Positions 1 to 64,000 of a stretch of 64,000 bases of DNA are shown here, piece by piece. This stretch comes from Acidimicrobiales bacterium (GTDB lineage: Bacteria > Actinomycetota > Acidimicrobiia > Acidimicrobiales > SZUA-35): contig CBDCGK010000004.1 in assembly GCA_965216675.1 (NCBI GenBank), positions 4,482,398-4,546,397 of the forward strand, given 5' to 3'. Within the stretch, counting starts at the first letter, position 1. Each line of letters begins with the position of its first letter. A program made the translations under genes and the position numbers. The notes under the pieces are model-generated. The model was not told where the DNA came from, did no database searches, and saw only the letters and a list, made by a program, of their open reading frames with translations.

Positions 1-198
1 TACGTGATCGACGACCTCGGGTGGGACCGGTCGTTGATCGAAGCGTCGGATCATCCGGCGGCGGCGTATCACCTCTTCGAGTTCCATGATCGTGAGCCTA
101 CGGACGGAATCCCCAGGTGGTCGGCCCGGGCTGGAGGGTGCGCCGGGCGAGACGCACCCAGTCGCACAGCATCGGGCGGGTGTCGCGTGGATCGATGA
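1..198 (+). CDS. Possible 3' end of a gene entering from the left edge, function unknown
   Basis: Frame 1 is open from base 1 (YVIDDLGWDRSLIEASDHPAAAYHLFEF) with GC-rich third positions. The stop overlaps the convergent gene by about 100 bp. Confidence 0.35.
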   Translation, partial: YVIDDLGWDRSLIEASDHPAAAYHLFEFHDREPTDGIPRWSARAGGCAGRDAPSRTASGGCRVDR

Positions 199-1663
199 TC
201 TGCTCGATCTCGTAGAACTCCGCCGATCGCAGCGGTGACCGCACCCGATTGAGCCGCTCCGCGATCGCCGCGTGGAGCGCGTCGGGATCCTCCGAAGCCT
301 CCAGTTCGGCCTTGTAGGCCACCTCCAGGCCACCTTCGAGGGGCAGCGATCCCCAGTCGGCCGACGGCCACGCCATCCGCATCGACGTCGCCCCAGGGAC
401 CCGGTTCGACGCCCCGGCCACCCCGAACGCCTTGCGGACCAGCACCGTGCAGTAGGGCACGGCCAGCTGTCGCAACGCCACCAGTGCGATCGAACCGGTG
501 CGGATCGTGCCTTCCTCCTCCGAGGTCTTGCCGATGACGAAACCCGGGCAGTCCTCGAAATGGATGAGCGGCAGTTTGAACAGCGAGGCCAGGTCGGCGA
601 GCCGGATCAACTTGCGGCACGCGTCGTTGGTCCAACCCCCGCCGTAGATTCGGGGGTCCTCGGCGTAGACCGCCACCGGAACGCCATCCAGGCGGGCCAG
701 ACCGCCGATGATCGACGTACCCCACGCCCGCCCGATCTCGAAGAAGCTCGACTCACCGTCGGGGCTTCGATCGAACACGGCGGCGAGGATGGCCCGCATG
801 TCGTAGGCCTGCCTGGGTTCGCGAGGCACGATGGAGATCAGGTCCTCCTCCCGCCGGCCCGGGTCGTCGCCCCAGTCCTCGACCGGCGCCAGCTCGTCGA
901 CACTGCCGGGAAGATAGGACAGGAAATGCAACGCCCGGTCGAAGGCCTCGGCCTCGGTGGCGACGACATCGTCGATCGAACCGTTCGTGGTGTGGATACG
1001 GGCGTGGCCCAGCTCCTCTTTGGTGACCGAACCGAGGCCGGCCTGTTCCACCAGAGCCGGCCCGGCGATCATCATCTGCGACGTGTCGGCCACCATCACC
1101 GAGTAGTGGCAGGTGGTGGCCCGAGCCGCGCCGAAACCGGCCACCGATCCCAGCACCAGCGACACCGACGGCGCGACGTTCAGATGGTCGATCACGGTGT
1201 GCCAGCCCGGCAGCAGCGGAATGTAGGTTCGGCCGGCCATCTCGATCGTCTTGACCGAGCCCCCGCCCGACATGCCGTCGAGGAGGCGCACGTGGGGCAG
1301 TCGCATCTCGAGCGCTATCGACTCGGACTCCTCCCGCTTGGCCGAGATCGACGCGTCGTTCGAGCCGCCTCGCACGGTGAAGTCGTCGCCGGAGATCACG
1401 ACGGGACGACCCTCCAACTCGGCCAGTCCGAACACGAAGTTCGACGGAACCAGCTCGACGAGATTGCCGTCGTCGTCATAGGACGCCACGCCGGCCACCT
1501 TCCCCAGCTCCCAGAACGTGTCCGGGTCGACGATCGCGGCGATCCGTTCCCGGACCGTCTGCTTGCCGAAGTAGTGCTGGCGTTCGACCTTGTCCGGCCC
1601 GCCGAGCTGTTCGGCCATGGCCTCCCGGCGTCTCAACTCCTCGAGTTCCGGCTCCCAGCTCAT
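98..1663 (-). CDS. Acyl-CoA carboxylase carboxyltransferase (beta) subunit
   Basis: Motifs DDFTVRGGS, MMIAGPALV, ELGHARIH, DCPGFVIG, RKAFGVAG, IIDPRDTR. TACGCT -10 lies 8 nt before the ATG. Confidence 0.9.
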   Translation of the reverse strand: MSWEPELEELRRREAMAEQLGGPDKVERQHYFGKQTVRERIAAIVDPDTFWELGKVAGVASYDDDGNLVELVPSNFVFGLAELEGRPVVISGDDFTVRGGSNDASISAKREESESIALEMRLPHVRLLDGMSGGGSVKTIEMAGRTYIPLLPGWHTVIDHLNVAPSVSLVLGSVAGFGAARATTCHYSVMVADTSQMMIAGPALVEQAGLGSVTKEELGHARIHTTNGSIDDVVATEAEAFDRALHFLSYLPGSVDELAPVEDWGDDPGRREEDLISIVPREPRQAYDMRAILAAVFDRSPDGESSFFEIGRAWGTSIIGGLARLDGVPVAVYAEDPRIYGGGWTNDACRKLIRLADLASLFKLPLIHFEDCPGFVIGKTSEEEGTIRTGSIALVALRQLAVPYCTVLVRKAFGVAGASNRVPGATSMRMAWPSADWGSLPLEGGLEVAYKAELEASEDPDALHAAIAERLNRVRSPLRSAEFYEIEQIIDPRDTRPMLCDWVRLARRTLQPGPTTWGFRP

Positions 1664-1779
1664 CGGGCCCGAGCGTACTCACCGCCGCGCCCGGAAGCCA
1701 GAATCGAGCGGGTCGGGCCAGGAGGCCGAGAACTCACGCCGGTTGGAGCGACCGAAGCCTGCTCGGCCATCATGGACCG

Positions 1780-3753
1780 GTGACCGGTCCCCCGACCCAG
1801 ATGCCGACCTCGATCGCCGATGCCGTCGAAGCAGCCGATCTGCGGATCCTGGTGCTGTGCCTCTATCACCTCACCGGCGATGAGATATGGCTGAGTGAGC
1901 GATACGCGCCGGCCCGCGACGTCCGCTTGGTTGCCGACCCCGACGCCGGGTTCGATGCCGAGGCACGGGCGGAGATCAGGGCCTGCGCCGTCGACCTGCT
2001 GACCGGGGCCGGTCCTGGCGCAGGGACCGCTGAGGTAGTACCGCAACCGGTTGTGACCGACCCCGATCCCGAGACGTTCCAACGGATGCTGTCGTTCTGC
2101 CTCGGTGAGCCGGTGCCCGACGAGTACGTGCCGATGATGCTCGAGGACTTCGGCTTCACCTCCGAGGACGCCCGCTGGGCCGACGGTCGGCCGGACCGAC
2201 CACCCCACGCCACCGACGTCGACCACGATGTCCTGATCATCGGAGCCGGCGTGTCCGGCCTCTGTCTCGGGATCAAACTCGACGAGTTGGGGATCCCGTA
2301 CACGATCGTCGAGAAGAACCCCGATGTCGGCGGGACCTGGTACGAGAACCGGTACCCGGGATGCGGCGTCGACACCCCGAACCACTTCTACAGCTACTCG
2401 TTCGCCCCGAACCCGAACTGGACCCGCTACTTCTCACTGCGCGACGAACTGTACGAGTACGTGCAGAACTGCTCCGTCGACTTCGACCTTCGGGCCCGGA
2501 TCCTGTTCTCGACCACGATGACCTCCGCGGCGTGGGATGAGAACCGGGAGCGGTGGCGGGTGAGGCTGATCGACGGGGACGGGGCCGAGCGCGAGACCAC
2601 GACGAGGATCCTGGTCAGCGCCACCGGGCACTTCAACCAGCCGATGGCGGCGCGTTTTGCCGGCGACGAGGACTTCGACGGCCGTATCGTTCACACCGCT
2701 CGTTGGCCGGACGACCTCGATCTTGTCGGCGCCGATGTTGCCGTGATCGGCACCGGCGCATCGGCGGTGCAACTCGTGCCTGCGATCGCCCGACAAGCCG
2801 GTCGTGTCACCGTCTATCAGCGCACGCCTCAATGGGTGCGACCGACCGAGAACTACAACGGCGTCGTCGATCCTCGCAGTCGCCGGCTGTTCGCGAACCT
2901 GCCCTACTACGGCCGCTGGTACCGCTTCGCCCAGTTCTGGCGCTACGGCGACGGCCTCCTGCGATTCCTGCGGCGGGACCCGGACTGGCCTCACCCTGAG
3001 CGGGCCATGAACCGGATCAACGACCGTCACCGTGTCGAGATGACCGATCACATCGTCGAGTCGCTGGCGGAGAAGCCCGAGCTGATCGAGGCGTGCATTC
3101 CGTCGTACCCGCCGTTCGGGAAACGCATCTTGTTGGACAACGACTGGTACGCGACGTTGTGCCGACCCGACGTCGATCTCGTCACCGAGCCCATCGAGCG
3201 CTTCGACCCCGACGGCATCCGCACGACCGACGGGCGGTTGCGTCAGGCCGATGTGATCGTGCTGGCCACCGGGTTCACCGTCACCACCCTGGCGGCCAGG
3301 CTCAACATCGTGGGGCGCAACGGCACCGACCTGGCCGACGACTGGGCCGATGACAACCCGACGGCCTACCTCGGCATGACGGTTCCGAAGTTCCCCAACC
3401 TGTTCATCATGTACGGTCCCAACACCAACCTCGGTCACGGCGGCAGCGGTATGTGGGTCGGCGAAACCCAGGCTCGCTACATCGCCCATTGTCTGGTGAT
3501 GATGGAGGAGGGGGGCCGGAACACGATCGAGGTTCGGCCGGAGCGTCGTGACGACTACACGGCCGAGATCGACGAGGCCCACGCCGAACTGATCTGGGCT
3601 CACCCGGGCACAACCACCTACTACCGGAACGCCAACGGGCAGGTCCGCTCGCCGATGCCGTTCCGCATGGCCGACTACTGGCACCGCACCCGACGTCCGG
3701 ATCCCGCCGACTTCGTGTTCGGCCCAGGGCAGGAGCCACCGGGTGTCTCCTGA
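1780..3753 (+). CDS. Baeyer-Villiger monooxygenase, 4-hydroxyacetophenone monooxygenase-like with N-terminal extension
   Basis: GAGVSG and GTGASA Rossmann motifs, GGTWYENRYPGCGVD, BVMO fingerprint FDGRIVHTARWP, ATGF. Confidence 0.9.
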   Translation: MTGPPTQMPTSIADAVEAADLRILVLCLYHLTGDEIWLSERYAPARDVRLVADPDAGFDAEARAEIRACAVDLLTGAGPGAGTAEVVPQPVVTDPDPETFQRMLSFCLGEPVPDEYVPMMLEDFGFTSEDARWADGRPDRPPHATDVDHDVLIIGAGVSGLCLGIKLDELGIPYTIVEKNPDVGGTWYENRYPGCGVDTPNHFYSYSFAPNPNWTRYFSLRDELYEYVQNCSVDFDLRARILFSTTMTSAAWDENRERWRVRLIDGDGAERETTTRILVSATGHFNQPMAARFAGDEDFDGRIVHTARWPDDLDLVGADVAVIGTGASAVQLVPAIARQAGRVTVYQRTPQWVRPTENYNGVVDPRSRRLFANLPYYGRWYRFAQFWRYGDGLLRFLRRDPDWPHPERAMNRINDRHRVEMTDHIVESLAEKPELIEACIPSYPPFGKRILLDNDWYATLCRPDVDLVTEPIERFDPDGIRTTDGRLRQADVIVLATGFTVTTLAARLNIVGRNGTDLADDWADDNPTAYLGMTVPKFPNLFIMYGPNTNLGHGGSGMWVGETQARYIAHCLVMMEEGGRNTIEVRPERRDDYTAEIDEAHAELIWAHPGTTTYYRNANGQVRSPMPFRMADYWHRTRRPDPADFVFGPGQEPPGVS

Positions 3754-3971
3754 TGCCAACTGCTGAAATCCGGAGTTACCGCTCCGTTTCGCTTGACTGA
3801 TTCTTAGTGCAGCTCTGGCCGTTCCAAGGAAGGTCTGCACCCGGGACCGCATGATGCTCCGGTACTGTGGAAGGGCCGCCCTCGGAGGTGAGGCTAGGAC
3901 TGCGATCGACCAGCGGACGCAGCTCACCGCCCGACAAGTCGGATGATACCGAACCGGCACCGGCGTATGGA

Positions 3972-4529
3972 ATGAGACCGCTCAAAGTTTGGCACAGGGT
4001 CGGAGCGCCGACCTGGAAGAGATCGGGAACGATTGTGTTTGCCGCGGTCATCGGTGTGCTTCTGATCGGCGGAACGGCCATGGCCGCGAACCTCGGCCTC
4101 CTCACCGGTCCCACCTACCAGGATCACAGCTATCGCTTGAGCGTGCCCCGGCCGGTGCTGAGGGTGACGCTGGTCCCGGTTGACGAGACGCCGTCGACCT
4201 CTGGGTCGACAACCGTCCCCGCACCGTCCGCGGACACGACCGATGACACCGTCGACCGCGGCCCCGCCGATGACAACAGTGACGATCCGTCCGACACCAC
4301 CACGACCGCTCGCCAAGAGCCGGCTCCCACCGAAACCGATGGCGGTGATCGCGCCGACGACGATTCCGACGATGCAGACGATGAATCCGATGGAGATTCC
4401 GATGACGGATCGCATCCGTCACCGTCAGCCGGGTCGGGACAACGGATTGACGGTCGACCCGAGGGGCGAAGCGTCGACGGTGCCGGCAGTCTCCTACGAG
4501 GTGACGACGGCCGCCTCGACGACGACTGA
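3972..4529 (+). CDS. Hypothetical membrane-anchored or secreted protein with a Asp/Thr/Ser-rich low-complexity tail
   Basis: One hydrophobic helix (IVFAAVIGVLLIGGTAMAA) followed by an acidic disordered region. Start uncertain (3867 or 3972). Confidence 0.6.
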   Translation: MRPLKVWHRVGAPTWKRSGTIVFAAVIGVLLIGGTAMAANLGLLTGPTYQDHSYRLSVPRPVLRVTLVPVDETPSTSGSTTVPAPSADTTDDTVDRGPADDNSDDPSDTTTTARQEPAPTETDGGDRADDDSDDADDESDGDSDDGSHPSPSAGSGQRIDGRPEGRSVDGAGSLLRGDDGRLDDD

Positions 4530-4596
4530 ACAGCAGGACCGGCGGTCGTCTCGGAGCCGCGCCGCCGCCTCCATGCTGCAAGCGTCAAGGCCGGCT

Positions 4597-6126
4597 TCAG
4601 TGGCTCTCAGCCGCCCGACGGGGCAGGCCCCAGCGTCGATTCCGTGAGGACTCGACGGCAGACTCCGCCCATTCGTCGTCGAGCGGCGACCACTCGACGG
4701 TGTTCCGGTAGAGGGCGTCGGCCGCCTGTGGCTCGGTCAGACGACCGTCGCTGGGGAACAGCGTCGGCCAGCCCGTTGTGACCCGGAGCCCGCGACCGTG
4801 CGGGTTGTCGTCGAAGATCAACGTGCCGCCACTGGCCTCGATCAGCGAGGCCACCACCGCCAGACCCAGTCCCGTGCCGGGACGTCCGTGGTCGGCCCGC
4901 CAGAACCGGTCGGTCGCCCGAGCCTTTTCCTCATCGGTCAGGCCCGGCCCCTCATCGGTCACTACCAGGCGATGGTGCATGTGGCCCCGCTCGACCGAGA
5001 CCAGGATCCGTGAGCGCGGCGGTGCGACGTGGAGGGCGTTGTCGAGCAGGTTGTCGAGAACCTGCTCGATCGCCCCGGCCACGGCGATCGCCTCGACCTT
5101 GCCCTTTGGTCGGTTCAGCAGCAGCTCGACCTCTTGATCCGCGGTGGCCTGCCAGGTGTTGACCCGGTCGGCGGCCAGCGATCCGAGGTCCACGGCGGTC
5201 AGGCTGGGCGGTCCGTCGTTGCGGGCCAGTTTGAGCAGATCGCCGACGAGGTTCGAGAGGCGGATGGTCTCCTCGATGGCGGCCTCGATCTCGACCCGGG
5301 ACGTGGCGTCGATGGCGGCGGCCTCGAGGTTCTCGAGCCGGAGGCGCAGGGAGGTGAGCGGCGTTCGCAACTGGTGTGACGCGTCACCCACGAACGAACG
5401 GTGACGTTCGATGAGCTGTTCGAGTTGCCGCCCCATGGCGTTCATCGACGCCGCCAGTTCCTGGATCTCCCCCGGTGTCTCGGGGTCGGACACCTGGAGC
5501 GGGCTGAAGTCGCCGCGACCGAAGCGTAGCGCGGAGGTGCGAAGCCGTTTGATCGGCTCGGTGGCCGAGCGGGCCACAGTCAAACCGACCAGCGCCAGGG
5601 CGGCCAGGATGAGGGCGGCGATGGCCACCAGGCCGATCCAGAACCGTCGGATACGGCTGTTGACCTCCTCCGCGTCGATCGTGAGCCGCAGGGCGCCCTG
5701 CACGTTGCCGCCCGATGCGATCGGCACCGCCACGTACAACAACTCCGTGTCGAGCGTTTCCGAGTCGCGATAGCCGGCGTCCCGGAGGCCGTCGAGGGCA
5801 ACGACGATTTCGGGACGGGTGGCGAAGTTCCGTCCCGACTCGCGGCCGGTGTCGGCCACTGAGATGCCGTCGGCGTCGACGACGACCAGTCGGGCGCCGG
5901 TGTCCGCGCTGTAGTTACGAGCCACCTCGAGGTCGCTGTTCGCGCCGGGCGACTCGGTGTCGAGGACATCCTGATAGTACGTGGCGAGCACCACCGCGTC
6001 GCGTTCGGCGTTGGCGATGAAACGCTCCCGTTCCAGCTGGTAGTAGAAGATGGCCAGCGGGATTTCGAGAATCAGGAGCACGATCAGACTGACGAGCAGG
6101 TAACTCAGAACGAGTCTGCGCGTCAT
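4597..6126 (-). CDS. HAMP-domain sensor histidine kinase
   Basis: Two TM helices, H-box DASHQLRTPLT, N-box NLLDNA, G boxes DEGPG and GTGLGL. Confidence 0.93.
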   Translation of the reverse strand: MTRRLVLSYLLVSLIVLLILEIPLAIFYYQLERERFIANAERDAVVLATYYQDVLDTESPGANSDLEVARNYSADTGARLVVVDADGISVADTGRESGRNFATRPEIVVALDGLRDAGYRDSETLDTELLYVAVPIASGGNVQGALRLTIDAEEVNSRIRRFWIGLVAIAALILAALALVGLTVARSATEPIKRLRTSALRFGRGDFSPLQVSDPETPGEIQELAASMNAMGRQLEQLIERHRSFVGDASHQLRTPLTSLRLRLENLEAAAIDATSRVEIEAAIEETIRLSNLVGDLLKLARNDGPPSLTAVDLGSLAADRVNTWQATADQEVELLLNRPKGKVEAIAVAGAIEQVLDNLLDNALHVAPPRSRILVSVERGHMHHRLVVTDEGPGLTDEEKARATDRFWRADHGRPGTGLGLAVVASLIEASGGTLIFDDNPHGRGLRVTTGWPTLFPSDGRLTEPQAADALYRNTVEWSPLDDEWAESAVESSRNRRWGLPRRAAESH

Positions 6127-6163
6127 CGATCCGCCGTTTCACCTCGTGCCGACCCGGCGGCGG

Positions 6164-6829
6164 TCATGACTCCTGCTCGTTCTCCGCCAAACGAAAGCCG
6201 ACCCCTCGAATGGTCTGGATGAGGGTCGGGTCGGTTTTCTTGCGGAGCGATGCCACGTGCACGTCGAGGGTTTTGGTCGACCCCCACCAGTTCTCGTCCC
6301 AGACGTCGTTGATGAGTTGCTCCCGGGTGACGGCGGCCCCGGGATCCGACGCGAGGGCCGCCAGCAGGTCGTATTCCTTGGGCGTGAGATCGACGCGGCT
6401 GCCGTCGTATTCGACGTGGCGGGCTCGGCGATCGATGCTGAGCGAACCCCACTCGACCCGCTCCTCCTCGGCCGGGCGCGATGCGGCCCGGCGGAGCACC
6501 GCCCTGATTCGAGCCACCAGCTCGCGGAACCCGAAGGGCTTCACCACGTAGTCGTCGGCTCCCAGCTCGAGCAGCATCACCCGATCGATCTCGTCCTCGC
6601 GGGCCGTGACGACGATGATGGGCACGGTGCTGGCCGCCCGCAGATTCTGGCAGACGACCCGACCGTCGAGATCGGGCAGACCGAGGTCGAGCAGAACCAG
6701 GTCGACCGGCTCGGCTTGGAGGGCCTGGGCTCCGGTGGTGGCCAGCTGAACCTCGAAGCCTTCCCGTTCCAAACCCGCCTTCAGCGGCTGGCTGATCGAC
6801 GAATCGTCTTCGACTAGCAGAAGCTCCAC
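6164..6829 (-). CDS. OmpR/PhoB-family response regulator
   Basis: LLVEDD, LLDLGLPDLDG, GADDYVVKPF, winged-helix end TIRGVGFRL. GTG at 6829 preferred as start. Confidence 0.93.
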   Translation of the reverse strand: MELLLVEDDSSISQPLKAGLEREGFEVQLATTGAQALQAEPVDLVLLDLGLPDLDGRVVCQNLRAASTVPIIVVTAREDEIDRVMLLELGADDYVVKPFGFRELVARIRAVLRRAASRPAEEERVEWGSLSIDRRARHVEYDGSRVDLTPKEYDLLAALASDPGAAVTREQLINDVWDENWWGSTKTLDVHVASLRKKTDPTLIQTIRGVGFRLAENEQES

Positions 6830-6970
6830 GGAGCCAGGATTGCACCCAAAGGGGTCAAAGACAAACATTTTTGTCGAACGATGGGCACCATGATGGAAAT
6901 CGGGTGACCCGGGACCGGGCGGCGCGCCTCAGACTCGCCTTCGTGTTTCACCTGGGGAAACGGGGCGAAC

Positions 6971-7744
6971 CTAGGCCAGAAGCCTCCGGGCCGCCTCGAT
7001 GACGACCTCGATGGCCCGCTCCTCGGTGGCGGCGATCGCGGCTTCGTCCGTGGGGATTTCCTCGAGTGCCCGGTTGGCGATCACCCCGGCCACGCACCCG
7101 GCCCGCCAGCCGTTGGCCGAACACATCGTGAAGAGCGTCGCCGACTCCATCTCGTAGTTGATCACCTTCAGTGCCCGCCAGTCGGCCAGCGAACCGCGGA
7201 ACCGGGCCGTGACCGTGCCGGCCACCGTGTCGTATCGCTCCTGGCCGGGGTAGAACGTGTCACTCGATGCCGTGATACCGACCCGGTAGTCGGCGCCGAT
7301 GGCCTCGGCCGCCTCGACCAGTGCCTTGGTGCACCAGAAGTCGGAGGCGGCCGGATATTCGCTCGGAGCGAAGTGGAAGCTGGCGCCGTCGAGCCGGACG
7401 GCGGCCTGGGTGACGACGATGGTGCCGGATGTGACGTCGGGTTGAATCGATCCGGTGGTGCCGACCCGCAGGAAGGTCCGCACGCCGAGCTGGGCCAGCT
7501 CCTCAACCGCGACCGAGACCGAGGGTCCACCGATACCGGTCGAGCACACCACGACCGGGGTGCCGTCGAGGTGTCCCAGATGGCTGGTGAACTCCCGCTG
7601 GGTTGCGAGGTGCCGGGCGTCGCTCAAGTGGCTGGCGATGCGGGCGACACGGGCCGGGTCGCCGGGCACGATCGCCAGCGTCGCTCCGGTGAGATCATCG
7701 GAGTTGAGGCCGAGGTGGAACACGGACGCTTCGGAGGCTGTCAT
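6971..7744 (-). CDS. udp: Uridine phosphorylase
   Basis: VFHLGL, IVPGDPARV, REFT, STGIGGPS, RVGTTGSIQ, DTFYPGQER, NYEMESATL. TACGCT lies 6 nt before ATG 7744. Confidence 0.93.
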   Translation of the reverse strand: MTASEASVFHLGLNSDDLTGATLAIVPGDPARVARIASHLSDARHLATQREFTSHLGHLDGTPVVVCSTGIGGPSVSVAVEELAQLGVRTFLRVGTTGSIQPDVTSGTIVVTQAAVRLDGASFHFAPSEYPAASDFWCTKALVEAAEAIGADYRVGITASSDTFYPGQERYDTVAGTVTARFRGSLADWRALKVINYEMESATLFTMCSANGWRAGCVAGVIANRALEEIPTDEAAIAATEERAIEVVIEAARRLLA

Positions 7745-7802
7745 GGTGTGAGCGTAATCCAGGGCGAGACGCTGCTCCACCGTTTGGGAGTTCAGCGGCG
7801 TC

Positions 7803-9005
7803 TCAGCCGGCGACGCGTTGCCGGAGAGGGCCGGGCCGGAGTGCCACGGCGGAGGAGACCACCACGAGGAGCCCGATCAACGCCGCGCCGGTGATGGTCA
7901 GGAGTGCGGTCCGATCGCTGCTCAGCGATGCCAGCGACGTGACGACCACCGGCATCGACATCGACGGGTAGGCGAATAGATAGAAGGTGGAGGAGAGAGC
8001 GCCCCGTCGGTGGTCCTCGGCGATGGCGCCCAGTAGGGCGAGACAGCCGGCGGTTATGCAGCCCGAGGCGGCACCGAGGGCCATGGCCGCCGGCAGAACC
8101 AGGGGCCAGCCTCCCGTCCAGAACGCCGTGGTGCCGAGGACATAGCCCGTGAACCCGAGTGCCATACCGCTGATCAGCGTCGGTGTCGGTCCGTGGCGGT
8201 TGAGGATCGGTCGGGCCACGATCCCGCTCCAGGCCGTCAGCGCTGCCGCGGCGCCGGCGACCTGGATCACGTTTCCCCCCATCGCCGGGCTGAGCATGAC
8301 GGGGAACAGGGCAAACGAGGTCGACGGGAAGGCGAAGACCCAGATGGCGGCCGGAACGACCGTCAACCAGAAGATGGTGCGGCCGTTTCGGGGAATCCCC
8401 AGGTTCGGACGCAACGACGGGCGGCTCGACGACTCCGGCCGGGTCTCGGGAATGCGCAGCAGGAACGGCATCAGCGCGGCGGTCAACCCGAGGTGGAGTA
8501 CGAACGGTGTGACCAGCGGCCACGGGGCCACGGCGGCAAGCGCAGCGGAGATGGCCGGGCCGAAACCGAAGCCGACGTAGGTGGCAACGGTGGTCCACAC
8601 GGCGGCCCTCACCTGGGTTCCGGGTCCGAGAAGCTCCTGTACCCAGGCCGTGCCCACGGCGAGAACGGCACCGACCGACACCCCGAGCAGGCAGCGACCG
8701 GCCAGCAGGAGGGGATAGGAATTGCGACCGAGGATGATCAGGAACGACGCCAGCGCGGCGAGGGCGACGAAGGGCACCGTCATCGGCTTGCGGCCGAAGC
8801 GGTCGCCGGCCGGACCGGCAAACAGCAGCGTGGTCAGGATGCCGGCGACGTACACCACGAAGATCGTCTGGGTCTCGGTCGGGCCGAGGTCGAGTCGGTC
8901 GCGGTACGAGACGAGAAACGGGGTCGAGACGTTGGTGGCGTAGGCGGTGAGGAAGATGGCGGCGAGGGCCAGCCGATGATGGGAAACCGACGATCGAGGA
9001 GCCAC
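7803..9005 (-). CDS. MFS transporter
   Basis: About 12 hydrophobic helices and motif A GPAGDRFGRK. The N-terminal 540 aa of the listed 943-aa ORF is mostly antisense shadow of the opposite-strand gene. Confidence 0.85.
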   Translation of the reverse strand: MAPRSSVSHHRLALAAIFLTAYATNVSTPFLVSYRDRLDLGPTETQTIFVVYVAGILTTLLFAGPAGDRFGRKPMTVPFVALAALASFLIILGRNSYPLLLAGRCLLGVSVGAVLAVGTAWVQELLGPGTQVRAAVWTTVATYVGFGFGPAISAALAAVAPWPLVTPFVLHLGLTAALMPFLLRIPETRPESSSRPSLRPNLGIPRNGRTIFWLTVVPAAIWVFAFPSTSFALFPVMLSPAMGGNVIQVAGAAAALTAWSGIVARPILNRHGPTPTLISGMALGFTGYVLGTTAFWTGGWPLVLPAAMALGAASGCITAGCLALLGAIAEDHRRGALSSTFYLFAYPSMSMPVVVTSLASLSSDRTALLTITGAALIGLLVVVSSAVALRPGPLRQRVAG

Positions 9006-9173
9006 AGGGCAAAGTCTGCCTCGGGGGGTGGTGATGGTGGCGAACCGTGCCTCGATGCGGAGGTCTTGCCCGCTTCCGTCGTACTTGACCGCGAGTCCGA
9101 AAGACCGTACATTTGGATGAGCGCCAGGGCCGGTCGTGCCGATCGGCACGAGGAACCGGGACCGTGAAGGGGA

Positions 9174-10589
9174 ATGATGATCTTCGAGCAGCACTATCTC
9201 GACTGTCTCTCGCAGGCGTCGTACTTCATCGGTGACGAGACCTCGGGGCGGGCCGTGGTGGTCGACCCGAGGCGGGACATCGCTCCCTACCTCGAATCGG
9301 CCGCTGAACACGAGATGACGATCGAGCTGGTGTTGGAGACCCACTTCCATGCCGACTTCCTGTCGGGACATCTGGAACTGGCCCACGCCACCGGCGCCAC
9401 CATCGCCTACGGCGACAAGGCGGTGACCGAGTTCGAGTCCCGCAAACTGGCCCACGGGGAGCGGATCAGCCTCGGCCAGGTCGAGCTGGAGATACGCCAT
9501 ACCCCCGGGCACACGCCGGAGTCGATCAGCATCGTGGTCTACGAAACGGCCGACGCCGAACCCCACGCCGTGTTGACCGGTGACACGCTGTTCATCGGCG
9601 ACGTCGGCCGCCCCGATCTGTTGTCGTCCAAGGGCGTGACGAGTGAGGAGCTCGCGTCCTTGCTCTACGACTCGCTGCACAACCAGCTCATGACACTGCC
9701 CGACGCCACCCGGGTCTACCCGGCGCACGGTGCCGGCTCGGCCTGTGGCAAGAACCTGTCGACCGAAACCAGCTCGACGATCGGCGAGCAGCGCACCCAG
9801 AACTACGCCCTGGCCGCGATGGACAAGCAGGACTTCATCGCCGTGGTCACCGAGGGCCAGACCGCCCCTCCCGCCTACTTCGCCTACGACGCGGTGCTCA
9901 ACCGCGAAAACCGGCCGATTCTCGACGAGACGACGCCGCCAAAGGCACTGACTCTCGACGAGGTGGTGCGAGCCCAACGGCAGGGTGCCGTCGTGCTCGA
10001 CACCCGTGACCCCAACGAGTTCGCGGCCGGCCATCTCATCGGCTCGATCAACATCGGCCTCGCCGGGCGCTACGCCGAGTTCGCCGGTGGTGTGGTCCAG
10101 CCTGGCGCCGCGATGGTGCTGGTGGCCACCGAGGGGGAGGAGTTGGAGGCCAAGATCCGGCTGGCCCGCATCGGGTTCGACAACGTGATCGGCCACCTCG
10201 ACAATCCACTCGGTGTCTTCAACGACAACCCGGACGACGTGGCCCGCAGTTCCCGGGTCGACGTCAGGGCGATGCGGGAGGCGATGGAGTCGCTCGACGG
10301 CGTACAGGTCGTCGATGTGCGTCAGCCGGGGGAAACCGCGGGCGGTGTCGTTCCCGGCGCCCACCTCATTCCCCTGACCACGCTGAACCAGCGGCTGGCG
10401 ACGCTCGACGCGTCGAAACCGACGATCGTCTATTGTGCCGGCGGATACCGTTCGTCGATCGCGGCCAGCCGCCTGGCCACCGCCGGTTTCAACGACGTCT
10501 CCGACCTGCTCGGCGGCTTCGGTGCCTGGCAGGGTGCCGGTGCGCCGATCGCCGGTGTCGACAGCGTCGAGCCGGCGGTGGCGCACTAG
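9174..10589 (+). CDS. Persulfide dioxygenase (MBL fold) fused to rhodanese domains, CstB/Blh-like
   Basis: ETHFHADFLSG, HTPGHTPE, TGDTLFIGDVGRPDL, PAHGAGSACG, C-terminal rhodanese YCAGGYRS. Confidence 0.88.
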   Translation: MMIFEQHYLDCLSQASYFIGDETSGRAVVVDPRRDIAPYLESAAEHEMTIELVLETHFHADFLSGHLELAHATGATIAYGDKAVTEFESRKLAHGERISLGQVELEIRHTPGHTPESISIVVYETADAEPHAVLTGDTLFIGDVGRPDLLSSKGVTSEELASLLYDSLHNQLMTLPDATRVYPAHGAGSACGKNLSTETSSTIGEQRTQNYALAAMDKQDFIAVVTEGQTAPPAYFAYDAVLNRENRPILDETTPPKALTLDEVVRAQRQGAVVLDTRDPNEFAAGHLIGSINIGLAGRYAEFAGGVVQPGAAMVLVATEGEELEAKIRLARIGFDNVIGHLDNPLGVFNDNPDDVARSSRVDVRAMREAMESLDGVQVVDVRQPGETAGGVVPGAHLIPLTTLNQRLATLDASKPTIVYCAGGYRSSIAASRLATAGFNDVSDLLGGFGAWQGAGAPIAGVDSVEPAVAH

Positions 10590-10663
10590 TTGCCGGTCAA
10601 CCGGCGAGCGTCGGCACACCGTCACAACGTTCACGACCCGAATCGAGAGGAGAGGGCAACACC

Positions 10664-12217
10664 ATGACCCGAATGGGGTTTCTACTGGACAGCGACAGCT
10701 GTATCGGTTGCCACGCCTGCACCGTTGCCTGCAAGAGCGAGCATGATGTTCCCCTCGGGGTCAATCGGACCTGGGTGAAGTACATCGAGACGGGGACCTT
10801 CCCCGACGTCGCCCGCAAGTTCAATGTGATGCGGTGCAACCAGTGCGACGATGCGCCGTGCATGAAGATCTGCCCGACCTCGGCGCTGTACCGGGCGGCC
10901 AACGGGGTCGTCGATTTCTCCGACGACGACTGCATCGGCTGCAAGTCGTGTATGAACGCCTGCCCCTACGACGCCCTCTACATCAATCCCGAGACCAACA
11001 CCGCGCACAAGTGCAACATGTGCAACCACCGGCTCGAGGTCGGCTTGTTGCCGTCGTGTCAGATCGTGTGCCCGACCGAGGCCATCAAGATCGGTGACCT
11101 CGACGACCCCACATCCGAGATCAGCCGGATCATCGCCCGCGACGACGTGGCGGTTCGAGCCCCCGAGCAGAACACGAAACCAAAGGTCTATTACCGGGGC
11201 GCCGACCAGGCGTCGCTCGACCCGACCCGCACCGCCATCGCCAACGACGGCATGATCTGGGCCGACACGCTGCGTGACGCCAACGGTCAGCGACATCCGA
11301 CCGTTCCGGTTCACACCGGTTCGAAACCGACCGATGAGGCCGGTGTCGTAGCCCGCACCGCCTACACCACGGCGCACATGATGACGTGGAAGGAGAAGGT
11401 GTCGGGCTACCTCGTGACCAAGGCGGTGGCCGCCGGCGCAATGTTGATGGCGTCGCTGATGGTGCTGCTCGGTCACTCGACCGCCCAGGCCGCCGTCGGA
11501 GTCATGCCGCCAATGGTGGCCGGCGTGTTCCTGGCGCTGACCGGCGTGTTGTTGATCGGCGACCTCAAACAGCCCGGCCGGTTCCACTATTTGATCACGA
11601 AGGGCAACTGGACGTCATGGTTGGTGAAGGGCGCCTACGTGCTGATGGCCTTCGCCCTCGTGTGTGCGCTGTGGTGGATCGGCGGCCTGACCGAGGCGTC
11701 GGGCCTCATCAAGGTGCTGGCCGTACCGGCCGTGCTGACGGCGGCCGCCACGGCGGGCTACACCGCCTTCCTTTTCGCTCAGTGTGAGGGTCGCGATCTG
11801 TGGCAGACGCCGCTCCTGCTCCCGGTGTTGCTGGCCCAGGCGGTGACGGCCGGTGGTGCAGTGTTCGGCATCGCCGATCTATTCATGGACATCCCGTCAC
11901 CGGCCGCCGTTCGGTGGGTGCTCCTCGGCGGGGTGGCCGCCACCGCCGCCCTGATCGCGGTCGAGCTGACCTCGCACGGCTCCCGAACCGTCGAGCTGGC
12001 GGTCGAGGCGATGACCAGGGGCCATTACGCACAACAGTTCTGGTGGGGCGGGGTCGTGGCCGGTCTCGTCGTGCCGGCCCTGTTCATGATCCTCGACCTG
12101 GCCAACGGTGGGACCTCGGCCCCGCTGGCCGCCGCGGCGGGTGTCTTCGCCCTCGTCGGCATGTTCGCCTACGAGGACGCCTTCGTCCGGGCCGGCCAGT
12201 CCGTCCCCCTCTCATGA
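10664..12217 (+). CDS. Four-cluster 4Fe-4S subunit (NrfC/PsrB-like) fused to a NrfD/PsrC membrane anchor
   Basis: CIGCHACTVAC, CNQCDDAPC..C, CIGCKSCMNAC, CNMC..CQIVC, then about 8 TM helices with DLKQPGRF..SW and a terminal RAGQ. GAGGAG RBS. Confidence 0.9.
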   Translation: MTRMGFLLDSDSCIGCHACTVACKSEHDVPLGVNRTWVKYIETGTFPDVARKFNVMRCNQCDDAPCMKICPTSALYRAANGVVDFSDDDCIGCKSCMNACPYDALYINPETNTAHKCNMCNHRLEVGLLPSCQIVCPTEAIKIGDLDDPTSEISRIIARDDVAVRAPEQNTKPKVYYRGADQASLDPTRTAIANDGMIWADTLRDANGQRHPTVPVHTGSKPTDEAGVVARTAYTTAHMMTWKEKVSGYLVTKAVAAGAMLMASLMVLLGHSTAQAAVGVMPPMVAGVFLALTGVLLIGDLKQPGRFHYLITKGNWTSWLVKGAYVLMAFALVCALWWIGGLTEASGLIKVLAVPAVLTAAATAGYTAFLFAQCEGRDLWQTPLLLPVLLAQAVTAGGAVFGIADLFMDIPSPAAVRWVLLGGVAATAALIAVELTSHGSRTVELAVEAMTRGHYAQQFWWGGVVAGLVVPALFMILDLANGGTSAPLAAAAGVFALVGMFAYEDAFVRAGQSVPLS

Positions 12218-12302
12218 CTGGTAGCAGAACCCGAGCCGGGACCGCGCTTCCTGCTACCAGAGTTCGTCGGTTTACCCGTACAAGAAAGCAGCAGCCTCCG
12301 TC

Positions 12303-15182
12303 ATGACCGAACTCCGCAGCTATCCTCCCCACGACCAGTGGCACGACTGGACCGAACTCGACGCCAAAGCCTGGCCCGAGCGCAAGGAGCGGAAGTACAC
12401 GCTGGTTCCGACCACCTGCTTCAATTGCGAGGCCGGCTGTGGTCTGGTTGCCTACTTCGACCAGGAAACCGACCAGATCGCCAAGATCGAGGGCAACCCC
12501 GAGCATCCGGCCAGTCGAGGTCGCAACTGCGCCAAGGGCCCGGCCACCCTGAACCAGGTCTACGACCCCGAACGCATCCTGCATCCGCTCAAGCGAGTGG
12601 GGGAGCGGGGCTCCGGTCGCTGGGAGCGGATCTCCTGGGAGCAGGCGCTGGGCGAGATCGGCGGGCGGATGCGCACCGCATTCGAGGAGGACCGCCACAA
12701 CGAGATCATGTACCACGTCGGCCGGCCCGGCGAGGACGGCTACGCCAACCGGGTGCTGCAGGCCTGGGGGGTCGACGGCCACAACTCCCACACCAACATC
12801 TGCTCGTCGAACGCCCGCATCGGCTACCAGTCGTGGATGGGCCACGACCGCCCGTCGTCGGACTTCGCCAACGCCGAGGTCATCATGTTGATCTCGGCCC
12901 ACCTGGAGTCGGGCCACTACTTCAACCCTCACGCTCAGCGCATCATGGAGGCCCAGAGCAACGGGGCGAAGATCATCGCCGTCGACCCCCGGCTCTCGAA
13001 CACCGGGGCCAAGGCCGACTACTGGCTGGCGACCTGGCCCGGCACCGAGCCCTTCCTGTGCCTCGCCATCGCCCGGGAGCTGATCGAATCCGAAACCTGG
13101 AACGAGGCGTTCGTCCGCCGGTGGACCAATTGGGAGACCTACCTCCAGCGTCAGCATCCCGATCTGCCCGTCGAGTGGTCGTCGGTGCGGACCGCCATGC
13201 TGCGGGAATACGCCGAGTACACGCCGGAGGCGGCCGAGCAGAAGACCGGTGTCGACGCCGCCACGATCCGTGAGATCGCCGAACTCATCGGCGCCCATCC
13301 GACCAAGCTCGCCACCCACAACTGGCGGGCGGCCGGTGCCGGCAACCTGGGTGGGTGGCAGGTGGCCCGCTGCCTGTTCTTCCTCAACGTGTTGACCGGG
13401 TCGGTGGCCACCAAGGGTGGAACCGCCGGCAACGGCATGAACAAGTACAGCCCGGCCCAACCGTTCGGCTCGAAGAAGCTCACCAAATGGAACGAGCTGG
13501 AGTGGCCCAAGGAGTACCCGCTCTCGTATCACGAGATGTCGATCCTTCTACCCCATTTCCTGAAGGAGGGCCGGGGCTCGCTCGAGGTCTACTTCTCCCG
13601 GGTCTACAACCCGATCTGGACCAACCCCGACGGCTTCACCTGGATGGAGGCGCTCAAAGATCCCGACATGGTGCGGTGCCACGTGGCCCTCACCCCGACG
13701 TGGTCCGAGACCTCCTGGTTCGCCGACTACGTCCTACCGATGGGGGTCTCGGCCGAACGCCACGACGTGCATTCCTATGAAACCCACGCCGGGCGGTGGA
13801 TCGGGTTCCGACAGTCGACGTTCCGTCGCTACGCCGAGATCAAGGCCGCCCGCGAGGGTCGGGAGTTCGACCCTCAAACACCGTCCTATGAGTACAACCC
13901 GGGTGAGGTGTGGGAGGAGAACGAGTTCTGGATCCACCTGTCGTGGGCCATCGATCCCGACGGCTCACTCGGGGTGCGGACGTTCTTCGAGTCGGAGGAG
14001 CATCCGGGCAAGCCGATCACGGTCGACGAGTACTACGCCAAGATGTTCTCCGAGAGCGTGCCGGGTCTGGTGGAGGCGGCCGAGGCCGCCGGCCAGAGCC
14101 CGCTCGAGTACATGCGGGAACGCTCGGCCTTCGGTGTGCCCACCGACCCCTACGAGCCCTACGAGCGGCCGGTCGATCCGGGGGAGGTCGAGAACTGCAC
14201 GAAGGATCATCGCGGCGTCTACATCAAGCCGGGCACCTCCGGGGCGTGGTCCGGCGACCCCGCCGATCTCGACGGCATCACCCTGGCCAAGCTGGGTGAC
14301 GGGTCGCCTGCGGTCGACATCGACGGCGAGCCCAAGGAGGGGTTCCCGACCCCGTCGAAGAAGCTGGAGCTGTACTCCGAGACCCTCGCCGACTGGGGTT
14401 GGCCCGAGTACGCCACACCGACCTGGATACCGTCGCACGTTCACTGGGAGGACCTCGACATGGAGCCGGCCGCCGACGGCAGCGGCGGGAACGAGCGAAT
14501 CCTGCTTCCCACCTTCCGCATCCCGACGCTCATCCACACCCGCTCGGCCAACTCGAAGTGGCTGAACGAGATCAGCCACCGTCATCCGCTGTGGATCCAT
14601 CCCTCCGACGCTGAGAAGCTCGGTATCGCCGAGAACGGGCTGGTCCGGGTCACCACCCGCATCGGTCACTTCGTGATCGGCTCGTGGCGCACCGAAGGCA
14701 TCCGGCCCGGCGTGGTGGCGGCATCACATCATATGGGTCGCTGGCGGCTCGAGGAGGGCGAGGCTCGATCCTGGGGTGCCGGCAAGGCGGCGATCGCGAG
14801 TTCCGCCAATGACGGTGGAGGGACGACGTGGCGCCTGAAGCGCGAGCACGGCAACGCCCCGTACGACTCGGCGTCATCGGCTCAGCCCGACGGTGACACC
14901 CAACGGATCTGGTGGACCGACACCGGCGTCCACCAGAACGCCACGTTCTGCGTCCAGCCCGACCCGATCTCCGGTATGCAGTGCTGGCATCAGCGGGTGC
15001 GAATCACGCCGGCCGAGCCGGACGACGAGTACGGCGACGTGGTCGTCGACACCGCCAGGTCGCGGGAGGCCTACCTCGACTGGCTGAGCAAGACCCGGTC
15101 GCCGGAGGGCCCGTTGCGCCGGCCGTTGTGGTATGCCCGGCCTCTCAAGCCGGTGGCGTCGGCCTATCTGCTGGCCGACTGA
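12303..15182 (+). CDS. Mo/W-bisPGD (DMSO reductase family) oxidoreductase catalytic subunit, Psr/Phs/Soe-related
   Basis: TCFNCEAGC..NCAKG 4Fe-4S site, WERISWEQAL, candidate Mo-ligand Cys in HTNICSS, SETSWFADYVLP, IHPSDAEKLGI. No twin-arginine signal. Confidence 0.88.
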   Translation: MTELRSYPPHDQWHDWTELDAKAWPERKERKYTLVPTTCFNCEAGCGLVAYFDQETDQIAKIEGNPEHPASRGRNCAKGPATLNQVYDPERILHPLKRVGERGSGRWERISWEQALGEIGGRMRTAFEEDRHNEIMYHVGRPGEDGYANRVLQAWGVDGHNSHTNICSSNARIGYQSWMGHDRPSSDFANAEVIMLISAHLESGHYFNPHAQRIMEAQSNGAKIIAVDPRLSNTGAKADYWLATWPGTEPFLCLAIARELIESETWNEAFVRRWTNWETYLQRQHPDLPVEWSSVRTAMLREYAEYTPEAAEQKTGVDAATIREIAELIGAHPTKLATHNWRAAGAGNLGGWQVARCLFFLNVLTGSVATKGGTAGNGMNKYSPAQPFGSKKLTKWNELEWPKEYPLSYHEMSILLPHFLKEGRGSLEVYFSRVYNPIWTNPDGFTWMEALKDPDMVRCHVALTPTWSETSWFADYVLPMGVSAERHDVHSYETHAGRWIGFRQSTFRRYAEIKAAREGREFDPQTPSYEYNPGEVWEENEFWIHLSWAIDPDGSLGVRTFFESEEHPGKPITVDEYYAKMFSESVPGLVEAAEAAGQSPLEYMRERSAFGVPTDPYEPYERPVDPGEVENCTKDHRGVYIKPGTSGAWSGDPADLDGITLAKLGDGSPAVDIDGEPKEGFPTPSKKLELYSETLADWGWPEYATPTWIPSHVHWEDLDMEPAADGSGGNERILLPTFRIPTLIHTRSANSKWLNEISHRHPLWIHPSDAEKLGIAENGLVRVTTRIGHFVIGSWRTEGIRPGVVAASHHMGRWRLEEGEARSWGAGKAAIASSANDGGGTTWRLKREHGNAPYDSASSAQPDGDTQRIWWTDTGVHQNATFCVQPDPISGMQCWHQRVRITPAEPDDEYGDVVVDTARSREAYLDWLSKTRSPEGPLRRPLWYARPLKPVASAYLLAD

Positions 15183-15263
15183 GCGGCATCGTGCCGGTCG
15201 AGCGCGAACACGGTCCAATCCACCGAGCGGCCGGGTTGTGATCCTCGTTTGATCGGCTACCCT

Positions 15264-15295
15264 ATTGTACGTACATACTGATTGTACGTACATAC
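15264..15295. promoter_or_regulatory. Tandem operator-like repeat, ATTGTACGTACATAC x2
   Basis: Exact 15-bp direct repeat at 15264-15278 and 15281-15295. Each copy contains the perfect palindrome TGTACGTACA. AT-rich, upstream of the YeeE pair. Confidence 0.7.
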
Positions 15296-15374
15296 GGATT
15301 ATACGGTGTTAGCCTTCGTTTGACGATCACGTCGGGTGATGGGCGGACGAAGGCACCGGAAAGGACGGCAAGAC

Positions 15375-15860
15375 ATGGTCGATGCACTTCCAGCCCAGCT
15401 GCCCTGGTGGGTGGTCGGGCCCGGACTCGGACTCCTGGTGGTCGGTCTGTTCATGGTCAACAACCAGCCGCTCGGGGCCAGTGGCGCCTACGTTCAGACC
15501 TCCGGTTTGCTCCGGCGACGGCCCGATATCGCCGTGTGGCGCGTCTGGTACTTTGCCGGCATGTTCCTCGGTGGCCTCTTCGTCACCCAGATACTGCGTG
15601 ACAACCGCGGCGGGGAGCTCCGCACCGGCTACGACGCACTGACCGGGACGTTCAGCCTGCCCGTCGTGGTCGTCCTGGTGTTCGCCGGGGCCACACTCCT
15701 CGGCTACGGAGCGGCAGTCGCCGGCGGTTGCACATCGGGCCACGGACTCTGCGGCGTGTCCCAGCGGTCACCGGCCAGCCTCACAATGACCGCCACCTTC
15801 GTCAGCACCGCAATCGTCGTCAGCCTCGCCATGCGGGCCGTATTCGGAGGAGCTCTCTGA
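15375..15860 (+). CDS. YeeE/YedE-family sulfur-compound transporter, first half
   Basis: LGASG, GGCTSGHGLCG, four TM helices. Confidence 0.85.
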   Translation: MVDALPAQLPWWVVGPGLGLLVVGLFMVNNQPLGASGAYVQTSGLLRRRPDIAVWRVWYFAGMFLGGLFVTQILRDNRGGELRTGYDALTGTFSLPVVVVLVFAGATLLGYGAAVAGGCTSGHGLCGVSQRSPASLTMTATFVSTAIVVSLAMRAVFGGAL

Positions 15861-16339
15861 TGACCCCGACCAATCGATCCATGAACGTGGTCGGCCTGGT
15901 GGCCGGCAGCCTGTTCGGTGGCCTGCTCGCCGGCGGACTCCTGCACGAATACGACACCATTCACAGCACCCTGGTGCTCGAAGACCTGTACGTGTTCTTT
16001 GTGATGGGCTCGGCGATCGCCATCGCCGCTCCGCTGCTGTGGTTCCTCGAGCGCCGGCCCACGACCACGCTGATGACCGGCCTGCTCCAGCTGAGCCGGT
16101 CGAGGCCGGAACGTCATCACGTCGTCGGTGGAGTGTTGTTCGGCACCGGCTGGGCCATCGCCGGGACCTGCCCGGCTCCGGCGTTGGTCATGGCGTCATC
16201 CGGCGCATGGCTGGCGCTCGTGGCCATCGCCGGCATCTTTGTGGGCCTGTACATCCGGGAGGTGCAGACCCGGGTCCCGGCCGCGGGCGATGGCGACGAC
16301 CGCAGCGACCAACCGGTGGTGGCCGACTTCGGAAAATAG
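15860..16339 (+). CDS. YeeE/YedE-family sulfur-compound transporter, second half
   Basis: GGVLFGTGWAIAGTCPAPAL. Start overlaps the upstream stop (TGATG). Confidence 0.85.
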   Translation: MTPTNRSMNVVGLVAGSLFGGLLAGGLLHEYDTIHSTLVLEDLYVFFVMGSAIAIAAPLLWFLERRPTTTLMTGLLQLSRSRPERHHVVGGVLFGTGWAIAGTCPAPALVMASSGAWLALVAIAGIFVGLYIREVQTRVPAAGDGDDRSDQPVVADFGK

Positions 16340-16387
16340 CCGCATCCCTCGGCGAGAGGTGATCGACGGTCGTGTAGCGTGTCGGTC

Positions 16388-16786
16388 ATGGCGTCCACCT
16401 TCGATCGCATCGAGAAGCTGGCTCTCGGCCTTCCCGAGGCCCGGCGGGTCGATATCGAGGCGTGGGGTGGTGAACCGACGTTCCGGGTGCGGGGGAAGAA
16501 CTTCATCTTCGCCAACACGGAGGGAACCAGCGTCACGGTGAAGCTGTCGCGCGAGGAGGCCGAGGCCGTCGTGGCCACGGTCGACGGAGCCCATCCGACC
16601 GGCTACGGGCTCGGACGTCACGGCTGGATCTCGGTCGATCTCCCGAAACGACTCAGCCGGGAGCGTTGGGAGGAGTTGACCGAGTGGATCCTCACGAGCT
16701 ACACCCTGGTCGCTCCGAAGACACTCGCCCACCAGGTGCTGGAGCCGGTCGACGACCAGCCCGCTCACCGGGATGCACGCCGATGA
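16388..16786 (+). CDS. MmcQ/YjbR-family protein
   Basis: WGGEPTFRVRGKNF, YGLGRHGWISV, SYTLVAPKTL. TAGCGT -10 lies 7 nt before the ATG. Confidence 0.8.
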   Translation: MASTFDRIEKLALGLPEARRVDIEAWGGEPTFRVRGKNFIFANTEGTSVTVKLSREEAEAVVATVDGAHPTGYGLGRHGWISVDLPKRLSRERWEELTEWILTSYTLVAPKTLAHQVLEPVDDQPAHRDARR

Positions 16787-17433
16787 ACGAGGCGCCCTCG
16801 TACAAACGCGACTTCATCGACTTCATGATCGAGGCCGACGTTCTCCGGTTCGGCTCGTTCGTCACCAAAAGCGGTCGGGAGACCCCGTACTTCATCAACA
16901 CCGGCCTCTACCGGACCGGCAGCCAGATTCGTCGGCTCGGCGAGTTCTACGCCGACGCGATCCTCGATCGACTCGGTCGTGACATCGATGTGTTGTTCGG
17001 ACCCGCCTACAAGGGCATCCCGTTGGCGGTCACCACGGCCTCCGCGCTCGCCGGGCGAGGACACGATGTGGCCTACTGCTTCAACCGCAAGGAGATCAAG
17101 GAGCACGGTGAGGGCGGGGCGATGGTCGGGCACGGGTTGCGCGACGGCGATCGGATCGTGATCGTGGAAGACATCACCACGGCCGGCACGGCGGTCCGGG
17201 AGGTCATCCCACTCCTCCGGGCCCAGGCCGACATCGAGTTGGCCGGACTGGTGGTCTCGGTCAACCGCTGTGAACGAGGAATCGACGAGCGGCCCGCACT
17301 CGAAGCCCTGGCCGAGGAGTTCGTCATGCCGACATTCGCCATCGTCGACGTGCACGACATCATGGCACTCGCCGGTCTCGACGAGCAGCAGCTGGCTGAT
17401 ATGGCCCGCTACCTGGAGCGGTACGGGGCCTGA
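16783..17433 (+). CDS. pyrE: Orotate phosphoribosyltransferase
   Basis: FGSFVTKSGRETPYFIN, LFGPAYKGIPL, FNRKEIKEHGEGG, PRPP loop VEDITTAGTA. Confidence 0.95.
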   Translation: MNEAPSYKRDFIDFMIEADVLRFGSFVTKSGRETPYFINTGLYRTGSQIRRLGEFYADAILDRLGRDIDVLFGPAYKGIPLAVTTASALAGRGHDVAYCFNRKEIKEHGEGGAMVGHGLRDGDRIVIVEDITTAGTAVREVIPLLRAQADIELAGLVVSVNRCERGIDERPALEALAEEFVMPTFAIVDVHDIMALAGLDEQQLADMARYLERYGA

Positions 17434-17520
17434 GGAGTTCAGCGGGTAGGTGACGTGCGCAGCTCAGGAGCTTGCTCACATTCACGATGAATTCCAAGCC
17501 AAGGGTCAGGCGCGGAGCGC

Positions 17521-20316
17521 CTACCCGCCAGGCCCCTGACCCCGGGCCGGCTCCCACACCGGGAGGGGCGGCTCGCGAAATGGCAGACAGAGGGTCGGAT
17601 CGACCGGGCGCCCCACCCCGAAGCCCTGGGCGAACGTGACGCCGAGACGCTGCAGGAGCTTCAGCGAGTCGGGTTCCTCGACGAACTCGGCAACGGTGTC
17701 CATACCCAGCGCATCGGCCACGCTGGCGATCGAGCTGACGATCGAGCTGTCGATCGGGTCGATTGCCAGGTCCTTGATCAGGGACCCGTCGATCTTCAGC
17801 ACGTCGACCGGCAGGCGTTTCAAATAGTGGAACGTCGAGAAACCCGCGCCGAAATCATCGAGTGCGAACCGGCAACCAACCGCCGAGACCGTTTCGATGA
17901 ACTGAACGGCGTCCGAGAACTGGGACAAGGCAGCCGTCTCGGTGATCTCGAACAGCAGCTTGCCTGCATCGACGCCGGGCCGGGACAGCTCCTGGAGCAG
18001 GTGGTCGAGAAAGCCTTCCGACTCCACTGATCGGGGAGACAGGTTCACCGAGAGGAAGTCGATCCGATCCATGTCGATGTTGCCGCCGTCGATGAGATCG
18101 GCCACCTGCGACACCACCCACTGGTCGATCTCGGTGACGAGCCCCAACCGTTCGGCGGGAGGGATGAACAGCCCGGCCGACGTCAATGAGCCGTCGGCCT
18201 CCTCCATCCGTATCAGCACTTCGGCCCGCACCAGGTCGTCGGACTCTCCGACCGGCACGATCGGCTGGGCCACCAGACGGAGGTGTCCGCTGCTGATCGC
18301 GTCGCGAAGCCGGCTGCCCCACTCGCCATCGGGACGACCGGTGGGCTTGTGGCTCTCGGTTCCGGTCGACACCGCGATCCGATTGCGACCTTCCCGCTTC
18401 GCCTTGTAGCAGGCAGCGTCCGCCCGCCCCAGAACCTCATCGGGGTTATTGTGATCGTCGACGGTCACGACACCGACGCTGATGGACAGGCCGAAGGTTC
18501 GACCCTCCCAGGTGAACAGTACGTCGGCGGCGGAGCGCCGGAGTCGTTCGGCGACACGGATGGCCGACGCCAGCCGACACCGGGGCAGGAGGACGGCGAA
18601 CTCGTCACCGCCGAGCCGGCCGATCGCATCGTCGGCCTGCACGGTTCGCCGCACCAGATCGGCCAACTCGACGAGCAGCGCATCACCCGCCCGGTGGCCG
18701 GCCGTGTCGTTGACGATCTTGAACTGGTCGACGTCGATGTAGAGGACGGCCGCCCGCCCACCCGACTCGGCCAGATCGGTCAGCCGCCGGTCGAACTCCC
18801 GACGGTTCAACAGTCCCGTCAAGGGATCGTGGGTTGCCTCGTACTCGAGCTTCTCGGTGAGCTCGAACATCTCGGTGACGTCCTCACACACGATCAACAC
18901 GGCGGCGTCGCTGTCGGCGGCCAGTCGGCGCCCGGTATGGCGGACCCGTCGTCGCTGACCGCTGGAGGTGACCATCGACGCCTCCCACGTCGTGACCTCT
19001 CCCTGATCCAGGGCGCTGATCGTCGCCAGCTGTTGCTCGACGAGCTGGTGCTGGTCGTCCGGATACAAGGTGATGAGCGGCTGATCGGTGATGTGTGACG
19101 GCTCGTGACCCAGCTGGTGGGCTCCGAACCTCGACACCTGAACCAGCCGGTTGTCGGAGTCGACCGTCATGGACAGCAGCGGGCTTTCGTCGACGATGGT
19201 GGCGAGCTGGCGATCCCGTTCGGCGACCGCCTCCAGCGCCCGGATCCGCTCCAGGGTTTCGCCGACCACCGTGGCCACTGCGGTGGCCAGCGCCACGTCC
19301 TCGTGGCTGTAGGCATCGATCTCGGTCGACGCACAGTTGAGCACGGCGGCGATTCGGCCGACGGCGAACACCGGGATGCTCACAGCAGACCGGAGGCCCA
19401 ACGCGTGCAAAGGTTTGTGCTCCGCTCGACCGGTCCCGGCCAGATCGGGGTAGACCCCGACGGTTTCGTGGTTCAGGACGTCCTCCATGCCGCTGCCATG
19501 TATCGGGATCTCGGCTCCGACGCCGAGGGCCCGATCGAACCCGCCTGAGTCCGACACGCTGCCCACCACGAACGTGCCCTTGTCGAGGTCGGGCAACACC
19601 AGGCTGATGCGATCGCTGGGGATGGTCTGGGCCAGCATGTCGGCCATGGCGCTGAAGACATCCGGTTCGGTGCCGGCGCTCGACAGCAGCCGGCCGAGAC
19701 GGCCGAGTAGCTCCAGCCGCTTCTCCTGCCGCCGCGACTGGGCCAGCTGGCTGCGGGTCCGGATCAGCGCGTGGAACCGCCACAGATTGATCGCCACCAT
19801 GGCGGCGATATCGGAGAACAGAGCGGCGTCCTCGGCTTCGAACGGTAGCTCCCGCCGGGCGATGTTCAGCGTTCCGATCGGCTCGTCGCCGGAGAAGAGT
19901 GGGGCGTTCATCACGCCGACCATGCCGATCTCCGCCAGACTCGCCGCTTCGTCATGGATCCCGATGCCTTCGCCGACCGTCCACCGGTGCACGGCTCGTT
20001 GCTCGATCGCCCGGCCCGACGCCGTGGCATCGAGCCGGAGTCGAAGACCCATCGGCATGGCCCCGGTCGATCCGGTCAGGGCCAGAACCTGTAGGCACGG
20101 ATTGCCATCGTCACCGGTGGCCAACAGGCTGACACTGGCTCGATCGGCGGTGAAGATGTCGGGCAGCCATGTTGCGATCGCCCGGTACAGGGAGGTCTCG
20201 TCGTCGGCTCTCACGGCGCGACTGAACAGCTCCGCCATGGCCTGGGATCGCTCGGGCACGAACCCGGCGACGGGGTTGCTGTTCTGGGCGATGGTTCTTG
20301 TATCGGCAGCCCCCAA
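17521..20316 (-). CDS. GAF-GAF-PAS-GGDEF-EAL diguanylate cyclase/phosphodiesterase
   Basis: HDPLTGLLNRR, GHRAGD, RLGGDEF, EVLIRM, FEITET, LDDFGAGFS, KIDGS, AEFVE. Start uncertain. Confidence 0.92.
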   Translation of the reverse strand: MGAADTRTIAQNSNPVAGFVPERSQAMAELFSRAVRADDETSLYRAIATWLPDIFTADRASVSLLATGDDGNPCLQVLALTGSTGAMPMGLRLRLDATASGRAIEQRAVHRWTVGEGIGIHDEAASLAEIGMVGVMNAPLFSGDEPIGTLNIARRELPFEAEDAALFSDIAAMVAINLWRFHALIRTRSQLAQSRRQEKRLELLGRLGRLLSSAGTEPDVFSAMADMLAQTIPSDRISLVLPDLDKGTFVVGSVSDSGGFDRALGVGAEIPIHGSGMEDVLNHETVGVYPDLAGTGRAEHKPLHALGLRSAVSIPVFAVGRIAAVLNCASTEIDAYSHEDVALATAVATVVGETLERIRALEAVAERDRQLATIVDESPLLSMTVDSDNRLVQVSRFGAHQLGHEPSHITDQPLITLYPDDQHQLVEQQLATISALDQGEVTTWEASMVTSSGQRRRVRHTGRRLAADSDAAVLIVCEDVTEMFELTEKLEYEATHDPLTGLLNRREFDRRLTDLAESGGRAAVLYIDVDQFKIVNDTAGHRAGDALLVELADLVRRTVQADDAIGRLGGDEFAVLLPRCRLASAIRVAERLRRSAADVLFTWEGRTFGLSISVGVVTVDDHNNPDEVLGRADAACYKAKREGRNRIAVSTGTESHKPTGRPDGEWGSRLRDAISSGHLRLVAQPIVPVGESDDLVRAEVLIRMEEADGSLTSAGLFIPPAERLGLVTEIDQWVVSQVADLIDGGNIDMDRIDFLSVNLSPRSVESEGFLDHLLQELSRPGVDAGKLLFEITETAALSQFSDAVQFIETVSAVGCRFALDDFGAGFSTFHYLKRLPVDVLKIDGSLIKDLAIDPIDSSIVSSIASVADALGMDTVAEFVEEPDSLKLLQRLGVTFAQGFGVGRPVDPTLCLPFREPPLPVWEPARGQGPGG

Positions 20317-20349
20317 GGATCGCCTGAGCAGTTCAGCGCCGGTTGGGAA

Positions 20350-21467
20350 TCAGCGTTCGACGCCGGTGAAGGCGACGGCGACCTCGCCGTTGGCCGGCCG
20401 GTGATGGAGCAGGCCGGCGAGCCCGGCGGTGCCGGTGGCGCTCACGGGGACCGGTGTGTACTCACGGGCGAGCCGGTAGGCGTCGACGATGGTGGTCTCG
20501 GGAACGACGAGTGGCTCGCCGCCGGTGGCTTTCGTTCGTCGGAGCAGTGGCAGCCAGTCGTAGGTCACATCGTCGAGGATGCCGGTTGCGGCGCTGGTCG
20601 GCTCGGTGTCCCACGGCCACATGAAGTCATCCGGATGGGTGGCGGCGTCGTCGAAGTCGAATCCCGGAGCCAGCCGATCCCAGGCCCGGTGCAGCGGAGC
20701 GCAACCTTCGGCCTGCACCGGATAGAGGGTGGCTTGGGGAACGCCGAGCGAGACGGCGGTGGCCAGGGCGCCTCCGCCGACCTGAACGTACAGGGCTTCG
20801 ATCGGGCCGGCCTGTTCGGCCAGCTCCCAGCCGAGGGTCCTCCCCCCGTCGAACGTGGTTGCCGTCTCGGTGCCCTGCACGGTGAACGGGCGAGACCCGC
20901 CTGCAGCCGCCTCCCGGTAGCGAAGGTAGGCCGGGTCGCCGGCCTCACCGCTGCGCCGGGGACACTGCTCGACGGTGGCGCCGAGGTCGCCGAGTCGTTC
21001 CACGACCGGCTCATCGGCCCACGTCGGCACGAAGACCTGAAGCTCACGCCTCATCGCCGCAGCGATGACGCCGGCGGCCATCGCGGCGTTTCCGCACGAG
21101 GCGATGGCCAGCGGCGGTGCCTGATCGTCGGGTGGGGCGATGCCGAGTTGGCGATCGACGGTGAGATGGAGGGCGACCCCGAACAGGTGACGCGCCTTGT
21201 GGGATCCCGAGACGTTGCCGGTCTCGTCCTTGATCGTGAGTGCGACGTCGCGGCCCAGCCCGGCAGCTGAGGCCAGGGCCGTGCTGTCGACCAGCGGCGT
21301 GATGGTGAAACCCTGTCCGTCGACCGCCGCCACCGCGGCGTCGAGTGAGCCGACCATGTCGACGAACCATTCGTCGCCCAGGCCGGCGTCGAGGGCTCGC
21401 CGATGGGAGTCGAGGCGCTCCCGGTAGCGGATGAACGGGTTCTGCTCCCCGGCGAGGGCCGGGTCGG

Positions 21468-21471
<4 letters not shown>
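20350..21471 (-). CDS. Fold-type II PLP enzyme, threonine synthase-like
   Basis: [15 protein letters not shown] (PLP Lys), ASCGNAA, QVGGGAL. Overlaps the upstream gene's stop by 4 bp. Confidence 0.82.
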
Positions 21472-23024
<1,553 letters not shown>

Positions 23025-23064
23025 GTTTCGTTCTCCGTTGGGCTGAGCCTGGTTGATCGTTCGG

Positions 23065-23099
23065 TTCTGGTGCGCTGCTTCTGGTGCGCTGCTTCTGGT
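23065..23099. repeat. Intergenic 14-bp tandem repeat, (TTCTGGTGCGCTGC) x2.5
   Basis: Read directly between ssnA and the PLP gene. Confidence 0.75.
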
Positions 23100-23115
23100 C
23101 GGTCGGAGCTGTCGC

Positions 23116-24186
23116 TCAGATCTGTTCGAGGCGGGCGAACAGGCGCGTCGCCGCCTCGGCCGCCTTGTTCCTGATCTCGTCGCCGTCGACCTTGGTCGGC
23201 CGGCCGTCGGCCCACACCACCTCTCCGTCGATCTCGACCCGAGTCGGTGAAACCTGGGTGGTGTAGGCCAAACGCCAGGGATCCATCTGGCGGTAGTTCC
23301 ACGTGACGACGTCGTTTCGAGCCTCCGGGAACAGGGACCAGTTGGTCTCGAGCCAGCCCCACGCCAGATCGGGCCCGACGGTCACGTCGGCCTCCCTGGT
23401 CTTGACGAAGGCCACCCGGAACTCGTCGAGCATGTCGGTGCCGATCCCGTCGGTCCCGAGCGCCACCGGATTGTCGAACCGCCGGGGGTTGGCGTAGCCG
23501 ACGCCATTGTTCATGTTCGACCGGGGGTTGTGCACGATCGTGCCCGACAGACCGTGGTCGTCGGGCAGGTGAACCCCGTGGATGAGCAGCCAGTCTTCGG
23601 CGGTATGGCCTTCCAGCTTGCGCCAGTCGTCGACCTGGCCTTCGGCCACGTGCACGTGGACGCCGACGTTGTGGCGGCGCGCCAATTCCGCGGCGGCGGC
23701 GATGGTGTCGGGCTCGCAGGTGAAGGCGGCGTGCAGGCCGACCATGCCCCTGCCGCCTTCGGACAGGAACCGGTCGTTCTCGGCCAGACCGGTGGCCGCG
23801 CCCTCCGGGCCGTGACGATCGGTCACGCCGTAGGCGCAGTTGACCCGGACACCGACCTCGGCGCAGGCATCGGCGATGACCGACAGCGAACCCTCGATGG
23901 CGTTGGGTGATTCGTGGTGGTCGATGATGGCGGTGCAGCCGGCCTCGAGCGCGGTGAGTGCCGCCAGTTTGGCCGACCACTCGATCAGCTCCGCGTCGAG
24001 GGCGAGATCGAGGCGCCACCAGACCAGTTCGAGGATTTCGGGAAACGACGTCGGGGTGCGGGGCGGCGCCGGCATCCCGCGGGCCAAAGCCGAGTAGAAG
24101 TGGTTGTGGGCGCAGACCAGGCCCGGTGTCTGATTTGGGGCGAGCTCGGGATGGTCCGGGGTCGGTGCCTTCGGTGACGGTGACAT
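23116..24186 (-). CDS. ssnA: SsnA-like amidohydrolase
   Basis: [65 protein letters not shown]. Confidence 0.8.
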
Positions 24187-24194
24187 CGTTGGTC

Positions 24195-24222
24195 AGCGTA
24201 GCGGAACTGAACATTTTGTTAA
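24195..24222 (-). promoter_or_regulatory. ssnA promoter with shared operator TTAACAAAATGTTCA
   Basis: Minus strand reads TTAACA-16nt-TACGCT, 8 nt before the ATG. Motif shared with the xdh and ygfK-like upstream regions. Confidence 0.7.
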
Positions 24223-24347
24223 AGGTGCTCGCTGTCGGCCGTCGCCGCTACCGTCGTCCCAGGAACGCCGGCCGTTCTGCTCGGGGTCGAGGCCTCCATA
24301 CCAGTGCTCCTTTCGGGAGCCCAATGTGGAGGTGTAATCTTGTGTCC

Positions 24348-24983
24348 ATGCCTGCAGTGGTTTTCGACCACGACGCCCATCCCCCCGGTTTGCCGGACGA
24401 TCTGAAGATGCCCGAGCGCGCCGTGCATCGACGAGCGGTCGACGTCATCGGCCTGGCCTCCACCAGGCTCCTCGGACCATCGATCCGTGTGTTTCGGGAC
24501 ATGAACTGGTACCCGGCCGACGGCGGAAACGCCACCGCCCCCGACATCATGTTCCTTCCCGCCGAGGCGGTGGAGGCGTCGCCGCGCTCCTATCGCCAGG
24601 CCGACGGCCCACCACCTCTCGTGGTGGTGGAGATACCGTCCGATGACGACGGATTCGCCGCCTTTCGGGCCAAGGCGAAAAGGGCACAGGCCAATGGGTC
24701 GGTCGTCTACATCGCCGTTGTCGACGGCCCGGACCGGGTGGTCCTTCGCCTCGGGCTCGACGACACGGAGTTCGTGGCCTGGACCGGTCGACCGATCAGC
24801 GAACTCGGAGGTCTGCGGATCGACTACGACGACGGTGAACTCACCGTCGTGCTCCCCGACGGTCTCCGGGCCCGCAGTGACGCCGACCTGGTTTCGGCGG
24901 CAGAGACGAAAGCCGCCGAGATGAGCGCGAAGGCCGACGAGATGGCCCGCCTGCTTCGCGAGCACGGTATCGATCCCGGCTGA
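24348..24983 (+). CDS. Uma2/DUF820-family PD-(D/E)XK endonuclease-like protein
   Basis: MPE..H, DMNWYP..APDIMF, PLVVVEIPS, C-terminal coiled coil LREHGIDP. TAATCT lies 7 nt before the ATG. Confidence 0.75.
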   Translation: MPAVVFDHDAHPPGLPDDLKMPERAVHRRAVDVIGLASTRLLGPSIRVFRDMNWYPADGGNATAPDIMFLPAEAVEASPRSYRQADGPPPLVVVEIPSDDDGFAAFRAKAKRAQANGSVVYIAVVDGPDRVVLRLGLDDTEFVAWTGRPISELGGLRIDYDDGELTVVLPDGLRARSDADLVSAAETKAAEMSAKADEMARLLREHGIDPG

Positions 24984-25019
24984 CAGCCGTGTGATCGTGC
25001 CTGAGCCGGTCTGAACCGG

Positions 25020-27683
25020 TCAGGTGGTCGACACCGTCCAGGCCTCGACTCGCTCGCGGTTCTTCTCGTTGGCCATCGGCAGCTCGTTGTGCCATGTTCC
25101 GGTGGCTTGATGCAGCGCAGCGGCAACGGCGCCGGCCGTGGGAACCAGGCCGATCTCGCCGACTCCCTTGATGCCGTAGGGCGAGTTCGGCTCCGGCGAC
25201 TCGACGAGGATGACGGTGACCGGTGGCATGTCCTTGGGGCGGATGATGGCCAGGCTTCGGAGGGTGTCGTTGGTGGGCCGTCCGTCGACGTCGCACGGGA
25301 ACCCCTCGGTCAAGGCGTAGCCGAGCCCCATGTGGACGGCGCCCTCGACCTGTCCCTCACACAGCAGCGGGTTGACGGCTCGTCCCACATCGTGGGCGGC
25401 CACGACGTGTTCCACCTCACCCGTCTCCGGATCGGCGATCACAACTTGGGCGGCGTACCCGAAGGTGGAGTGGATGATCGGGTTCTCGACACCCTCGGAC
25501 AGCGAGTTGGTCCAGTCGACCCGGTACTCGCCCTCGTAGTCGACCCCCACCCGGCAGCCGTCGGCCATCGCCTTGCGGCAGGCGTCGGCGACCGACCCGG
25601 CGCCCATCAGTGTTCCCCGACTGCCGGTGGTCTGTCCGGCGCCGAGCTCCCGGGTTGAATCGACGATCACGTCGATCCGGTCTGCCTCGACGCCCAGTTC
25701 CTCGACCGCCACCTGGAGAGCGACGGTGTGCACGCCCTGGCCCATTTCGGTCCAGCAGTGGCGCACCTCGACCCGCGGCTCGGACCCATCCGCTCCCGCA
25801 TTCCGCGGATCGACGAAGCGGACGACGGCCCGAGCGATCTCCTTGAAACCGTTCCCGAGCCCCGAGTTCTTGAGCCCGAGACCGAGGCCGACGGCCTTCC
25901 CCGCAGCGACCGCGTCGTCGTAGTACGGCTTGACGGCATCGAGGCATGCCTGGGCCCCGAGGCAGCCGTCGTCCATGATCTGGCCCGGACCCCATTTCAC
26001 GCCGGGGCTGATCACATTGCGGTTTCGCATCTCCCAGCCGCTGATGCCGACCTTCTCGGCCAGGCGGTCCATGACCCCCTCCATGGCGAATTGGGCCTGG
26101 TTGGCTCCGAAGCCCCGAAAGGCGCCGCACACCGAGTTGTTGGAGCGGGCGGCGATGGCGTCGACGTCGATGTTGGGCACCACATAGGGGCCCGAGGCGT
26201 GTCCGGCGGCCCGTTCCAGGACCTTCATGCCGACCGAGGCGTAGGGTCCGGAGTCACCGATCATCCGAATGTGGAGACCGGTCAGTTTGCCGTCGGCGTC
26301 ACAGCCGGCCCGGTATTCCATTCGGATCGGATGTCGTTTGGGGTGGATCAGCAGCGACTCCTCGCGGGTCAGCGTGGTGCGCACCGGTCGCCGCAGCAGC
26401 CACGCGGCGAGCGCGGTCTGGCCCTGGTTGGACATGTCCTCCTTGCCGCCGAACGCCCCACCGTTGGAGACCAGCTCGGTCACGACGATCTCGGGATCGA
26501 CGTCGAGGATGCGGGCGATGTCGTTGCGGTCGTCCCAGATGCCCTGACCGCCGGTGAAAACCATCAGCCGGTCGAAGTCGACGGCTTCGCCCGGTCGGGT
26601 CGTCAGCGGGAGTGGCGTTCCGGCGGGAACCGGCATGGCCAGCGTGGACTCGGGCTCGAGGAAGGCGTGTTCGATGCGTTGCGTCTGGAACGTCTCGATC
26701 ACCGTGTGGGCCGATGCCGCCAGCGCGGCCTCGGCGTCGCCCCGCCGGTAGGTGGAACGGGAGAGAACGTTGCCGTCGAGCTGCCACACCGCATCGTCGT
26801 CGGATTCGACGTTGACGACGGGGTTGGTCATCGGCGGCAACACGTCGTAGGACACGGCGATCTCGGCCGCGGCCCGTCGGGCCGTGAACGGATCGGCGGC
26901 CACCACCAGAGCGAGCACATCGCCGAGGTACGAGGTGCGCCCACCGACCGGAATGAAGACCGGCCAGTCCTTGTGGATGAGACCGGTGCGGAGTTCGCCC
27001 GGCACGTCGGCCGCGGTGAAGACCCGCTCCACGCCGTCCATGGCCTCGGCGGCCGAGGTGTCGATCGACAAGACGTCGGCCCGGGCGTGATCGGCCAACC
27101 TCACCGCACCGTGGAGGAGGCCGTCCGGCGTCATGTCGTCGATGTAGGGACGGGAGCCGAGGGTGAGCGGCTCGGCCTCGTACTTGACGCCTCGGGATCC
27201 GACACCCTTCGGGCTGAGCGCAACCGGGACCTCGCCGGTGGCCAGGTCCTCGATCGCGTCGAGAATCTTGATGTAGCCGGTGCAGCGACAGAGGTTGCCC
27301 CCGAGCAGCCGGGCCGCGTCATCGCGCTGCAGCTCGGCCCCCTTCTTGTCGATCATGGCCTTGGTGCGCATGACGATACCGGGGGTACAGAAGCCGCACT
27401 GGAGCGCACCGTGGGCGGCGAAGGTCTTGGCCATGGCCTCGGCCTCGGAGGCGTCGAGGCCTTCGACGGTGAGCACCTCGGCCCCGTCGACCTTCGCCAT
27501 CGGCGTTTGGCAGGCGACCCGAGCCTTTCCATCGACGATCACGGTGCAGCAGCCGCATTGACCGGAGGGGGCACAGCCGTCCTTGGGGGAGATCACGCCC
27601 AACTCCAGGCGCAGTGCGGCGAGAAGGTGCTCGTGGTCGTTGGAGGCCGATACCGGCCTTCCGTTGAGAATGAAGTCGGTCAT
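25020..27683 (-). CDS. Xanthine dehydrogenase-family molybdenum hydroxylase with fused 2x[2Fe-2S] domain, selenium-dependent XDH/XdhD-like
   Basis: KDGCAPSGQCGCCTV, QCGFCTPG, NLCRCTGY, IEHAFLEPE, GGAFGGKED, HPKRHP, AFRGFGANQ, EMGQG, TTGSRGT, KGVGEIG. Confidence 0.88.
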   Translation of the reverse strand: MTDFILNGRPVSASNDHEHLLAALRLELGVISPKDGCAPSGQCGCCTVIVDGKARVACQTPMAKVDGAEVLTVEGLDASEAEAMAKTFAAHGALQCGFCTPGIVMRTKAMIDKKGAELQRDDAARLLGGNLCRCTGYIKILDAIEDLATGEVPVALSPKGVGSRGVKYEAEPLTLGSRPYIDDMTPDGLLHGAVRLADHARADVLSIDTSAAEAMDGVERVFTAADVPGELRTGLIHKDWPVFIPVGGRTSYLGDVLALVVAADPFTARRAAAEIAVSYDVLPPMTNPVVNVESDDDAVWQLDGNVLSRSTYRRGDAEAALAASAHTVIETFQTQRIEHAFLEPESTLAMPVPAGTPLPLTTRPGEAVDFDRLMVFTGGQGIWDDRNDIARILDVDPEIVVTELVSNGGAFGGKEDMSNQGQTALAAWLLRRPVRTTLTREESLLIHPKRHPIRMEYRAGCDADGKLTGLHIRMIGDSGPYASVGMKVLERAAGHASGPYVVPNIDVDAIAARSNNSVCGAFRGFGANQAQFAMEGVMDRLAEKVGISGWEMRNRNVISPGVKWGPGQIMDDGCLGAQACLDAVKPYYDDAVAAGKAVGLGLGLKNSGLGNGFKEIARAVVRFVDPRNAGADGSEPRVEVRHCWTEMGQGVHTVALQVAVEELGVEADRIDVIVDSTRELGAGQTTGSRGTLMGAGSVADACRKAMADGCRVGVDYEGEYRVDWTNSLSEGVENPIIHSTFGYAAQVVIADPETGEVEHVVAAHDVGRAVNPLLCEGQVEGAVHMGLGYALTEGFPCDVDGRPTNDTLRSLAIIRPKDMPPVTVILVESPEPNSPYGIKGVGEIGLVPTAGAVAAALHQATGTWHNELPMANEKNRERVEAWTVSTT

Positions 27684-27752
27684 GCGGGCGCGCCTCGCTT
27701 GCTTTCGAGCGGTGGTGAATCCGGATTGTGTCGACGGTGGCTGGCCGAGCCC

Positions 27753-27781
27753 AAGATAGTAGCGGTTTAACAATTTGTAAA
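27753..27781 (-). promoter_or_regulatory. xdh promoter with shared operator TTTACAAATTGTTAA
   Basis: Minus strand reads TTTACA-17nt-TATCTT. Imperfect palindrome TTnACA-N3-TGTnAA. Confidence 0.72.
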
Positions 27782-27875
27782 GCTCGTGTGGACGAGCCTG
27801 GGAGCCTCGGACGACCGGCCCACGCGATCGTTGGGGCCGGATCGTCGCGGTATGCCGACGGCTGACCTAGCATGA

Positions 27876-30134
27876 GTGCCTGTGTTGTGGTGGCTCCTCC
27901 TCTCCCATGTGGTTGGCGTGGCCATTTCCGCGTTGGCCGGTTGGCGTTGGGGCATCCGCCAAGGGCTGACTGCGGCGGCCGCCGCCCCGCTGGCCACCAC
28001 GATCTGGGCGGCGACCCGCCTCGTCTCGGGAGCCGGGTCGGAGACCACGGAGATCACCTGGGTGGACGGATTGGACCTCGCCCTCCGGTTCCGTACCGAC
28101 GCCCTCGCCATGCTCATGACCCTGCTCGTGTCCGGCATCGGTGTGCTCGTCTTCGCCTACGCCACCGCCTATTTCGCCCCCGACGCCGCAGGCCGTGCCC
28201 GCTTTCCGGCCACGCTTCTGGCGTTCTCGATGTCGATGCTCGGGCTCGTGTTGGCCGATTCGGTCTGGACCCTGTTCGTGTTCTGGGAGTTGACGTCCAT
28301 TACCTCGTTCCTGCTCGTCGGCCACAAGAGCACCAGCCCCACGGTGCTCGATGCCGCCCGCAGGGCTCTGATGATCACCGCCGGTGGCGGTCTCGTGCTC
28401 ATGGTCGGGTTGCTGGTCCTGGTCGACGTGGCCGGCACGTCGACCCTCAGTGCCCTCGAGCCGGTTGAGGGATCGGCCGCATCGCTGGCCGCCGCCCTCA
28501 TCATGGTCGGAGCCGCCACCAAGTCGGCGCAGATCCCGTTCCACATCTGGCTCCCGGGTGCCATGGCGGCACCGACACCGGTCTCCGCCTACCTCCACTC
28601 GGCCACAATGGTCAAGGCCGGGGTTTTTCTGGTGGCCGTTCTCGGGCCGGTGCTCGCTGACAACGGGGTGTGGATGATCTCAGGCCTTGTGTTCGGCATC
28701 TCGTCGATGTTGTGGGGTGCCATCGGCGCCCTACGCCATGACGACGCCAAGTTGATCCTGGCCTGGGGCACGGTCTCCCAGCTGGGCCTGTTGATCACCC
28801 TGCTGTCGCTCGGCACGGCCAAGGGCGTCTTCGCCGCCATCTCGCTGCTCTTCGCCCATGCCCTGTTCAAGGCTGCGCTGTTCATCGTGGTCGGCGAGAT
28901 CGACGTGCGGACCGGTACGCGCAGCATCACCGAACTCGGCGGACTGGCATCGAAGATGCCGCTCGCCGCCGTCGTGGCCGTTGCCGCCGGAGCGTCGATG
29001 GCGGGCGTGCCGCCGTTACTCGGGTTCGCGGCCAAGGAGGCGGCCGTCGAGGCGGCGCTCGAACTCGACGGACCGCTGTTCGCCGTCGCCGGTCTGTCCA
29101 TCCTGGTTGGCGCGGTGCTCACCGTGGCCTACACCACCAGGTTGTTGCTCGGGCTCTTCGGTTCGGGGCCCGATGTGGCAGTGGCACCGGGTCGCACACT
29201 GCTGGCGGCGCCGTCGGTCGTGCTCGCCGCCGCCGGTCTCGCCGGGTTCGTGTTCATCGGCCCGGTCAACGCCATGGTCGGGCCGGCGGCGATCGAAGTC
29301 GATCCTGAAGCGGCCGTCTACACCCTGTATCGATGGCCGGGTCTGACGCTCGGTCTCACGGTGTCGGCGATCGTGGTCGCGGTTGGACTCGTCGTGGGCC
29401 GGGCTGTGTACGCACTCGATCCCGCAGTCCCGAGGGCGATCGGCGCGGCGGCAACCGACCGGTTGTTGAACGGGATTCCATCGACATGCCGGATGGTCAT
29501 CGGTCGCATTCAGCACGGCTCGCTGCCGATCTATCTCGCAACCATGGCCGGCGTGGCGTCCTTGGCGGTGCTGCCCATGGCGCTGCACTATTCGGCCGAC
29601 CACATCGTGTTGTGGAACGACCCCCTGCAGGCGGTGCTGGCCGCCGTCATCCTGGCCGCATCCGTGGCCGGCGGTTTCGTCGGCTCCCGTCTCGGCGCCG
29701 CGCTCACGCTGGGCGCTGTCGGCATCTGCGTCTCGGGGGTCTATGTCCTGCATGGCGCCCCGGATCTGGCGCTGACCCAGTTACTGGTGGAAACGGTGAT
29801 CGTCGTCGGGTTCGTACTCGGCCTCGGTCATCTGGCCCGCCGGTTTCCCGACAGCCCCGACGCCTGGCAGGCGGTCCGGATTGTCGTGTCGCTGGCCGTC
29901 GGTATCGGCGTCTCGGCCGGCTTGGCCGTCGCAGCCGCCCAGCCCGTCGGAAGCCCGCCGGTCGAGGACCTGGTTCGCCTCGCCGCTGACGAGGGTGGGG
30001 GTGCCAATGTGGTCAACGTGATCCTGACCGACATCCGAGCCCTGGACACGCTCGGCGAGATCACGGTGCTCGTTGTCGTGGCTCTCGGCCTCGGGGCACT
30101 GGCCAATGTCCGGCGATCCGAGGCTAGACCATGA
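27876..30134 (+). CDS. mrpA: Mrp Na+/H+ antiporter subunit A
   Basis: FWELTSITSFLL, TKSAQIPFHIWLPGAMAAPTPVSAYLHSATMVKAG, HALFKA, APDLALTQ, DIRALDTLGE. Start 27876 or 27882. Confidence 0.93.
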   Translation: MPVLWWLLLSHVVGVAISALAGWRWGIRQGLTAAAAAPLATTIWAATRLVSGAGSETTEITWVDGLDLALRFRTDALAMLMTLLVSGIGVLVFAYATAYFAPDAAGRARFPATLLAFSMSMLGLVLADSVWTLFVFWELTSITSFLLVGHKSTSPTVLDAARRALMITAGGGLVLMVGLLVLVDVAGTSTLSALEPVEGSAASLAAALIMVGAATKSAQIPFHIWLPGAMAAPTPVSAYLHSATMVKAGVFLVAVLGPVLADNGVWMISGLVFGISSMLWGAIGALRHDDAKLILAWGTVSQLGLLITLLSLGTAKGVFAAISLLFAHALFKAALFIVVGEIDVRTGTRSITELGGLASKMPLAAVVAVAAGASMAGVPPLLGFAAKEAAVEAALELDGPLFAVAGLSILVGAVLTVAYTTRLLLGLFGSGPDVAVAPGRTLLAAPSVVLAAAGLAGFVFIGPVNAMVGPAAIEVDPEAAVYTLYRWPGLTLGLTVSAIVVAVGLVVGRAVYALDPAVPRAIGAAATDRLLNGIPSTCRMVIGRIQHGSLPIYLATMAGVASLAVLPMALHYSADHIVLWNDPLQAVLAAVILAASVAGGFVGSRLGAALTLGAVGICVSGVYVLHGAPDLALTQLLVETVIVVGFVLGLGHLARRFPDSPDAWQAVRIVVSLAVGIGVSAGLAVAAAQPVGSPPVEDLVRLAADEGGGANVVNVILTDIRALDTLGEITVLVVVALGLGALANVRRSEARP

Positions 30135-30574
30135 TCGCCCGTCGTTCGCCCATGATGGAAGGTGGTGTGCGGCTCATCACGCCTGCTGCCCTGGCGGTTG
30201 GCATCTATCTTCTGTTTGCCGGCCACAACAACCCCGGCGGTGGATTCGCCGCCGGTCTCGTGTTCGGTGCCGTCGTGATCCTCCGAAACCTGGCCGACAT
30301 CCAAGAACCGCGACATGGACGTGAGTTCGTGGCACTGGGCCTGCTCGGTGCGGCCCTGGTGGCCGCCGCGCCGGTGGTGGGTGGCGGTCTGCTGTTCGAT
30401 CAGGTGGTGGTCGACGTCGAGCTTCCCGTTCTGGGCAAGGTCAAGTCGGGTGGTGCCCTTCCGTTCGACATCGCCGTCAGTGCGATCGTCGTCGGCCTGG
30501 TCATCGCTCTGCTCGACGGCCTCGAGGCGTCACGCGATGACCGCTCCCGCCCTCCGATCGAGGATGACGAATGA
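30131..30574 (+). CDS. mrpB: Mrp antiporter subunit B
   Basis: FAGHNNPGGGFAAGL, PFD. Confidence 0.9.
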   Translation: MIARRSPMMEGGVRLITPAALAVGIYLLFAGHNNPGGGFAAGLVFGAVVILRNLADIQEPRHGREFVALGLLGAALVAAAPVVGGGLLFDQVVVDVELPVLGKVKSGGALPFDIAVSAIVVGLVIALLDGLEASRDDRSRPPIEDDE

Positions 30575-30936
30575 GTCTCGCACTGCTCATCGCCATCGGC
30601 GGACTCACCAGTGTGGGTGTCTACCTGATCACCACCCGGTCCCTCAGCCGGATCATTCTCGGCTTTTCCCTGCTCGGTCACGCCACCGTTCTGGCCCTTC
30701 TCGTCGCCGGTGGCCGACCGGGAGCGTCCCCGATCGGAAACGGAGCCGAGGTCTCGAATCCCCTGCCCCAGGCGTTGGGTCTGACGGCCATCGTCATCTC
30801 CTTCGGACTGGCACTCTTCCTGCTCGCCCTGGCCGTTCGTCAGCAGACCCTGACCGGTGACGACCTGGTCGAGGACGACCTCGAGGACCGCCGGGTCGGT
30901 AGCCGTGAAGCGATACAGGAGCGGCCGACGGCGTGA
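30571..30936 (+). CDS. mrpC: Mrp antiporter subunit C
   Basis: NPLPQALGLTAIVISFG. Confidence 0.92.
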   Translation: MSLALLIAIGGLTSVGVYLITTRSLSRIILGFSLLGHATVLALLVAGGRPGASPIGNGAEVSNPLPQALGLTAIVISFGLALFLLALAVRQQTLTGDDLVEDDLEDRRVGSREAIQERPTA

Positions 30937-32414
30937 ACGTTCTCGTGACGCTGATCATTCTTGCTCCTCTGGCCGCCGCAACCATCGGGCTGCTGGTGCG
31001 GGCTCACGCCGGCATCCGGGAGACGGTCGTCGGTCTCGGCCTGGGCACGGCCGCCGTTTCGTCGATTGCCCTCCTGGTGGCGGTGATCCGGGACGGAACG
31101 GTGACGGTCCGGGTCGGAGGCTGGCACCCCGAGCTCGGTGTCGTGCTCGTCGCCGACCTGTTCTCGGCCCTTGTCCTGCCGTGGGCGCTGACCATCATCT
31201 TCGTGGTCGAACTGTACGCCATCGGCCAGCGCAGGACGGCGTGGGGCGCCAATCCGGAACTGTCGGGACCGCTGCTGGCCGTCCTGACCACCGGCCTCGC
31301 GCTCGCGTTCCTCACCGGCGACCTCTTCACGCTGTTCGTCTCGTTCGAGGTCATCCTCGTGTCGAGCTACGTCCTGATCACCCATCAGGGGAGGCCGGGG
31401 CAGATTCGATCGGGCATGACGTATGTCGCCATGAACCTCTTCGTGTCGGCCCTGTTCCTGTTCGGTGTGGCGTTCGTCTACGCCGCCACCGGTACCGTCA
31501 ACCTCGCCCTCCTCGGTGAGCGGCTTCCCGACCTGCCCGATGCCGTGCGACTCGGAATCGGAACCTGGTTCCTCGTCGTGTTCGGGACCAAGGCTGCGGT
31601 CTTCCCGCTGTTCTCGTGGCTGCCCGACGCGTATCCGACGGCCCCCACCAGCATCACGGCGGTTTTCGCCGGTCTGCTGACCAAGGTCGGGATCTATGCG
31701 TTGATCCGCTTCCACACCGTCACCTCCATGAGCGACCTCGGACCGCTGTTCCTCGCGGTTGCCGGTGTCACGATGGTGATCGGGGCCATGGGTGCGCTGG
31801 CACAATCGAACGTGAAGAGGATCCTGTCGTTCCACATCATCAGCCAGGTCGGATACATGGTGATGGGATTGGGACTCTTCTCGGTGGCCGGCGTCGGCGG
31901 TGCCATCTTCTTTCTGCTGCACCACATGCCGGTGAAAACCGTGCTCTTCCTCGTCGGTGGACTCATCGAGAACGAGCAGGGCTCGGGTTCGCTCGACGAG
32001 TCGGGAGGACTGGCACGTCGGGCCCCGTTGGTGGCGGCGCTGTTCGCTGTCCCGGCGCTGAGCCTGGCCGGCATACCACCGTTCTCCGGTTTCGTGGCCA
32101 AGCTGGCGGTCGTGTCCGCCGCCGTCGATCAGGCCGCCACCGCCGTCGTGGTCGCAGCGGTGGCCGCCGGGTTCCTCACCGTGTTGTCGATGAACAAGAT
32201 CTGGATGGGTGCGTTCTGGGGTGAGCGCCCGGACGACGCCGAGCCGGTCACGACCGCAACGGGTAACCGACTGCTGATGCAGGGGTCGACGGCGATCGCC
32301 GTGGTCGCCACCATCATCATCGCCGCGTTGGCCGGATCGTTGCTCGATCTCAGTGTGCGCGCCGCCACCGACCTGCTCGAACCGGCGTCCTACATCGCAG
32401 AGGTGTTGTCGTGA
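30933..32414 (+). CDS. mrpD: Mrp antiporter subunit D
   Basis: TGDLFTLFVSFEV, KAAVFPLFSWLPDAY, LLTKVGIYA, LAGIPPFSGFVAK. Confidence 0.93.
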   Translation: MNVLVTLIILAPLAAATIGLLVRAHAGIRETVVGLGLGTAAVSSIALLVAVIRDGTVTVRVGGWHPELGVVLVADLFSALVLPWALTIIFVVELYAIGQRRTAWGANPELSGPLLAVLTTGLALAFLTGDLFTLFVSFEVILVSSYVLITHQGRPGQIRSGMTYVAMNLFVSALFLFGVAFVYAATGTVNLALLGERLPDLPDAVRLGIGTWFLVVFGTKAAVFPLFSWLPDAYPTAPTSITAVFAGLLTKVGIYALIRFHTVTSMSDLGPLFLAVAGVTMVIGAMGALAQSNVKRILSFHIISQVGYMVMGLGLFSVAGVGGAIFFLLHHMPVKTVLFLVGGLIENEQGSGSLDESGGLARRAPLVAALFAVPALSLAGIPPFSGFVAKLAVVSAAVDQAATAVVVAAVAAGFLTVLSMNKIWMGAFWGERPDDAEPVTTATGNRLLMQGSTAIAVVATIIIAALAGSLLDLSVRAATDLLEPASYIAEVLS

Positions 32415-32956
32415 TGAGCCGAGCCGCCAAAGCCGTTCTGACCGGGTTCTCGACCCGGCGGATCTGCATGATCGCCGTGCTCGTCCTCGGGTGGTGCGTG
32501 CTGTGGGGTCGGTTCACGGTCGCCAATGCGCTGTCGGGTCTGGCCGTCGGGCTCATCGTGACGGCATCGGGTTTGAGTGCCCCACTTGCCGGCGGCGTAC
32601 GGCCCGCGCCCCTGGCCCGGCTGCTGTGGGTCGTCTTCGTGGACCTCATCCGGTCGACGGGTGCCATCGGACGGGAAATCCTGACCCCGCGTGACCAGAC
32701 CTCGGAGTCGATCGTTGCCGTACCGGTTCCGGCGGCGGCCCGTCGTCATATGCTCTTCTACACGGCCGCCATCACGTTGACGCCGGGCACCGTCGTCGTC
32801 CACGCTGACGCCGACATCGGCGTCGTCTATGTCCACCTCCTGCGTGGCACCGGCGTGAAATCAACCGAGGACCACGTCGCCCGCCTGGCCGACCTGGCCG
32901 TTCAAGCCTTTCCCGTTCCGGGGACGGTTGAACCGAGGAGCTCTGGGTCGCCGTGA
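32411..32956 (+). CDS. mrpE: Mrp antiporter subunit E
   Basis: ITLTPGT and operon position. Confidence 0.88.
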   Translation: MMSRAAKAVLTGFSTRRICMIAVLVLGWCVLWGRFTVANALSGLAVGLIVTASGLSAPLAGGVRPAPLARLLWVVFVDLIRSTGAIGREILTPRDQTSESIVAVPVPAAARRHMLFYTAAITLTPGTVVVHADADIGVVYVHLLRGTGVKSTEDHVARLADLAVQAFPVPGTVEPRSSGSP

Positions 32957-33225
32957 TGACCGTGGCCTTCCTGTCGTTCACCTTCGCCGGGTTGTGTGGC
33001 GTCTATCGACTGCTGAAGGGACCGTCCCTGCCCGACCGGATCATGGCCCTGGACCTGATGCTCACGTCGTTGATGGGGGTCATCGTCATCGACGCCGTTC
33101 GCCGTCATGAAACCGGGTACCTGGTGCTCCCGGTCGTGTTGGCCATCATCGCGTTCACCGCCACCGTGGCCGGAGCCTGGTTCGTCGAGGCTCAGGCCGA
33201 CTCCGAAACGGACGTGCATTCATGA
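32953..33225 (+). CDS. mrpF: Mrp antiporter subunit F
   Basis: RLLKGPSLPDRIMALD. Confidence 0.9.
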   Translation: MMTVAFLSFTFAGLCGVYRLLKGPSLPDRIMALDLMLTSLMGVIVIDAVRRHETGYLVLPVVLAIIAFTATVAGAWFVEAQADSETDVHS

Positions 33226-33271
33226 CGTCGTCGTGCCGGAGGCCCGGGCCGGTGGTGTGGGCTGGGAGGTT

Positions 33272-33610
33272 GTGGCCTTGACCGTCGTCGCCCACCTTCT
33301 CATAGCGCTCGGCGGCGTTTTGGCCGCCATCGCCGGCATCGGTGTCGTTCGGCTGTCCACCCCCTACGCGCGAATTCACGCGGCCGGTGTGGCGAGTCCG
33401 GTCGCCTTCGTCGTCGCCGGTGTGGGAGCCGCCATCGAACTCGACGTCATCGGCGCCGGCTATGTCCTCATCGCCGCCGTGGCCATGCTCGTGACACTAC
33501 CCATCGGCGTCCACCTGCTGTTTCGGGCGGTCTACCGAACCGCCGACAACGTCCATCTTCACCGCGATGATCTGACCGGCAGGGAAGAACACGATTCCGG
33601 CGGCGGCTGA
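33272..33610 (+). CDS. mrpG: Mrp antiporter subunit G
   Basis: IGVVRLSTPYARIHAAG, TLPIGVH. GGAGG precedes GTG 33272. Confidence 0.85.
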   Translation: MALTVVAHLLIALGGVLAAIAGIGVVRLSTPYARIHAAGVASPVAFVVAGVGAAIELDVIGAGYVLIAAVAMLVTLPIGVHLLFRAVYRTADNVHLHRDDLTGREEHDSGGG

Positions 33611-33734
33611 GGGACCGTTCCTCACCGAGCGGATACGGCCGCCGGTCACCTTCCATCGGAATCCGTCGACCGCACTAGACTCGGCCCCATCGGCGGAGGA
33701 ACCCAGCCCCGCTCACGCCACTACGGGAGGTTTC

Positions 33735-34964
33735 ATGACCGACGTCCGGTCTGCACTCGAGCTAAGCGCCACCGACTACGACATAGCGGACCGTGATCAT
33801 CACCGTCGGGTCCGATCGATCGCCGACATGCTCCTGGCCGGCGGTGCCACCGACGACGAACTGGTACGGCTCGGCAACGACGTCGACCGGCCCCTCGATC
33901 TGCGGGTCGCCACCCGAGTCGCTGCGTCGAGACGTCGCATCACCGAAGGGATCCCGGCGTTGACGGTGGCGGTCGTGATCGCCATGTGGGGTGAGCAGCG
34001 CCGGCTGCGGCCGCCGAGTGAGGACAACCCGACCGGTGAGGATTCCCTTCATGTGAAACTCGACCAGTTGGAGTGGCTGCTCCACGACTCTCCGGTGAAT
34101 TGGCGGCTCTACATGGTCGACGACGGCGACCCTGATGATTCAGCCGCCGTGGCCGTCGAACGGGCGGCGCTCCACGAGGCCGGCGATCGAGTCACCGTGC
34201 TGCGGCTCGGTGACGTCGTGCCCGCCGAAACCGGGCCCCTCGCCGGCCTGACGTCGGTGGACGACTCACGCAAGGGCGGTGCCATTGTGTACGGAGCGGC
34301 GACGGCGATGACCGACGGTGCCGATGCGGTGATCATGACCGACGCCGACAACTCCGTCGACCTGACCCAGATCGGTCTGCTCCTGGCGGCCTTTGTCGAC
34401 GGTGCCGATGTGGTGATCGGCGACCGAAAGAGCCCCGAATCGGTCCTCGTCAAGGCCGAGGCCCGTTGGGGCCCTGGCATCGTGGCGCTCCGGCACATGC
34501 AGCGCATGGTGGGACGGCAACTGTTCGAACGCGGCCTGCGCGACACTCAGGCGGCATTCAAGCTTTATGGCCGCCGGGCGCTGGAGCCGATCCTGGCCGC
34601 CCCCTCCACCTACGGATTCTCGTTCGACTCCGACTGGCTCTATGCGACGATCGCCTCCGGTGGTGTGATCACGTCGGTCCCGTTCGCGTTCATTGATTCG
34701 TTCGCCGAGTCGGCGTCGATAGCACAGGGCCCGATGACCACCTGGGAGTCCCTGCTGCGTGGCCTGGTGGCCGCGGCCCGGGCTCGAAACGTCGATCACC
34801 ATGTCGAGATGGCGGCTGTCGTGGATGAGCTGGCCGACGCCGCCACTCTCGAACGGGTGGTGGCCAATGTCCCCCCGGAACTGGACGACATCGACCCGTC
34901 CCGACTCGGTGACCCGGCTGTCATGTCGGCGGCGAGGATGCGGTCGTGGATCGAGTCGTTGTAG
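33735..34964 (+). CDS. Glycosyltransferase family 2 (Dol-P-Man/Glc synthase-like) with N-terminal extension
   Basis: VDDGDPD, SRKGGAI, TDADNS (DxD), DVVIGDR, DTQAAFK, FSFDSD. Confidence 0.75.
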   Translation: MTDVRSALELSATDYDIADRDHHRRVRSIADMLLAGGATDDELVRLGNDVDRPLDLRVATRVAASRRRITEGIPALTVAVVIAMWGEQRRLRPPSEDNPTGEDSLHVKLDQLEWLLHDSPVNWRLYMVDDGDPDDSAAVAVERAALHEAGDRVTVLRLGDVVPAETGPLAGLTSVDDSRKGGAIVYGAATAMTDGADAVIMTDADNSVDLTQIGLLLAAFVDGADVVIGDRKSPESVLVKAEARWGPGIVALRHMQRMVGRQLFERGLRDTQAAFKLYGRRALEPILAAPSTYGFSFDSDWLYATIASGGVITSVPFAFIDSFAESASIAQGPMTTWESLLRGLVAAARARNVDHHVEMAAVVDELADAATLERVVANVPPELDDIDPSRLGDPAVMSAARMRSWIESL

Positions 34965-35015
34965 AACGAAGTTCGGTTTCGGGAACAAACAACCGGTGCT
35001 CTACGTTGGTAGGTC

Positions 35016-35327
35016 ATGCAGGTTGAACTGACCGAAGACGCCATCGAACTCGTTCGACGCAAGGGTGGCACCGTCGCCGTCGACTGGATACCCAAATACG
35101 GTTGAAGCGGTGTTGACCAGGTGGCGGTCGACACCTACTTGAAGGGCAAGAACACCTCGTCGTACCGGAAGGTGCGTCGCGATGACGTCGAGGTGCTGGT
35201 TGCGCCGACGATCGTGAGACTGGCCGAAGAGGTGCACCTCGTGGCCCGCAAACGGTTGATCGGTCTCAAGCTGATGGCGGTCATCTATCGGGATCCGAGC
35301 ACCTGCTCCATCGAGCCGCCACGCTGA
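35016..35327 (+). CDS. Candidate small selenoprotein (HesB/IscA-like fold) with in-frame TGA at 35103-35105
   Basis: Read-through gives MQVELTEDAIELVRRKGGTVAVDWIPKYG-U-SGVDQVAVDTYLKGKNTSSYRKVRRDDVEVLVAP..CSIEPPR (103 aa). TACGTT -10 lies 8 nt before the ATG. A hairpin follows the TGA. Confidence 0.65.
35109..35135 (+). other. Candidate bacterial SECIS hairpin
   Basis: GGTGTTGACC-AGGTGGC-GGTCGACACC: 10-bp stem with one G-U pair and G at loop position 2, starting 3 nt after the TGA. Confidence 0.5.
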
Positions 35328-35366
35328 GGGGACCTCGCTCGACAGCCGTTCGGCGCGGCACCTGAA

Positions 35367-36083
35367 TCAGGACGATGTAGGGAAGGCAACGTCGTCGAGA
35401 AACCAATCGACGAGGTCTCGACAAGCCGCCCGGCTCTGTGGCTCTCGTCGACGTGTCTCCGCGGCCAAGCTGTCGGTGTCGATGTCGTAGCGGGCCAGAT
35501 ACGCGGGGTCGGAGGCCGACAGCCAACCGTCGAGCATGGCCACCGTGATCTCGGGGTGAAACTGGGTGCCGACGGCGTTCCCGAGCCGGAACAGCTGCTG
35601 TCCGGCATCCGACGCGGCCAGAACCTCGGCCCTCTCGGGAGCGTGGAACCGGTCATGATGCCACTGCATCCACGGTCCGGTACTGACCGGCATCGTGGAC
35701 GGATCGGTCGGCTCGATCCGGTGCCAGCCGATCTCGGTGATCGGGGACGGCTCAACCGAGCCGCCGAGAACGTCGGCCAGCAGTTGACCGCCAAAGCAGA
35801 CGCCCAGCATCGGCTGTCCCCGTCGGTGGGCCGCCGCCAAGGCCTCCAGTTCATCGTGGATCCAGGACTCGACTTCGTGCTTTCGAGTCAGCGAACGCAC
35901 CGATCCCGTCAGAACCACCAGGTCATAGGAGGCGAGATCGGGAAGCGGTCCGGTTGCCTCGTTGGGCCGATCGAGATCCAGGGTGATGACGTGTTCGGTG
36001 AGATCGAAGCCTCGGGTCACGAGATGGCTGCCGATCTCGCCGGTCGGACCGTCGGGTTCGTGCACCAGCGAAACCGCCTTCAT
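35367..36083 (-). CDS. Class I glutamine amidotransferase-like hydrolase
   Basis: LGVCFGGQLLA, EIGW, QWHHD, QFHPE catalytic triad. Confidence 0.88.
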   Translation of the reverse strand: MKAVSLVHEPDGPTGEIGSHLVTRGFDLTEHVITLDLDRPNEATGPLPDLASYDLVVLTGSVRSLTRKHEVESWIHDELEALAAAHRRGQPMLGVCFGGQLLADVLGGSVEPSPITEIGWHRIEPTDPSTMPVSTGPWMQWHHDRFHAPERAEVLAASDAGQQLFRLGNAVGTQFHPEITVAMLDGWLSASDPAYLARYDIDTDSLAAETRRREPQSRAACRDLVDWFLDDVAFPTSS

Positions 36084-36327
36084 CTGGACACCACCCGTAC
36101 AACTGGCTCTGGCACTGGTACTCGCACGTCCATCTTCCTCGCTCGAATCGACTGGAGAATTGTAGGGTCGCGTCGCCTTTCTGTATCAAACCGTCGTTCC
36201 CGACCTCACGACTACCGGACCGACGTCGTAGAATGGAGCGAGGTACCGGTGACCGGCGCCGACCAAGATGACAAGACGGAGGGCGACAGCCGACCTGAGC
36301 GCAGGTCGGGCCTAAGCGTAGGAGTCC

Positions 36328-37017
36328 ATGTCTCGAGAACACGACGGCAGATCCCGTAGGAGACCCAAGGAGCAGACGCGTCGCGACATCCTCGACACCG
36401 CCCTCCAGATGATGATCGACGACGGGGCAACCGAACAGATCGACCTTCGGCTTTCCAGCGTCCTCGACCATATGGGTCTCACGTCCGGCGCCGCCTACAA
36501 CATCTGGGCCTCGCAGGGCGACTTTCAACATGACCTTGCTCACCATCTGCTTCGCGAATACTCATGGGCCGGTCCCGACCGGAACGAGATCAAGGTCGAC
36601 TTCGATGCCGACCCCACCGACGAGATACGCCGTCTGGCCGAGCTGTACCTCATCTCACTGACCGACGACACCCAGTTCTATTTGACGCTCCGGTTCTGGG
36701 GGGTCAAACACCCCTCGGCGGCTCTGCTCGCCTCCGTCAAGCACGGCTATGCCTCCAACCACGACCTGTGGCGATTCTTCTATCACGTCGGCTTCGAGTG
36801 GGCCGGTTTCCGCATGCGCGACGGCTATACGCTCGACGACTTCGTGACCATGGCCACCATGATCACCGAGGGCGCCGCACTTCGCCACCGGTTCGAACCC
36901 GAGCGGCTCTTCGGCTCAGGCGGCAACAACCTCTACAGCGAGGCTCTGGTGGCGCTCGTAACGTACTTCACCGAAAGTGTCGACGCCGGGCGGAGCCGGA
37001 TCAAGCCGCCGGATTGA
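36328..37017 (+). CDS. TetR-like transcriptional regulator
   Basis: TRRDILDTAL..VLDHMGLTSGAAYNIW helix-turn-helix. Confidence 0.7.
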   Translation: MSREHDGRSRRRPKEQTRRDILDTALQMMIDDGATEQIDLRLSSVLDHMGLTSGAAYNIWASQGDFQHDLAHHLLREYSWAGPDRNEIKVDFDADPTDEIRRLAELYLISLTDDTQFYLTLRFWGVKHPSAALLASVKHGYASNHDLWRFFYHVGFEWAGFRMRDGYTLDDFVTMATMITEGAALRHRFEPERLFGSGGNNLYSEALVALVTYFTESVDAGRSRIKPPD

Positions 37018-37822
37018 GCTCCCACCGATGTCGGCGTCGAGTGATGTCGAACACGGGGGCGAACGTCGGGGACCGTTCGAGATCGGCCGGCAGGACGAGT
37101 CCGGCGTGGTCACGTTCGACCGAGAGGTCCAGTCGCGCCAACAGCGTCGTGGCCACTCCGTGCACCGCGAACAGCGCAGCCCGCGGCAACGGGGACGGCC
37201 AGACACCGCTCACCGCCTGACGTTTCTCCAGTTCGACCTCGAGAAGGCGCGGCTGAAGCCCCCGGCTGTGGGCGATGATGTCGGCCAGCACCGGGGTCGC
37301 GAGTTCGATCGACAATCCGGCGGCATCGTAGAGTCTCACAACCAACTCGGCGCAATGCATCCGGGTAGGACCGTCCGCGATCAGCCGGAACTGCTGACGG
37401 ACGATCCAGTCCTTCGCCGCGGGGGGCAGAACGGCGACGAACCTGGTGATGGCGCAACCGAAACCCAACAGGATGGCCCCGACCGACGGGTAGGTCGGTG
37501 AGTGCTCGATCAGATAGTCGGCGATACGGCCGAGCCGTTCGGTATCGAGCGACGCCGGTCGGACAACCCTGATGTCGCTGAGCGTGGCGGTCTTTGTGCG
37601 AAAGTCCCGAAACGTGACGGTGAAGACACCCTCGTCGTTCTCCGGAGGGGTGAGCGAGATGTCGGTGGCCTGGATGAGACGACGGTCGCCGAGCACGATC
37701 ATCGCATGACCGAATCGACTACCAGTGGCCCATTGGGTCACCTCCGAGAAGAAGTTCGGACCACCCGACAAGACGAGGTCACCGGGCTGTAAAAGGTCGA
37801 GATACGTTCCTGGCATCGGCAT
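37001..37822 (-). CDS. Permuted papain-like (NlpC/P60, YaeF/YiiX-type) amidase
   Basis: LQPGDLVL..SRFGHAMIV (His first), later MHCAELVVRLYDAAG (Cys) and LPADL. Confidence 0.72.
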   Translation of the reverse strand: MPMPGTYLDLLQPGDLVLSGGPNFFSEVTQWATGSRFGHAMIVLGDRRLIQATDISLTPPENDEGVFTVTFRDFRTKTATLSDIRVVRPASLDTERLGRIADYLIEHSPTYPSVGAILLGFGCAITRFVAVLPPAAKDWIVRQQFRLIADGPTRMHCAELVVRLYDAAGLSIELATPVLADIIAHSRGLQPRLLEVELEKRQAVSGVWPSPLPRAALFAVHGVATTLLARLDLSVERDHAGLVLPADLERSPTFAPVFDITRRRHRWELNPAA

Positions 37823-38125
37823 CGGAGTGGTCGGTCTCCTTTCTGGCGGTTGGCGTAAAGGCCTGTACGGGCTCGACGGAATACGACGATCGTCGGTCGT
37901 CGGAACGGGGTCGAGGTGGTGTCCTTCATTGGACCCACGCTGGTAGGGGCGCGAACAGCCGAGTCTGTAGCGATTCAGCGCTTCCGGTGTGCCGGTTCTC
38001 GGCGTGTCAACGAACCGGGGTGGTTCGGTTTACTCCGACGGAGCCGCTGGGCTACATGTGGGCGATAGATCGCGTTGAAGAAGCGACAAGCAGGAGTATG
38101 GAACGGCTACTTTGCCGGGCCCTCA

Positions 38126-38173
38126 TGCCGCAAACGAAATATAGAAAATATATTTCCAAATCGTTTGACGGCA
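38126..38173. other. Extended AT-rich inverted repeat (terminator or operator)
   Basis: TGCCG-CAAACG..CGTTTG-A-CGGCA enclosing GAAATATA-GAAAA-TATATTTC, about 20 nt past the carbamoylase stop. Confidence 0.55.
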
Positions 38174-38194
38174 GTCAAGCGATTTTCAGCCGAT

Positions 38195-39130
38195 TCATGA
38201 CGGCTCGATAACGCCCTTCTGCGAGGCGATGCGGCCATACATCTCCGGGCGGCGATACCTCGAGAAGTCAAAGAGTGTTTCCTTGTAGCGCCGGCACCAG
38301 TCGAGGTCACAGTCGGCGACGACGAGCTCGTCGCCGGTGGTCACCGCTTGGGCCACTATCTGGCCGGACGGAGCGATGATCGCCGACTGGGCCAACGACT
38401 CGACGCCCTCCTCGGTGCCGCCCTTGGCCACTCCGACGACCCAGGTGCCGTTCTGGTATGCGCCGGCCTGCATGCACAGGTGATTGTGGAACGCCTGGAG
38501 CGGGTTCTGTCCCGGATCCGGAGCGTAGTGAATCGGGGTGTTGTAACCGATCATGATGAGTTCGACCCCTTGAAGACCCATCTCACGGTAGGTCTCGGGC
38601 CAACGGCGGTCATTGCAGATGGCCATCCCGACGAGGCCGTCAAAAGCCCGCCACACCGAGAAGCCCTCCGTTGACTCCTCGAAGTACCGGCGTTCCAGAT
38701 GCTGGAACGGTCGCCACGGTTCGTCGTCCTCGTGGCCCGGGATGTGAACCTTGCGGTAGCGTCCGACCTCGGTGCCGTCGCCGTCGACCAGAATCGCCGT
38801 GTTGTAGCGGTGTCCATCGTCGGTGAGTTCGGCGAAGCCGAGGTGGACACCGATCCCGTAGGCCCGAGCCGCGTCGAACAGAGGTTGGGTTTCCGGACCG
38901 GGCATTCGGCGCTCGAAGTAGTGGTCGTGGCCGTCGAGATCCTCGGTGTACCACCGGGGAAAGAACGTTGTGAGGGCCAGCTCCGGGTAGACGATCAGGT
39001 CGGCGCCGTGATCGGCACCCTGATCGAGCAGGGCCAGTAGTCGTCGCACGACATCGGCCCGGGATTCGTCGCGGCCGATCGGTCCCAGCTGGGCCGCCGC
39101 CACTCGAAGTACTCGCCTGGTCAACACCAC
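38195..39130 (-). CDS. N-carbamoyl-amino acid hydrolase (nitrilase superfamily, DCase-like)
   Basis: YPELALTTFFPRW (Glu), YRKVHIPGH (Lys), ICNDRRWPE (Cys), QHLERRYF. Confidence 0.88.
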   Translation of the reverse strand: MVLTRRVLRVAAAQLGPIGRDESRADVVRRLLALLDQGADHGADLIVYPELALTTFFPRWYTEDLDGHDHYFERRMPGPETQPLFDAARAYGIGVHLGFAELTDDGHRYNTAILVDGDGTEVGRYRKVHIPGHEDDEPWRPFQHLERRYFEESTEGFSVWRAFDGLVGMAICNDRRWPETYREMGLQGVELIMIGYNTPIHYAPDPGQNPLQAFHNHLCMQAGAYQNGTWVVGVAKGGTEEGVESLAQSAIIAPSGQIVAQAVTTGDELVVADCDLDWCRRYKETLFDFSRYRRPEMYGRIASQKGVIEPS

Positions 39131-39223
39131 CTCCCATTCCGCTCGATCATCGACGATCTCGGCTCACTTCGTGTCTCTCGATGCACGTCCGGCTCTCCGC
39201 TGCTTGGTGATTCACATCGGCCG

Positions 39224-41041
39224 TCAGCGGTTCAGTGGTAGGGGGCTGCCCTTCTCCGACCGCAACAGGCCGGCCACGATGGCCGTGGCCTCAGCCGACG
39301 ATTCGTCTTCGGTGCGGCCCAACACCGTCCCATCGGGGCGGAGCAGAAAGCCCTGACCGGTGCGGGCCGAGAACACCGACTCGTCGGTGAACAACCTGGG
39401 TTTGACCATCGCCGGGTCGCCGTCTTCGGGGCAGAACGTCATGCAGTTGCCGCATTCGTTGCACAGTTCCGACCACACCAGGTATTGCTGACGCCCGTCC
39501 TGGCCCTCCAGGCTGGGAATCGAGAAGAAGGCGTCGTTGGGGCAGACCGTGATGCAGAAGTTGCAGGCAACGCAGCCGAACATCTGCAGATCGGTGTCGA
39601 CCTCGCGGGGCAGCTTGGCGTTGCCCTGGCGCGTGTAGGGCTCGATACCGTCGCCCCGAATGGCGGCGACGTGTTGGTTGACGGTGGCCCGGTGGCCGGC
39701 CGCGGTCGCCTGACCTTGTCGGAGGGTCCGCCAGTCGGCCAGGTTCTTCGCCCCGGATTCGGCAACCGCTGCGGTGAGTGCCTTGAGCATCGGTGCCAAG
39801 CGACCGTAACCGCCGGGCTTCAGAAGGTCCGAACAGATCGTTGCCGGGTTCACCCCCATGGCGAGGGTGTCCGCCAGGTTGTCCTTGCTGACCCCGGCCG
39901 AGAAGCTGACCATCACGTCGCCGTCGTGGCCGGGGATGTCCAGTGCGCCGGGAAGTGCCTCGGCCAGCCGCTCGAGCAGGCTGGACGCGAGGACGTGAAG
40001 CGGGGCGCCGGAGAGGTACATCGTGTCCTCGGGCATCCACTGCTTGATGTTCTCGACGACGAGGGTGTTGGTGAGCTTGATGCCGAACCGGTGACCGCGT
40101 TCGGCGGCGTAGTCGTTTAGCTCGCCGATCAGCTCGATGCCCCGCTCGAACTGGAGATCCTCGGCGAAAGCGGACTCTTTGACCACCACGTCGTCGTAGC
40201 CCAGCTCGTCGTTGATGATGCCCCGGACGGTCTCGTAGCCGAGCAGCGTCGGGTTGAGCTTGACGATCACGTCGAGATCGTGCACGTCGACCAGGTGCTT
40301 CGTGATCTGTTCGATCTCCTCCGGCGGGCATCCGTGGAAGGTGGAGAGGGTGAGTGTGTCGGAGAGTGAGGTGGTGAAGTCGAGGTCCCGAAAGGAGGCG
40401 AACGCTTCGGGAATCTCGGAGCGGAGACGCTCGACCTCGGCGGAGGCGTCGCGCATACCGGTGATGAACTCGGCGACGCGGGGGTTGGAGATGCCGGCCA
40501 GGTCATAGCCGACGGACATGTCGAACACGTGAGGTCCGGGCCCGCCGTCGGGTCCGGCGACGTGTTGGAGCACCGGATCCCAGCGGGACAGGATGTCGAG
40601 CAGCATCGACGCCTTGACGTATTCGGTGAGGCTCTGGCCGAGCGTCAGCTCCTGGCTCCACTCGATGTTGTAACCGATCGTCTGCATGTCGATACAGGGT
40701 CTGGCGATCTCCAGCTCGTCCAGAATCTGAACGGTCTTCAGCTCGAACAGCCGAGATCCGCCCAGCCAGGCCAGAACGATGTTCTGGGCCAGCTGGGAGT
40801 GGGGGCCGGCGGCCGGGCCGATCGGTGAGGCCGCCCGACGGCCGACGAATTCGAAGCCCAGATCGATCTCGGTGTCGGGTCGCCAGAAGCGCCCGGTGGG
40901 CAGGTCGAAGATGCGGTTTCGGGTGTCGAACTCGTGGGCCACCCGGCCGAGGAGGAGGCCAAGGTCCATCGGGGTGAGCGGTGCCGTTTCGCCGACGTGG
41001 TCGTGACCTGGGTGGTTGGTGTTGAGGGCGCGCTGGGTCAC
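39224..41041 (-). CDS. Short YgfK-like oxidoreductase (FMN barrel plus C-terminal 2x[4Fe-4S])
   Basis: PIGPAAGPHSQLAQNI, ELKTVQILD, RPCIDM..YNIEWSQEL, TLSTFHGCPPEEIE, KLNPTLLG, IKLTNTL, DLLKPGGYGRL, CVACNFCITVCPN, CNECGNCMTFCP. Confidence 0.82.
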   Translation of the reverse strand: MTQRALNTNHPGHDHVGETAPLTPMDLGLLLGRVAHEFDTRNRIFDLPTGRFWRPDTEIDLGFEFVGRRAASPIGPAAGPHSQLAQNIVLAWLGGSRLFELKTVQILDELEIARPCIDMQTIGYNIEWSQELTLGQSLTEYVKASMLLDILSRWDPVLQHVAGPDGGPGPHVFDMSVGYDLAGISNPRVAEFITGMRDASAEVERLRSEIPEAFASFRDLDFTTSLSDTLTLSTFHGCPPEEIEQITKHLVDVHDLDVIVKLNPTLLGYETVRGIINDELGYDDVVVKESAFAEDLQFERGIELIGELNDYAAERGHRFGIKLTNTLVVENIKQWMPEDTMYLSGAPLHVLASSLLERLAEALPGALDIPGHDGDVMVSFSAGVSKDNLADTLAMGVNPATICSDLLKPGGYGRLAPMLKALTAAVAESGAKNLADWRTLRQGQATAAGHRATVNQHVAAIRGDGIEPYTRQGNAKLPREVDTDLQMFGCVACNFCITVCPNDAFFSIPSLEGQDGRQQYLVWSELCNECGNCMTFCPEDGDPAMVKPRLFTDESVFSARTGQGFLLRPDGTVLGRTEDESSAEATAIVAGLLRSEKGSPLPLNR

Positions 41042-41047
41042 GACGCA

Positions 41048-41076
41048 AACGTAGCGGGGTTTTAACATTTTGTAAA
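41048..41076 (-). promoter_or_regulatory. ygfK-like promoter with shared operator TTTACAAAATGTTAA
   Basis: Minus strand reads TTTACA-17nt-TACGTT, 6 nt before GTG 41041. Confidence 0.75.
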
Positions 41077-41129
41077 GCAAGGCTCGGTTCAGTCTTGGAC
41101 CCTGAACAACCGGGGGCCCGGGGCCTAGA

Positions 41130-42038
41130 ATGAGTCCCGTGCCAGCCACCGGATCGCCGAGCGATCGCCCCGCCGCCAAACCCGCTGCAAAGCGGTCGGC
41201 CTCGCAGAAGGTCCAGGGCTCGAAGACCTCTTCGTCGAAGAAGGCGGTCAAGAAGAAGCCCGCGACCAAGAAGAAACCGGTGACCAAGAAGGCGGCTACG
41301 AAGAAGAAGCCGGCGACCAAGAAGGCGGCTACGAAGAAGAAGGCGGTCGCGAAGAAGCAAGCCGCCAAGGCGGTCGAGAAGAAGCCTGCCGTCAAGAAGC
41401 GGGCCGCCACCACGAAGAAGCCGGCTACGAAGAAGAAGGCGGTCGCGAAGAAGCAGGCCGCCAAGAAGGCGGCGAAGAAGAAGACACCGTTCAGGAAGAA
41501 GGCCGTCACGAAGACACCGACGGCCCGGAACTCCGTGATCACCAAACGGGCCACACGCAAACGGCCGGCCGTCAGATCTCGCCCGGCCAGGCCGCTGATC
41601 GGTTGGAGGGAATGGGTCGTGCTTCCCGACTTCACCTCGACACCGATCAAGGCCAAGGTCGACAGCGGGGCCGTGACCTCGTCGATCCACGCCTTCAACC
41701 TGCAGCTCATCACCGACGGCGATCAGACGATCGCCCGCTTCGGGGTCGCCCCGCGGCAGGGATCACACGCGGAGAAGACTGCGGTCGAGTGCCCGGTGGT
41801 CGGGTTCAAGAAGGTCCGGTCGTCGAACGGCCAAGCCGAGTTGCGGCCGGTCGTTCGAACCCACGCCGTCATCGGTGAGAAATCGTTCGAGATCGACATC
41901 ACGTTGGCCTCCAGAGACGCGATGGGATTCCGTATGCTGTTGGGGAGAAAAGCCGTGCGCAACCGATTCGTGATCGATCCAGGGCGCTCCTTTCTCCAGC
42001 CGGCCACCTTCGAAGATGTGCCGGAGACCGATCGCTGA
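41130..42038 (+). CDS. RimK-associated retropepsin-like protease (RimB-like) with N-terminal histone-H1-like Lys/Ala repeats
   Basis: IGWREWV, AKVDSGAVTSSIHA, VRSSNG..RPVV, RDAMGFRMLLGR, IDPGRSF. KKPATKK/KKAATKK repeats upstream. Start may be GTG 41139. Confidence 0.85.
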   Translation: MSPVPATGSPSDRPAAKPAAKRSASQKVQGSKTSSSKKAVKKKPATKKKPVTKKAATKKKPATKKAATKKKAVAKKQAAKAVEKKPAVKKRAATTKKPATKKKAVAKKQAAKKAAKKKTPFRKKAVTKTPTARNSVITKRATRKRPAVRSRPARPLIGWREWVVLPDFTSTPIKAKVDSGAVTSSIHAFNLQLITDGDQTIARFGVAPRQGSHAEKTAVECPVVGFKKVRSSNGQAELRPVVRTHAVIGEKSFEIDITLASRDAMGFRMLLGRKAVRNRFVIDPGRSFLQPATFEDVPETDR

Positions 42039-42074
42039 ATTGCCTACGACCGTGAAAGGGGTTGAACGGGCCCG

Positions 42075-43304
42075 ATGAAACTCGCCGTGCTCTCGCGCCA
42101 GTCCCGGTCCTACAGCACCCGGCGTCTGGTTGCCGCCGCTCACGAACGTGGCCACGAGGTCGAGATCCTCGACACCCTCCGGCTGGCCCTGGACCTGTCC
42201 GGCGACCATCACGACCTCCTCTATCGCGGCCGTCACGTGGCCGACTACGACGCCATCCTGCCCCGAATCGGCGCCTCGATCACGTTCTACGGCATGGCCG
42301 TCGTCCGCCAGTTCGAGCAGATGGACGTCTACACCGCGACCACGGCCGACGCCATCGCCAACTCCCGCGACAAGTTGCGATCGATCCAGCTCCTGGCCCG
42401 CAATTTGATTCCCATTCCCGACACCACCTTCGTCCGTGATCGTGGCGACGTTCGACCGGCCATCGAACGGGTCGGGGGTGCACCGGTGGTTATCAAACTA
42501 CTGGAGGGAACCCAGGGCATCGGCGTGATCCTGGCCCCCGAGGCCAATGTGGCCGAGACGGTCATCGAGACCCTTCAATGGACGAAACAGAACGTCCTGA
42601 TCCAGCGGTTTGTTTCCGAGAGCCGGGGGCGCGACATCCGGGCCCTGGTGGTCGGCGATCAGGTGATCGCATCGATGCGTCGTATCGGCAAGGGCGACGA
42701 GTTCCGGTCCAACGTGCACCGCGGTGGCCGAACCGAGCCGGTCGAGCTCGACGACCGGTCGAAGCGGATCGCGGTGCGGGCCGCCCACACCATGGGACTC
42801 CGGGTGGCCGGAGTCGACATGCTGGAGGGCGCCAACGGCCCGCTGGTCATCGAGGTCAACTCTTCGCCCGGGCTGGAAGGCATCGAGGGGGCCACCGACC
42901 TCGACGTGGCCGGTGCCATCATCGACTACATCGCCAGCCAGGTCACCTTTCCCGATCTCGACGTCCGCCAGCGCCTGGCCAACACGCCCGGCTACGGCGT
43001 GGCCGGACTGTACGTGGGGCCGGGGGCCGATCTGATCGACCAGACGATCCGAGTCGGTCTGCGCGACCGTGACATCTCCGTGCTGACGTTGGTGCGGGGC
43101 GAACACGTGATCCCCAATCCCCGGGAAGACCGCGTGTTGGAGGTCGATGACCGACTGCTCTGCTTCGGCAAACTGTCGGAGATGCGATCGTTGATCCCGG
43201 CCCGCCGCCGCCGGCGGGCCCGGCCCAAACCCCAGCCTCTACCGCCGGATCCCTTCGCCGACGCCGTGGCGGAGATGCCGAGAATGGTCGTCCATGGCGC
43301 CTAG
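42075..43304 (+). CDS. rimK: RimK-family alpha-L-glutamate ligase with C-terminal TrkA_C domain
   Basis: YSTRRL, PRIGASITFYG, SRDKLRS, KLLEGTQGIGV, FRSNVHRGG, EVNSSPGLEGIE. Confidence 0.9.
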   Translation: MKLAVLSRQSRSYSTRRLVAAAHERGHEVEILDTLRLALDLSGDHHDLLYRGRHVADYDAILPRIGASITFYGMAVVRQFEQMDVYTATTADAIANSRDKLRSIQLLARNLIPIPDTTFVRDRGDVRPAIERVGGAPVVIKLLEGTQGIGVILAPEANVAETVIETLQWTKQNVLIQRFVSESRGRDIRALVVGDQVIASMRRIGKGDEFRSNVHRGGRTEPVELDDRSKRIAVRAAHTMGLRVAGVDMLEGANGPLVIEVNSSPGLEGIEGATDLDVAGAIIDYIASQVTFPDLDVRQRLANTPGYGVAGLYVGPGADLIDQTIRVGLRDRDISVLTLVRGEHVIPNPREDRVLEVDDRLLCFGKLSEMRSLIPARRRRRARPKPQPLPPDPFADAVAEMPRMVVHGA

Positions 43305-44259
43305 GAAGAAGCGGGCCCCGTTCACCATCGCCGGCACCGAGGTTCCGGCCGGGAAGCGGATGTCGCTGGAGCTGCCGTACGCCCGACTGGTATCGGGTTC
43401 GACCGTGGCCGCGCCGCTGGTCGTGCTTCACGGCCGCCAGGACGGTCCGGTCGTCTGGGTCAGCTCCACCGTCCACGGCGACGAGATCAACGGCATCGAG
43501 ATCATCAGGGAGGTACTCGGTCACCTGAACATCCGGCACATCTCCGGTACCCTCATCGCCGCCCCGATCGTGAACGTCCACGGCTTCATCGCCGGAAACA
43601 GAACCCTGCCCGACGGACGTGACCTCAACCGGTCGTTTCCCGGATCGGCCCGAGGGTCGATGGCATCACGCATCGCCGACATTTTCATCAAAGAAGTGGT
43701 CAGCCGATGCGACTGCGGGATCGACCTCCACACCGGCTCGGGCAATCGAGTGAATTGGCCCCAGATCCGGGCCGGCCTCGACGACGAGCCGACGCTCGAG
43801 CTGGCCAAGGTTTTCGGCGCCCCGATCGTGATCAACGCCAAGATCCGCGACGGCTCACTCCGGCAGGCAGCATCGGAGAACGGTGCCGTTGCGCTGTTGT
43901 TCGAAGGCGGTGAGGCGAACCGGTTCGACCGCGAGTCGATCGAGGTCGGCGTTGCCGGTATTCGTCGCAGCCTCGCCCACATCGGATTGACGCCCCCGGT
44001 CGAACTCCCGTCCGAGCCCCCGCTGATCGCTCAGACGTCGAAGTGGACCCGTTCGTCACGGAGCGGGATCCTCCACCTGGATGTGGAACTCGGTGATCGG
44101 GTCGAGCAGGGCGACGTCATCGCCGCCCTCCACGATCCGTTCGGGAAGCGGCTGAGCCGGATCAAGGCCCGTTCCGGCGGCGTCGTCATCGGCCGGACCC
44201 ACTCGGCGTTGATCCATCAGGGTGAGGCCATCGTCCACATCGCCGAGCTCGACGACTGA
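43294..44259 (+). CDS. Succinylglutamate desuccinylase/aspartoacylase-family (M14) protein
   Basis: HGDEING, DLNRSFPG, IDLHTG, FEGGE, C-terminal lipoyl-like domain. Confidence 0.88.
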   Translation: MAPRKKRAPFTIAGTEVPAGKRMSLELPYARLVSGSTVAAPLVVLHGRQDGPVVWVSSTVHGDEINGIEIIREVLGHLNIRHISGTLIAAPIVNVHGFIAGNRTLPDGRDLNRSFPGSARGSMASRIADIFIKEVVSRCDCGIDLHTGSGNRVNWPQIRAGLDDEPTLELAKVFGAPIVINAKIRDGSLRQAASENGAVALLFEGGEANRFDRESIEVGVAGIRRSLAHIGLTPPVELPSEPPLIAQTSKWTRSSRSGILHLDVELGDRVEQGDVIAALHDPFGKRLSRIKARSGGVVIGRTHSALIHQGEAIVHIAELDD

Positions 44260-44322
44260 TCAATCCGCCGCGACGACGGGTGGGGTGACGGAGCGAGCCG
44301 CCCGGCGACCCCGGGCGGGGAA

Positions 44323-45066
44323 TCAGGCGGTGACCGGTGTGTTGTCGAGCAGGAAATCCTCGACCTTGGCCATCGCCACCTTGCGAGCCGGCTCCTCTTT
44401 CCAGGACTCGATCACCGCCGAGTTCGACGCCGCTTCGGCCAACGCCCGTGACGCCGACGTGGGGTGATAGAGATCGTCACCGACGAGCACCAGGATCGGG
44501 GTGTCGACGGCGGCGAACGCCTCGGGGGTGACCGAGAAGAACTGCTTGTCACCTCCGTACATGTTCTCACCGAAGGCGGTCCAGGCGTCGTCCTTCACGT
44601 CGGGCCGCTTGGGCTTCAACTCGTCGGCCCAGCCCTTGAACATCTCGAAGAACGCTTCGCGGTTGTCGTCGAGCCCGATCGTCTGGAGAATCACCGCGGA
44701 TGCAATTCGCTCCGGAGCGGCCGACAGCAGGCCGCCGATGTAGGAGCCGCCAATGCACATGCCGACGACATGGAACCGACCAATGCCCAGATGGTTCATG
44801 AGTGCCAGCTGATCCTCGGTGTAGGTGTGCCAGCCGTCATCCGCGGTGATCGGACCGGTGGATCGGCCGGCGTTGCGCTGGTCCATGGCGATGACCCGAT
44901 GATTGGCGGCCAGCTGGCGAATCGGGTTCCACGGAGCGTTCTGCCAGGCCGACAACGTCGATCGCATGCCGCCGGGCGCGATCAACAGGACCGGAAACCC
45001 TTCACCTTCATCCTCGTAGTAGAGGCTGACGATTCCTGTCTCGGTTGCGCGCTCATAGCTGGGCAT
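44323..45066 (-). CDS. Alpha/beta hydrolase with Cys nucleophile
   Basis: MDQRNAGRS, GMCIGG elbow, GDDLYHP. TACAAT lies 7 nt before the ATG. Confidence 0.82.
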   Translation of the reverse strand: MPSYERATETGIVSLYYEDEGEGFPVLLIAPGGMRSTLSAWQNAPWNPIRQLAANHRVIAMDQRNAGRSTGPITADDGWHTYTEDQLALMNHLGIGRFHVVGMCIGGSYIGGLLSAAPERIASAVILQTIGLDDNREAFFEMFKGWADELKPKRPDVKDDAWTAFGENMYGGDKQFFSVTPEAFAAVDTPILVLVGDDLYHPTSASRALAEAASNSAVIESWKEEPARKVAMAKVEDFLLDNTPVTA

Positions 45067-45147
45067 GCCTCAGATTGTAGTAACCGCCGTCGCCGTGGGT
45101 GCGCCCGATCGAATGGTTCACTCCGATGACACCCGATACGGTTTGTC

Positions 45148-45405
45148 ATGGCTGAACTCACGTTGGCGGGCCGAGCGGGACGCACCCATCTGGTCGCAAC
45201 TTTCGCCTCGACCCTCAACGGTTGTCCGTACTGCACCCACGGCCCCGCATACGCGCTGGAACTCCACTATTTCGCCGAACGAGATGAGCTGTTGCCGGTC
45301 GACGAGCGCCAGATCCAGGGGTGGTGCGCGCTCGACGACGAAATCAACAAGAACGCGGAACTCCGCCGCCGCTATGCCGAGCGCCGGCGCGAACGGGCAG
45401 GCTGA
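45148..45405 (+). pseudogene. Short or fragmentary CMD/AhpD-like CxxC protein
   Basis: ATFASTLNGCPYCTHG..ALELHYF. Only 85 aa and no clear RBS. Confidence 0.45.
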
Positions 45406-45600
45406 CACGCGGGTGAACAACCCCACGGTCACCGTGGATTTCACCAGGCGGAACCCGGGTCGACTGAAGGACGAAATTCCGAGATCAACGCTGGCCAACC
45501 AGGTGAACAACCGATAGTCTCTGGCGAACTGCTCGATCGAGCGGGGGACGATGGCCGGGTCCGGAGCCCCGGCTGATGCGACGTTATTCGGTAGGTGTCC

Positions 45601-47163
45601 ATGACCGACGCAGGTCAACGAAGCGATCGCCGGGGTCGACGCCGCCGGAATCGAGGCTCGGACGGCAACGGGCACGGGCCCTCCCCGGTGGAGCAACCGG
45701 CAGCCGGTCAGCCGAAGCGGCTGATGAAGCCGGCCGAGTTGCTGTCGGCCGATCAGATCGAGGCCGTGCACCAGGCATCGGTCACGGTGCTTCGCGACAC
45801 CGGCATGGACGTGTTGAACGCCGAGGCCCGTCGCCTTCTGGCCGCGAACGGTGCCACCGTCACCGACGAGCGGGTGCGGTTCGACCCGGAGATGATCGAC
45901 GACTTCGTCGGCTCGGCCCCGGCCGAGTTCGACCTCCACGCCCGGAATCCGGACCGCACTCTTCGCATCGGCGGCCCGTGGGTGGCGTTTTCCGCCGTGG
46001 CCAGCGCGCCCAACGTGTCCGATGTGGCCGGCGGTCGCCGGACCGGCAATCGGGCCGACCACGCCAACCTCGTTCGTCTGGCCCAGGTGCTGAACACCGT
46101 CCACCTCCTCGGTGGCTACCCGGTCGAGCCGACCGACGTCCACGCGTCGGTCCGGCACCTGCACGCCACCCACGATCAGCTGGTTCTGAGCGACAAGCCG
46201 ATCCACGCCTACAGCCTCGGCGCTCAGCGGAACCGTGACTGCCTGGAGATGGTCCGGATCGCCCGGGGCATAAGCCATGAGCAGCTTGACACCGAGCCCT
46301 CCATCATCTCGATCATCAACACCTCCTCCCCGTTGCGGCTCGACGACCCGATGGCCCAGGGGATCATCGAGTACTCGTCCCGCAACCAGCTGATCGTGAT
46401 CACGCCGTTCACCCTGGCCGGAGCGATGGCCCCGATCACCCTCGCCGGCGCATTGGTCCAGCAGAACGCCGAGGCGCTGGCCGGCATCGTGTTCTCCCAG
46501 GTGGTGCGCCGAGGTGCTCCGGTGATGTATGGCGGATTCACCTCCAATGTCGACATGAAGTCCGGGTCACCGGCCTTCGGCACCCCCGAGTATCTGAAGG
46601 CGGCGATCGTCGGCGGCCAGCTGGCCCGCCGATACAACGTGCCCTACCGGTCCTCCAACGTGAACGCAGGCAACGCCCTCGACGCCCAGTCGGCGTACGA
46701 GTCGGTGTTCTCACTGTGGGGGGCGATCACCGGCGGGGCCAATCTGGTGAAACATGCGGCCGGTTGGATGGAGGGCGGACTCGTGGCCTCCTTCGAGAAG
46801 ATGGTGCTCGACGCCGACCTGCTCGGCATGGTCACCGAATTCCTCCGACCGATCGACCTCGATCCGGAGGCGCTTGCCGTCGCCGCCATCGACGAGGTCG
46901 GCCCCGGTGGGCACTTCTTCGGCATCGGTCACACCCAGGACCGGTACCGCACGGCCTTCTTCCATCCGATGCTGTCGGACTGGCGGAACTACGAGTCGTG
47001 GGTCGAAGCGGGCTCGCCGACCACCGACAAGAAGATGTCGGAGTTGGTCGAGAGACTGCTGGCCGAACACGTCGACCCGCCGATGGACCCCGACCGCAGG
47101 GCCGAACTCGACGAGTTCCTGGCCCGCCGAGTAGCCGAAGGTGGCGTGGCCACCGATTTCTGA
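45601..47163 (+). CDS. Non-pyrrolysine MttB-family methyltransferase (glycine betaine MtgB-like)
   Basis: INTSSPLRLD, TPFTLAGAMAPITLAG, NVDMKSGSPAFGTPE, HAAGWMEGGL, VGPGGHF. No in-frame TAG. Confidence 0.9.
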   Translation: MTDAGQRSDRRGRRRRNRGSDGNGHGPSPVEQPAAGQPKRLMKPAELLSADQIEAVHQASVTVLRDTGMDVLNAEARRLLAANGATVTDERVRFDPEMIDDFVGSAPAEFDLHARNPDRTLRIGGPWVAFSAVASAPNVSDVAGGRRTGNRADHANLVRLAQVLNTVHLLGGYPVEPTDVHASVRHLHATHDQLVLSDKPIHAYSLGAQRNRDCLEMVRIARGISHEQLDTEPSIISIINTSSPLRLDDPMAQGIIEYSSRNQLIVITPFTLAGAMAPITLAGALVQQNAEALAGIVFSQVVRRGAPVMYGGFTSNVDMKSGSPAFGTPEYLKAAIVGGQLARRYNVPYRSSNVNAGNALDAQSAYESVFSLWGAITGGANLVKHAAGWMEGGLVASFEKMVLDADLLGMVTEFLRPIDLDPEALAVAAIDEVGPGGHFFGIGHTQDRYRTAFFHPMLSDWRNYESWVEAGSPTTDKKMSELVERLLAEHVDPPMDPDRRAELDEFLARRVAEGGVATDF

Positions 47164-47215
47164 GAAGCCGATCCGGATCGCGTTCGGCGTATCCGACGAA
47201 AACGACAGGAGACCC

Positions 47216-49786
47216 ATGAAGACTTCGGCCCAAGTGGTGGTCATCGGCGGTGGCGTGGTCGGAGCGAGCGTGCTCTACCACCTGACCCGCAACGGCTGGA
47301 CCGACGTGGTGCTGCTGGAACGCGACGAGTTGACCGCCGGGTCGACCTGGCATTCGGCCGGAGGCATGCACACCCTCAACGGCGACCCCAACGTGGCCAA
47401 ACTGCAGCAGTACACGATCGAGCTCTACCGCGAGATCGAGGAGTTGTCGGGCCGGGACTGCGGGATCCACATCACCGGCGGCTGCCTGCTGGCCGACACG
47501 CCCGAACGGCTCGACTGGCTGAAGATGGCCCACGCCCGGGGTCGCTATCTGGGCATGGAGACCGAGCTGATCTCGCTCGACGACGCCAAGGCCAAGATGC
47601 CGTTCATGGACACCAGCTACTTCGTCGGGGCCATGTGGGACGCCCACGAGGGCCATGTCGATCCGACCGGGGTCACGAACGCCTATGCCACCGTGGCCCG
47701 CAACAATGGAGCCGAGGTGTACCGCAAGGCGTGGGCCCAGGCGATCACGCCGGTCGACGGCCCCGGGGGCCCCGCCGACGCCGGAGTCGACGGCCGCTGG
47801 GATGTGCATGTCCACGATCCGGCGACCGGCGAGTCGAAAGGGGTCATCCGCTGCGAGCACGTCGTGAACGCCGGGGGTCTGTGGGCCCGCGAGGTCGGTC
47901 GGATGGTGGGAATCGAGTTGCCGCTCCTGGCCATGGAACACATGTACCTCATCACCGAACCGATCCCGGAGCTGGCCGAGTTCAACGCCGCCTTCGGCGA
48001 GATGAGCCACGCCATCGACTTCGCCGGTGAGATCTACATGCGTCAGGAGGGGGAGGGGCTGCTGCTCGGCACCTACGAACGGAACTGTGTGCCCTGGTCA
48101 CCCGGTGATACCCCGTGGGATTTCGGCATGCGCCTGCTCACCCCGGACCTGGAACGGATCGCCGAGTCCCTCGACACGGGCTTCAAACACTTCCCGATCT
48201 TTGCCGAGGTCGGCATCAAGCAGGTGATCAACGGTCCATTCACGTTCGCTCCCGACGGCAACCCGCTGCTCGGACCGGTGCGGGGTCTGCCCGGTTTCTG
48301 GTCGGCCTGCGCGGTGATGGCCGGGCTGTCCCAGGGCGGCGGCGTCGGTCTGGCACTGGCCAATTGGATGACCGACGGTGATCCCGGCTTCGACGTGTGG
48401 GGGATGGACATCGCCCGCTTCGGTGATTTCGCCACCAAATCGTGGACCCACACCAAGGTCCGCGAGAACTACTCCCGACGGTTCCGGATCCAGTTTCCGA
48501 ACGAGTTCCTGCCTGAAGGTCGGAGCCTCCAGACGTCACCGGTCCACGACAAGCTGTCGGCCGCCAACGCCGTCTGGGGCAACGGGTTCGGGCTGGAGTC
48601 GGCCCTGTGGTTCCAGGCCGACGGCCTCGAGCCGACCGAGGACGTCACCTTCGGTCGCTCCAACGCCTGGGATCGGGTCCGGGCCGAGACGCTGGCGGTC
48701 CGCAGTGGTGTCGGGATGATGGAGACCACGGGGTTCTCCAAGTTCGAATTCACCGGCCCCGGCGCCAGGGCCTTCCTCGATCACCTGAGTACCAACACCG
48801 TGCCCCGGCCGGGCCGCATGGCGCTGGCCCCCATGGTCAACCACAACGGCAAGCTGATCGGGGATCTGACCATCGCCTGTCTGTCCGGTGCCGCCGGCGA
48901 ACCGCTCGGGCCGGCGTCGACGGTGACCGCCGGCGCCACCGCCAACACCACCCGTCACGAGCGATTCGTGGTCTTCGGATCGGGGATCGCCGAACGTTAC
49001 TACGAGCGCTGGTTCGATCGGGCGCTCGCCGCCTTCGACTCCTCATCGGTGGGCCCGGTCGCCTGCCGCACGCTCGGCTACGACCTGTGTGGGCTCTCGA
49101 TCGCCGGACCGAAGGCCCGGGACGTCCTGGCCTCGGTCACCGACGAGGACGTCTCGAACGAGGCCTTCCGGTTCATGGCCTTCCGCTCGATGAACGTCGG
49201 CTGGGCTCCCGTGTGGTGCGGTCGGGTCAGCTTCACCGGCGACCTCGGCTACGAGCTGTGGATGCCGTCGTCGTATCAACGGTACGTCTTCGATCTTCTG
49301 ACCGCGGCAGGAGCCGAACACGGGATGGGGCTGTTCGGTCTCCACGCCCTGAACTCCCTGCGACTCGACAAGAGCTTCGGGGGTTGGGCCCGGGAATACC
49401 GGCCGATCTATGATCCCTACGAAGCCGGTCTCGGCCGGTTCGTGAAGCTCGAAACGCAGTTCATCGGCCGCGATTCGCTAGCCGCGGCGGCCGAAGCCGG
49501 GCCTGGGCGGCGCCTACTCACCTGGACCGTCGACACCGAACCGGGCACCGCCGGGGCCGACGTGATCGGCGACGAACCCGTGTGGTACGACGGCGAGGTG
49601 GTCGGCTGGGTCACCTCGGGTGGTTACGCCCACCATTCCGACACCTCCGTCGCCCTCGGCTACGTGCCGGCGGAGCTGGAGGGCGCAGCGGGACGGTTCG
49701 AAATCGAGGTGGTCGGTGATCGGCGCTCCGCCGAGCTCGTCGACGGTTGCCTCTGGGATCCTGAGGCCACGCGTATGCGGGCATGA
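47216..49786 (+). CDS. Dimethylglycine/sarcosine dehydrogenase-like FAD oxidoreductase with GcvT domain
   Basis: VIGGGVVG, GSTWHSAG, NGPFTFAPDGNP, RVSFTGDLGYEL, SLRLDK, VTSGGY. AGGAG RBS. Confidence 0.9.
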   Translation: MKTSAQVVVIGGGVVGASVLYHLTRNGWTDVVLLERDELTAGSTWHSAGGMHTLNGDPNVAKLQQYTIELYREIEELSGRDCGIHITGGCLLADTPERLDWLKMAHARGRYLGMETELISLDDAKAKMPFMDTSYFVGAMWDAHEGHVDPTGVTNAYATVARNNGAEVYRKAWAQAITPVDGPGGPADAGVDGRWDVHVHDPATGESKGVIRCEHVVNAGGLWAREVGRMVGIELPLLAMEHMYLITEPIPELAEFNAAFGEMSHAIDFAGEIYMRQEGEGLLLGTYERNCVPWSPGDTPWDFGMRLLTPDLERIAESLDTGFKHFPIFAEVGIKQVINGPFTFAPDGNPLLGPVRGLPGFWSACAVMAGLSQGGGVGLALANWMTDGDPGFDVWGMDIARFGDFATKSWTHTKVRENYSRRFRIQFPNEFLPEGRSLQTSPVHDKLSAANAVWGNGFGLESALWFQADGLEPTEDVTFGRSNAWDRVRAETLAVRSGVGMMETTGFSKFEFTGPGARAFLDHLSTNTVPRPGRMALAPMVNHNGKLIGDLTIACLSGAAGEPLGPASTVTAGATANTTRHERFVVFGSGIAERYYERWFDRALAAFDSSSVGPVACRTLGYDLCGLSIAGPKARDVLASVTDEDVSNEAFRFMAFRSMNVGWAPVWCGRVSFTGDLGYELWMPSSYQRYVFDLLTAAGAEHGMGLFGLHALNSLRLDKSFGGWAREYRPIYDPYEAGLGRFVKLETQFIGRDSLAAAAEAGPGRRLLTWTVDTEPGTAGADVIGDEPVWYDGEVVGWVTSGGYAHHSDTSVALGYVPAELEGAAGRFEIEVVGDRRSAELVDGCLWDPEATRMRA

Positions 49787-50682
49787 CCGCCGGCCGACTC
49801 GCCGTGTTCACCATCGCCTGGATGGTGGCGGCCGGCTGCGGGTGGGAGCAGAACCGCGGACCCCGATCCCAAACCTACGGAGGCGACGAAGCGGCCGACC
49901 CGGTCGTCGTCGACGGTCAACCGGTCGTTGTTGATCGGGTGGTCGACGGTGACTCGATCGAGTTGACGGTCGAGGGCGCGGAGGTCGAGCTGCGACTGGA
50001 GGGCTACAACGCTCCGGAGTTGTACGCCGAACGCGACGGCGTCGACACGAAGACCTGCAACGGCGAGGCGGCCAAGGAGGCGACCATCGCGGTCATCGGC
50101 CAGTCGGCCTCCATCGAGCTGCTCGCCACCGGGGACGATCGCTTCGGTCGTACACTCGGCGATCTTCTCGTCGACGGCCGGTCCCTGGTCGATCGGCTGG
50201 TCGCCGACGGCCACGGTCTCGCCACCGGTGACGACTTCCGACGTCGGGAGGCGATGATGCAAGCGGCGGCGGTAGGTGTCGGCGTGTGGGGCGACGGCTG
50301 CGGTCGACCCCGGTCCGACCGTGTCGGAATCGGGGAGGTCCAGGTGGATGCCCCGGGCAATGATCGAAACAACCTGATCGAGGAGTACGTCCAGGTGGTC
50401 AACCTCGGTCCGGACGAGGTCGAACTCGACGGCTGGGTGCTACGAGACGACACGACCGGACACCGGTTCGAGCTATCGGGTCGCCTCGGCCCGGAAGCGA
50501 GGCTGACGGTCGTCACCGGTGGCGAGCGAACCGACTCCGACGTCTCGGGCTCCGGAACTCTCTATCTCGAGGAGTCCTTTCCGGTCTGGTCGAACGACTG
50601 GGAGACCGTCGTCCTCGTCGACCCCGACGGTGTGTTCGCCGATTGGCGGTTCGTCACCGACGGTGAGGTGCTGCTGGACTAG
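49783..50682 (+). CDS. Lipoprotein: thermonuclease (SNase) plus lamin-tail domain
   Basis: Lipobox VAAGC, VVDGDS, LRLEGYNAPE, DRFGRTLG, then EYVQVVN..LDGWVLRD..VWSND. Confidence 0.82.
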   Translation: MTAGRLAVFTIAWMVAAGCGWEQNRGPRSQTYGGDEAADPVVVDGQPVVVDRVVDGDSIELTVEGAEVELRLEGYNAPELYAERDGVDTKTCNGEAAKEATIAVIGQSASIELLATGDDRFGRTLGDLLVDGRSLVDRLVADGHGLATGDDFRRREAMMQAAAVGVGVWGDGCGRPRSDRVGIGEVQVDAPGNDRNNLIEEYVQVVNLGPDEVELDGWVLRDDTTGHRFELSGRLGPEARLTVVTGGERTDSDVSGSGTLYLEESFPVWSNDWETVVLVDPDGVFADWRFVTDGEVLLD

Positions 50683-50687
50683 GCGCC

Positions 50688-51512
50688 ATGGCAACCTCCG
50701 AGCAGGCTTCGACGCCGCCCCCTCGTGACATCTATACCCACGGTCATCACGGCGGCGTGTTGCGGTCCCACACCTGGCGCACCGTCGAGAACTCGGCCGC
50801 CTACCTGGTTCCCCATCTTCGGCCCGGTTCGACGCTGCTCGACGTCGGTTGCGGACCGGGCACCATCACCGCCGATCTGGCTGACCGGCTCTCGCCGGGG
50901 CGTGTCGTCGGCGTCGACGTCGCCCCCGGCATCGTCGAGCAGGCGCAGACCGGGTTCGCAGCTGAAAACCTCGCCTTTCGGGTCGACGACTGCTACCGGC
51001 TGTCGTTCGACGACAACTCGTTCGACATCGTGCACGCTCACCAGGTTCTCCAGCATCTGAGCGACCCGGTGGCCGCGCTGACCGAGATGAAACGGGTGGT
51101 GAAAGCCGACGGGGTGGTCGCAGTGCGCGACGCCGACTACGCGGGCATGTTCTGGTATCCCCGGCTGCCCGGCCTCGACCGCTGGATGGAGCTCTACCAG
51201 GCGGTGGCCCGCCACAATAAAGCCGAGCCCGACGCCGGCCGCCGGCTGGTGAGCTGGGCCCGGGCCGCCGGTTTCGGTGCGATCACACCGTCGGCGTCGA
51301 CCTGGTGTTTCGCCACGGCGGAGGATCGACGATGGTGGGGCGGGTTGTGGAGCCAGCGGGTCCAGGAGTCCGCGCTGGCCGCCCAGGCGATCGACTACGG
51401 CCTGGCCGACGGAGCCGATCTGGCCGCCATCGGCGGCGCCTGGGTCGACTGGCTGGAGCACCCCGACGCCTGGTTCGCGGTGGTGAACGGCGAGGTGATA
51501 CTCCAGCCGTAG
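50688..51512 (+). CDS. Class I SAM-dependent methyltransferase
   Basis: LLDVGCGPGTIT, FDIVHAHQVLQH. Confidence 0.88.
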   Translation: MATSEQASTPPPRDIYTHGHHGGVLRSHTWRTVENSAAYLVPHLRPGSTLLDVGCGPGTITADLADRLSPGRVVGVDVAPGIVEQAQTGFAAENLAFRVDDCYRLSFDDNSFDIVHAHQVLQHLSDPVAALTEMKRVVKADGVVAVRDADYAGMFWYPRLPGLDRWMELYQAVARHNKAEPDAGRRLVSWARAAGFGAITPSASTWCFATAEDRRWWGGLWSQRVQESALAAQAIDYGLADGADLAAIGGAWVDWLEHPDAWFAVVNGEVILQP

Positions 51513-51597
51513 CACGACGGTGGCCGGGTGAGTGAACTCTCCATTTTTGGTGTTTCAACGGGCGTCGATGCAACGGCGATGTTAGGTTTGTTGACCG

Positions 51598-52401
51598 ATG
51601 AGAATATGCATCTTCGGCCTCGGGGAAGCAGGCTCCCTGTTTGCGGCCGATCTAGCCACCGCAGGAGCCGACGTGATCGGCTTCGATCCCGCCGACGTCC
51701 CCACTCCTCCGGGAGTCAACAGAGCTGTTCACCCGGCGCTTGCCGTCCGCCACGCCGAGTTGATCCTGGGTCTCACCAGCGAGGCCGACTCGAAGCTGGC
51801 GATGCTGCAGGCGATCGAGGCGATCGCCCCCGACGCACTGTATGCCGACCTGGCCACCAGCTCGCCGGTCGTCAAACTGGACCTGGAGGAGATGGCCCAG
51901 CGAAAGGGCTTCGGTTTCGCCGATGTCGCGCTGCTGGCCATGGTTCCCGGTCACGGGTTGGCCACTCCGAGCCTGGCCTCGGGCCCCGGGGCGCATCGTT
52001 ACGCCCAGATCATCAATCCTCTCGGCGGCTATGTCGAGCCCCTTGCCGCGGCCACCGGCGTCGCGGCTGGCCGCAAGCTGATGCGCAGCGTGATGATGAA
52101 GGGATTCGCCGCCGTCATCCTGGAGGCTGTTGAGGCCGGTGCCGCCGCCGACGACCTGAGCTGGCTGTGGCGCAACCTCACCTCCGAGATCGAGCGGGCC
52201 GACGAGGACTGGCTGCGCCGCATGGTGCTCGGCTCGAAGGTCCACGCCCGCCGCCGACACGGTGAGATGGTCAGCGCCGCGGCCATGCTCCACGCGCTCG
52301 GTGTCGACCCGATCATGACTTCGGCCACAACGGCCAGCCTGGCCACGCTTCTTGTCGACGATGTCGAGTTACCGGAGCTTCCCGACAACCAACCGGCCTG
52401 A
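51598..52401 (+). CDS. NAD(P)-dependent oxidoreductase (3-hydroxyisobutyrate/6PGD-like, DUF1932)
   Basis: GLGEAG, KLMRSVMMKG, HARRRHGEM. Confidence 0.8.
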   Translation: MRICIFGLGEAGSLFAADLATAGADVIGFDPADVPTPPGVNRAVHPALAVRHAELILGLTSEADSKLAMLQAIEAIAPDALYADLATSSPVVKLDLEEMAQRKGFGFADVALLAMVPGHGLATPSLASGPGAHRYAQIINPLGGYVEPLAAATGVAAGRKLMRSVMMKGFAAVILEAVEAGAAADDLSWLWRNLTSEIERADEDWLRRMVLGSKVHARRRHGEMVSAAAMLHALGVDPIMTSATTASLATLLVDDVELPELPDNQPA

Positions 52402-52441
52402 CCTGTCCGCCTGACCAACCCCGGTTCCGGTCAACGTCCCA

Positions 52442-52529
52442 CCGAACTTTGAGCCGCCGGCGACCTTCTTGGGGGTCGCCACACGCTCAAACTTCGGTGG
52501 AGGTGGGTCGCTGGGAGCTCAAAGTTCGG
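52442..52529. repeat. REP-like palindromic repeat cluster, copy 1
   Basis: GAACTTTGAGC..CGACC followed by two inverted units GGGTCGC..GCTCAAA(C/G)TTC. Same layout at 63831-63916. Confidence 0.75.
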
Positions 52530-53196
52530 GTGGGGCGGCGAGGCTCCAGCGGACCTCGAGGTCGACCTGTTCGACGAGGCTTCCGCCTTCGATCGGCATC
52601 GAAGCCTCGGCGGCCAGCATCGCCCGTCCGGCGATCGGTGGACCGGGACGGTGGCCGGGCGCACCTTCCCGGATGGACCGGACGGCGCCGAGGGAGGCGC
52701 CCGCGAGATCGGCCAGCTGGGCGGCCTTCGACCGGGCATCGGCGAACGCCAGGCGACGGGCCTCGGTGCGGGCTGCGGTCCGGTCGCCACAGTCGAACTC
52801 CAGGCCGTGCAGTTCGAGACCCTCGCCGACGATGTCGAACAATCCGTCGACAGCCGCCTGAGCCCGAGTCAGATCACCGCGAAAGGTCGCGGTCAAGGTG
52901 GTCCCCACGGCAAACTCGACCGGGCCCGGTCGGTCGTGGCGGTGACGGATCGTATGGACCGTCAACTGCGACGTCTGGAGGTCAGCGGGGGAGACACCGG
53001 CCTCGAACAGGTGATCGCGCGCCGCGCTTGCCTTCGTCGCCACCGCCGACCGGGCCGAGGCGAGAGACCGGTCCTGCCACCGGACGCTCACCGACAGCGA
53101 CGCGATATCGGGCTCGACGAGAACCGAACCCGAACCGCCGACCGCGATACCTCCTCGCCGCCCCGGTCTCCGGTCACCTCCACGATCGTCATCCAT
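52519..53196 (-). CDS. SIMPL/DUF541-domain protein
   Basis: VGGSGSVLVEPDIA, DLQTS, AFADARSKAAQLA..LGAVRSIRE, PIEGG. Confidence 0.82.
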   Translation of the reverse strand: MDDDRGGDRRPGRRGGIAVGGSGSVLVEPDIASLSVSVRWQDRSLASARSAVATKASAARDHLFEAGVSPADLQTSQLTVHTIRHRHDRPGPVEFAVGTTLTATFRGDLTRAQAAVDGLFDIVGEGLELHGLEFDCGDRTAARTEARRLAFADARSKAAQLADLAGASLGAVRSIREGAPGHRPGPPIAGRAMLAAEASMPIEGGSLVEQVDLEVRWSLAAPPEL

Positions 53197-53279
53197 GCCG
53201 CCTTGATAGCACAGGCCACGTTGTCGTGACGTTCGGGACGCGACCGGAGCCGGCGGCCCGGTGTGGATAGCCTGAGCCC

Positions 53280-54809
53280 GTGTCCTCGCTCACCGCCCGC
53301 GCCCTGGTCTTCATCTCATCGGCCGCCGTGCTCATGCTCGAGATCCTGGCTGGTAGGTTGATGGCCCCCTACGTCGGGGTCAGCCTCGAGACCTTCACCG
53401 GGGTGATCGGAACGATTCTGGCCGCCATTGCCCTCGGCTCCTGGGTCGGGGGCCTGCTCGCCGATCGCCGCGATCCGTCGCGACTGCTCGGGCCGGCGTT
53501 CATGTTCGGCGGCGTTCTCGCCCTGCTGGCGCCAACGCTGACGGCCGCCTTCGGTTCGGCGTTACGAGGCCAGGGGGCGGTGGCCGTGGTCGTGCTGACG
53601 GTGTTCGGTTTCTTCGCGCCGGCCGCGGTCCTGTCGACCGTCACCCCGCTCGTGGTCAAGTTGAGGCTCGAGTCACTGGAGCAGACCGGTGAGGTGGTCG
53701 GTTCGTTCTCAGCCGTCGGCACCGCGGGCGCACTGTTCGGGACCTTCGTCACCGGCTTCGTGCTGTTGGCGACACTGCCGACGCGTCCAATCGTGTTGGC
53801 GGTCGGCCTTGTTCTCGTCGGCATCGGGATCGGGCTCACACTCCGGGGTCGTCGGTTCCGCCTCGACAGGGACCCCGACGATTCCGACGGTGGGAACGAC
53901 CGCTCACCGGCCGAAAGAGACATCGGTCCGGCTGCCGCGGGCGCCGGGCTCGCAGCGCTGCTCCTCGTCGTCGCCCCGGGACCGTGCGAGTGGGAGACGA
54001 CCTACTCGTGCGTCACGGTCGTCGTCGACGACGACAACCCGACCGGCCGCACCTTGCAGCTCGATGTTCTGTCGCACAGCTACGTCGACCTCGACGACCC
54101 GCTCAACCTGCGGTTCCGCTACATCCGCGACTTCGTGTCGGCCATCGACGCCATCGCCCCCGATGGACCGCTCCACACCCTCGGCGTCGGAGGTGGTGGG
54201 TTCACGATGCCCCGCTACCTGGCCGCGGCCCGGCCTGGATCAACCAACGTCGTGTTCGAAATCGACGACGCCCTGGTCGACATCGGTGTCGACGAGCTCG
54301 GTCTGGACCCGGCGACGGTCGGCCTCACCGTCGAGACCGATGACGCCAGGATGGCCCTTCCCCGATACCTCGCCGATGAACCGCAGCCGTTCGACGTCGT
54401 CGTCGGCGATGCCTTCGGCGGGATGTCGGTGCCATGGCACCTGACGACCGTCGAGTTCCTCACCCTGCTGAAGTCGTCGATGGCCTCCGACGGTGTGTAT
54501 GTGATGAACGTCATCGACTACGGCGACCGGGCATTCGCCCGGGCCGAAATCGCCACGGCGCAGGAGCTGTTCGACGAGGTCGTCGTGATCGCTCCCGATC
54601 GATATGTGAATGGTGATGGCGGCGGCAACTACGTGATCGTCGCCACGGACGAGACCGTCGATCCGGTGGCCATCGAGGTCAACCTGGCCGCCTGGGACTC
54701 GGAGTCGTCGGTCCACCACGGCTCCGAGCTGCGACGGTTCGTCGGTGACGCCCATGTGCTGACCGATGATTTCGCCCCCGTCGACACGCTGCTGACCCAG
54801 GCCCGCTGA
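53280..54809 (+). CDS. Fused membrane (MFS-like) and spermidine synthase-like methyltransferase protein
   Basis: LEILAGRLMAPYVG, GTAGALFGTF, GGGGFTMPR, EID, DAF..VPWHLTTVEF, LTDDFAPVD. Confidence 0.85.
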   Translation: MSSLTARALVFISSAAVLMLEILAGRLMAPYVGVSLETFTGVIGTILAAIALGSWVGGLLADRRDPSRLLGPAFMFGGVLALLAPTLTAAFGSALRGQGAVAVVVLTVFGFFAPAAVLSTVTPLVVKLRLESLEQTGEVVGSFSAVGTAGALFGTFVTGFVLLATLPTRPIVLAVGLVLVGIGIGLTLRGRRFRLDRDPDDSDGGNDRSPAERDIGPAAAGAGLAALLLVVAPGPCEWETTYSCVTVVVDDDNPTGRTLQLDVLSHSYVDLDDPLNLRFRYIRDFVSAIDAIAPDGPLHTLGVGGGGFTMPRYLAAARPGSTNVVFEIDDALVDIGVDELGLDPATVGLTVETDDARMALPRYLADEPQPFDVVVGDAFGGMSVPWHLTTVEFLTLLKSSMASDGVYVMNVIDYGDRAFARAEIATAQELFDEVVVIAPDRYVNGDGGGNYVIVATDETVDPVAIEVNLAAWDSESSVHHGSELRRFVGDAHVLTDDFAPVDTLLTQAR

Positions 54810-54851
54810 CGCCGGCTTCGTGTGCTTCGATGGGGAGCTATGGTGGCGGCC

Positions 54852-55694
54852 ATGGGACGTCACGCCATCAAAACCCCACCTCACCACGCCACCTGGCCGG
54901 AGTTTCTCGACCTGTGGCGGGCGGCCGACGACATCGAGATCTACGAGTCCGCCTGGAACTGGGATCACTTCTACCCGCTCGCCCCACCCTACGAGGGTCC
55001 GAACCTCGAAGGCTGGACGATGCTGGCGGCCCTGGCCCAGGCCACCACCCGAATCCGCATCGGCTGCATGGTGAACGGCATGCATCACCGGCATCCGGCG
55101 GTGACGGCCAACATGATCGCCACCGTCGATCACATCTCCAACGGTCGTTTCGAGTTCGGTATCGGGGCCGGCTGGAACGAGATGGAGACCGACGCGTACG
55201 GCCTCGACCTGGGTTCGCTCAAGGAGCGGTCCGACCGGTTGGAGGAAGGCCTAGAAGTGATCGTCTCGCTGCTGGCCAACGAGGTGACCAACCACTCCGG
55301 TACCCATTTCCAGCTCACCGACGCCCGCTGCGAACCCAAGTGCCTCCAGCAGCCCTACGCCCCGATCGTCGTCGGCGGCAAGGGGCGCAAACGAACGCTG
55401 CGCACGGCGGCCCGCATGGCCGACCAGTGGGACATGACCTTCCCGGAGACCCCGGCCGCCTGGTCGGAGCTCAACGCTGTACTCATCGGTCACTGCGCCG
55501 ATGTCGGCCGAGATTCCGACGAGATCACCCGCAGTGTGCATCTCGGTTTCGACCCCGACGACGATCCGGTGCGCCTGTCGGCTCGAGCCGACGAGTTCTT
55601 CGCCGCCGGCGTCGATGTGGTGGTCTGGTCGATGCGGGGACCGGTCGAGGCCCGACGGATCGAGTCGCTGGCCGAGGCACTGGCTGCAGGCTGA
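54852..55694 (+). CDS. LLM-class (probably F420-dependent) oxidoreductase
   Basis: WNWDHFYP, EGWTMLAALA, RHPAVTANM..DHISNGR, GAGW. TATGGT lies 7 nt before the ATG. Confidence 0.85.
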   Translation: MGRHAIKTPPHHATWPEFLDLWRAADDIEIYESAWNWDHFYPLAPPYEGPNLEGWTMLAALAQATTRIRIGCMVNGMHHRHPAVTANMIATVDHISNGRFEFGIGAGWNEMETDAYGLDLGSLKERSDRLEEGLEVIVSLLANEVTNHSGTHFQLTDARCEPKCLQQPYAPIVVGGKGRKRTLRTAARMADQWDMTFPETPAAWSELNAVLIGHCADVGRDSDEITRSVHLGFDPDDDPVRLSARADEFFAAGVDVVVWSMRGPVEARRIESLAEALAAG

Positions 55695-55722
55695 GTCGAC
55701 CGAGTCGGTCGGGGACTGGTGG

Positions 55723-56169
55723 TCAGCCGGCCCTGGTCGGTTTGACGAAGAAACGAACCCGCCAGTCGGGGCGGCTCTCGTCGTTGATCGTCAGGGCGAA
55801 GGCATAGCTGCGACCGCCGGCCAGGCGGAACGGCGACAGGTTGATGGCAAGCGACACGCCCAGCGGCGAACCCGGCTGCAGGCCGGCGGGGCGGCCGGCT
55901 TCGAAACGCCCCCGCATCAGAACCGGCTTCTCGTTGACGACGACGGGCTGACCGTCCTCATCGATGAGCTCGATCTGCCACTCGTGTGCGATGTTCGCCC
56001 GATCCCAGGGCACGGTGATCTGGAGGGCGATGGCCAGCGGCTGAGGTTTCGGACCGATGGAGGCGAGGCCGCCGCCCAGAACGAACAGCTTGCCGCCGGC
56101 CACCTGGGCGGCGTCGCACAACAGCATGTCGACCGTCAAGCCGCTCCGAGAGAGGAATTCGTTGTCCAT
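55723..56169 (-). CDS. Conserved hypothetical protein (DUF6941-like)
   Basis: MLLCDAAQVAGGKLFVLGGG, LIDEDGQPV. Confidence 0.7.
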   Translation of the reverse strand: MDNEFLSRSGLTVDMLLCDAAQVAGGKLFVLGGGLASIGPKPQPLAIALQITVPWDRANIAHEWQIELIDEDGQPVVVNEKPVLMRGRFEAGRPAGLQPGSPLGVSLAINLSPFRLAGGRSYAFALTINDESRPDWRVRFFVKPTRAG

Positions 56170-56292
56170 GGATCTCCGTCGTACGCTGGCGTTTCGTCTG
56201 CCAACGTAGCGTGACAACCCGACGATCCGCCCGGTTGACGACGACGAAACGACCCGGGTCGCCTCGGTGTCGAGTGCTGTTCGAGACGGCGC

Positions 56293-56571
56293 TCAGATCT
56301 GGTCCGGGGGCTGCTGGTCGGTGATGACCTCGCGTTCCCGCTGCACCATCGGCCGGCCGTCGACGATCGACTCGCGATCGGTCTGGACGACTGTCCTGCG
56401 ACCGAAAGCCGACATTGCCAGCGTCACCAGGCCGAGGCCGATGCCAACGACGAAGAGAATGACGCCGACCTGGTTGATGTCGATGCCTTCGGCCTGGGCG
56501 GTCACAGCCCAGGCGAGGATGGCTCCGACGGCGATGAGGAGGGCACTCAGGCCCAATCCACTGGTTCTCAT
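56293..56571 (-). CDS. Small two-TM actinobacterial membrane protein (DUF6458-like)
   Basis: LIAVGAILAWAV..GIDINQVGVIL. GGAGG RBS. Confidence 0.72.
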   Translation of the reverse strand: MRTSGLGLSALLIAVGAILAWAVTAQAEGIDINQVGVILFVVGIGLGLVTLAMSAFGRRTVVQTDRESIVDGRPMVQREREVITDQQPPDQI

Positions 56572-56724
56572 GATTGCCTCCGGCATGGATACGCGAACTG
56601 GCGCGGTCGGTCATACCCGCCGTGCGCCGTCTCAAACCTCGACGAGATGCGGGCCTTCCAGGATTGAGACGGATCTGTAACCAAAAAAGGTGAACGAAAT
56701 CGGCCGCCGACTCGTCTAGTAACC

Positions 56725-57105
56725 ATGAGACCGACCGATCCCGCTGAGCGTCGCAGGGTTCGGGTGCAGTATGTTCCCCGAGGCTTTGGACTGGCGCTGA
56801 CCATTTCCGATGAGACGAGTTCCGACGAATCCACGTCCGGTGAATCGATGTCCGGTGGCCCGTCGGCTGAACAGCAGGCGGCGGCCAACCGGGTCACGAT
56901 CGACCGTGCCGCCGGTGACAGTGCCGCCGATGATGATGCCGTTCCGGCCGACGTCGATCTCACCGACATCGAGACGAACGACGGCTACCTGACCGTGGTG
57001 GCCTCCGGCGTCACCACGCTCGAACTGCGCCGGCCGGACGGTCAGTCGTCCCTGCTCATCTGGGACGAATCAGAGGTGGCCTGGGATTCCCTGCGGGCTG
57101 TCTAG
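56725..57105 (+). CDS. Hypothetical acidic protein
   Basis: Fills the gap between neighbours with plausible codon usage. No recognisable motif. Confidence 0.5.
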   Translation: MRPTDPAERRRVRVQYVPRGFGLALTISDETSSDESTSGESMSGGPSAEQQAAANRVTIDRAAGDSAADDDAVPADVDLTDIETNDGYLTVVASGVTTLELRRPDGQSSLLIWDESEVAWDSLRAV

Positions 57106-57181
57106 CCGTTCCGCGGTTTCCCAGCACAGGTTCTCGATGGTCTGAGCACCACAAGTACGGTCACGACACTAGCCTGACGCC

Positions 57182-57997
57182 ATGACGACTGGTCCTCTCC
57201 GGTTGGGCGGCGTTCCCGAACACTTCAATCTGCCCTGGCACCTGGCAATCGAGTCGGAGACGCTCGCCGATCTCGATCCGGTCTGGACCGATCAACCGGG
57301 CGGAACCGGGCAGATGCTCACCCGCCTGGCCGACGGCGAACTCGACATCGTCAGCATCCTGACCGAGGGCACCGTGCGAGCGATCGCCAAGGGACTACCG
57401 GTCACCATCATCCAGATCTACGTCGAATCGGCGCTGCAGTGGGGCGTGTTCGTCCCCGGCCCGTCGGCCATCGGCCACGAATCCGAGCTGGACGGTGCCC
57501 GCATCGCCGTCTCCCGCTTCGGTTCCGGCTCACACCTCATGGCCTACATCCAGGCCGAACGGATGGGTTGGTCGATCGATCCCGAACAGTTCGTGGTGGT
57601 GAAGGACCTCGCCGGTGCGATCGATGCGTTCGCCGCCGGTGAAGCCGACCTGTTTCTGTGGGATCAGTTCATGACCAGCCCGCTGGTCGCCGACGGCCGG
57701 TTCCGTCAGGTCGGGGTGCAGGAGACCCCGTGGCCGTCGTTCGTGATCGCCGCCCGCAACGAGATCCTCACCGGCCGAACCACCGCCGTCGGGCGGGTGG
57801 TCGACGCCGTCGTCGATGCCGCTGGAGCGTTCACGGCCCGTGACGACGGCCCCGACATCGTGGCCGATCGCTACGGGATCGACACCGATCAGGCCAAGGC
57901 GTGGTTCGCCGCCACCACCTTCGCCGAACGGGGGCCGATGGAACCCGACATCGCCACCGAGGTGTTGGCTACTCTGGAGCGGGCCGGGCTGACCTGA
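57182..57997 (+). CDS. Type 2 periplasmic-binding-fold protein (NMT1/THI5-like), no signal peptide
   Basis: GGVPEHFNLPW, PGGTGQM, LTEG, SRFGSGSHLM, FLWDQFMT, TPWPSFVIA. Confidence 0.78.
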   Translation: MTTGPLRLGGVPEHFNLPWHLAIESETLADLDPVWTDQPGGTGQMLTRLADGELDIVSILTEGTVRAIAKGLPVTIIQIYVESALQWGVFVPGPSAIGHESELDGARIAVSRFGSGSHLMAYIQAERMGWSIDPEQFVVVKDLAGAIDAFAAGEADLFLWDQFMTSPLVADGRFRQVGVQETPWPSFVIAARNEILTGRTTAVGRVVDAVVDAAGAFTARDDGPDIVADRYGIDTDQAKAWFAATTFAERGPMEPDIATEVLATLERAGLT

Positions 57998-58082
57998 CGG
58001 GTCGGTGCCGGCCGGCCGCCGGGAGTCTCCGGCCGGCAGACGTTCGACCAGCCGGCTTCACCCCCGGCCAAAGGAGCATGTC

Positions 58083-58610
58083 GTGGGCTACGTACCACCG
58101 TTCAACTTCCAGAAGTGGATCGACGAGCACGCGGACGAGTTGAAGCCGCCGGTGGCCAACAAACAGATCTGGCCCGGCACCGACATGATCGTGATGGTCG
58201 TCGGTGGCGGAAACGTGCGAACCGATTACCACGACGACCCCCGCGAGGAGTTCTTCTACCAGCTGAAGGGCGACATGATCCTGAGGGTTCGCGAACCCGG
58301 CGAGCCGCCGACCGACCTGCACATCCGCGAGGGTGAGGTGTTCCTGCTGCCCGCCAACCTTCGGCATTCCCCCCAGCGGCCCCAGCTCGGCTCCATCGGC
58401 CTCGTCGTCGAATACGCCCGCTCGGAAGGCGAACTGGACGGTTTCGAGTGGTACTGCCCGGATTGCAACAACCTGCTGCACCGGGTCGAGGTGCAGATGA
58501 AGCAGATCGACAAGGATCTCCCGCCGCTGTTCGAGGCGTTCTACGCCGATCTCGACGCCCGAACCTGCGACAACTGCGGCACCGTGCACCCGGCGCCGGG
58601 TGACGAGTAG
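58083..58610 (+). CDS. nbaC: 3-hydroxyanthranilate 3,4-dioxygenase
   Basis: LKPPVANK, VGGGNVRTDYH..EEFFYQ, HSPQR, WYCPDC..TCDNCG. AAGGAG RBS. Confidence 0.93.
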   Translation: MGYVPPFNFQKWIDEHADELKPPVANKQIWPGTDMIVMVVGGGNVRTDYHDDPREEFFYQLKGDMILRVREPGEPPTDLHIREGEVFLLPANLRHSPQRPQLGSIGLVVEYARSEGELDGFEWYCPDCNNLLHRVEVQMKQIDKDLPPLFEAFYADLDARTCDNCGTVHPAPGDE

Positions 58611-58619
58611 TCGCCGGCG

Positions 58620-59909
58620 ATGGACTTCCAGCCCGAAAGCCATCTCTCGGCCGACGGGGCGGCCGAACTCGATGACGCCGATCCGTCGACTGCGTTGCGA
58701 GCCGAATTCGCCATTCCCCGCCACGCCGATGGCTCCGACAAGGTCTATCTCGTCGGCAACTCGCTCGGCCTCCAGTCGAGACGCACGAGGGCCGAAGTCG
58801 AGCGGGAGCTCGATCGTTGGGCCGAGCTGGGTGCCGACGGCCACCTCGAGGGTGAGTCGGCCTGGATGCCGTATCACGAGCTGTTGACCGAACCGATGTC
58901 GATGATCGTCGGTGGCCGGCCCGAGGAGGTGGTGGTGATGAACACCCTCACCGTCAACCTCCACCTGCAGATGATCAGCTTCTACCGACCGACGCCGCAG
59001 CGACACAAGATCCTCATCGAGGATCACGCGTTTCCGTCCGACCACTTCGCCGTCGAGTCCCAGATCCGTCAGCGGGGCTACGATCCGGCCTCCTCGCTGA
59101 TCACCGTGGCCCCCCGCCCCGGGTCCGATCTGCTCGATCCGGCCGACATCATGACCGCCATCGAAACCCACGGTGACGAGCTGGCCCTCGTGTTGCTGCC
59201 CGGGGTGCAGTACTACACCGGACAGGTCCTGCCCATGGCCGACATAACCCGGGCCGGCCACGCCGTCGGGGCCCACGTCGGGTTCGATCTCGCCCACGCC
59301 GCCGGCAACATCCCGCTCGAACTGCACGATTGGGGTGTCGACTTCGCATCCTGGTGCACCTACAAGTACCTCAACAGCGGACCGGGTGGTATCGCCGGCT
59401 TCTTCGTGCACAACCGCCACGTCGCCGATCAGTCGCTGCCCAAGTTCCTCGGTTGGTGGGGCACCAACAAGTCGACCCGATTCCAGATGGAGACCGACTT
59501 CGATCCGATACCGACCGTGGAGTCGTGGCAGATCTCCAACCCGCCGGTGTTGGCGTTGGCCGCCCTGCGAGGCTCGCTGGCGACCTTCGACGCCGCCGGT
59601 GGTATGACCGCGCTGCGGGGCCGATCGGAACGCCAGGTCGCCTACATGGACGCCGCGTTGGCCCACGTGCTCGGCGACCGGGTCACGTCGATAACCCCGA
59701 CCCCGATGCCGGAACGGGGCTGCCAGTTCGCCCTGCGGATCACCGCGCCGGACCATCCCGGCAAGGTGGTGCAGGCTGCGCTGGAGGAGTCGGGGGTGGC
59801 CTGTGACTGGCGGTATCCCGACGTGATCCGGGTTGCTCCGGTGCCGCTCTACAACACCTTCGGTGACATCTGGCGGTTCACCCAGATCCTCGACGGCATC
59901 CTCCGATGA
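58620..59909 (+). CDS. kynU: Kynureninase
   Basis: YLVGNSLGLQ, MNTLTVNLHL, AFPSD, DLAHAAGN, WCTYKYLNSGPG, GWWG, APVPLYN. Confidence 0.95.
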   Translation: MDFQPESHLSADGAAELDDADPSTALRAEFAIPRHADGSDKVYLVGNSLGLQSRRTRAEVERELDRWAELGADGHLEGESAWMPYHELLTEPMSMIVGGRPEEVVVMNTLTVNLHLQMISFYRPTPQRHKILIEDHAFPSDHFAVESQIRQRGYDPASSLITVAPRPGSDLLDPADIMTAIETHGDELALVLLPGVQYYTGQVLPMADITRAGHAVGAHVGFDLAHAAGNIPLELHDWGVDFASWCTYKYLNSGPGGIAGFFVHNRHVADQSLPKFLGWWGTNKSTRFQMETDFDPIPTVESWQISNPPVLALAALRGSLATFDAAGGMTALRGRSERQVAYMDAALAHVLGDRVTSITPTPMPERGCQFALRITAPDHPGKVVQAALEESGVACDWRYPDVIRVAPVPLYNTFGDIWRFTQILDGILR

Positions 59910-61327
59910 CCGGGTCCGTGCCCTCCACGGCGACGCCGCCCCTCGGATCAGACGGCACCGTGGTGGTCGTGGGCGGGGGACCGGCCGGCGCCACCATGGC
60001 CTTGTACCTGGCCCATCAGGGCCACGATGTCCAGATCCTCGAAAGCCGCCAGGATCTCCGTCGCCACGACGTCGACGCCGGCCGCTCCATCAACCTGGCG
60101 CTGGCCCGTCGGGGAATCGTCCCACTGATCGAACTGGGTGTCTTCGACCGGGTCGAGCCGATCACCATCCCGATGGCCGGCCGCATCGTCCACGGCCTCG
60201 ACGGCACCACCAACTTCCAGCCGTACGGGACCACGGGCGACGAGGCGATCCTGTCGGTGTCGAGGCCGGGGTTGAACGCCATTCTCCTCGACGCGGCCGA
60301 GGAGACCGGTAGGGTGTCGATCGACTTCGAGCTGCGCTGCCGGGGGGTCGACTGGGCGGACAAGATGATCGTCATGACCGACGGAGGTAACGACAGCCAG
60401 ATGACCCAGGTGCCCTTCGGTACCGTCTTCGGCTGTGACGGCGCCAACTCCGAGGTCCGCCAGTCGATGCAGCGGATCAACGGCGGCTCAACGGCCATCG
60501 AACCTCTCGGCCACGGCTACAAGGAACTGGAGATTCCGCCCGGACCCGACGGGTCGTTCCAGCTCGACCCCGGAGGCCTTCACATCTGGCCGAGGGGCGA
60601 ATTGATGCTGATCGCGCTGGCGAATCCCGGCGGCGACTTCACGGTGACGCTGTTCATGCCCCACGTCACTCCCGACGGAAACGACGAGCCGATGGGATTC
60701 GACGACATCGGGGACCAGGCGTCGGCCGAGGCCTTCTTCGCCCGCGAGTTCCCAGACTTCGTGGAGCTCGTGGGAGACGCGGCCGCCCAGTTCATGGCCA
60801 ACCCGACCGGCGATCTGGCCACTGTGCGCTGCACAGGCTGGAGCCGGGGCGGCGACGGTGTGATCGTCGGCGACTCGGCTCACGCCATCGTGCCGTTCCA
60901 CGGCCAGGGCATGAACGCGGCGATGGAGTCGGCCAGGCTCCTCGCCCGGCGTTTGGCCGAGTCCGGTCACGACCCCGACCACGCTTTCACGTTGTTCGAG
61001 ATCGACCGCAAGCCCGACACCGACGCCATCGCCGACATGGCCATCGACAACTATGTCGAGATGCGGGCGGGCGTTGCCGATCCCGACTATCTGATCAAGC
61101 GGGAGCTGGCCCTCGAACTCGAACGCCGGTATCCGGACGTGATGGCCGCCCGCTACGGGATGGTGATGTTCACCACGATGCCCTACGCCGAGGTTCGGGA
61201 ACGGGCCGCCGACCAACAACGGATTCTCACCGAGCTGGTGGCCGGCGTCGACTCGCTCGACCAGATCGACTTCGATCGAGCGCGAGACCTGCTGGAGGCG
61301 CTCGGACCCCTACCCGCCGAGGTTTGA
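59906..61327 (+). CDS. kmo: Kynurenine 3-monooxygenase
   Basis: GGGPAG, GRSINLAL, GCDGANS, HGYKELEIP, LHIWPRG, GDSAHAIVPFHGQGMN, NYVEMR. Confidence 0.92.
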   Translation: MTGSVPSTATPPLGSDGTVVVVGGGPAGATMALYLAHQGHDVQILESRQDLRRHDVDAGRSINLALARRGIVPLIELGVFDRVEPITIPMAGRIVHGLDGTTNFQPYGTTGDEAILSVSRPGLNAILLDAAEETGRVSIDFELRCRGVDWADKMIVMTDGGNDSQMTQVPFGTVFGCDGANSEVRQSMQRINGGSTAIEPLGHGYKELEIPPGPDGSFQLDPGGLHIWPRGELMLIALANPGGDFTVTLFMPHVTPDGNDEPMGFDDIGDQASAEAFFAREFPDFVELVGDAAAQFMANPTGDLATVRCTGWSRGGDGVIVGDSAHAIVPFHGQGMNAAMESARLLARRLAESGHDPDHAFTLFEIDRKPDTDAIADMAIDNYVEMRAGVADPDYLIKRELALELERRYPDVMAARYGMVMFTTMPYAEVRERAADQQRILTELVAGVDSLDQIDFDRARDLLEALGPLPAEV

Positions 61328-61435
61328 CCGCAAACGGCTTCGGGGGCGGCGACCGAGTGCCGTCAGCCCCGTGAGTGCAGAAGCGCCCTACCGTCGGCGG
61401 ACCTCCGGCCCGCTTCGGGCAGGGCGCTCCAGGCG

Positions 61436-61624
61436 TCAGTCGTTCAGCCGTTCGCGCAGGCCGTCGACGGCCTCCTCGGCCTTGTCCGACACATCATCGA
61501 TCGAGTCCTTGATCTTGCCGGCTGCCTCGTCGCGCTCACCTTCGCGCTGAAGGTCCTTGTCCCCGGTGAGGTCTCCGGCCGCCTGCTTGACTCGACCTTC
61601 GATCTTGTCCTTCTCTCCAGCCAT
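61436..61624 (-). CDS. csbD: CsbD-family stress protein
   Basis: DKIEGRVKQAAGDLTGDKDLQREG. AAGGAG RBS. Confidence 0.88.
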   Translation of the reverse strand: MAGEKDKIEGRVKQAAGDLTGDKDLQREGERDEAAGKIKDSIDDVSDKAEEAVDGLRERLND

Positions 61625-61793
61625 CATCGGTCTCCTTCTTCGGTGGATGGTTGTCAATCGGGGATCTACCCCGATCCGGCACCGTTGATTCCTCGAATCG
61701 GTGATCGGTGGGGTTGCCTCGAGGGACCGATTGGCGGAGACCGGTTCGAGTGCACGGCCCGTTGCCGTGGACGGCCGTTGAAAGGACGGGTCG

Positions 61794-62501
61794 TCAGCCC
61801 GGGTGGGGGACGAGATCGGCCAGGCGGCGGGCCATCTCCAGCTCGGTCGGCGTGGTGACGTGCAGGTTGGTCGGCTCACCCTCGACCAGCTCGATCCGGC
61901 CGCCGAGGTGTTCGATCATCTCGAGCTCCTCAGGGGGCAACGGTGGCTGTCCGGGGCCTCCGAAGGCCCGGTAGGCCTCCATGATCGCCACCCGGTTGAA
62001 GGCGCATGGAGCCTGAGCGGTCAGTAGGCGGGATTTGTCGACCGAGCGGACGACGGTTCCGTCGACGTGTTCCTTGATGGCATCGCAGATGGCGCCGGCC
62101 GGCGCGGCCGCGGCTGCGCCGTTGCCGACCGCTTTGATGGTCCGGCGATACAGGTCCGGCCCGGCGAGCGGGTGTGAGGCCGCAGCCATCACCACCACGT
62201 CGATGTCGTCCGGCACTTGATCGAGGCCGATCCGGGCCGACTCGCCGTGGGAGCGTCCGCCCGATGTCACGGCATGGACCGGATGGCCGGACCACGTCGG
62301 TTCATCGGCCGAGGCGGCCTCGTCGATCGGGTGACCCGTGGGCAGAACGACGACGACCAGGTCGCAGACCGATGACGCCGTCACCACCACCCGGTCGACC
62401 AGGGACTGCCCGTTGATCGTCTCGAATTGTTTGAGCCGGCCGAATCGACGCGCCTGACCGGCCGCCAGCACCACGGCCGCGCTCGATGTCGGTGGTCCCA
62501 T
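61794..62501 (-). CDS. Divergent IspD/TarI-like cytidylyltransferase
   Basis: VLAAGQARRFG..KQF and an overall IspD layout with altered signature motifs. TACTCT lies 7 nt before the ATG. Confidence 0.72.
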   Translation of the reverse strand: MGPPTSSAAVVLAAGQARRFGRLKQFETINGQSLVDRVVVTASSVCDLVVVVLPTGHPIDEAASADEPTWSGHPVHAVTSGGRSHGESARIGLDQVPDDIDVVVMAAASHPLAGPDLYRRTIKAVGNGAAAAAPAGAICDAIKEHVDGTVVRSVDKSRLLTAQAPCAFNRVAIMEAYRAFGGPGQPPLPPEELEMIEHLGGRIELVEGEPTNLHVTTPTELEMARRLADLVPHPG

Positions 62502-62606
62502 GGTTTTCAGAGTACGACTACCTGGTAGCGAACCCGCCGATGGCCGTAAACTTTGCCCAGCGGTCGCACCCGGCCCGCGCCCGGCTTCATGAACAGGAGT
62601 ACGCCG

Positions 62607-63815
62607 ATGACCTCGCCCACAGCCGCCGGTACCTTGAACCCGGCCGGGCCGACACCGGCCACAACCCCGACCGGATTGACACCGGCCATCGACGACTTCG
62701 CGGCCCTGGTCGAGGTGGTTACGGATCCCGACGAGTACCCGTTCGCCGACGGCGTCGAACGGAACGTCGTCGTCTACCGGGCCGGCCGGCTCCGATCGGC
62801 GATCGCCGAGAACGACGATGCGGCCGTCGCCATCCGCCAGGAGATGGCCGACGTGCTCGACCGGGGTCCGGGAATCATGGTCATCAAGGAGGGGTTCGAG
62901 GCCGGAAGCATCGATCGGGCGACCGAGGCGTTCGAGAGGATCATCGCCGACGAGAAGCAGGCGGGACTGGGTTCGGGCGACCACTACGCCAAGCCGGGGG
63001 CCAACGACCGGGTGTGGAACGCGCTCGAGAAACTGGCGGTCGAGGATCCCGAGGTGTTCGTCGACTACTACGCCAACGACATGGTCGCCCTCGGCGCTCT
63101 GGCTTGGCTCGGCCCCAACTATCAGGTGAGCTCACAGGTCAACGTGGTCAATCCCGGGGGAGAGGCGCAACAGCCTCACCGCGACTATCACCTCGGCTTC
63201 ATGACCGATTCGATGGCCGAGCAGTACCCGGCCCACGCTCATCGCCTGTCGCCGGTGCTCACCCTCCAGGGTGCGGTGGCCCACTGCGACATGCCGACCG
63301 AAACCGGGCCCACGACCTATCTGCCCCACTCCCAGAAGTACGGGCCGGGTTACCTGTCGTGGCGCCGGCCCGAGTTCAAGGAGTACTTCGCGGCGAACCA
63401 CATTCAGCTGCCACTCGGCAAGGGCGATGTCGTCTACTTCAATCCCGCCTTGTTCCACGCCGCCGGCGCCAACTCGACGCCGGACGTCCGACGGACGGCG
63501 AACCTGCTCCAGATCTCGTCGGCTTTCGGGCGCACGATGGAGACGATCGACACGCTGCGGATGGTCAAGGCCGTCTACCCGGCGCTGATGGAGGCCAAGT
63601 CGGCCGGGATGTCGGCGAACGGGATCCACAATGTCATCGCCACGGTCGCCGAGGGCTACGCCTTCCCGACCAACCTCGACAAGGATCCGCCCCTGGGCGG
63701 CCTCACCCCGCCGTCGCAGCAGGACATCGTGCGTGAGGCGCTTGCCGACCACGTCAGTCTTGGTGAGTTGATCGGCCGCCTCGAGGCGCACGTCCGCCGC
63801 CGACAATCGGTCTGA
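62607..63815 (+). CDS. Phytanoyl-CoA dioxygenase (PhyH)-family Fe(II)/2OG oxygenase
   Basis: AQQPHRDYH (HxD), GPTTYLPHSQ, GDVVYFNPALFHAAGAN..R. AGGAG RBS. Confidence 0.85.
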   Translation: MTSPTAAGTLNPAGPTPATTPTGLTPAIDDFAALVEVVTDPDEYPFADGVERNVVVYRAGRLRSAIAENDDAAVAIRQEMADVLDRGPGIMVIKEGFEAGSIDRATEAFERIIADEKQAGLGSGDHYAKPGANDRVWNALEKLAVEDPEVFVDYYANDMVALGALAWLGPNYQVSSQVNVVNPGGEAQQPHRDYHLGFMTDSMAEQYPAHAHRLSPVLTLQGAVAHCDMPTETGPTTYLPHSQKYGPGYLSWRRPEFKEYFAANHIQLPLGKGDVVYFNPALFHAAGANSTPDVRRTANLLQISSAFGRTMETIDTLRMVKAVYPALMEAKSAGMSANGIHNVIATVAEGYAFPTNLDKDPPLGGLTPPSQQDIVREALADHVSLGELIGRLEAHVRRRQSV

Positions 63816-63830
63816 CCCTGGCGGCACCGC

Positions 63831-63916
63831 CCGAACTTTGAGCGCCGGACGACCCGTTTGGGGGTCGCTGGAGGCTCAAAGTTCTGCCGGGGTGGGTCGC
63901 TGGAGGCTCAAAGTTC
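63831..63916. repeat. REP-like palindromic repeat cluster, copy 2
   Basis: CCGAACTTTGAGC..CGACCC followed by GGGTCGCTGGAGGCTCAAAGTTC twice. Confidence 0.78.
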
Positions 63917-64000
63917 AGGCGGGGGTGGGCCGCTTGAGGGCCCGTCGGTGGGGTGTGCGATACTGGTACCATGACGGACCCAGCCACCTCCGCTGTCCCC

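Follow-up and report, generated by a model that had tools for sequence, protein, structure and literature searches.

A 15-bp palindrome recurs at three promoters of an Acidimicrobiales bacterium (GCA_965216675.1, contig CBDCGK010000004.1; 5.65 Mb, 95% complete; here G000), and it is a real, conserved regulatory site. The window analyzed was a stretch of 64,000 nt at forward-strand positions 4,482,398 to 4,546,397; feature coordinates were counted from its first letter. The analysis establishes the sites themselves, that they are specific and conserved, and that they are linked to a gene for an HTH_22 protein. We propose the palindrome as the operator of a regulon through which Acidimicrobiia would control the reductive breakdown of uric acid (2,8-dioxopurine type); taken as a whole, a pathway-specific HTH_22 repressor acting through a -35-occluding operator on a reductive urate regulon is probably the right explanation, and the operator-binding protein would most likely be the small HTH_22 protein encoded 32 kb away. 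We infer that this protein would bind the palindrome as a dimer, the left half-site being the -35 hexamer and the right one lying within the spacer, in promoters of sigma-A type that are otherwise complete; bound protein would block RNA polymerase, i.e., repress, and a purine-derived ligand would relieve the repression. The units so controlled would be the ssnA-like gene with two PLP-enzyme genes, the xdhD-like gene, the ygfK/uacX-like gene with a carbon-nitrogen (CN) hydrolase gene and, outside the window, the Bmp-type ABC transporter operon adjoining the regulator gene.

Operator copies and the promoters they overlap

All three 15-mers named in an earlier sequence-only reading of this DNA were present where it had placed them, read on the minus strand.

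24208..24222, minus strand: operator 1, TTAACAAAATGTTCA; left arm is the -35 of the ssnA-like promoter
27767..27781, minus strand: operator 2, TTTACAAATTGTTAA; left arm is the -35 of the xdhD-like promoter
41062..41076, minus strand: operator 3, TTTACAAAATGTTAA; left arm is the -35 of the ygfK/uacX-like promoter

Exact TTWACAAAWTGTTMA occupied 3 places in the window against 0.02 expected (mean of 100 shuffles); allowing up to 2 mismatches gave 4 rows, one of them the opposite-strand reading of 27767-27781. Across the whole 5.65-Mb genome the search with up to 2 mismatches returned 7 rows at 5 places and the control 0 matches, these being pattern searches by mismatch from which weaker sites may have escaped. 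The genome thus holds 4 good sites and one doubtful 2-mismatch place (C4:2914955), which was taken as chance, lying near a porin and a sigma-factor gene. With such window and control counts a chance origin of these AT-rich 15-mers is very unlikely, as had been argued; a generic -35/UP element, named beforehand as the finding that would overturn the regulon, is excluded by a total of only four good sites and one doubtful place genome-wide. A degenerate-pattern search of the genome gave 15 rows versus 7 control rows per strand and added to the four sites only an element between purQ and purC (considered below) and a pair at C4:2896415 and 2896449, beside ergothioneine-type genes, that probably belongs to another factor. 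The palindrome has the form TTWACA-N3-TGTWAA in G000 and about TTGACAAAATGTMAA class-wide. No RNA family was matched in an Rfam search of the window.

The promoters beneath the operators were located as follows.

24195..24200, minus strand: -10 box TACGCT of the ssnA-like promoter; TTAACA -35, 16-nt spacer; read from sequence
27753..27758, minus strand: -10 box TATCTT of the xdhD-like promoter; TTTACA -35, 17-nt spacer; promoter scan, 9/12 matches
41048..41053, minus strand: -10 box TACGTT of the ygfK-like promoter; TTTACA -35, 17-nt spacer

The left operator arm is the -35-like hexamer at all three window sites, and the geometry first proposed, with a -10 box 16-17 nt on, was read at each; an inverted repeat covers the -35 and spacer, the -10 box follows the -35 by 16-18 nt, and relatives have the same geometry. 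The promoter scan, run at an E. coli-type threshold, recovered the xdhD-like promoter; those of ssnA and ygfK fell below the threshold because of weaker -10 boxes. The ssnA-like ATG lies 8 nt after its -10 box, so that the predicted mRNA is leaderless or nearly so, and the ygfK-like GTG at 41041, 6 nt past the -10, likewise predicts a leaderless mRNA; past this GTG the sequence is conserved in a codon-like pattern, and the alignment with the G009 orthologue begins at residue 1. The xdhD-like gene would, judged by position, have a 5' UTR of about 54 nt. The heptamer CCGCTAC, also thought to be common to the three promoters, was found at all three G000 sites; in relatives all that is kept of it is CTAC or ACTA, letters that belong to the -10, and so it is not a conserved element. 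A footprint upstream of xdhD in 9 genomes had the operator and -10 conserved and the flanks variable.

Since the half-sites fall on the -35 and the spacer, bound protein should block RNA polymerase and act as a repressor; with good -35 boxes and 16-17-nt spacers an activator should not be needed. It is very unlikely that there is no dedicated factor and that copying has spread the 15-mer from promoter to promoter as a strong module of -35 and AT-rich spacer. It is true that the left arm is a -35 hexamer and that an AT-rich spacer can make a promoter stronger, but sigma factors need no spacer arm mirroring the -35, yet TGTWAA is conserved as strongly as the -35 arm (61 sites). Moreover, the motif is limited to 4-5 places in 5.65 Mb, was not found at orthologous promoters of genomes without the HTH_22 gene, and has flanks that are dissimilar beyond about 30 bp. 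Because similarity ends there, we also rejected the idea that a small mobile element inserted three times and that the copies are its ends or scars. The single orientation of the three copies, and insertions (Uma2, mrp) between the units, would suit such an element, but the surroundings of the sites show neither extended similarity nor a terminal repeat or target duplication, and the distance from site to gene start is fixed in many genomes; we regard it as extremely improbable.

Genes under the operators and their putative pathway

The genes that follow the operators, and the gene that separates two of them, were the following.

20350..23024, minus strand: two PLP-dependent (PALP) enzyme genes downstream of the ssnA-like gene; starts uncertain because the ORFs overlap at 21468-22122
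23116..24186, minus strand: ssnA-like amidohydrolase, 356 aa; Amidohydro_1; partial match to TIGR03314
24225..24983, plus strand: Uma2-family gene between the xdhD-like and ssnA-like genes
25020..27692, minus strand: xdhD-like molybdenum hydroxylase, 890 aa; fused 2Fe-2S, hammerhead and MoCo-binding domains
38195..39130, minus strand: CN hydrolase, downstream of the ygfK-like gene
39224..41041, minus strand: ygfK/uacX-like reductase, 605 aa; N-terminal YgfK part and 2x[4Fe-4S] domain

The ssnA-like protein matched TIGR03314 with 230.7 bits (cut-off 455.5) over positions 58-341 of the 441-position model, and the xdhD-like protein matched TIGR03311 full-length (positions 2-844) with 751.2 bits (cut-off 830.45). 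The ygfK-like protein matched TIGR03315 with 434 bits (cut-off 835) over model positions 4-406 of 1012, plus Fer4 domains, and had no match to positions 407-1012, an architecture that fits UacX as described in the available part of a preprint (bioRxiv 10.1101/2025.05.19.654654). All three scores lie below the NCBIfam cut-offs, and the pathway substrate is for this reason a putative assignment. The claim that these dispersed genes belong to one pathway was supported: by similarity they would correspond to consecutive steps of the reductive urate pathway as set out in the same part of that preprint. The genome carries selD, with an in-frame TGA; yqeB gave only a 22.6-bit partial match and yqeC was not found in this 95% complete genome, so that the YqeB, YqeC and SelD set of a selenium-dependent molybdenum hydroxylase system is incomplete here.

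The two PALP genes probably share the ssnA-like transcription unit; the CN hydrolase, which may cleave carbamoyl or ureido groups, is probably in the ygfK-like unit, the two genes adjoining in relatives. The ssnA-PALP1-PALP2 order recurs in four relatives (G017, G018, G020 and G023), and xdhD and ssnA adjoin in the same four. In G017, ygfK, CN hydrolase, xdhD, ssnA, PALP1 and PALP2 form one operon with one operator; from gene order, a G017-type operon appears to have come apart in G000 into three units that have one operator apiece. The Uma2-family gene is outside the regulon and marks the split point.

Conservation of the operator and the candidate regulator

Relatives were sampled as 40 genomes, 24 of the same genus and 16 of other families. 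A site with up to 1 mismatch was found in 14 of the 24 same-genus genomes, and the reversed control gave 3 matches in all. The operator precedes xdhD in 10/10 clade-A genomes (9 loci plus G007), the ygfK-like gene in 7/10 clade-A genomes (G000 and 6 further) plus 9 clade-B genomes, and the ssnA-like gene in 2 loci (G000 and G002, L025); the expected conservation upstream of orthologues was therefore seen at xdhD and ygfK. The 10 genus genomes (G000 included) with a full-length HTH_22 orthologue are the same 10 that have the operator at xdhD, and 9 further genus genomes have a ygfK-like gene with the motif 18-21 nt before its start, a divergent HTH_22 gene and then an ABC permease. Four genomes (G018, G020, G023, G040) have the xdhD cluster and no HTH_22 match; their motif matches were at or below control, with none within the cluster stretches examined. 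Among the 16 other-family genomes, xdhD and HTH_22 occurred together in 5, neither in 9, xdhD only in 1 and a weak HTH_22 only in 1. Counting against the link, G021 has an HTH_22 paralogue and lacks xdhD. Five of the 10 clade-A genomes (G004, G005, G007, G012, G019) showed no palindrome in the neighborhood of the regulator gene, and adjacency of operator and regulator is thus not universal. Genome specificity and conservation at orthologues together bear out the proposal that one operator ties the three dispersed promoters into a putative regulon under a common regulator.

A fourth operator copy was located 32 kb to the left of the window, before genes for an ABC permease, a Bmp binding protein and an ATPase, and is divergent from the gene of a 138-aa HTH_22 (PF13309) protein.

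C4:4449390-4449806: candidate regulator, HTH_22 protein, 138 aa, 32 kb left of the window

The HTH_22 domain covers residues 71-132/138 (E 3.5e-19; 69 bits versus a Pfam cut-off of 29.6). PAS_6 gave no match in the G000 protein at E up to 5, no NCBIfam model matched it, and a sequence search for a solved structure found none. In relatives the N-terminus is a Thiamine_BP (MTH1187/YkoF-like) domain; the G000 protein is without it and has a short conserved module instead, which counts against the best explanation where ligand sensing is concerned. In Protein Atlas, a homologue of the regulator gave only HTH_22 clusters, one with Thiamine_BP. The subfamily comprises 254 representative clusters at E up to 1e-10, and its recognition-helix region is nearly invariant, which matches the conserved operator half-site. 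The regulator gene's own promoter in G000 has no operator overlap. At operator position 3, G is seen where the regulator's helix region is of the LLRR-SI kind and T where it is LLRG-AV, an observation that is confounded by relatedness and is not evidence.

Regulator loci were surveyed across the class in 80 Acidimicrobiia loci (798,808 bp) picked by HTH_22 homologue, among which related genomes are not independent. There were 82 palindromes in 61/80 loci against 4 control matches, usually with the regulator gene on one side and the xdhD operon or the transporter on the other, and 19/80 loci were without the motif at the threshold used. The motif lay up to 200 nt upstream of 26/45 xdhD starts and 19/33 ABC-permease starts. 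Cultured Ilumatobacter nonamiensis YM16-303 is represented in the set, and there the motif stands 23 nt ahead of a gene for a YgeY-like M20 peptidase, the first of an operon that continues with CN hydrolase, xdhD and ssnA.

The link between HTH_22 and operator rests on association, and a real operator could be bound by another factor, either the TetR-like ORF that the sequence-only reading had put forward or an unlinked global purine regulator.

36328..37017, plus strand: TetR-like candidate ORF, rejected as regulator

This ORF lies between the xdhD and ygfK units, has orthologues (76-83% identity) in the same place in G002, G007 and G019, and gave faint matches to NCBIfam TetR-family models (AcrR and CurR: E about 0.03, 14 bits; cut-offs 271 and 300). 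Against it, there was no Pfam match at E up to 5, and it does not track the motif: a close orthologue was not found in five motif-bearing genomes (G001, G003, G005, G012, G016), homologues of 35-37% occur in motif-less G018, G020 and G023, and none was found in the 80 class-wide loci or in the relatives' loci. The HTH_22 gene, by contrast, adjoins operators in 61/80 loci. The ORF was dropped as a candidate, and another binding factor of either kind is unlikely.

Purine-synthesis sites and comparison with known systems

Sites near genes of purine synthesis bear on how far the regulator may reach. In G000 a palindrome related to the operator, of which one arm is an ACT variant, lies in the purQ-purC gap; its core was found in 16/22 genus loci examined and is absent from G018 and G023, which have no such regulator. 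Operator sites lie between purL and NT5C in G008, G009 and G013, and in G028 the regulator gene adjoins an IMPDH/GMP-reductase-like gene. The purC-purF element and the purL/NT5C sites fit a purely catabolic repressor poorly, and they could mean that the palindrome-bound HTH_22 protein activates transcription or has a dual role, as a regulator of general purine status that also reaches purC-purF and purL. However, at the catabolic promoters the site over the -35 and spacer, with a near-consensus -35 and 16-17-nt spacing, is classical repressor geometry, whereas at purC no -35/-10 geometry was assignable and the element may belong to another factor; an Rfam search of the purC leader matched no RNA family. 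We consider the activator or dual role rather unlikely. A bolder proposal, which we offer as speculation and hold to be doubtful, is that the HTH_22 family is the master purine-status regulator of Acidimicrobiia, governing through one palindrome uptake by the Bmp ABC transporter, reductive urate and purine breakdown and parts of de novo synthesis (purC-purF, purL/NT5C), with the sensor module swapped in evolution (Thiamine_BP/YkoF-like in some lineages, a short novel module in that of G000). If true, this would be the first transcription-factor use of the Thiamine_BP/YkoF-like ligand-binding fold, and the HTH_22 protein would be a natural urate or 2,8-dioxopurine biosensor.

The pathway-specific HTH_22 repressor that we favor shares its C-terminal HTH_22 (PF13309) with YheO/DauR-type regulators (YheO-like PAS_6 plus HTH_22), of which DauR is the D-arginine catabolism regulator of Pseudomonas. 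It differs from them in that the G000 protein, at 138 aa, is without PAS_6 and has a short N-terminal module, and in that the N-terminus in relatives is Thiamine_BP. Literature on YheO, HTH_22 (PF13309) and DauR yielded nothing on operators or a purine link, and the work would thus give this uncharacterized HTH_22 subfamily its first predicted function and DNA target.

In E. coli, YgeV is a sigma-54 activator. The uricolytic cluster of E. coli and Clostridia would, going by similarity, have in common with ours XdhD, YgfK or UacX, SsnA, a PLP lyase and ureido-cleaving hydrolases, as far as the available parts of two preprints describe it (bioRxiv 10.1101/2025.05.19.654654; 10.1101/2025.04.24.650524); those parts do not mention a regulator for Actinomycetota. 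The E. coli cluster, on the same partial sources, is contiguous with a Crp site between ygeV and ygeW, whereas G000 has three units with one common operator, pathway proteins below the equivalog cut-offs, and no yqeB or yqeC found. We found nothing in print (supplementary files excepted) on regulation of the reductive urate pathway outside E. coli.

It was not until 2025 that the reductive urate (2,8-dioxopurine) pathway was elucidated, in gut anaerobes; a concrete operator and a candidate regulator are now available for it across a class of environmental Actinomycetota, with cultured Ilumatobacter nonamiensis as an organism where the regulon is testable. The split operon would be a case of three units still co-regulated, as predicted, through their own operator copies, and regulator and operator could be used together to sense urate-pathway intermediates. 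Urate- or purine-responsive repressors of other families are HucR/PecS (MarR), XdhR (TetR, Streptomyces), PucR (Bacillus) and RutR (TetR). The system proposed here would follow a like logic, with a local one-component regulator and a palindromic operator at purine-catabolic promoters, but with a different protein family and a different operator sequence.

Operator copies and their promoters

We examined whether one operator unites three dispersed promoters of a single pathway, as a sequence-only reading had proposed, and this was borne out: the 15-bp palindrome is rare in the genome and kept in relatives. Its three copies in the window were confirmed at the coordinates claimed by reading the sequence directly, and a fourth lies outside.

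24208-24222, minus strand: operator 1, ssnA-like promoter TTAACA-16-TACGCT
27767-27781, minus strand: operator 2, xdhD-like promoter TTTACA-17-TATCTT
41062-41076, minus strand: operator 3, ygfK-like promoter TTTACA-17-TACGTT
C4:4449933-4449947 (same contig, 32 kb left of the window): fourth operator, TTGACAAATTGTTAA
23116-24186: ssnA-like amidohydrolase gene, 3' of site 1 (match to SsnA model core only)
25020-27692: xdhD-like fused molybdenum hydroxylase gene, 3' of site 2 (TIGR03311, 751 bits vs cut-off 830)
39224-41041: ygfK-like gene, 3' of site 3 (profile matches)

The 15-mer TTWACAAAWTGTTMA has 3 exact places in the 64-kb window, which spans G000:C4:4482398-4546397, vs 0.02 expected from window shuffles, in agreement with the claim that it is unlikely by chance in GC-rich DNA; across the source genome (G000; 5.65 Mb, 66.7% G+C), allowing ≤2 mismatches, 7 rows representing 5 places were found, and the reversed control gave 0. 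At all three promoters the left arm forms a -35-like hexamer with a TANNNT box 16-17 nt on, as described earlier; a promoter scan recovered only that of xdhD. The CCGCTAC noted near the -10 is common to the three G000 sites but is not kept in relatives. The ygfK-like GTG and the ssnA-like ATG lie 6 and 8 nt past their -10 boxes, third codon positions carry most variation 3' of the GTG among relatives, and the alignment of the G009 ygfK-like orthologue begins at residue 1; because of this both mRNAs are probably leaderless. The xdhD leader is about 54 nt by position, and a block within it (GCCACCGTCGAC, 27700-27745) is conserved in most of 9 aligned genomes, with no Rfam match. Separately, the divergent gene at 41103-42038 codes for a RimB-like peptidase of the retropepsin type whose N-terminal region resembles histone H1. 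This gene has the promoter TGAACA-17-TAGAAT, whose -10 overlaps the ATG, so that it is leaderless too; RimK and an AstE/AspA-like gene lie downstream.

Genes assigned to the reductive urate route

According to the available text of Li et al. (bioRxiv 10.1101/2025.05.19.654654), the route begins with the reduction of urate to 2,8-dioxopurine by XdhD; this product is dearomatised by YgfK (or by FAD-less UacX in Clostridia); SsnA opens the ring, and hydrolases and a PLP lyase complete the route, which is the same in the available text of Liu et al. (10.1101/2025.04.24.650524). By the order given in these sources the three operator-linked genes would therefore encode steps one to three, and their earlier assignment to one known pathway stands to that extent. 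Searched by term, neither text, as available, mentions an Actinomycetota regulator. Relative to the SsnA model, the ssnA-like protein is short by about 58 positions at the N-terminus and about 95 at the C-terminus; because relatives conserve this form at 80-90% identity, it does not result from a recent truncation. Two PLP-enzyme genes follow the ssnA-like gene. Only the first 400 positions of YgfK are represented in the ygfK-like protein, which also has a di-cluster ferredoxin domain, and a carbon-nitrogen (CN) hydrolase gene comes after its gene.

Outside the window, selD (G000:C4:252126-253094) carries a TGA within its reading frame, suggesting that SelD contains selenocysteine, and adjoins a second SsnA-like amidohydrolase gene (C4:253278-254486); searches of the genome recovered neither yqeB nor yqeC. 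Within the window, an MttB-family methyltransferase gene and, after it, a DAO/GCV_T fusion similar to dimethylglycine oxidase (45595-49786) have no relation to the operator finding.

A candidate regulator and its co-occurrence with the operator

The fourth site lies 52 nt upstream of a transporter operon (two ABC permeases, Bmp/PnrA-type binding protein, ATPase, pyridine-nucleotide disulphide oxidoreductase). A divergent gene, starting 126 nt away from the site, encodes a 138-aa protein with an HTH_22 domain (residues 71-132). Annotation of its homologues, from Acidimicrobiia, goes no further than helix-turn-helix or hypothetical protein, and neither an NCBIfam model nor, by sequence match, a solved structure was found. 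This protein, encoded outside the window, is a well-supported candidate regulator of the palindrome; its binding to the operator, dimerisation, direction of control and ligand we infer, all four, from sequence. The repressor candidate put forward earlier, the TetR-like ORF at 36328-37017, is rejected: it has no Pfam match and only faint TetR matches, and its occurrence does not follow the motif (close orthologues in only three or four genomes, distant ones in motif-less genomes too, and a homologue in 0 operator-bearing loci elsewhere).

Among 40 genomes, a site within 1 mismatch occurs in 14 of 24 of the same genus. Family scans and tblastn place these sites upstream of xdhD-, ygfK- and ssnA-like genes, as a check set beforehand had specified for orthologues; G008, G009 and G013 have one between purL and a 5'-nucleotidase gene, and G009 one upstream of its HTH_22 gene. 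Full-length regulator orthologues (58-82% identity; G001-G005, G007, G012, G016, G019) are present in exactly those genomes with a site at xdhD. In twelve further genomes of the genus the match is confined to the HTH part; nine of them have the regulator gene between an ABC permease and a ygfK-like gene in divergent orientation, and there the palindrome lies 18-21 nt upstream of the ygfK-like start. Where an xdhD cluster occurs with no HTH_22 match (G018, G020 and G023 of the genus, G040 of another family), motif counts did not exceed control and none fell within the fetched cluster stretches. The 16 genomes of other families comprise five with xdhD and HTH_22, nine with neither, one with xdhD only and one with a weak HTH_22 match only.

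Scanning one genome for each species gave 80 loci encoding regulator relatives, all from Acidimicrobiia or Actinomycetota not further named, Ilumatobacter nonamiensis YM16-303 among them. A relaxed palindrome (each arm ≤1 mismatch) occurred 82 times, in 61 of the 80 loci (798,808 bp; reversed control, 4); these loci were selected via the regulator, genomes that are related do not count as independent, and the genomes lacking HTH_22 form the complementary control. The approximate consensus of 61 sites is TTGACAAAATGT(A/C/T)AA. Usually ygfK/uacX-like, ssnA and xdhD point away from the regulator gene and an operator stands ahead of the first of them, and often a second operator separates the regulator gene from the ABC transporter. 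The motif lies ≤200 nt upstream of the start for xdhD in 26/45, ABC permease in 19/33, regulator in 11/78, ygfK-like in 2/28, ssnA in 1/34 and CN hydrolase in 0/20, counts that fit operators placed at operon heads.

The regulator gene's own promoter (G000:C4:4449807-4449830 and orthologues, L037-L043) reads CTACCCTACGGGCC then ATG; it is conserved and leaderless in 7 genomes, with no overlapping operator. Relatives in the representative library number 1683 (E≤0.001), 254 (1e-10) and 24 (1e-30), and the helix region hardly varies across the family. The form of the G000 clade (138 aa) has a middle module then HTH_22; that of G028, from another family of the order (205 aa), has a Thiamine_BP domain, the conserved middle module and HTH_22; and in clade B, represented by G009 (164 aa), HTH_22 is preceded by a weak match to Thiamine_BP. 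Both domains occur together in 63% of members of a Protein Atlas cluster.

Operon splitting and other palindromes

In G017 ygfK, CN hydrolase, xdhD, ssnA, PALP1 and PALP2 form a single tight operon with one operator; clade A, the ten genus genomes with a full-length regulator, has ygfK and CN hydrolase as one unit and xdhD onward as another, with two operators; and in G000 and G002 a Uma2 gene additionally lies between xdhD and ssnA, with a third. Thus the regulon was kept while the operon split. The operator flanks are not similar to one another.

The interval between purQ and purC-purF contains a further palindrome, TTGACTTTTTGTCAA (G000:C4:4717336-4717350; L067:3037-3051, L154), without clear -35/-10 geometry or an Rfam match; it may serve as a fifth operator, or else belong to another factor. 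Because 16 of the 22 orthologous loci in the genus keep its core, AC(A/T)TTTTGT, and G018 and G023, which lack HTH_22, do not, the regulator's reach may extend beyond catabolism. Palindromes TTTACACTGCGTAAA and TTTACACGGTGTCAA, spaced 34 bp (G000:C4:2896415-2896463, L066), with an alpha/beta hydrolase gene on one side and EgtB/EgtD-like ergothioneine genes on the other, are probably a different regulator's operator. A tandem TGTACAAATTGTTAA pair occurs twice in G003 (L035, C1:3082-3113; C13:4745761-4745792), ahead of a gene for the FAD subunit of another molybdenum hydroxylase. In G028 (L012, L027) the palindrome lies ahead of genes for a luciferase-like oxidoreductase and for a YgeY-like M20 peptidase near xdhD, a placement that fits the F420-type variant mentioned in the available text of Li et al.

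Judged by sequence, we take the palindrome to be a real, specific and conserved operator of the regulon; the system is of the classical kind, and the pathway it serves is a recently discovered one.
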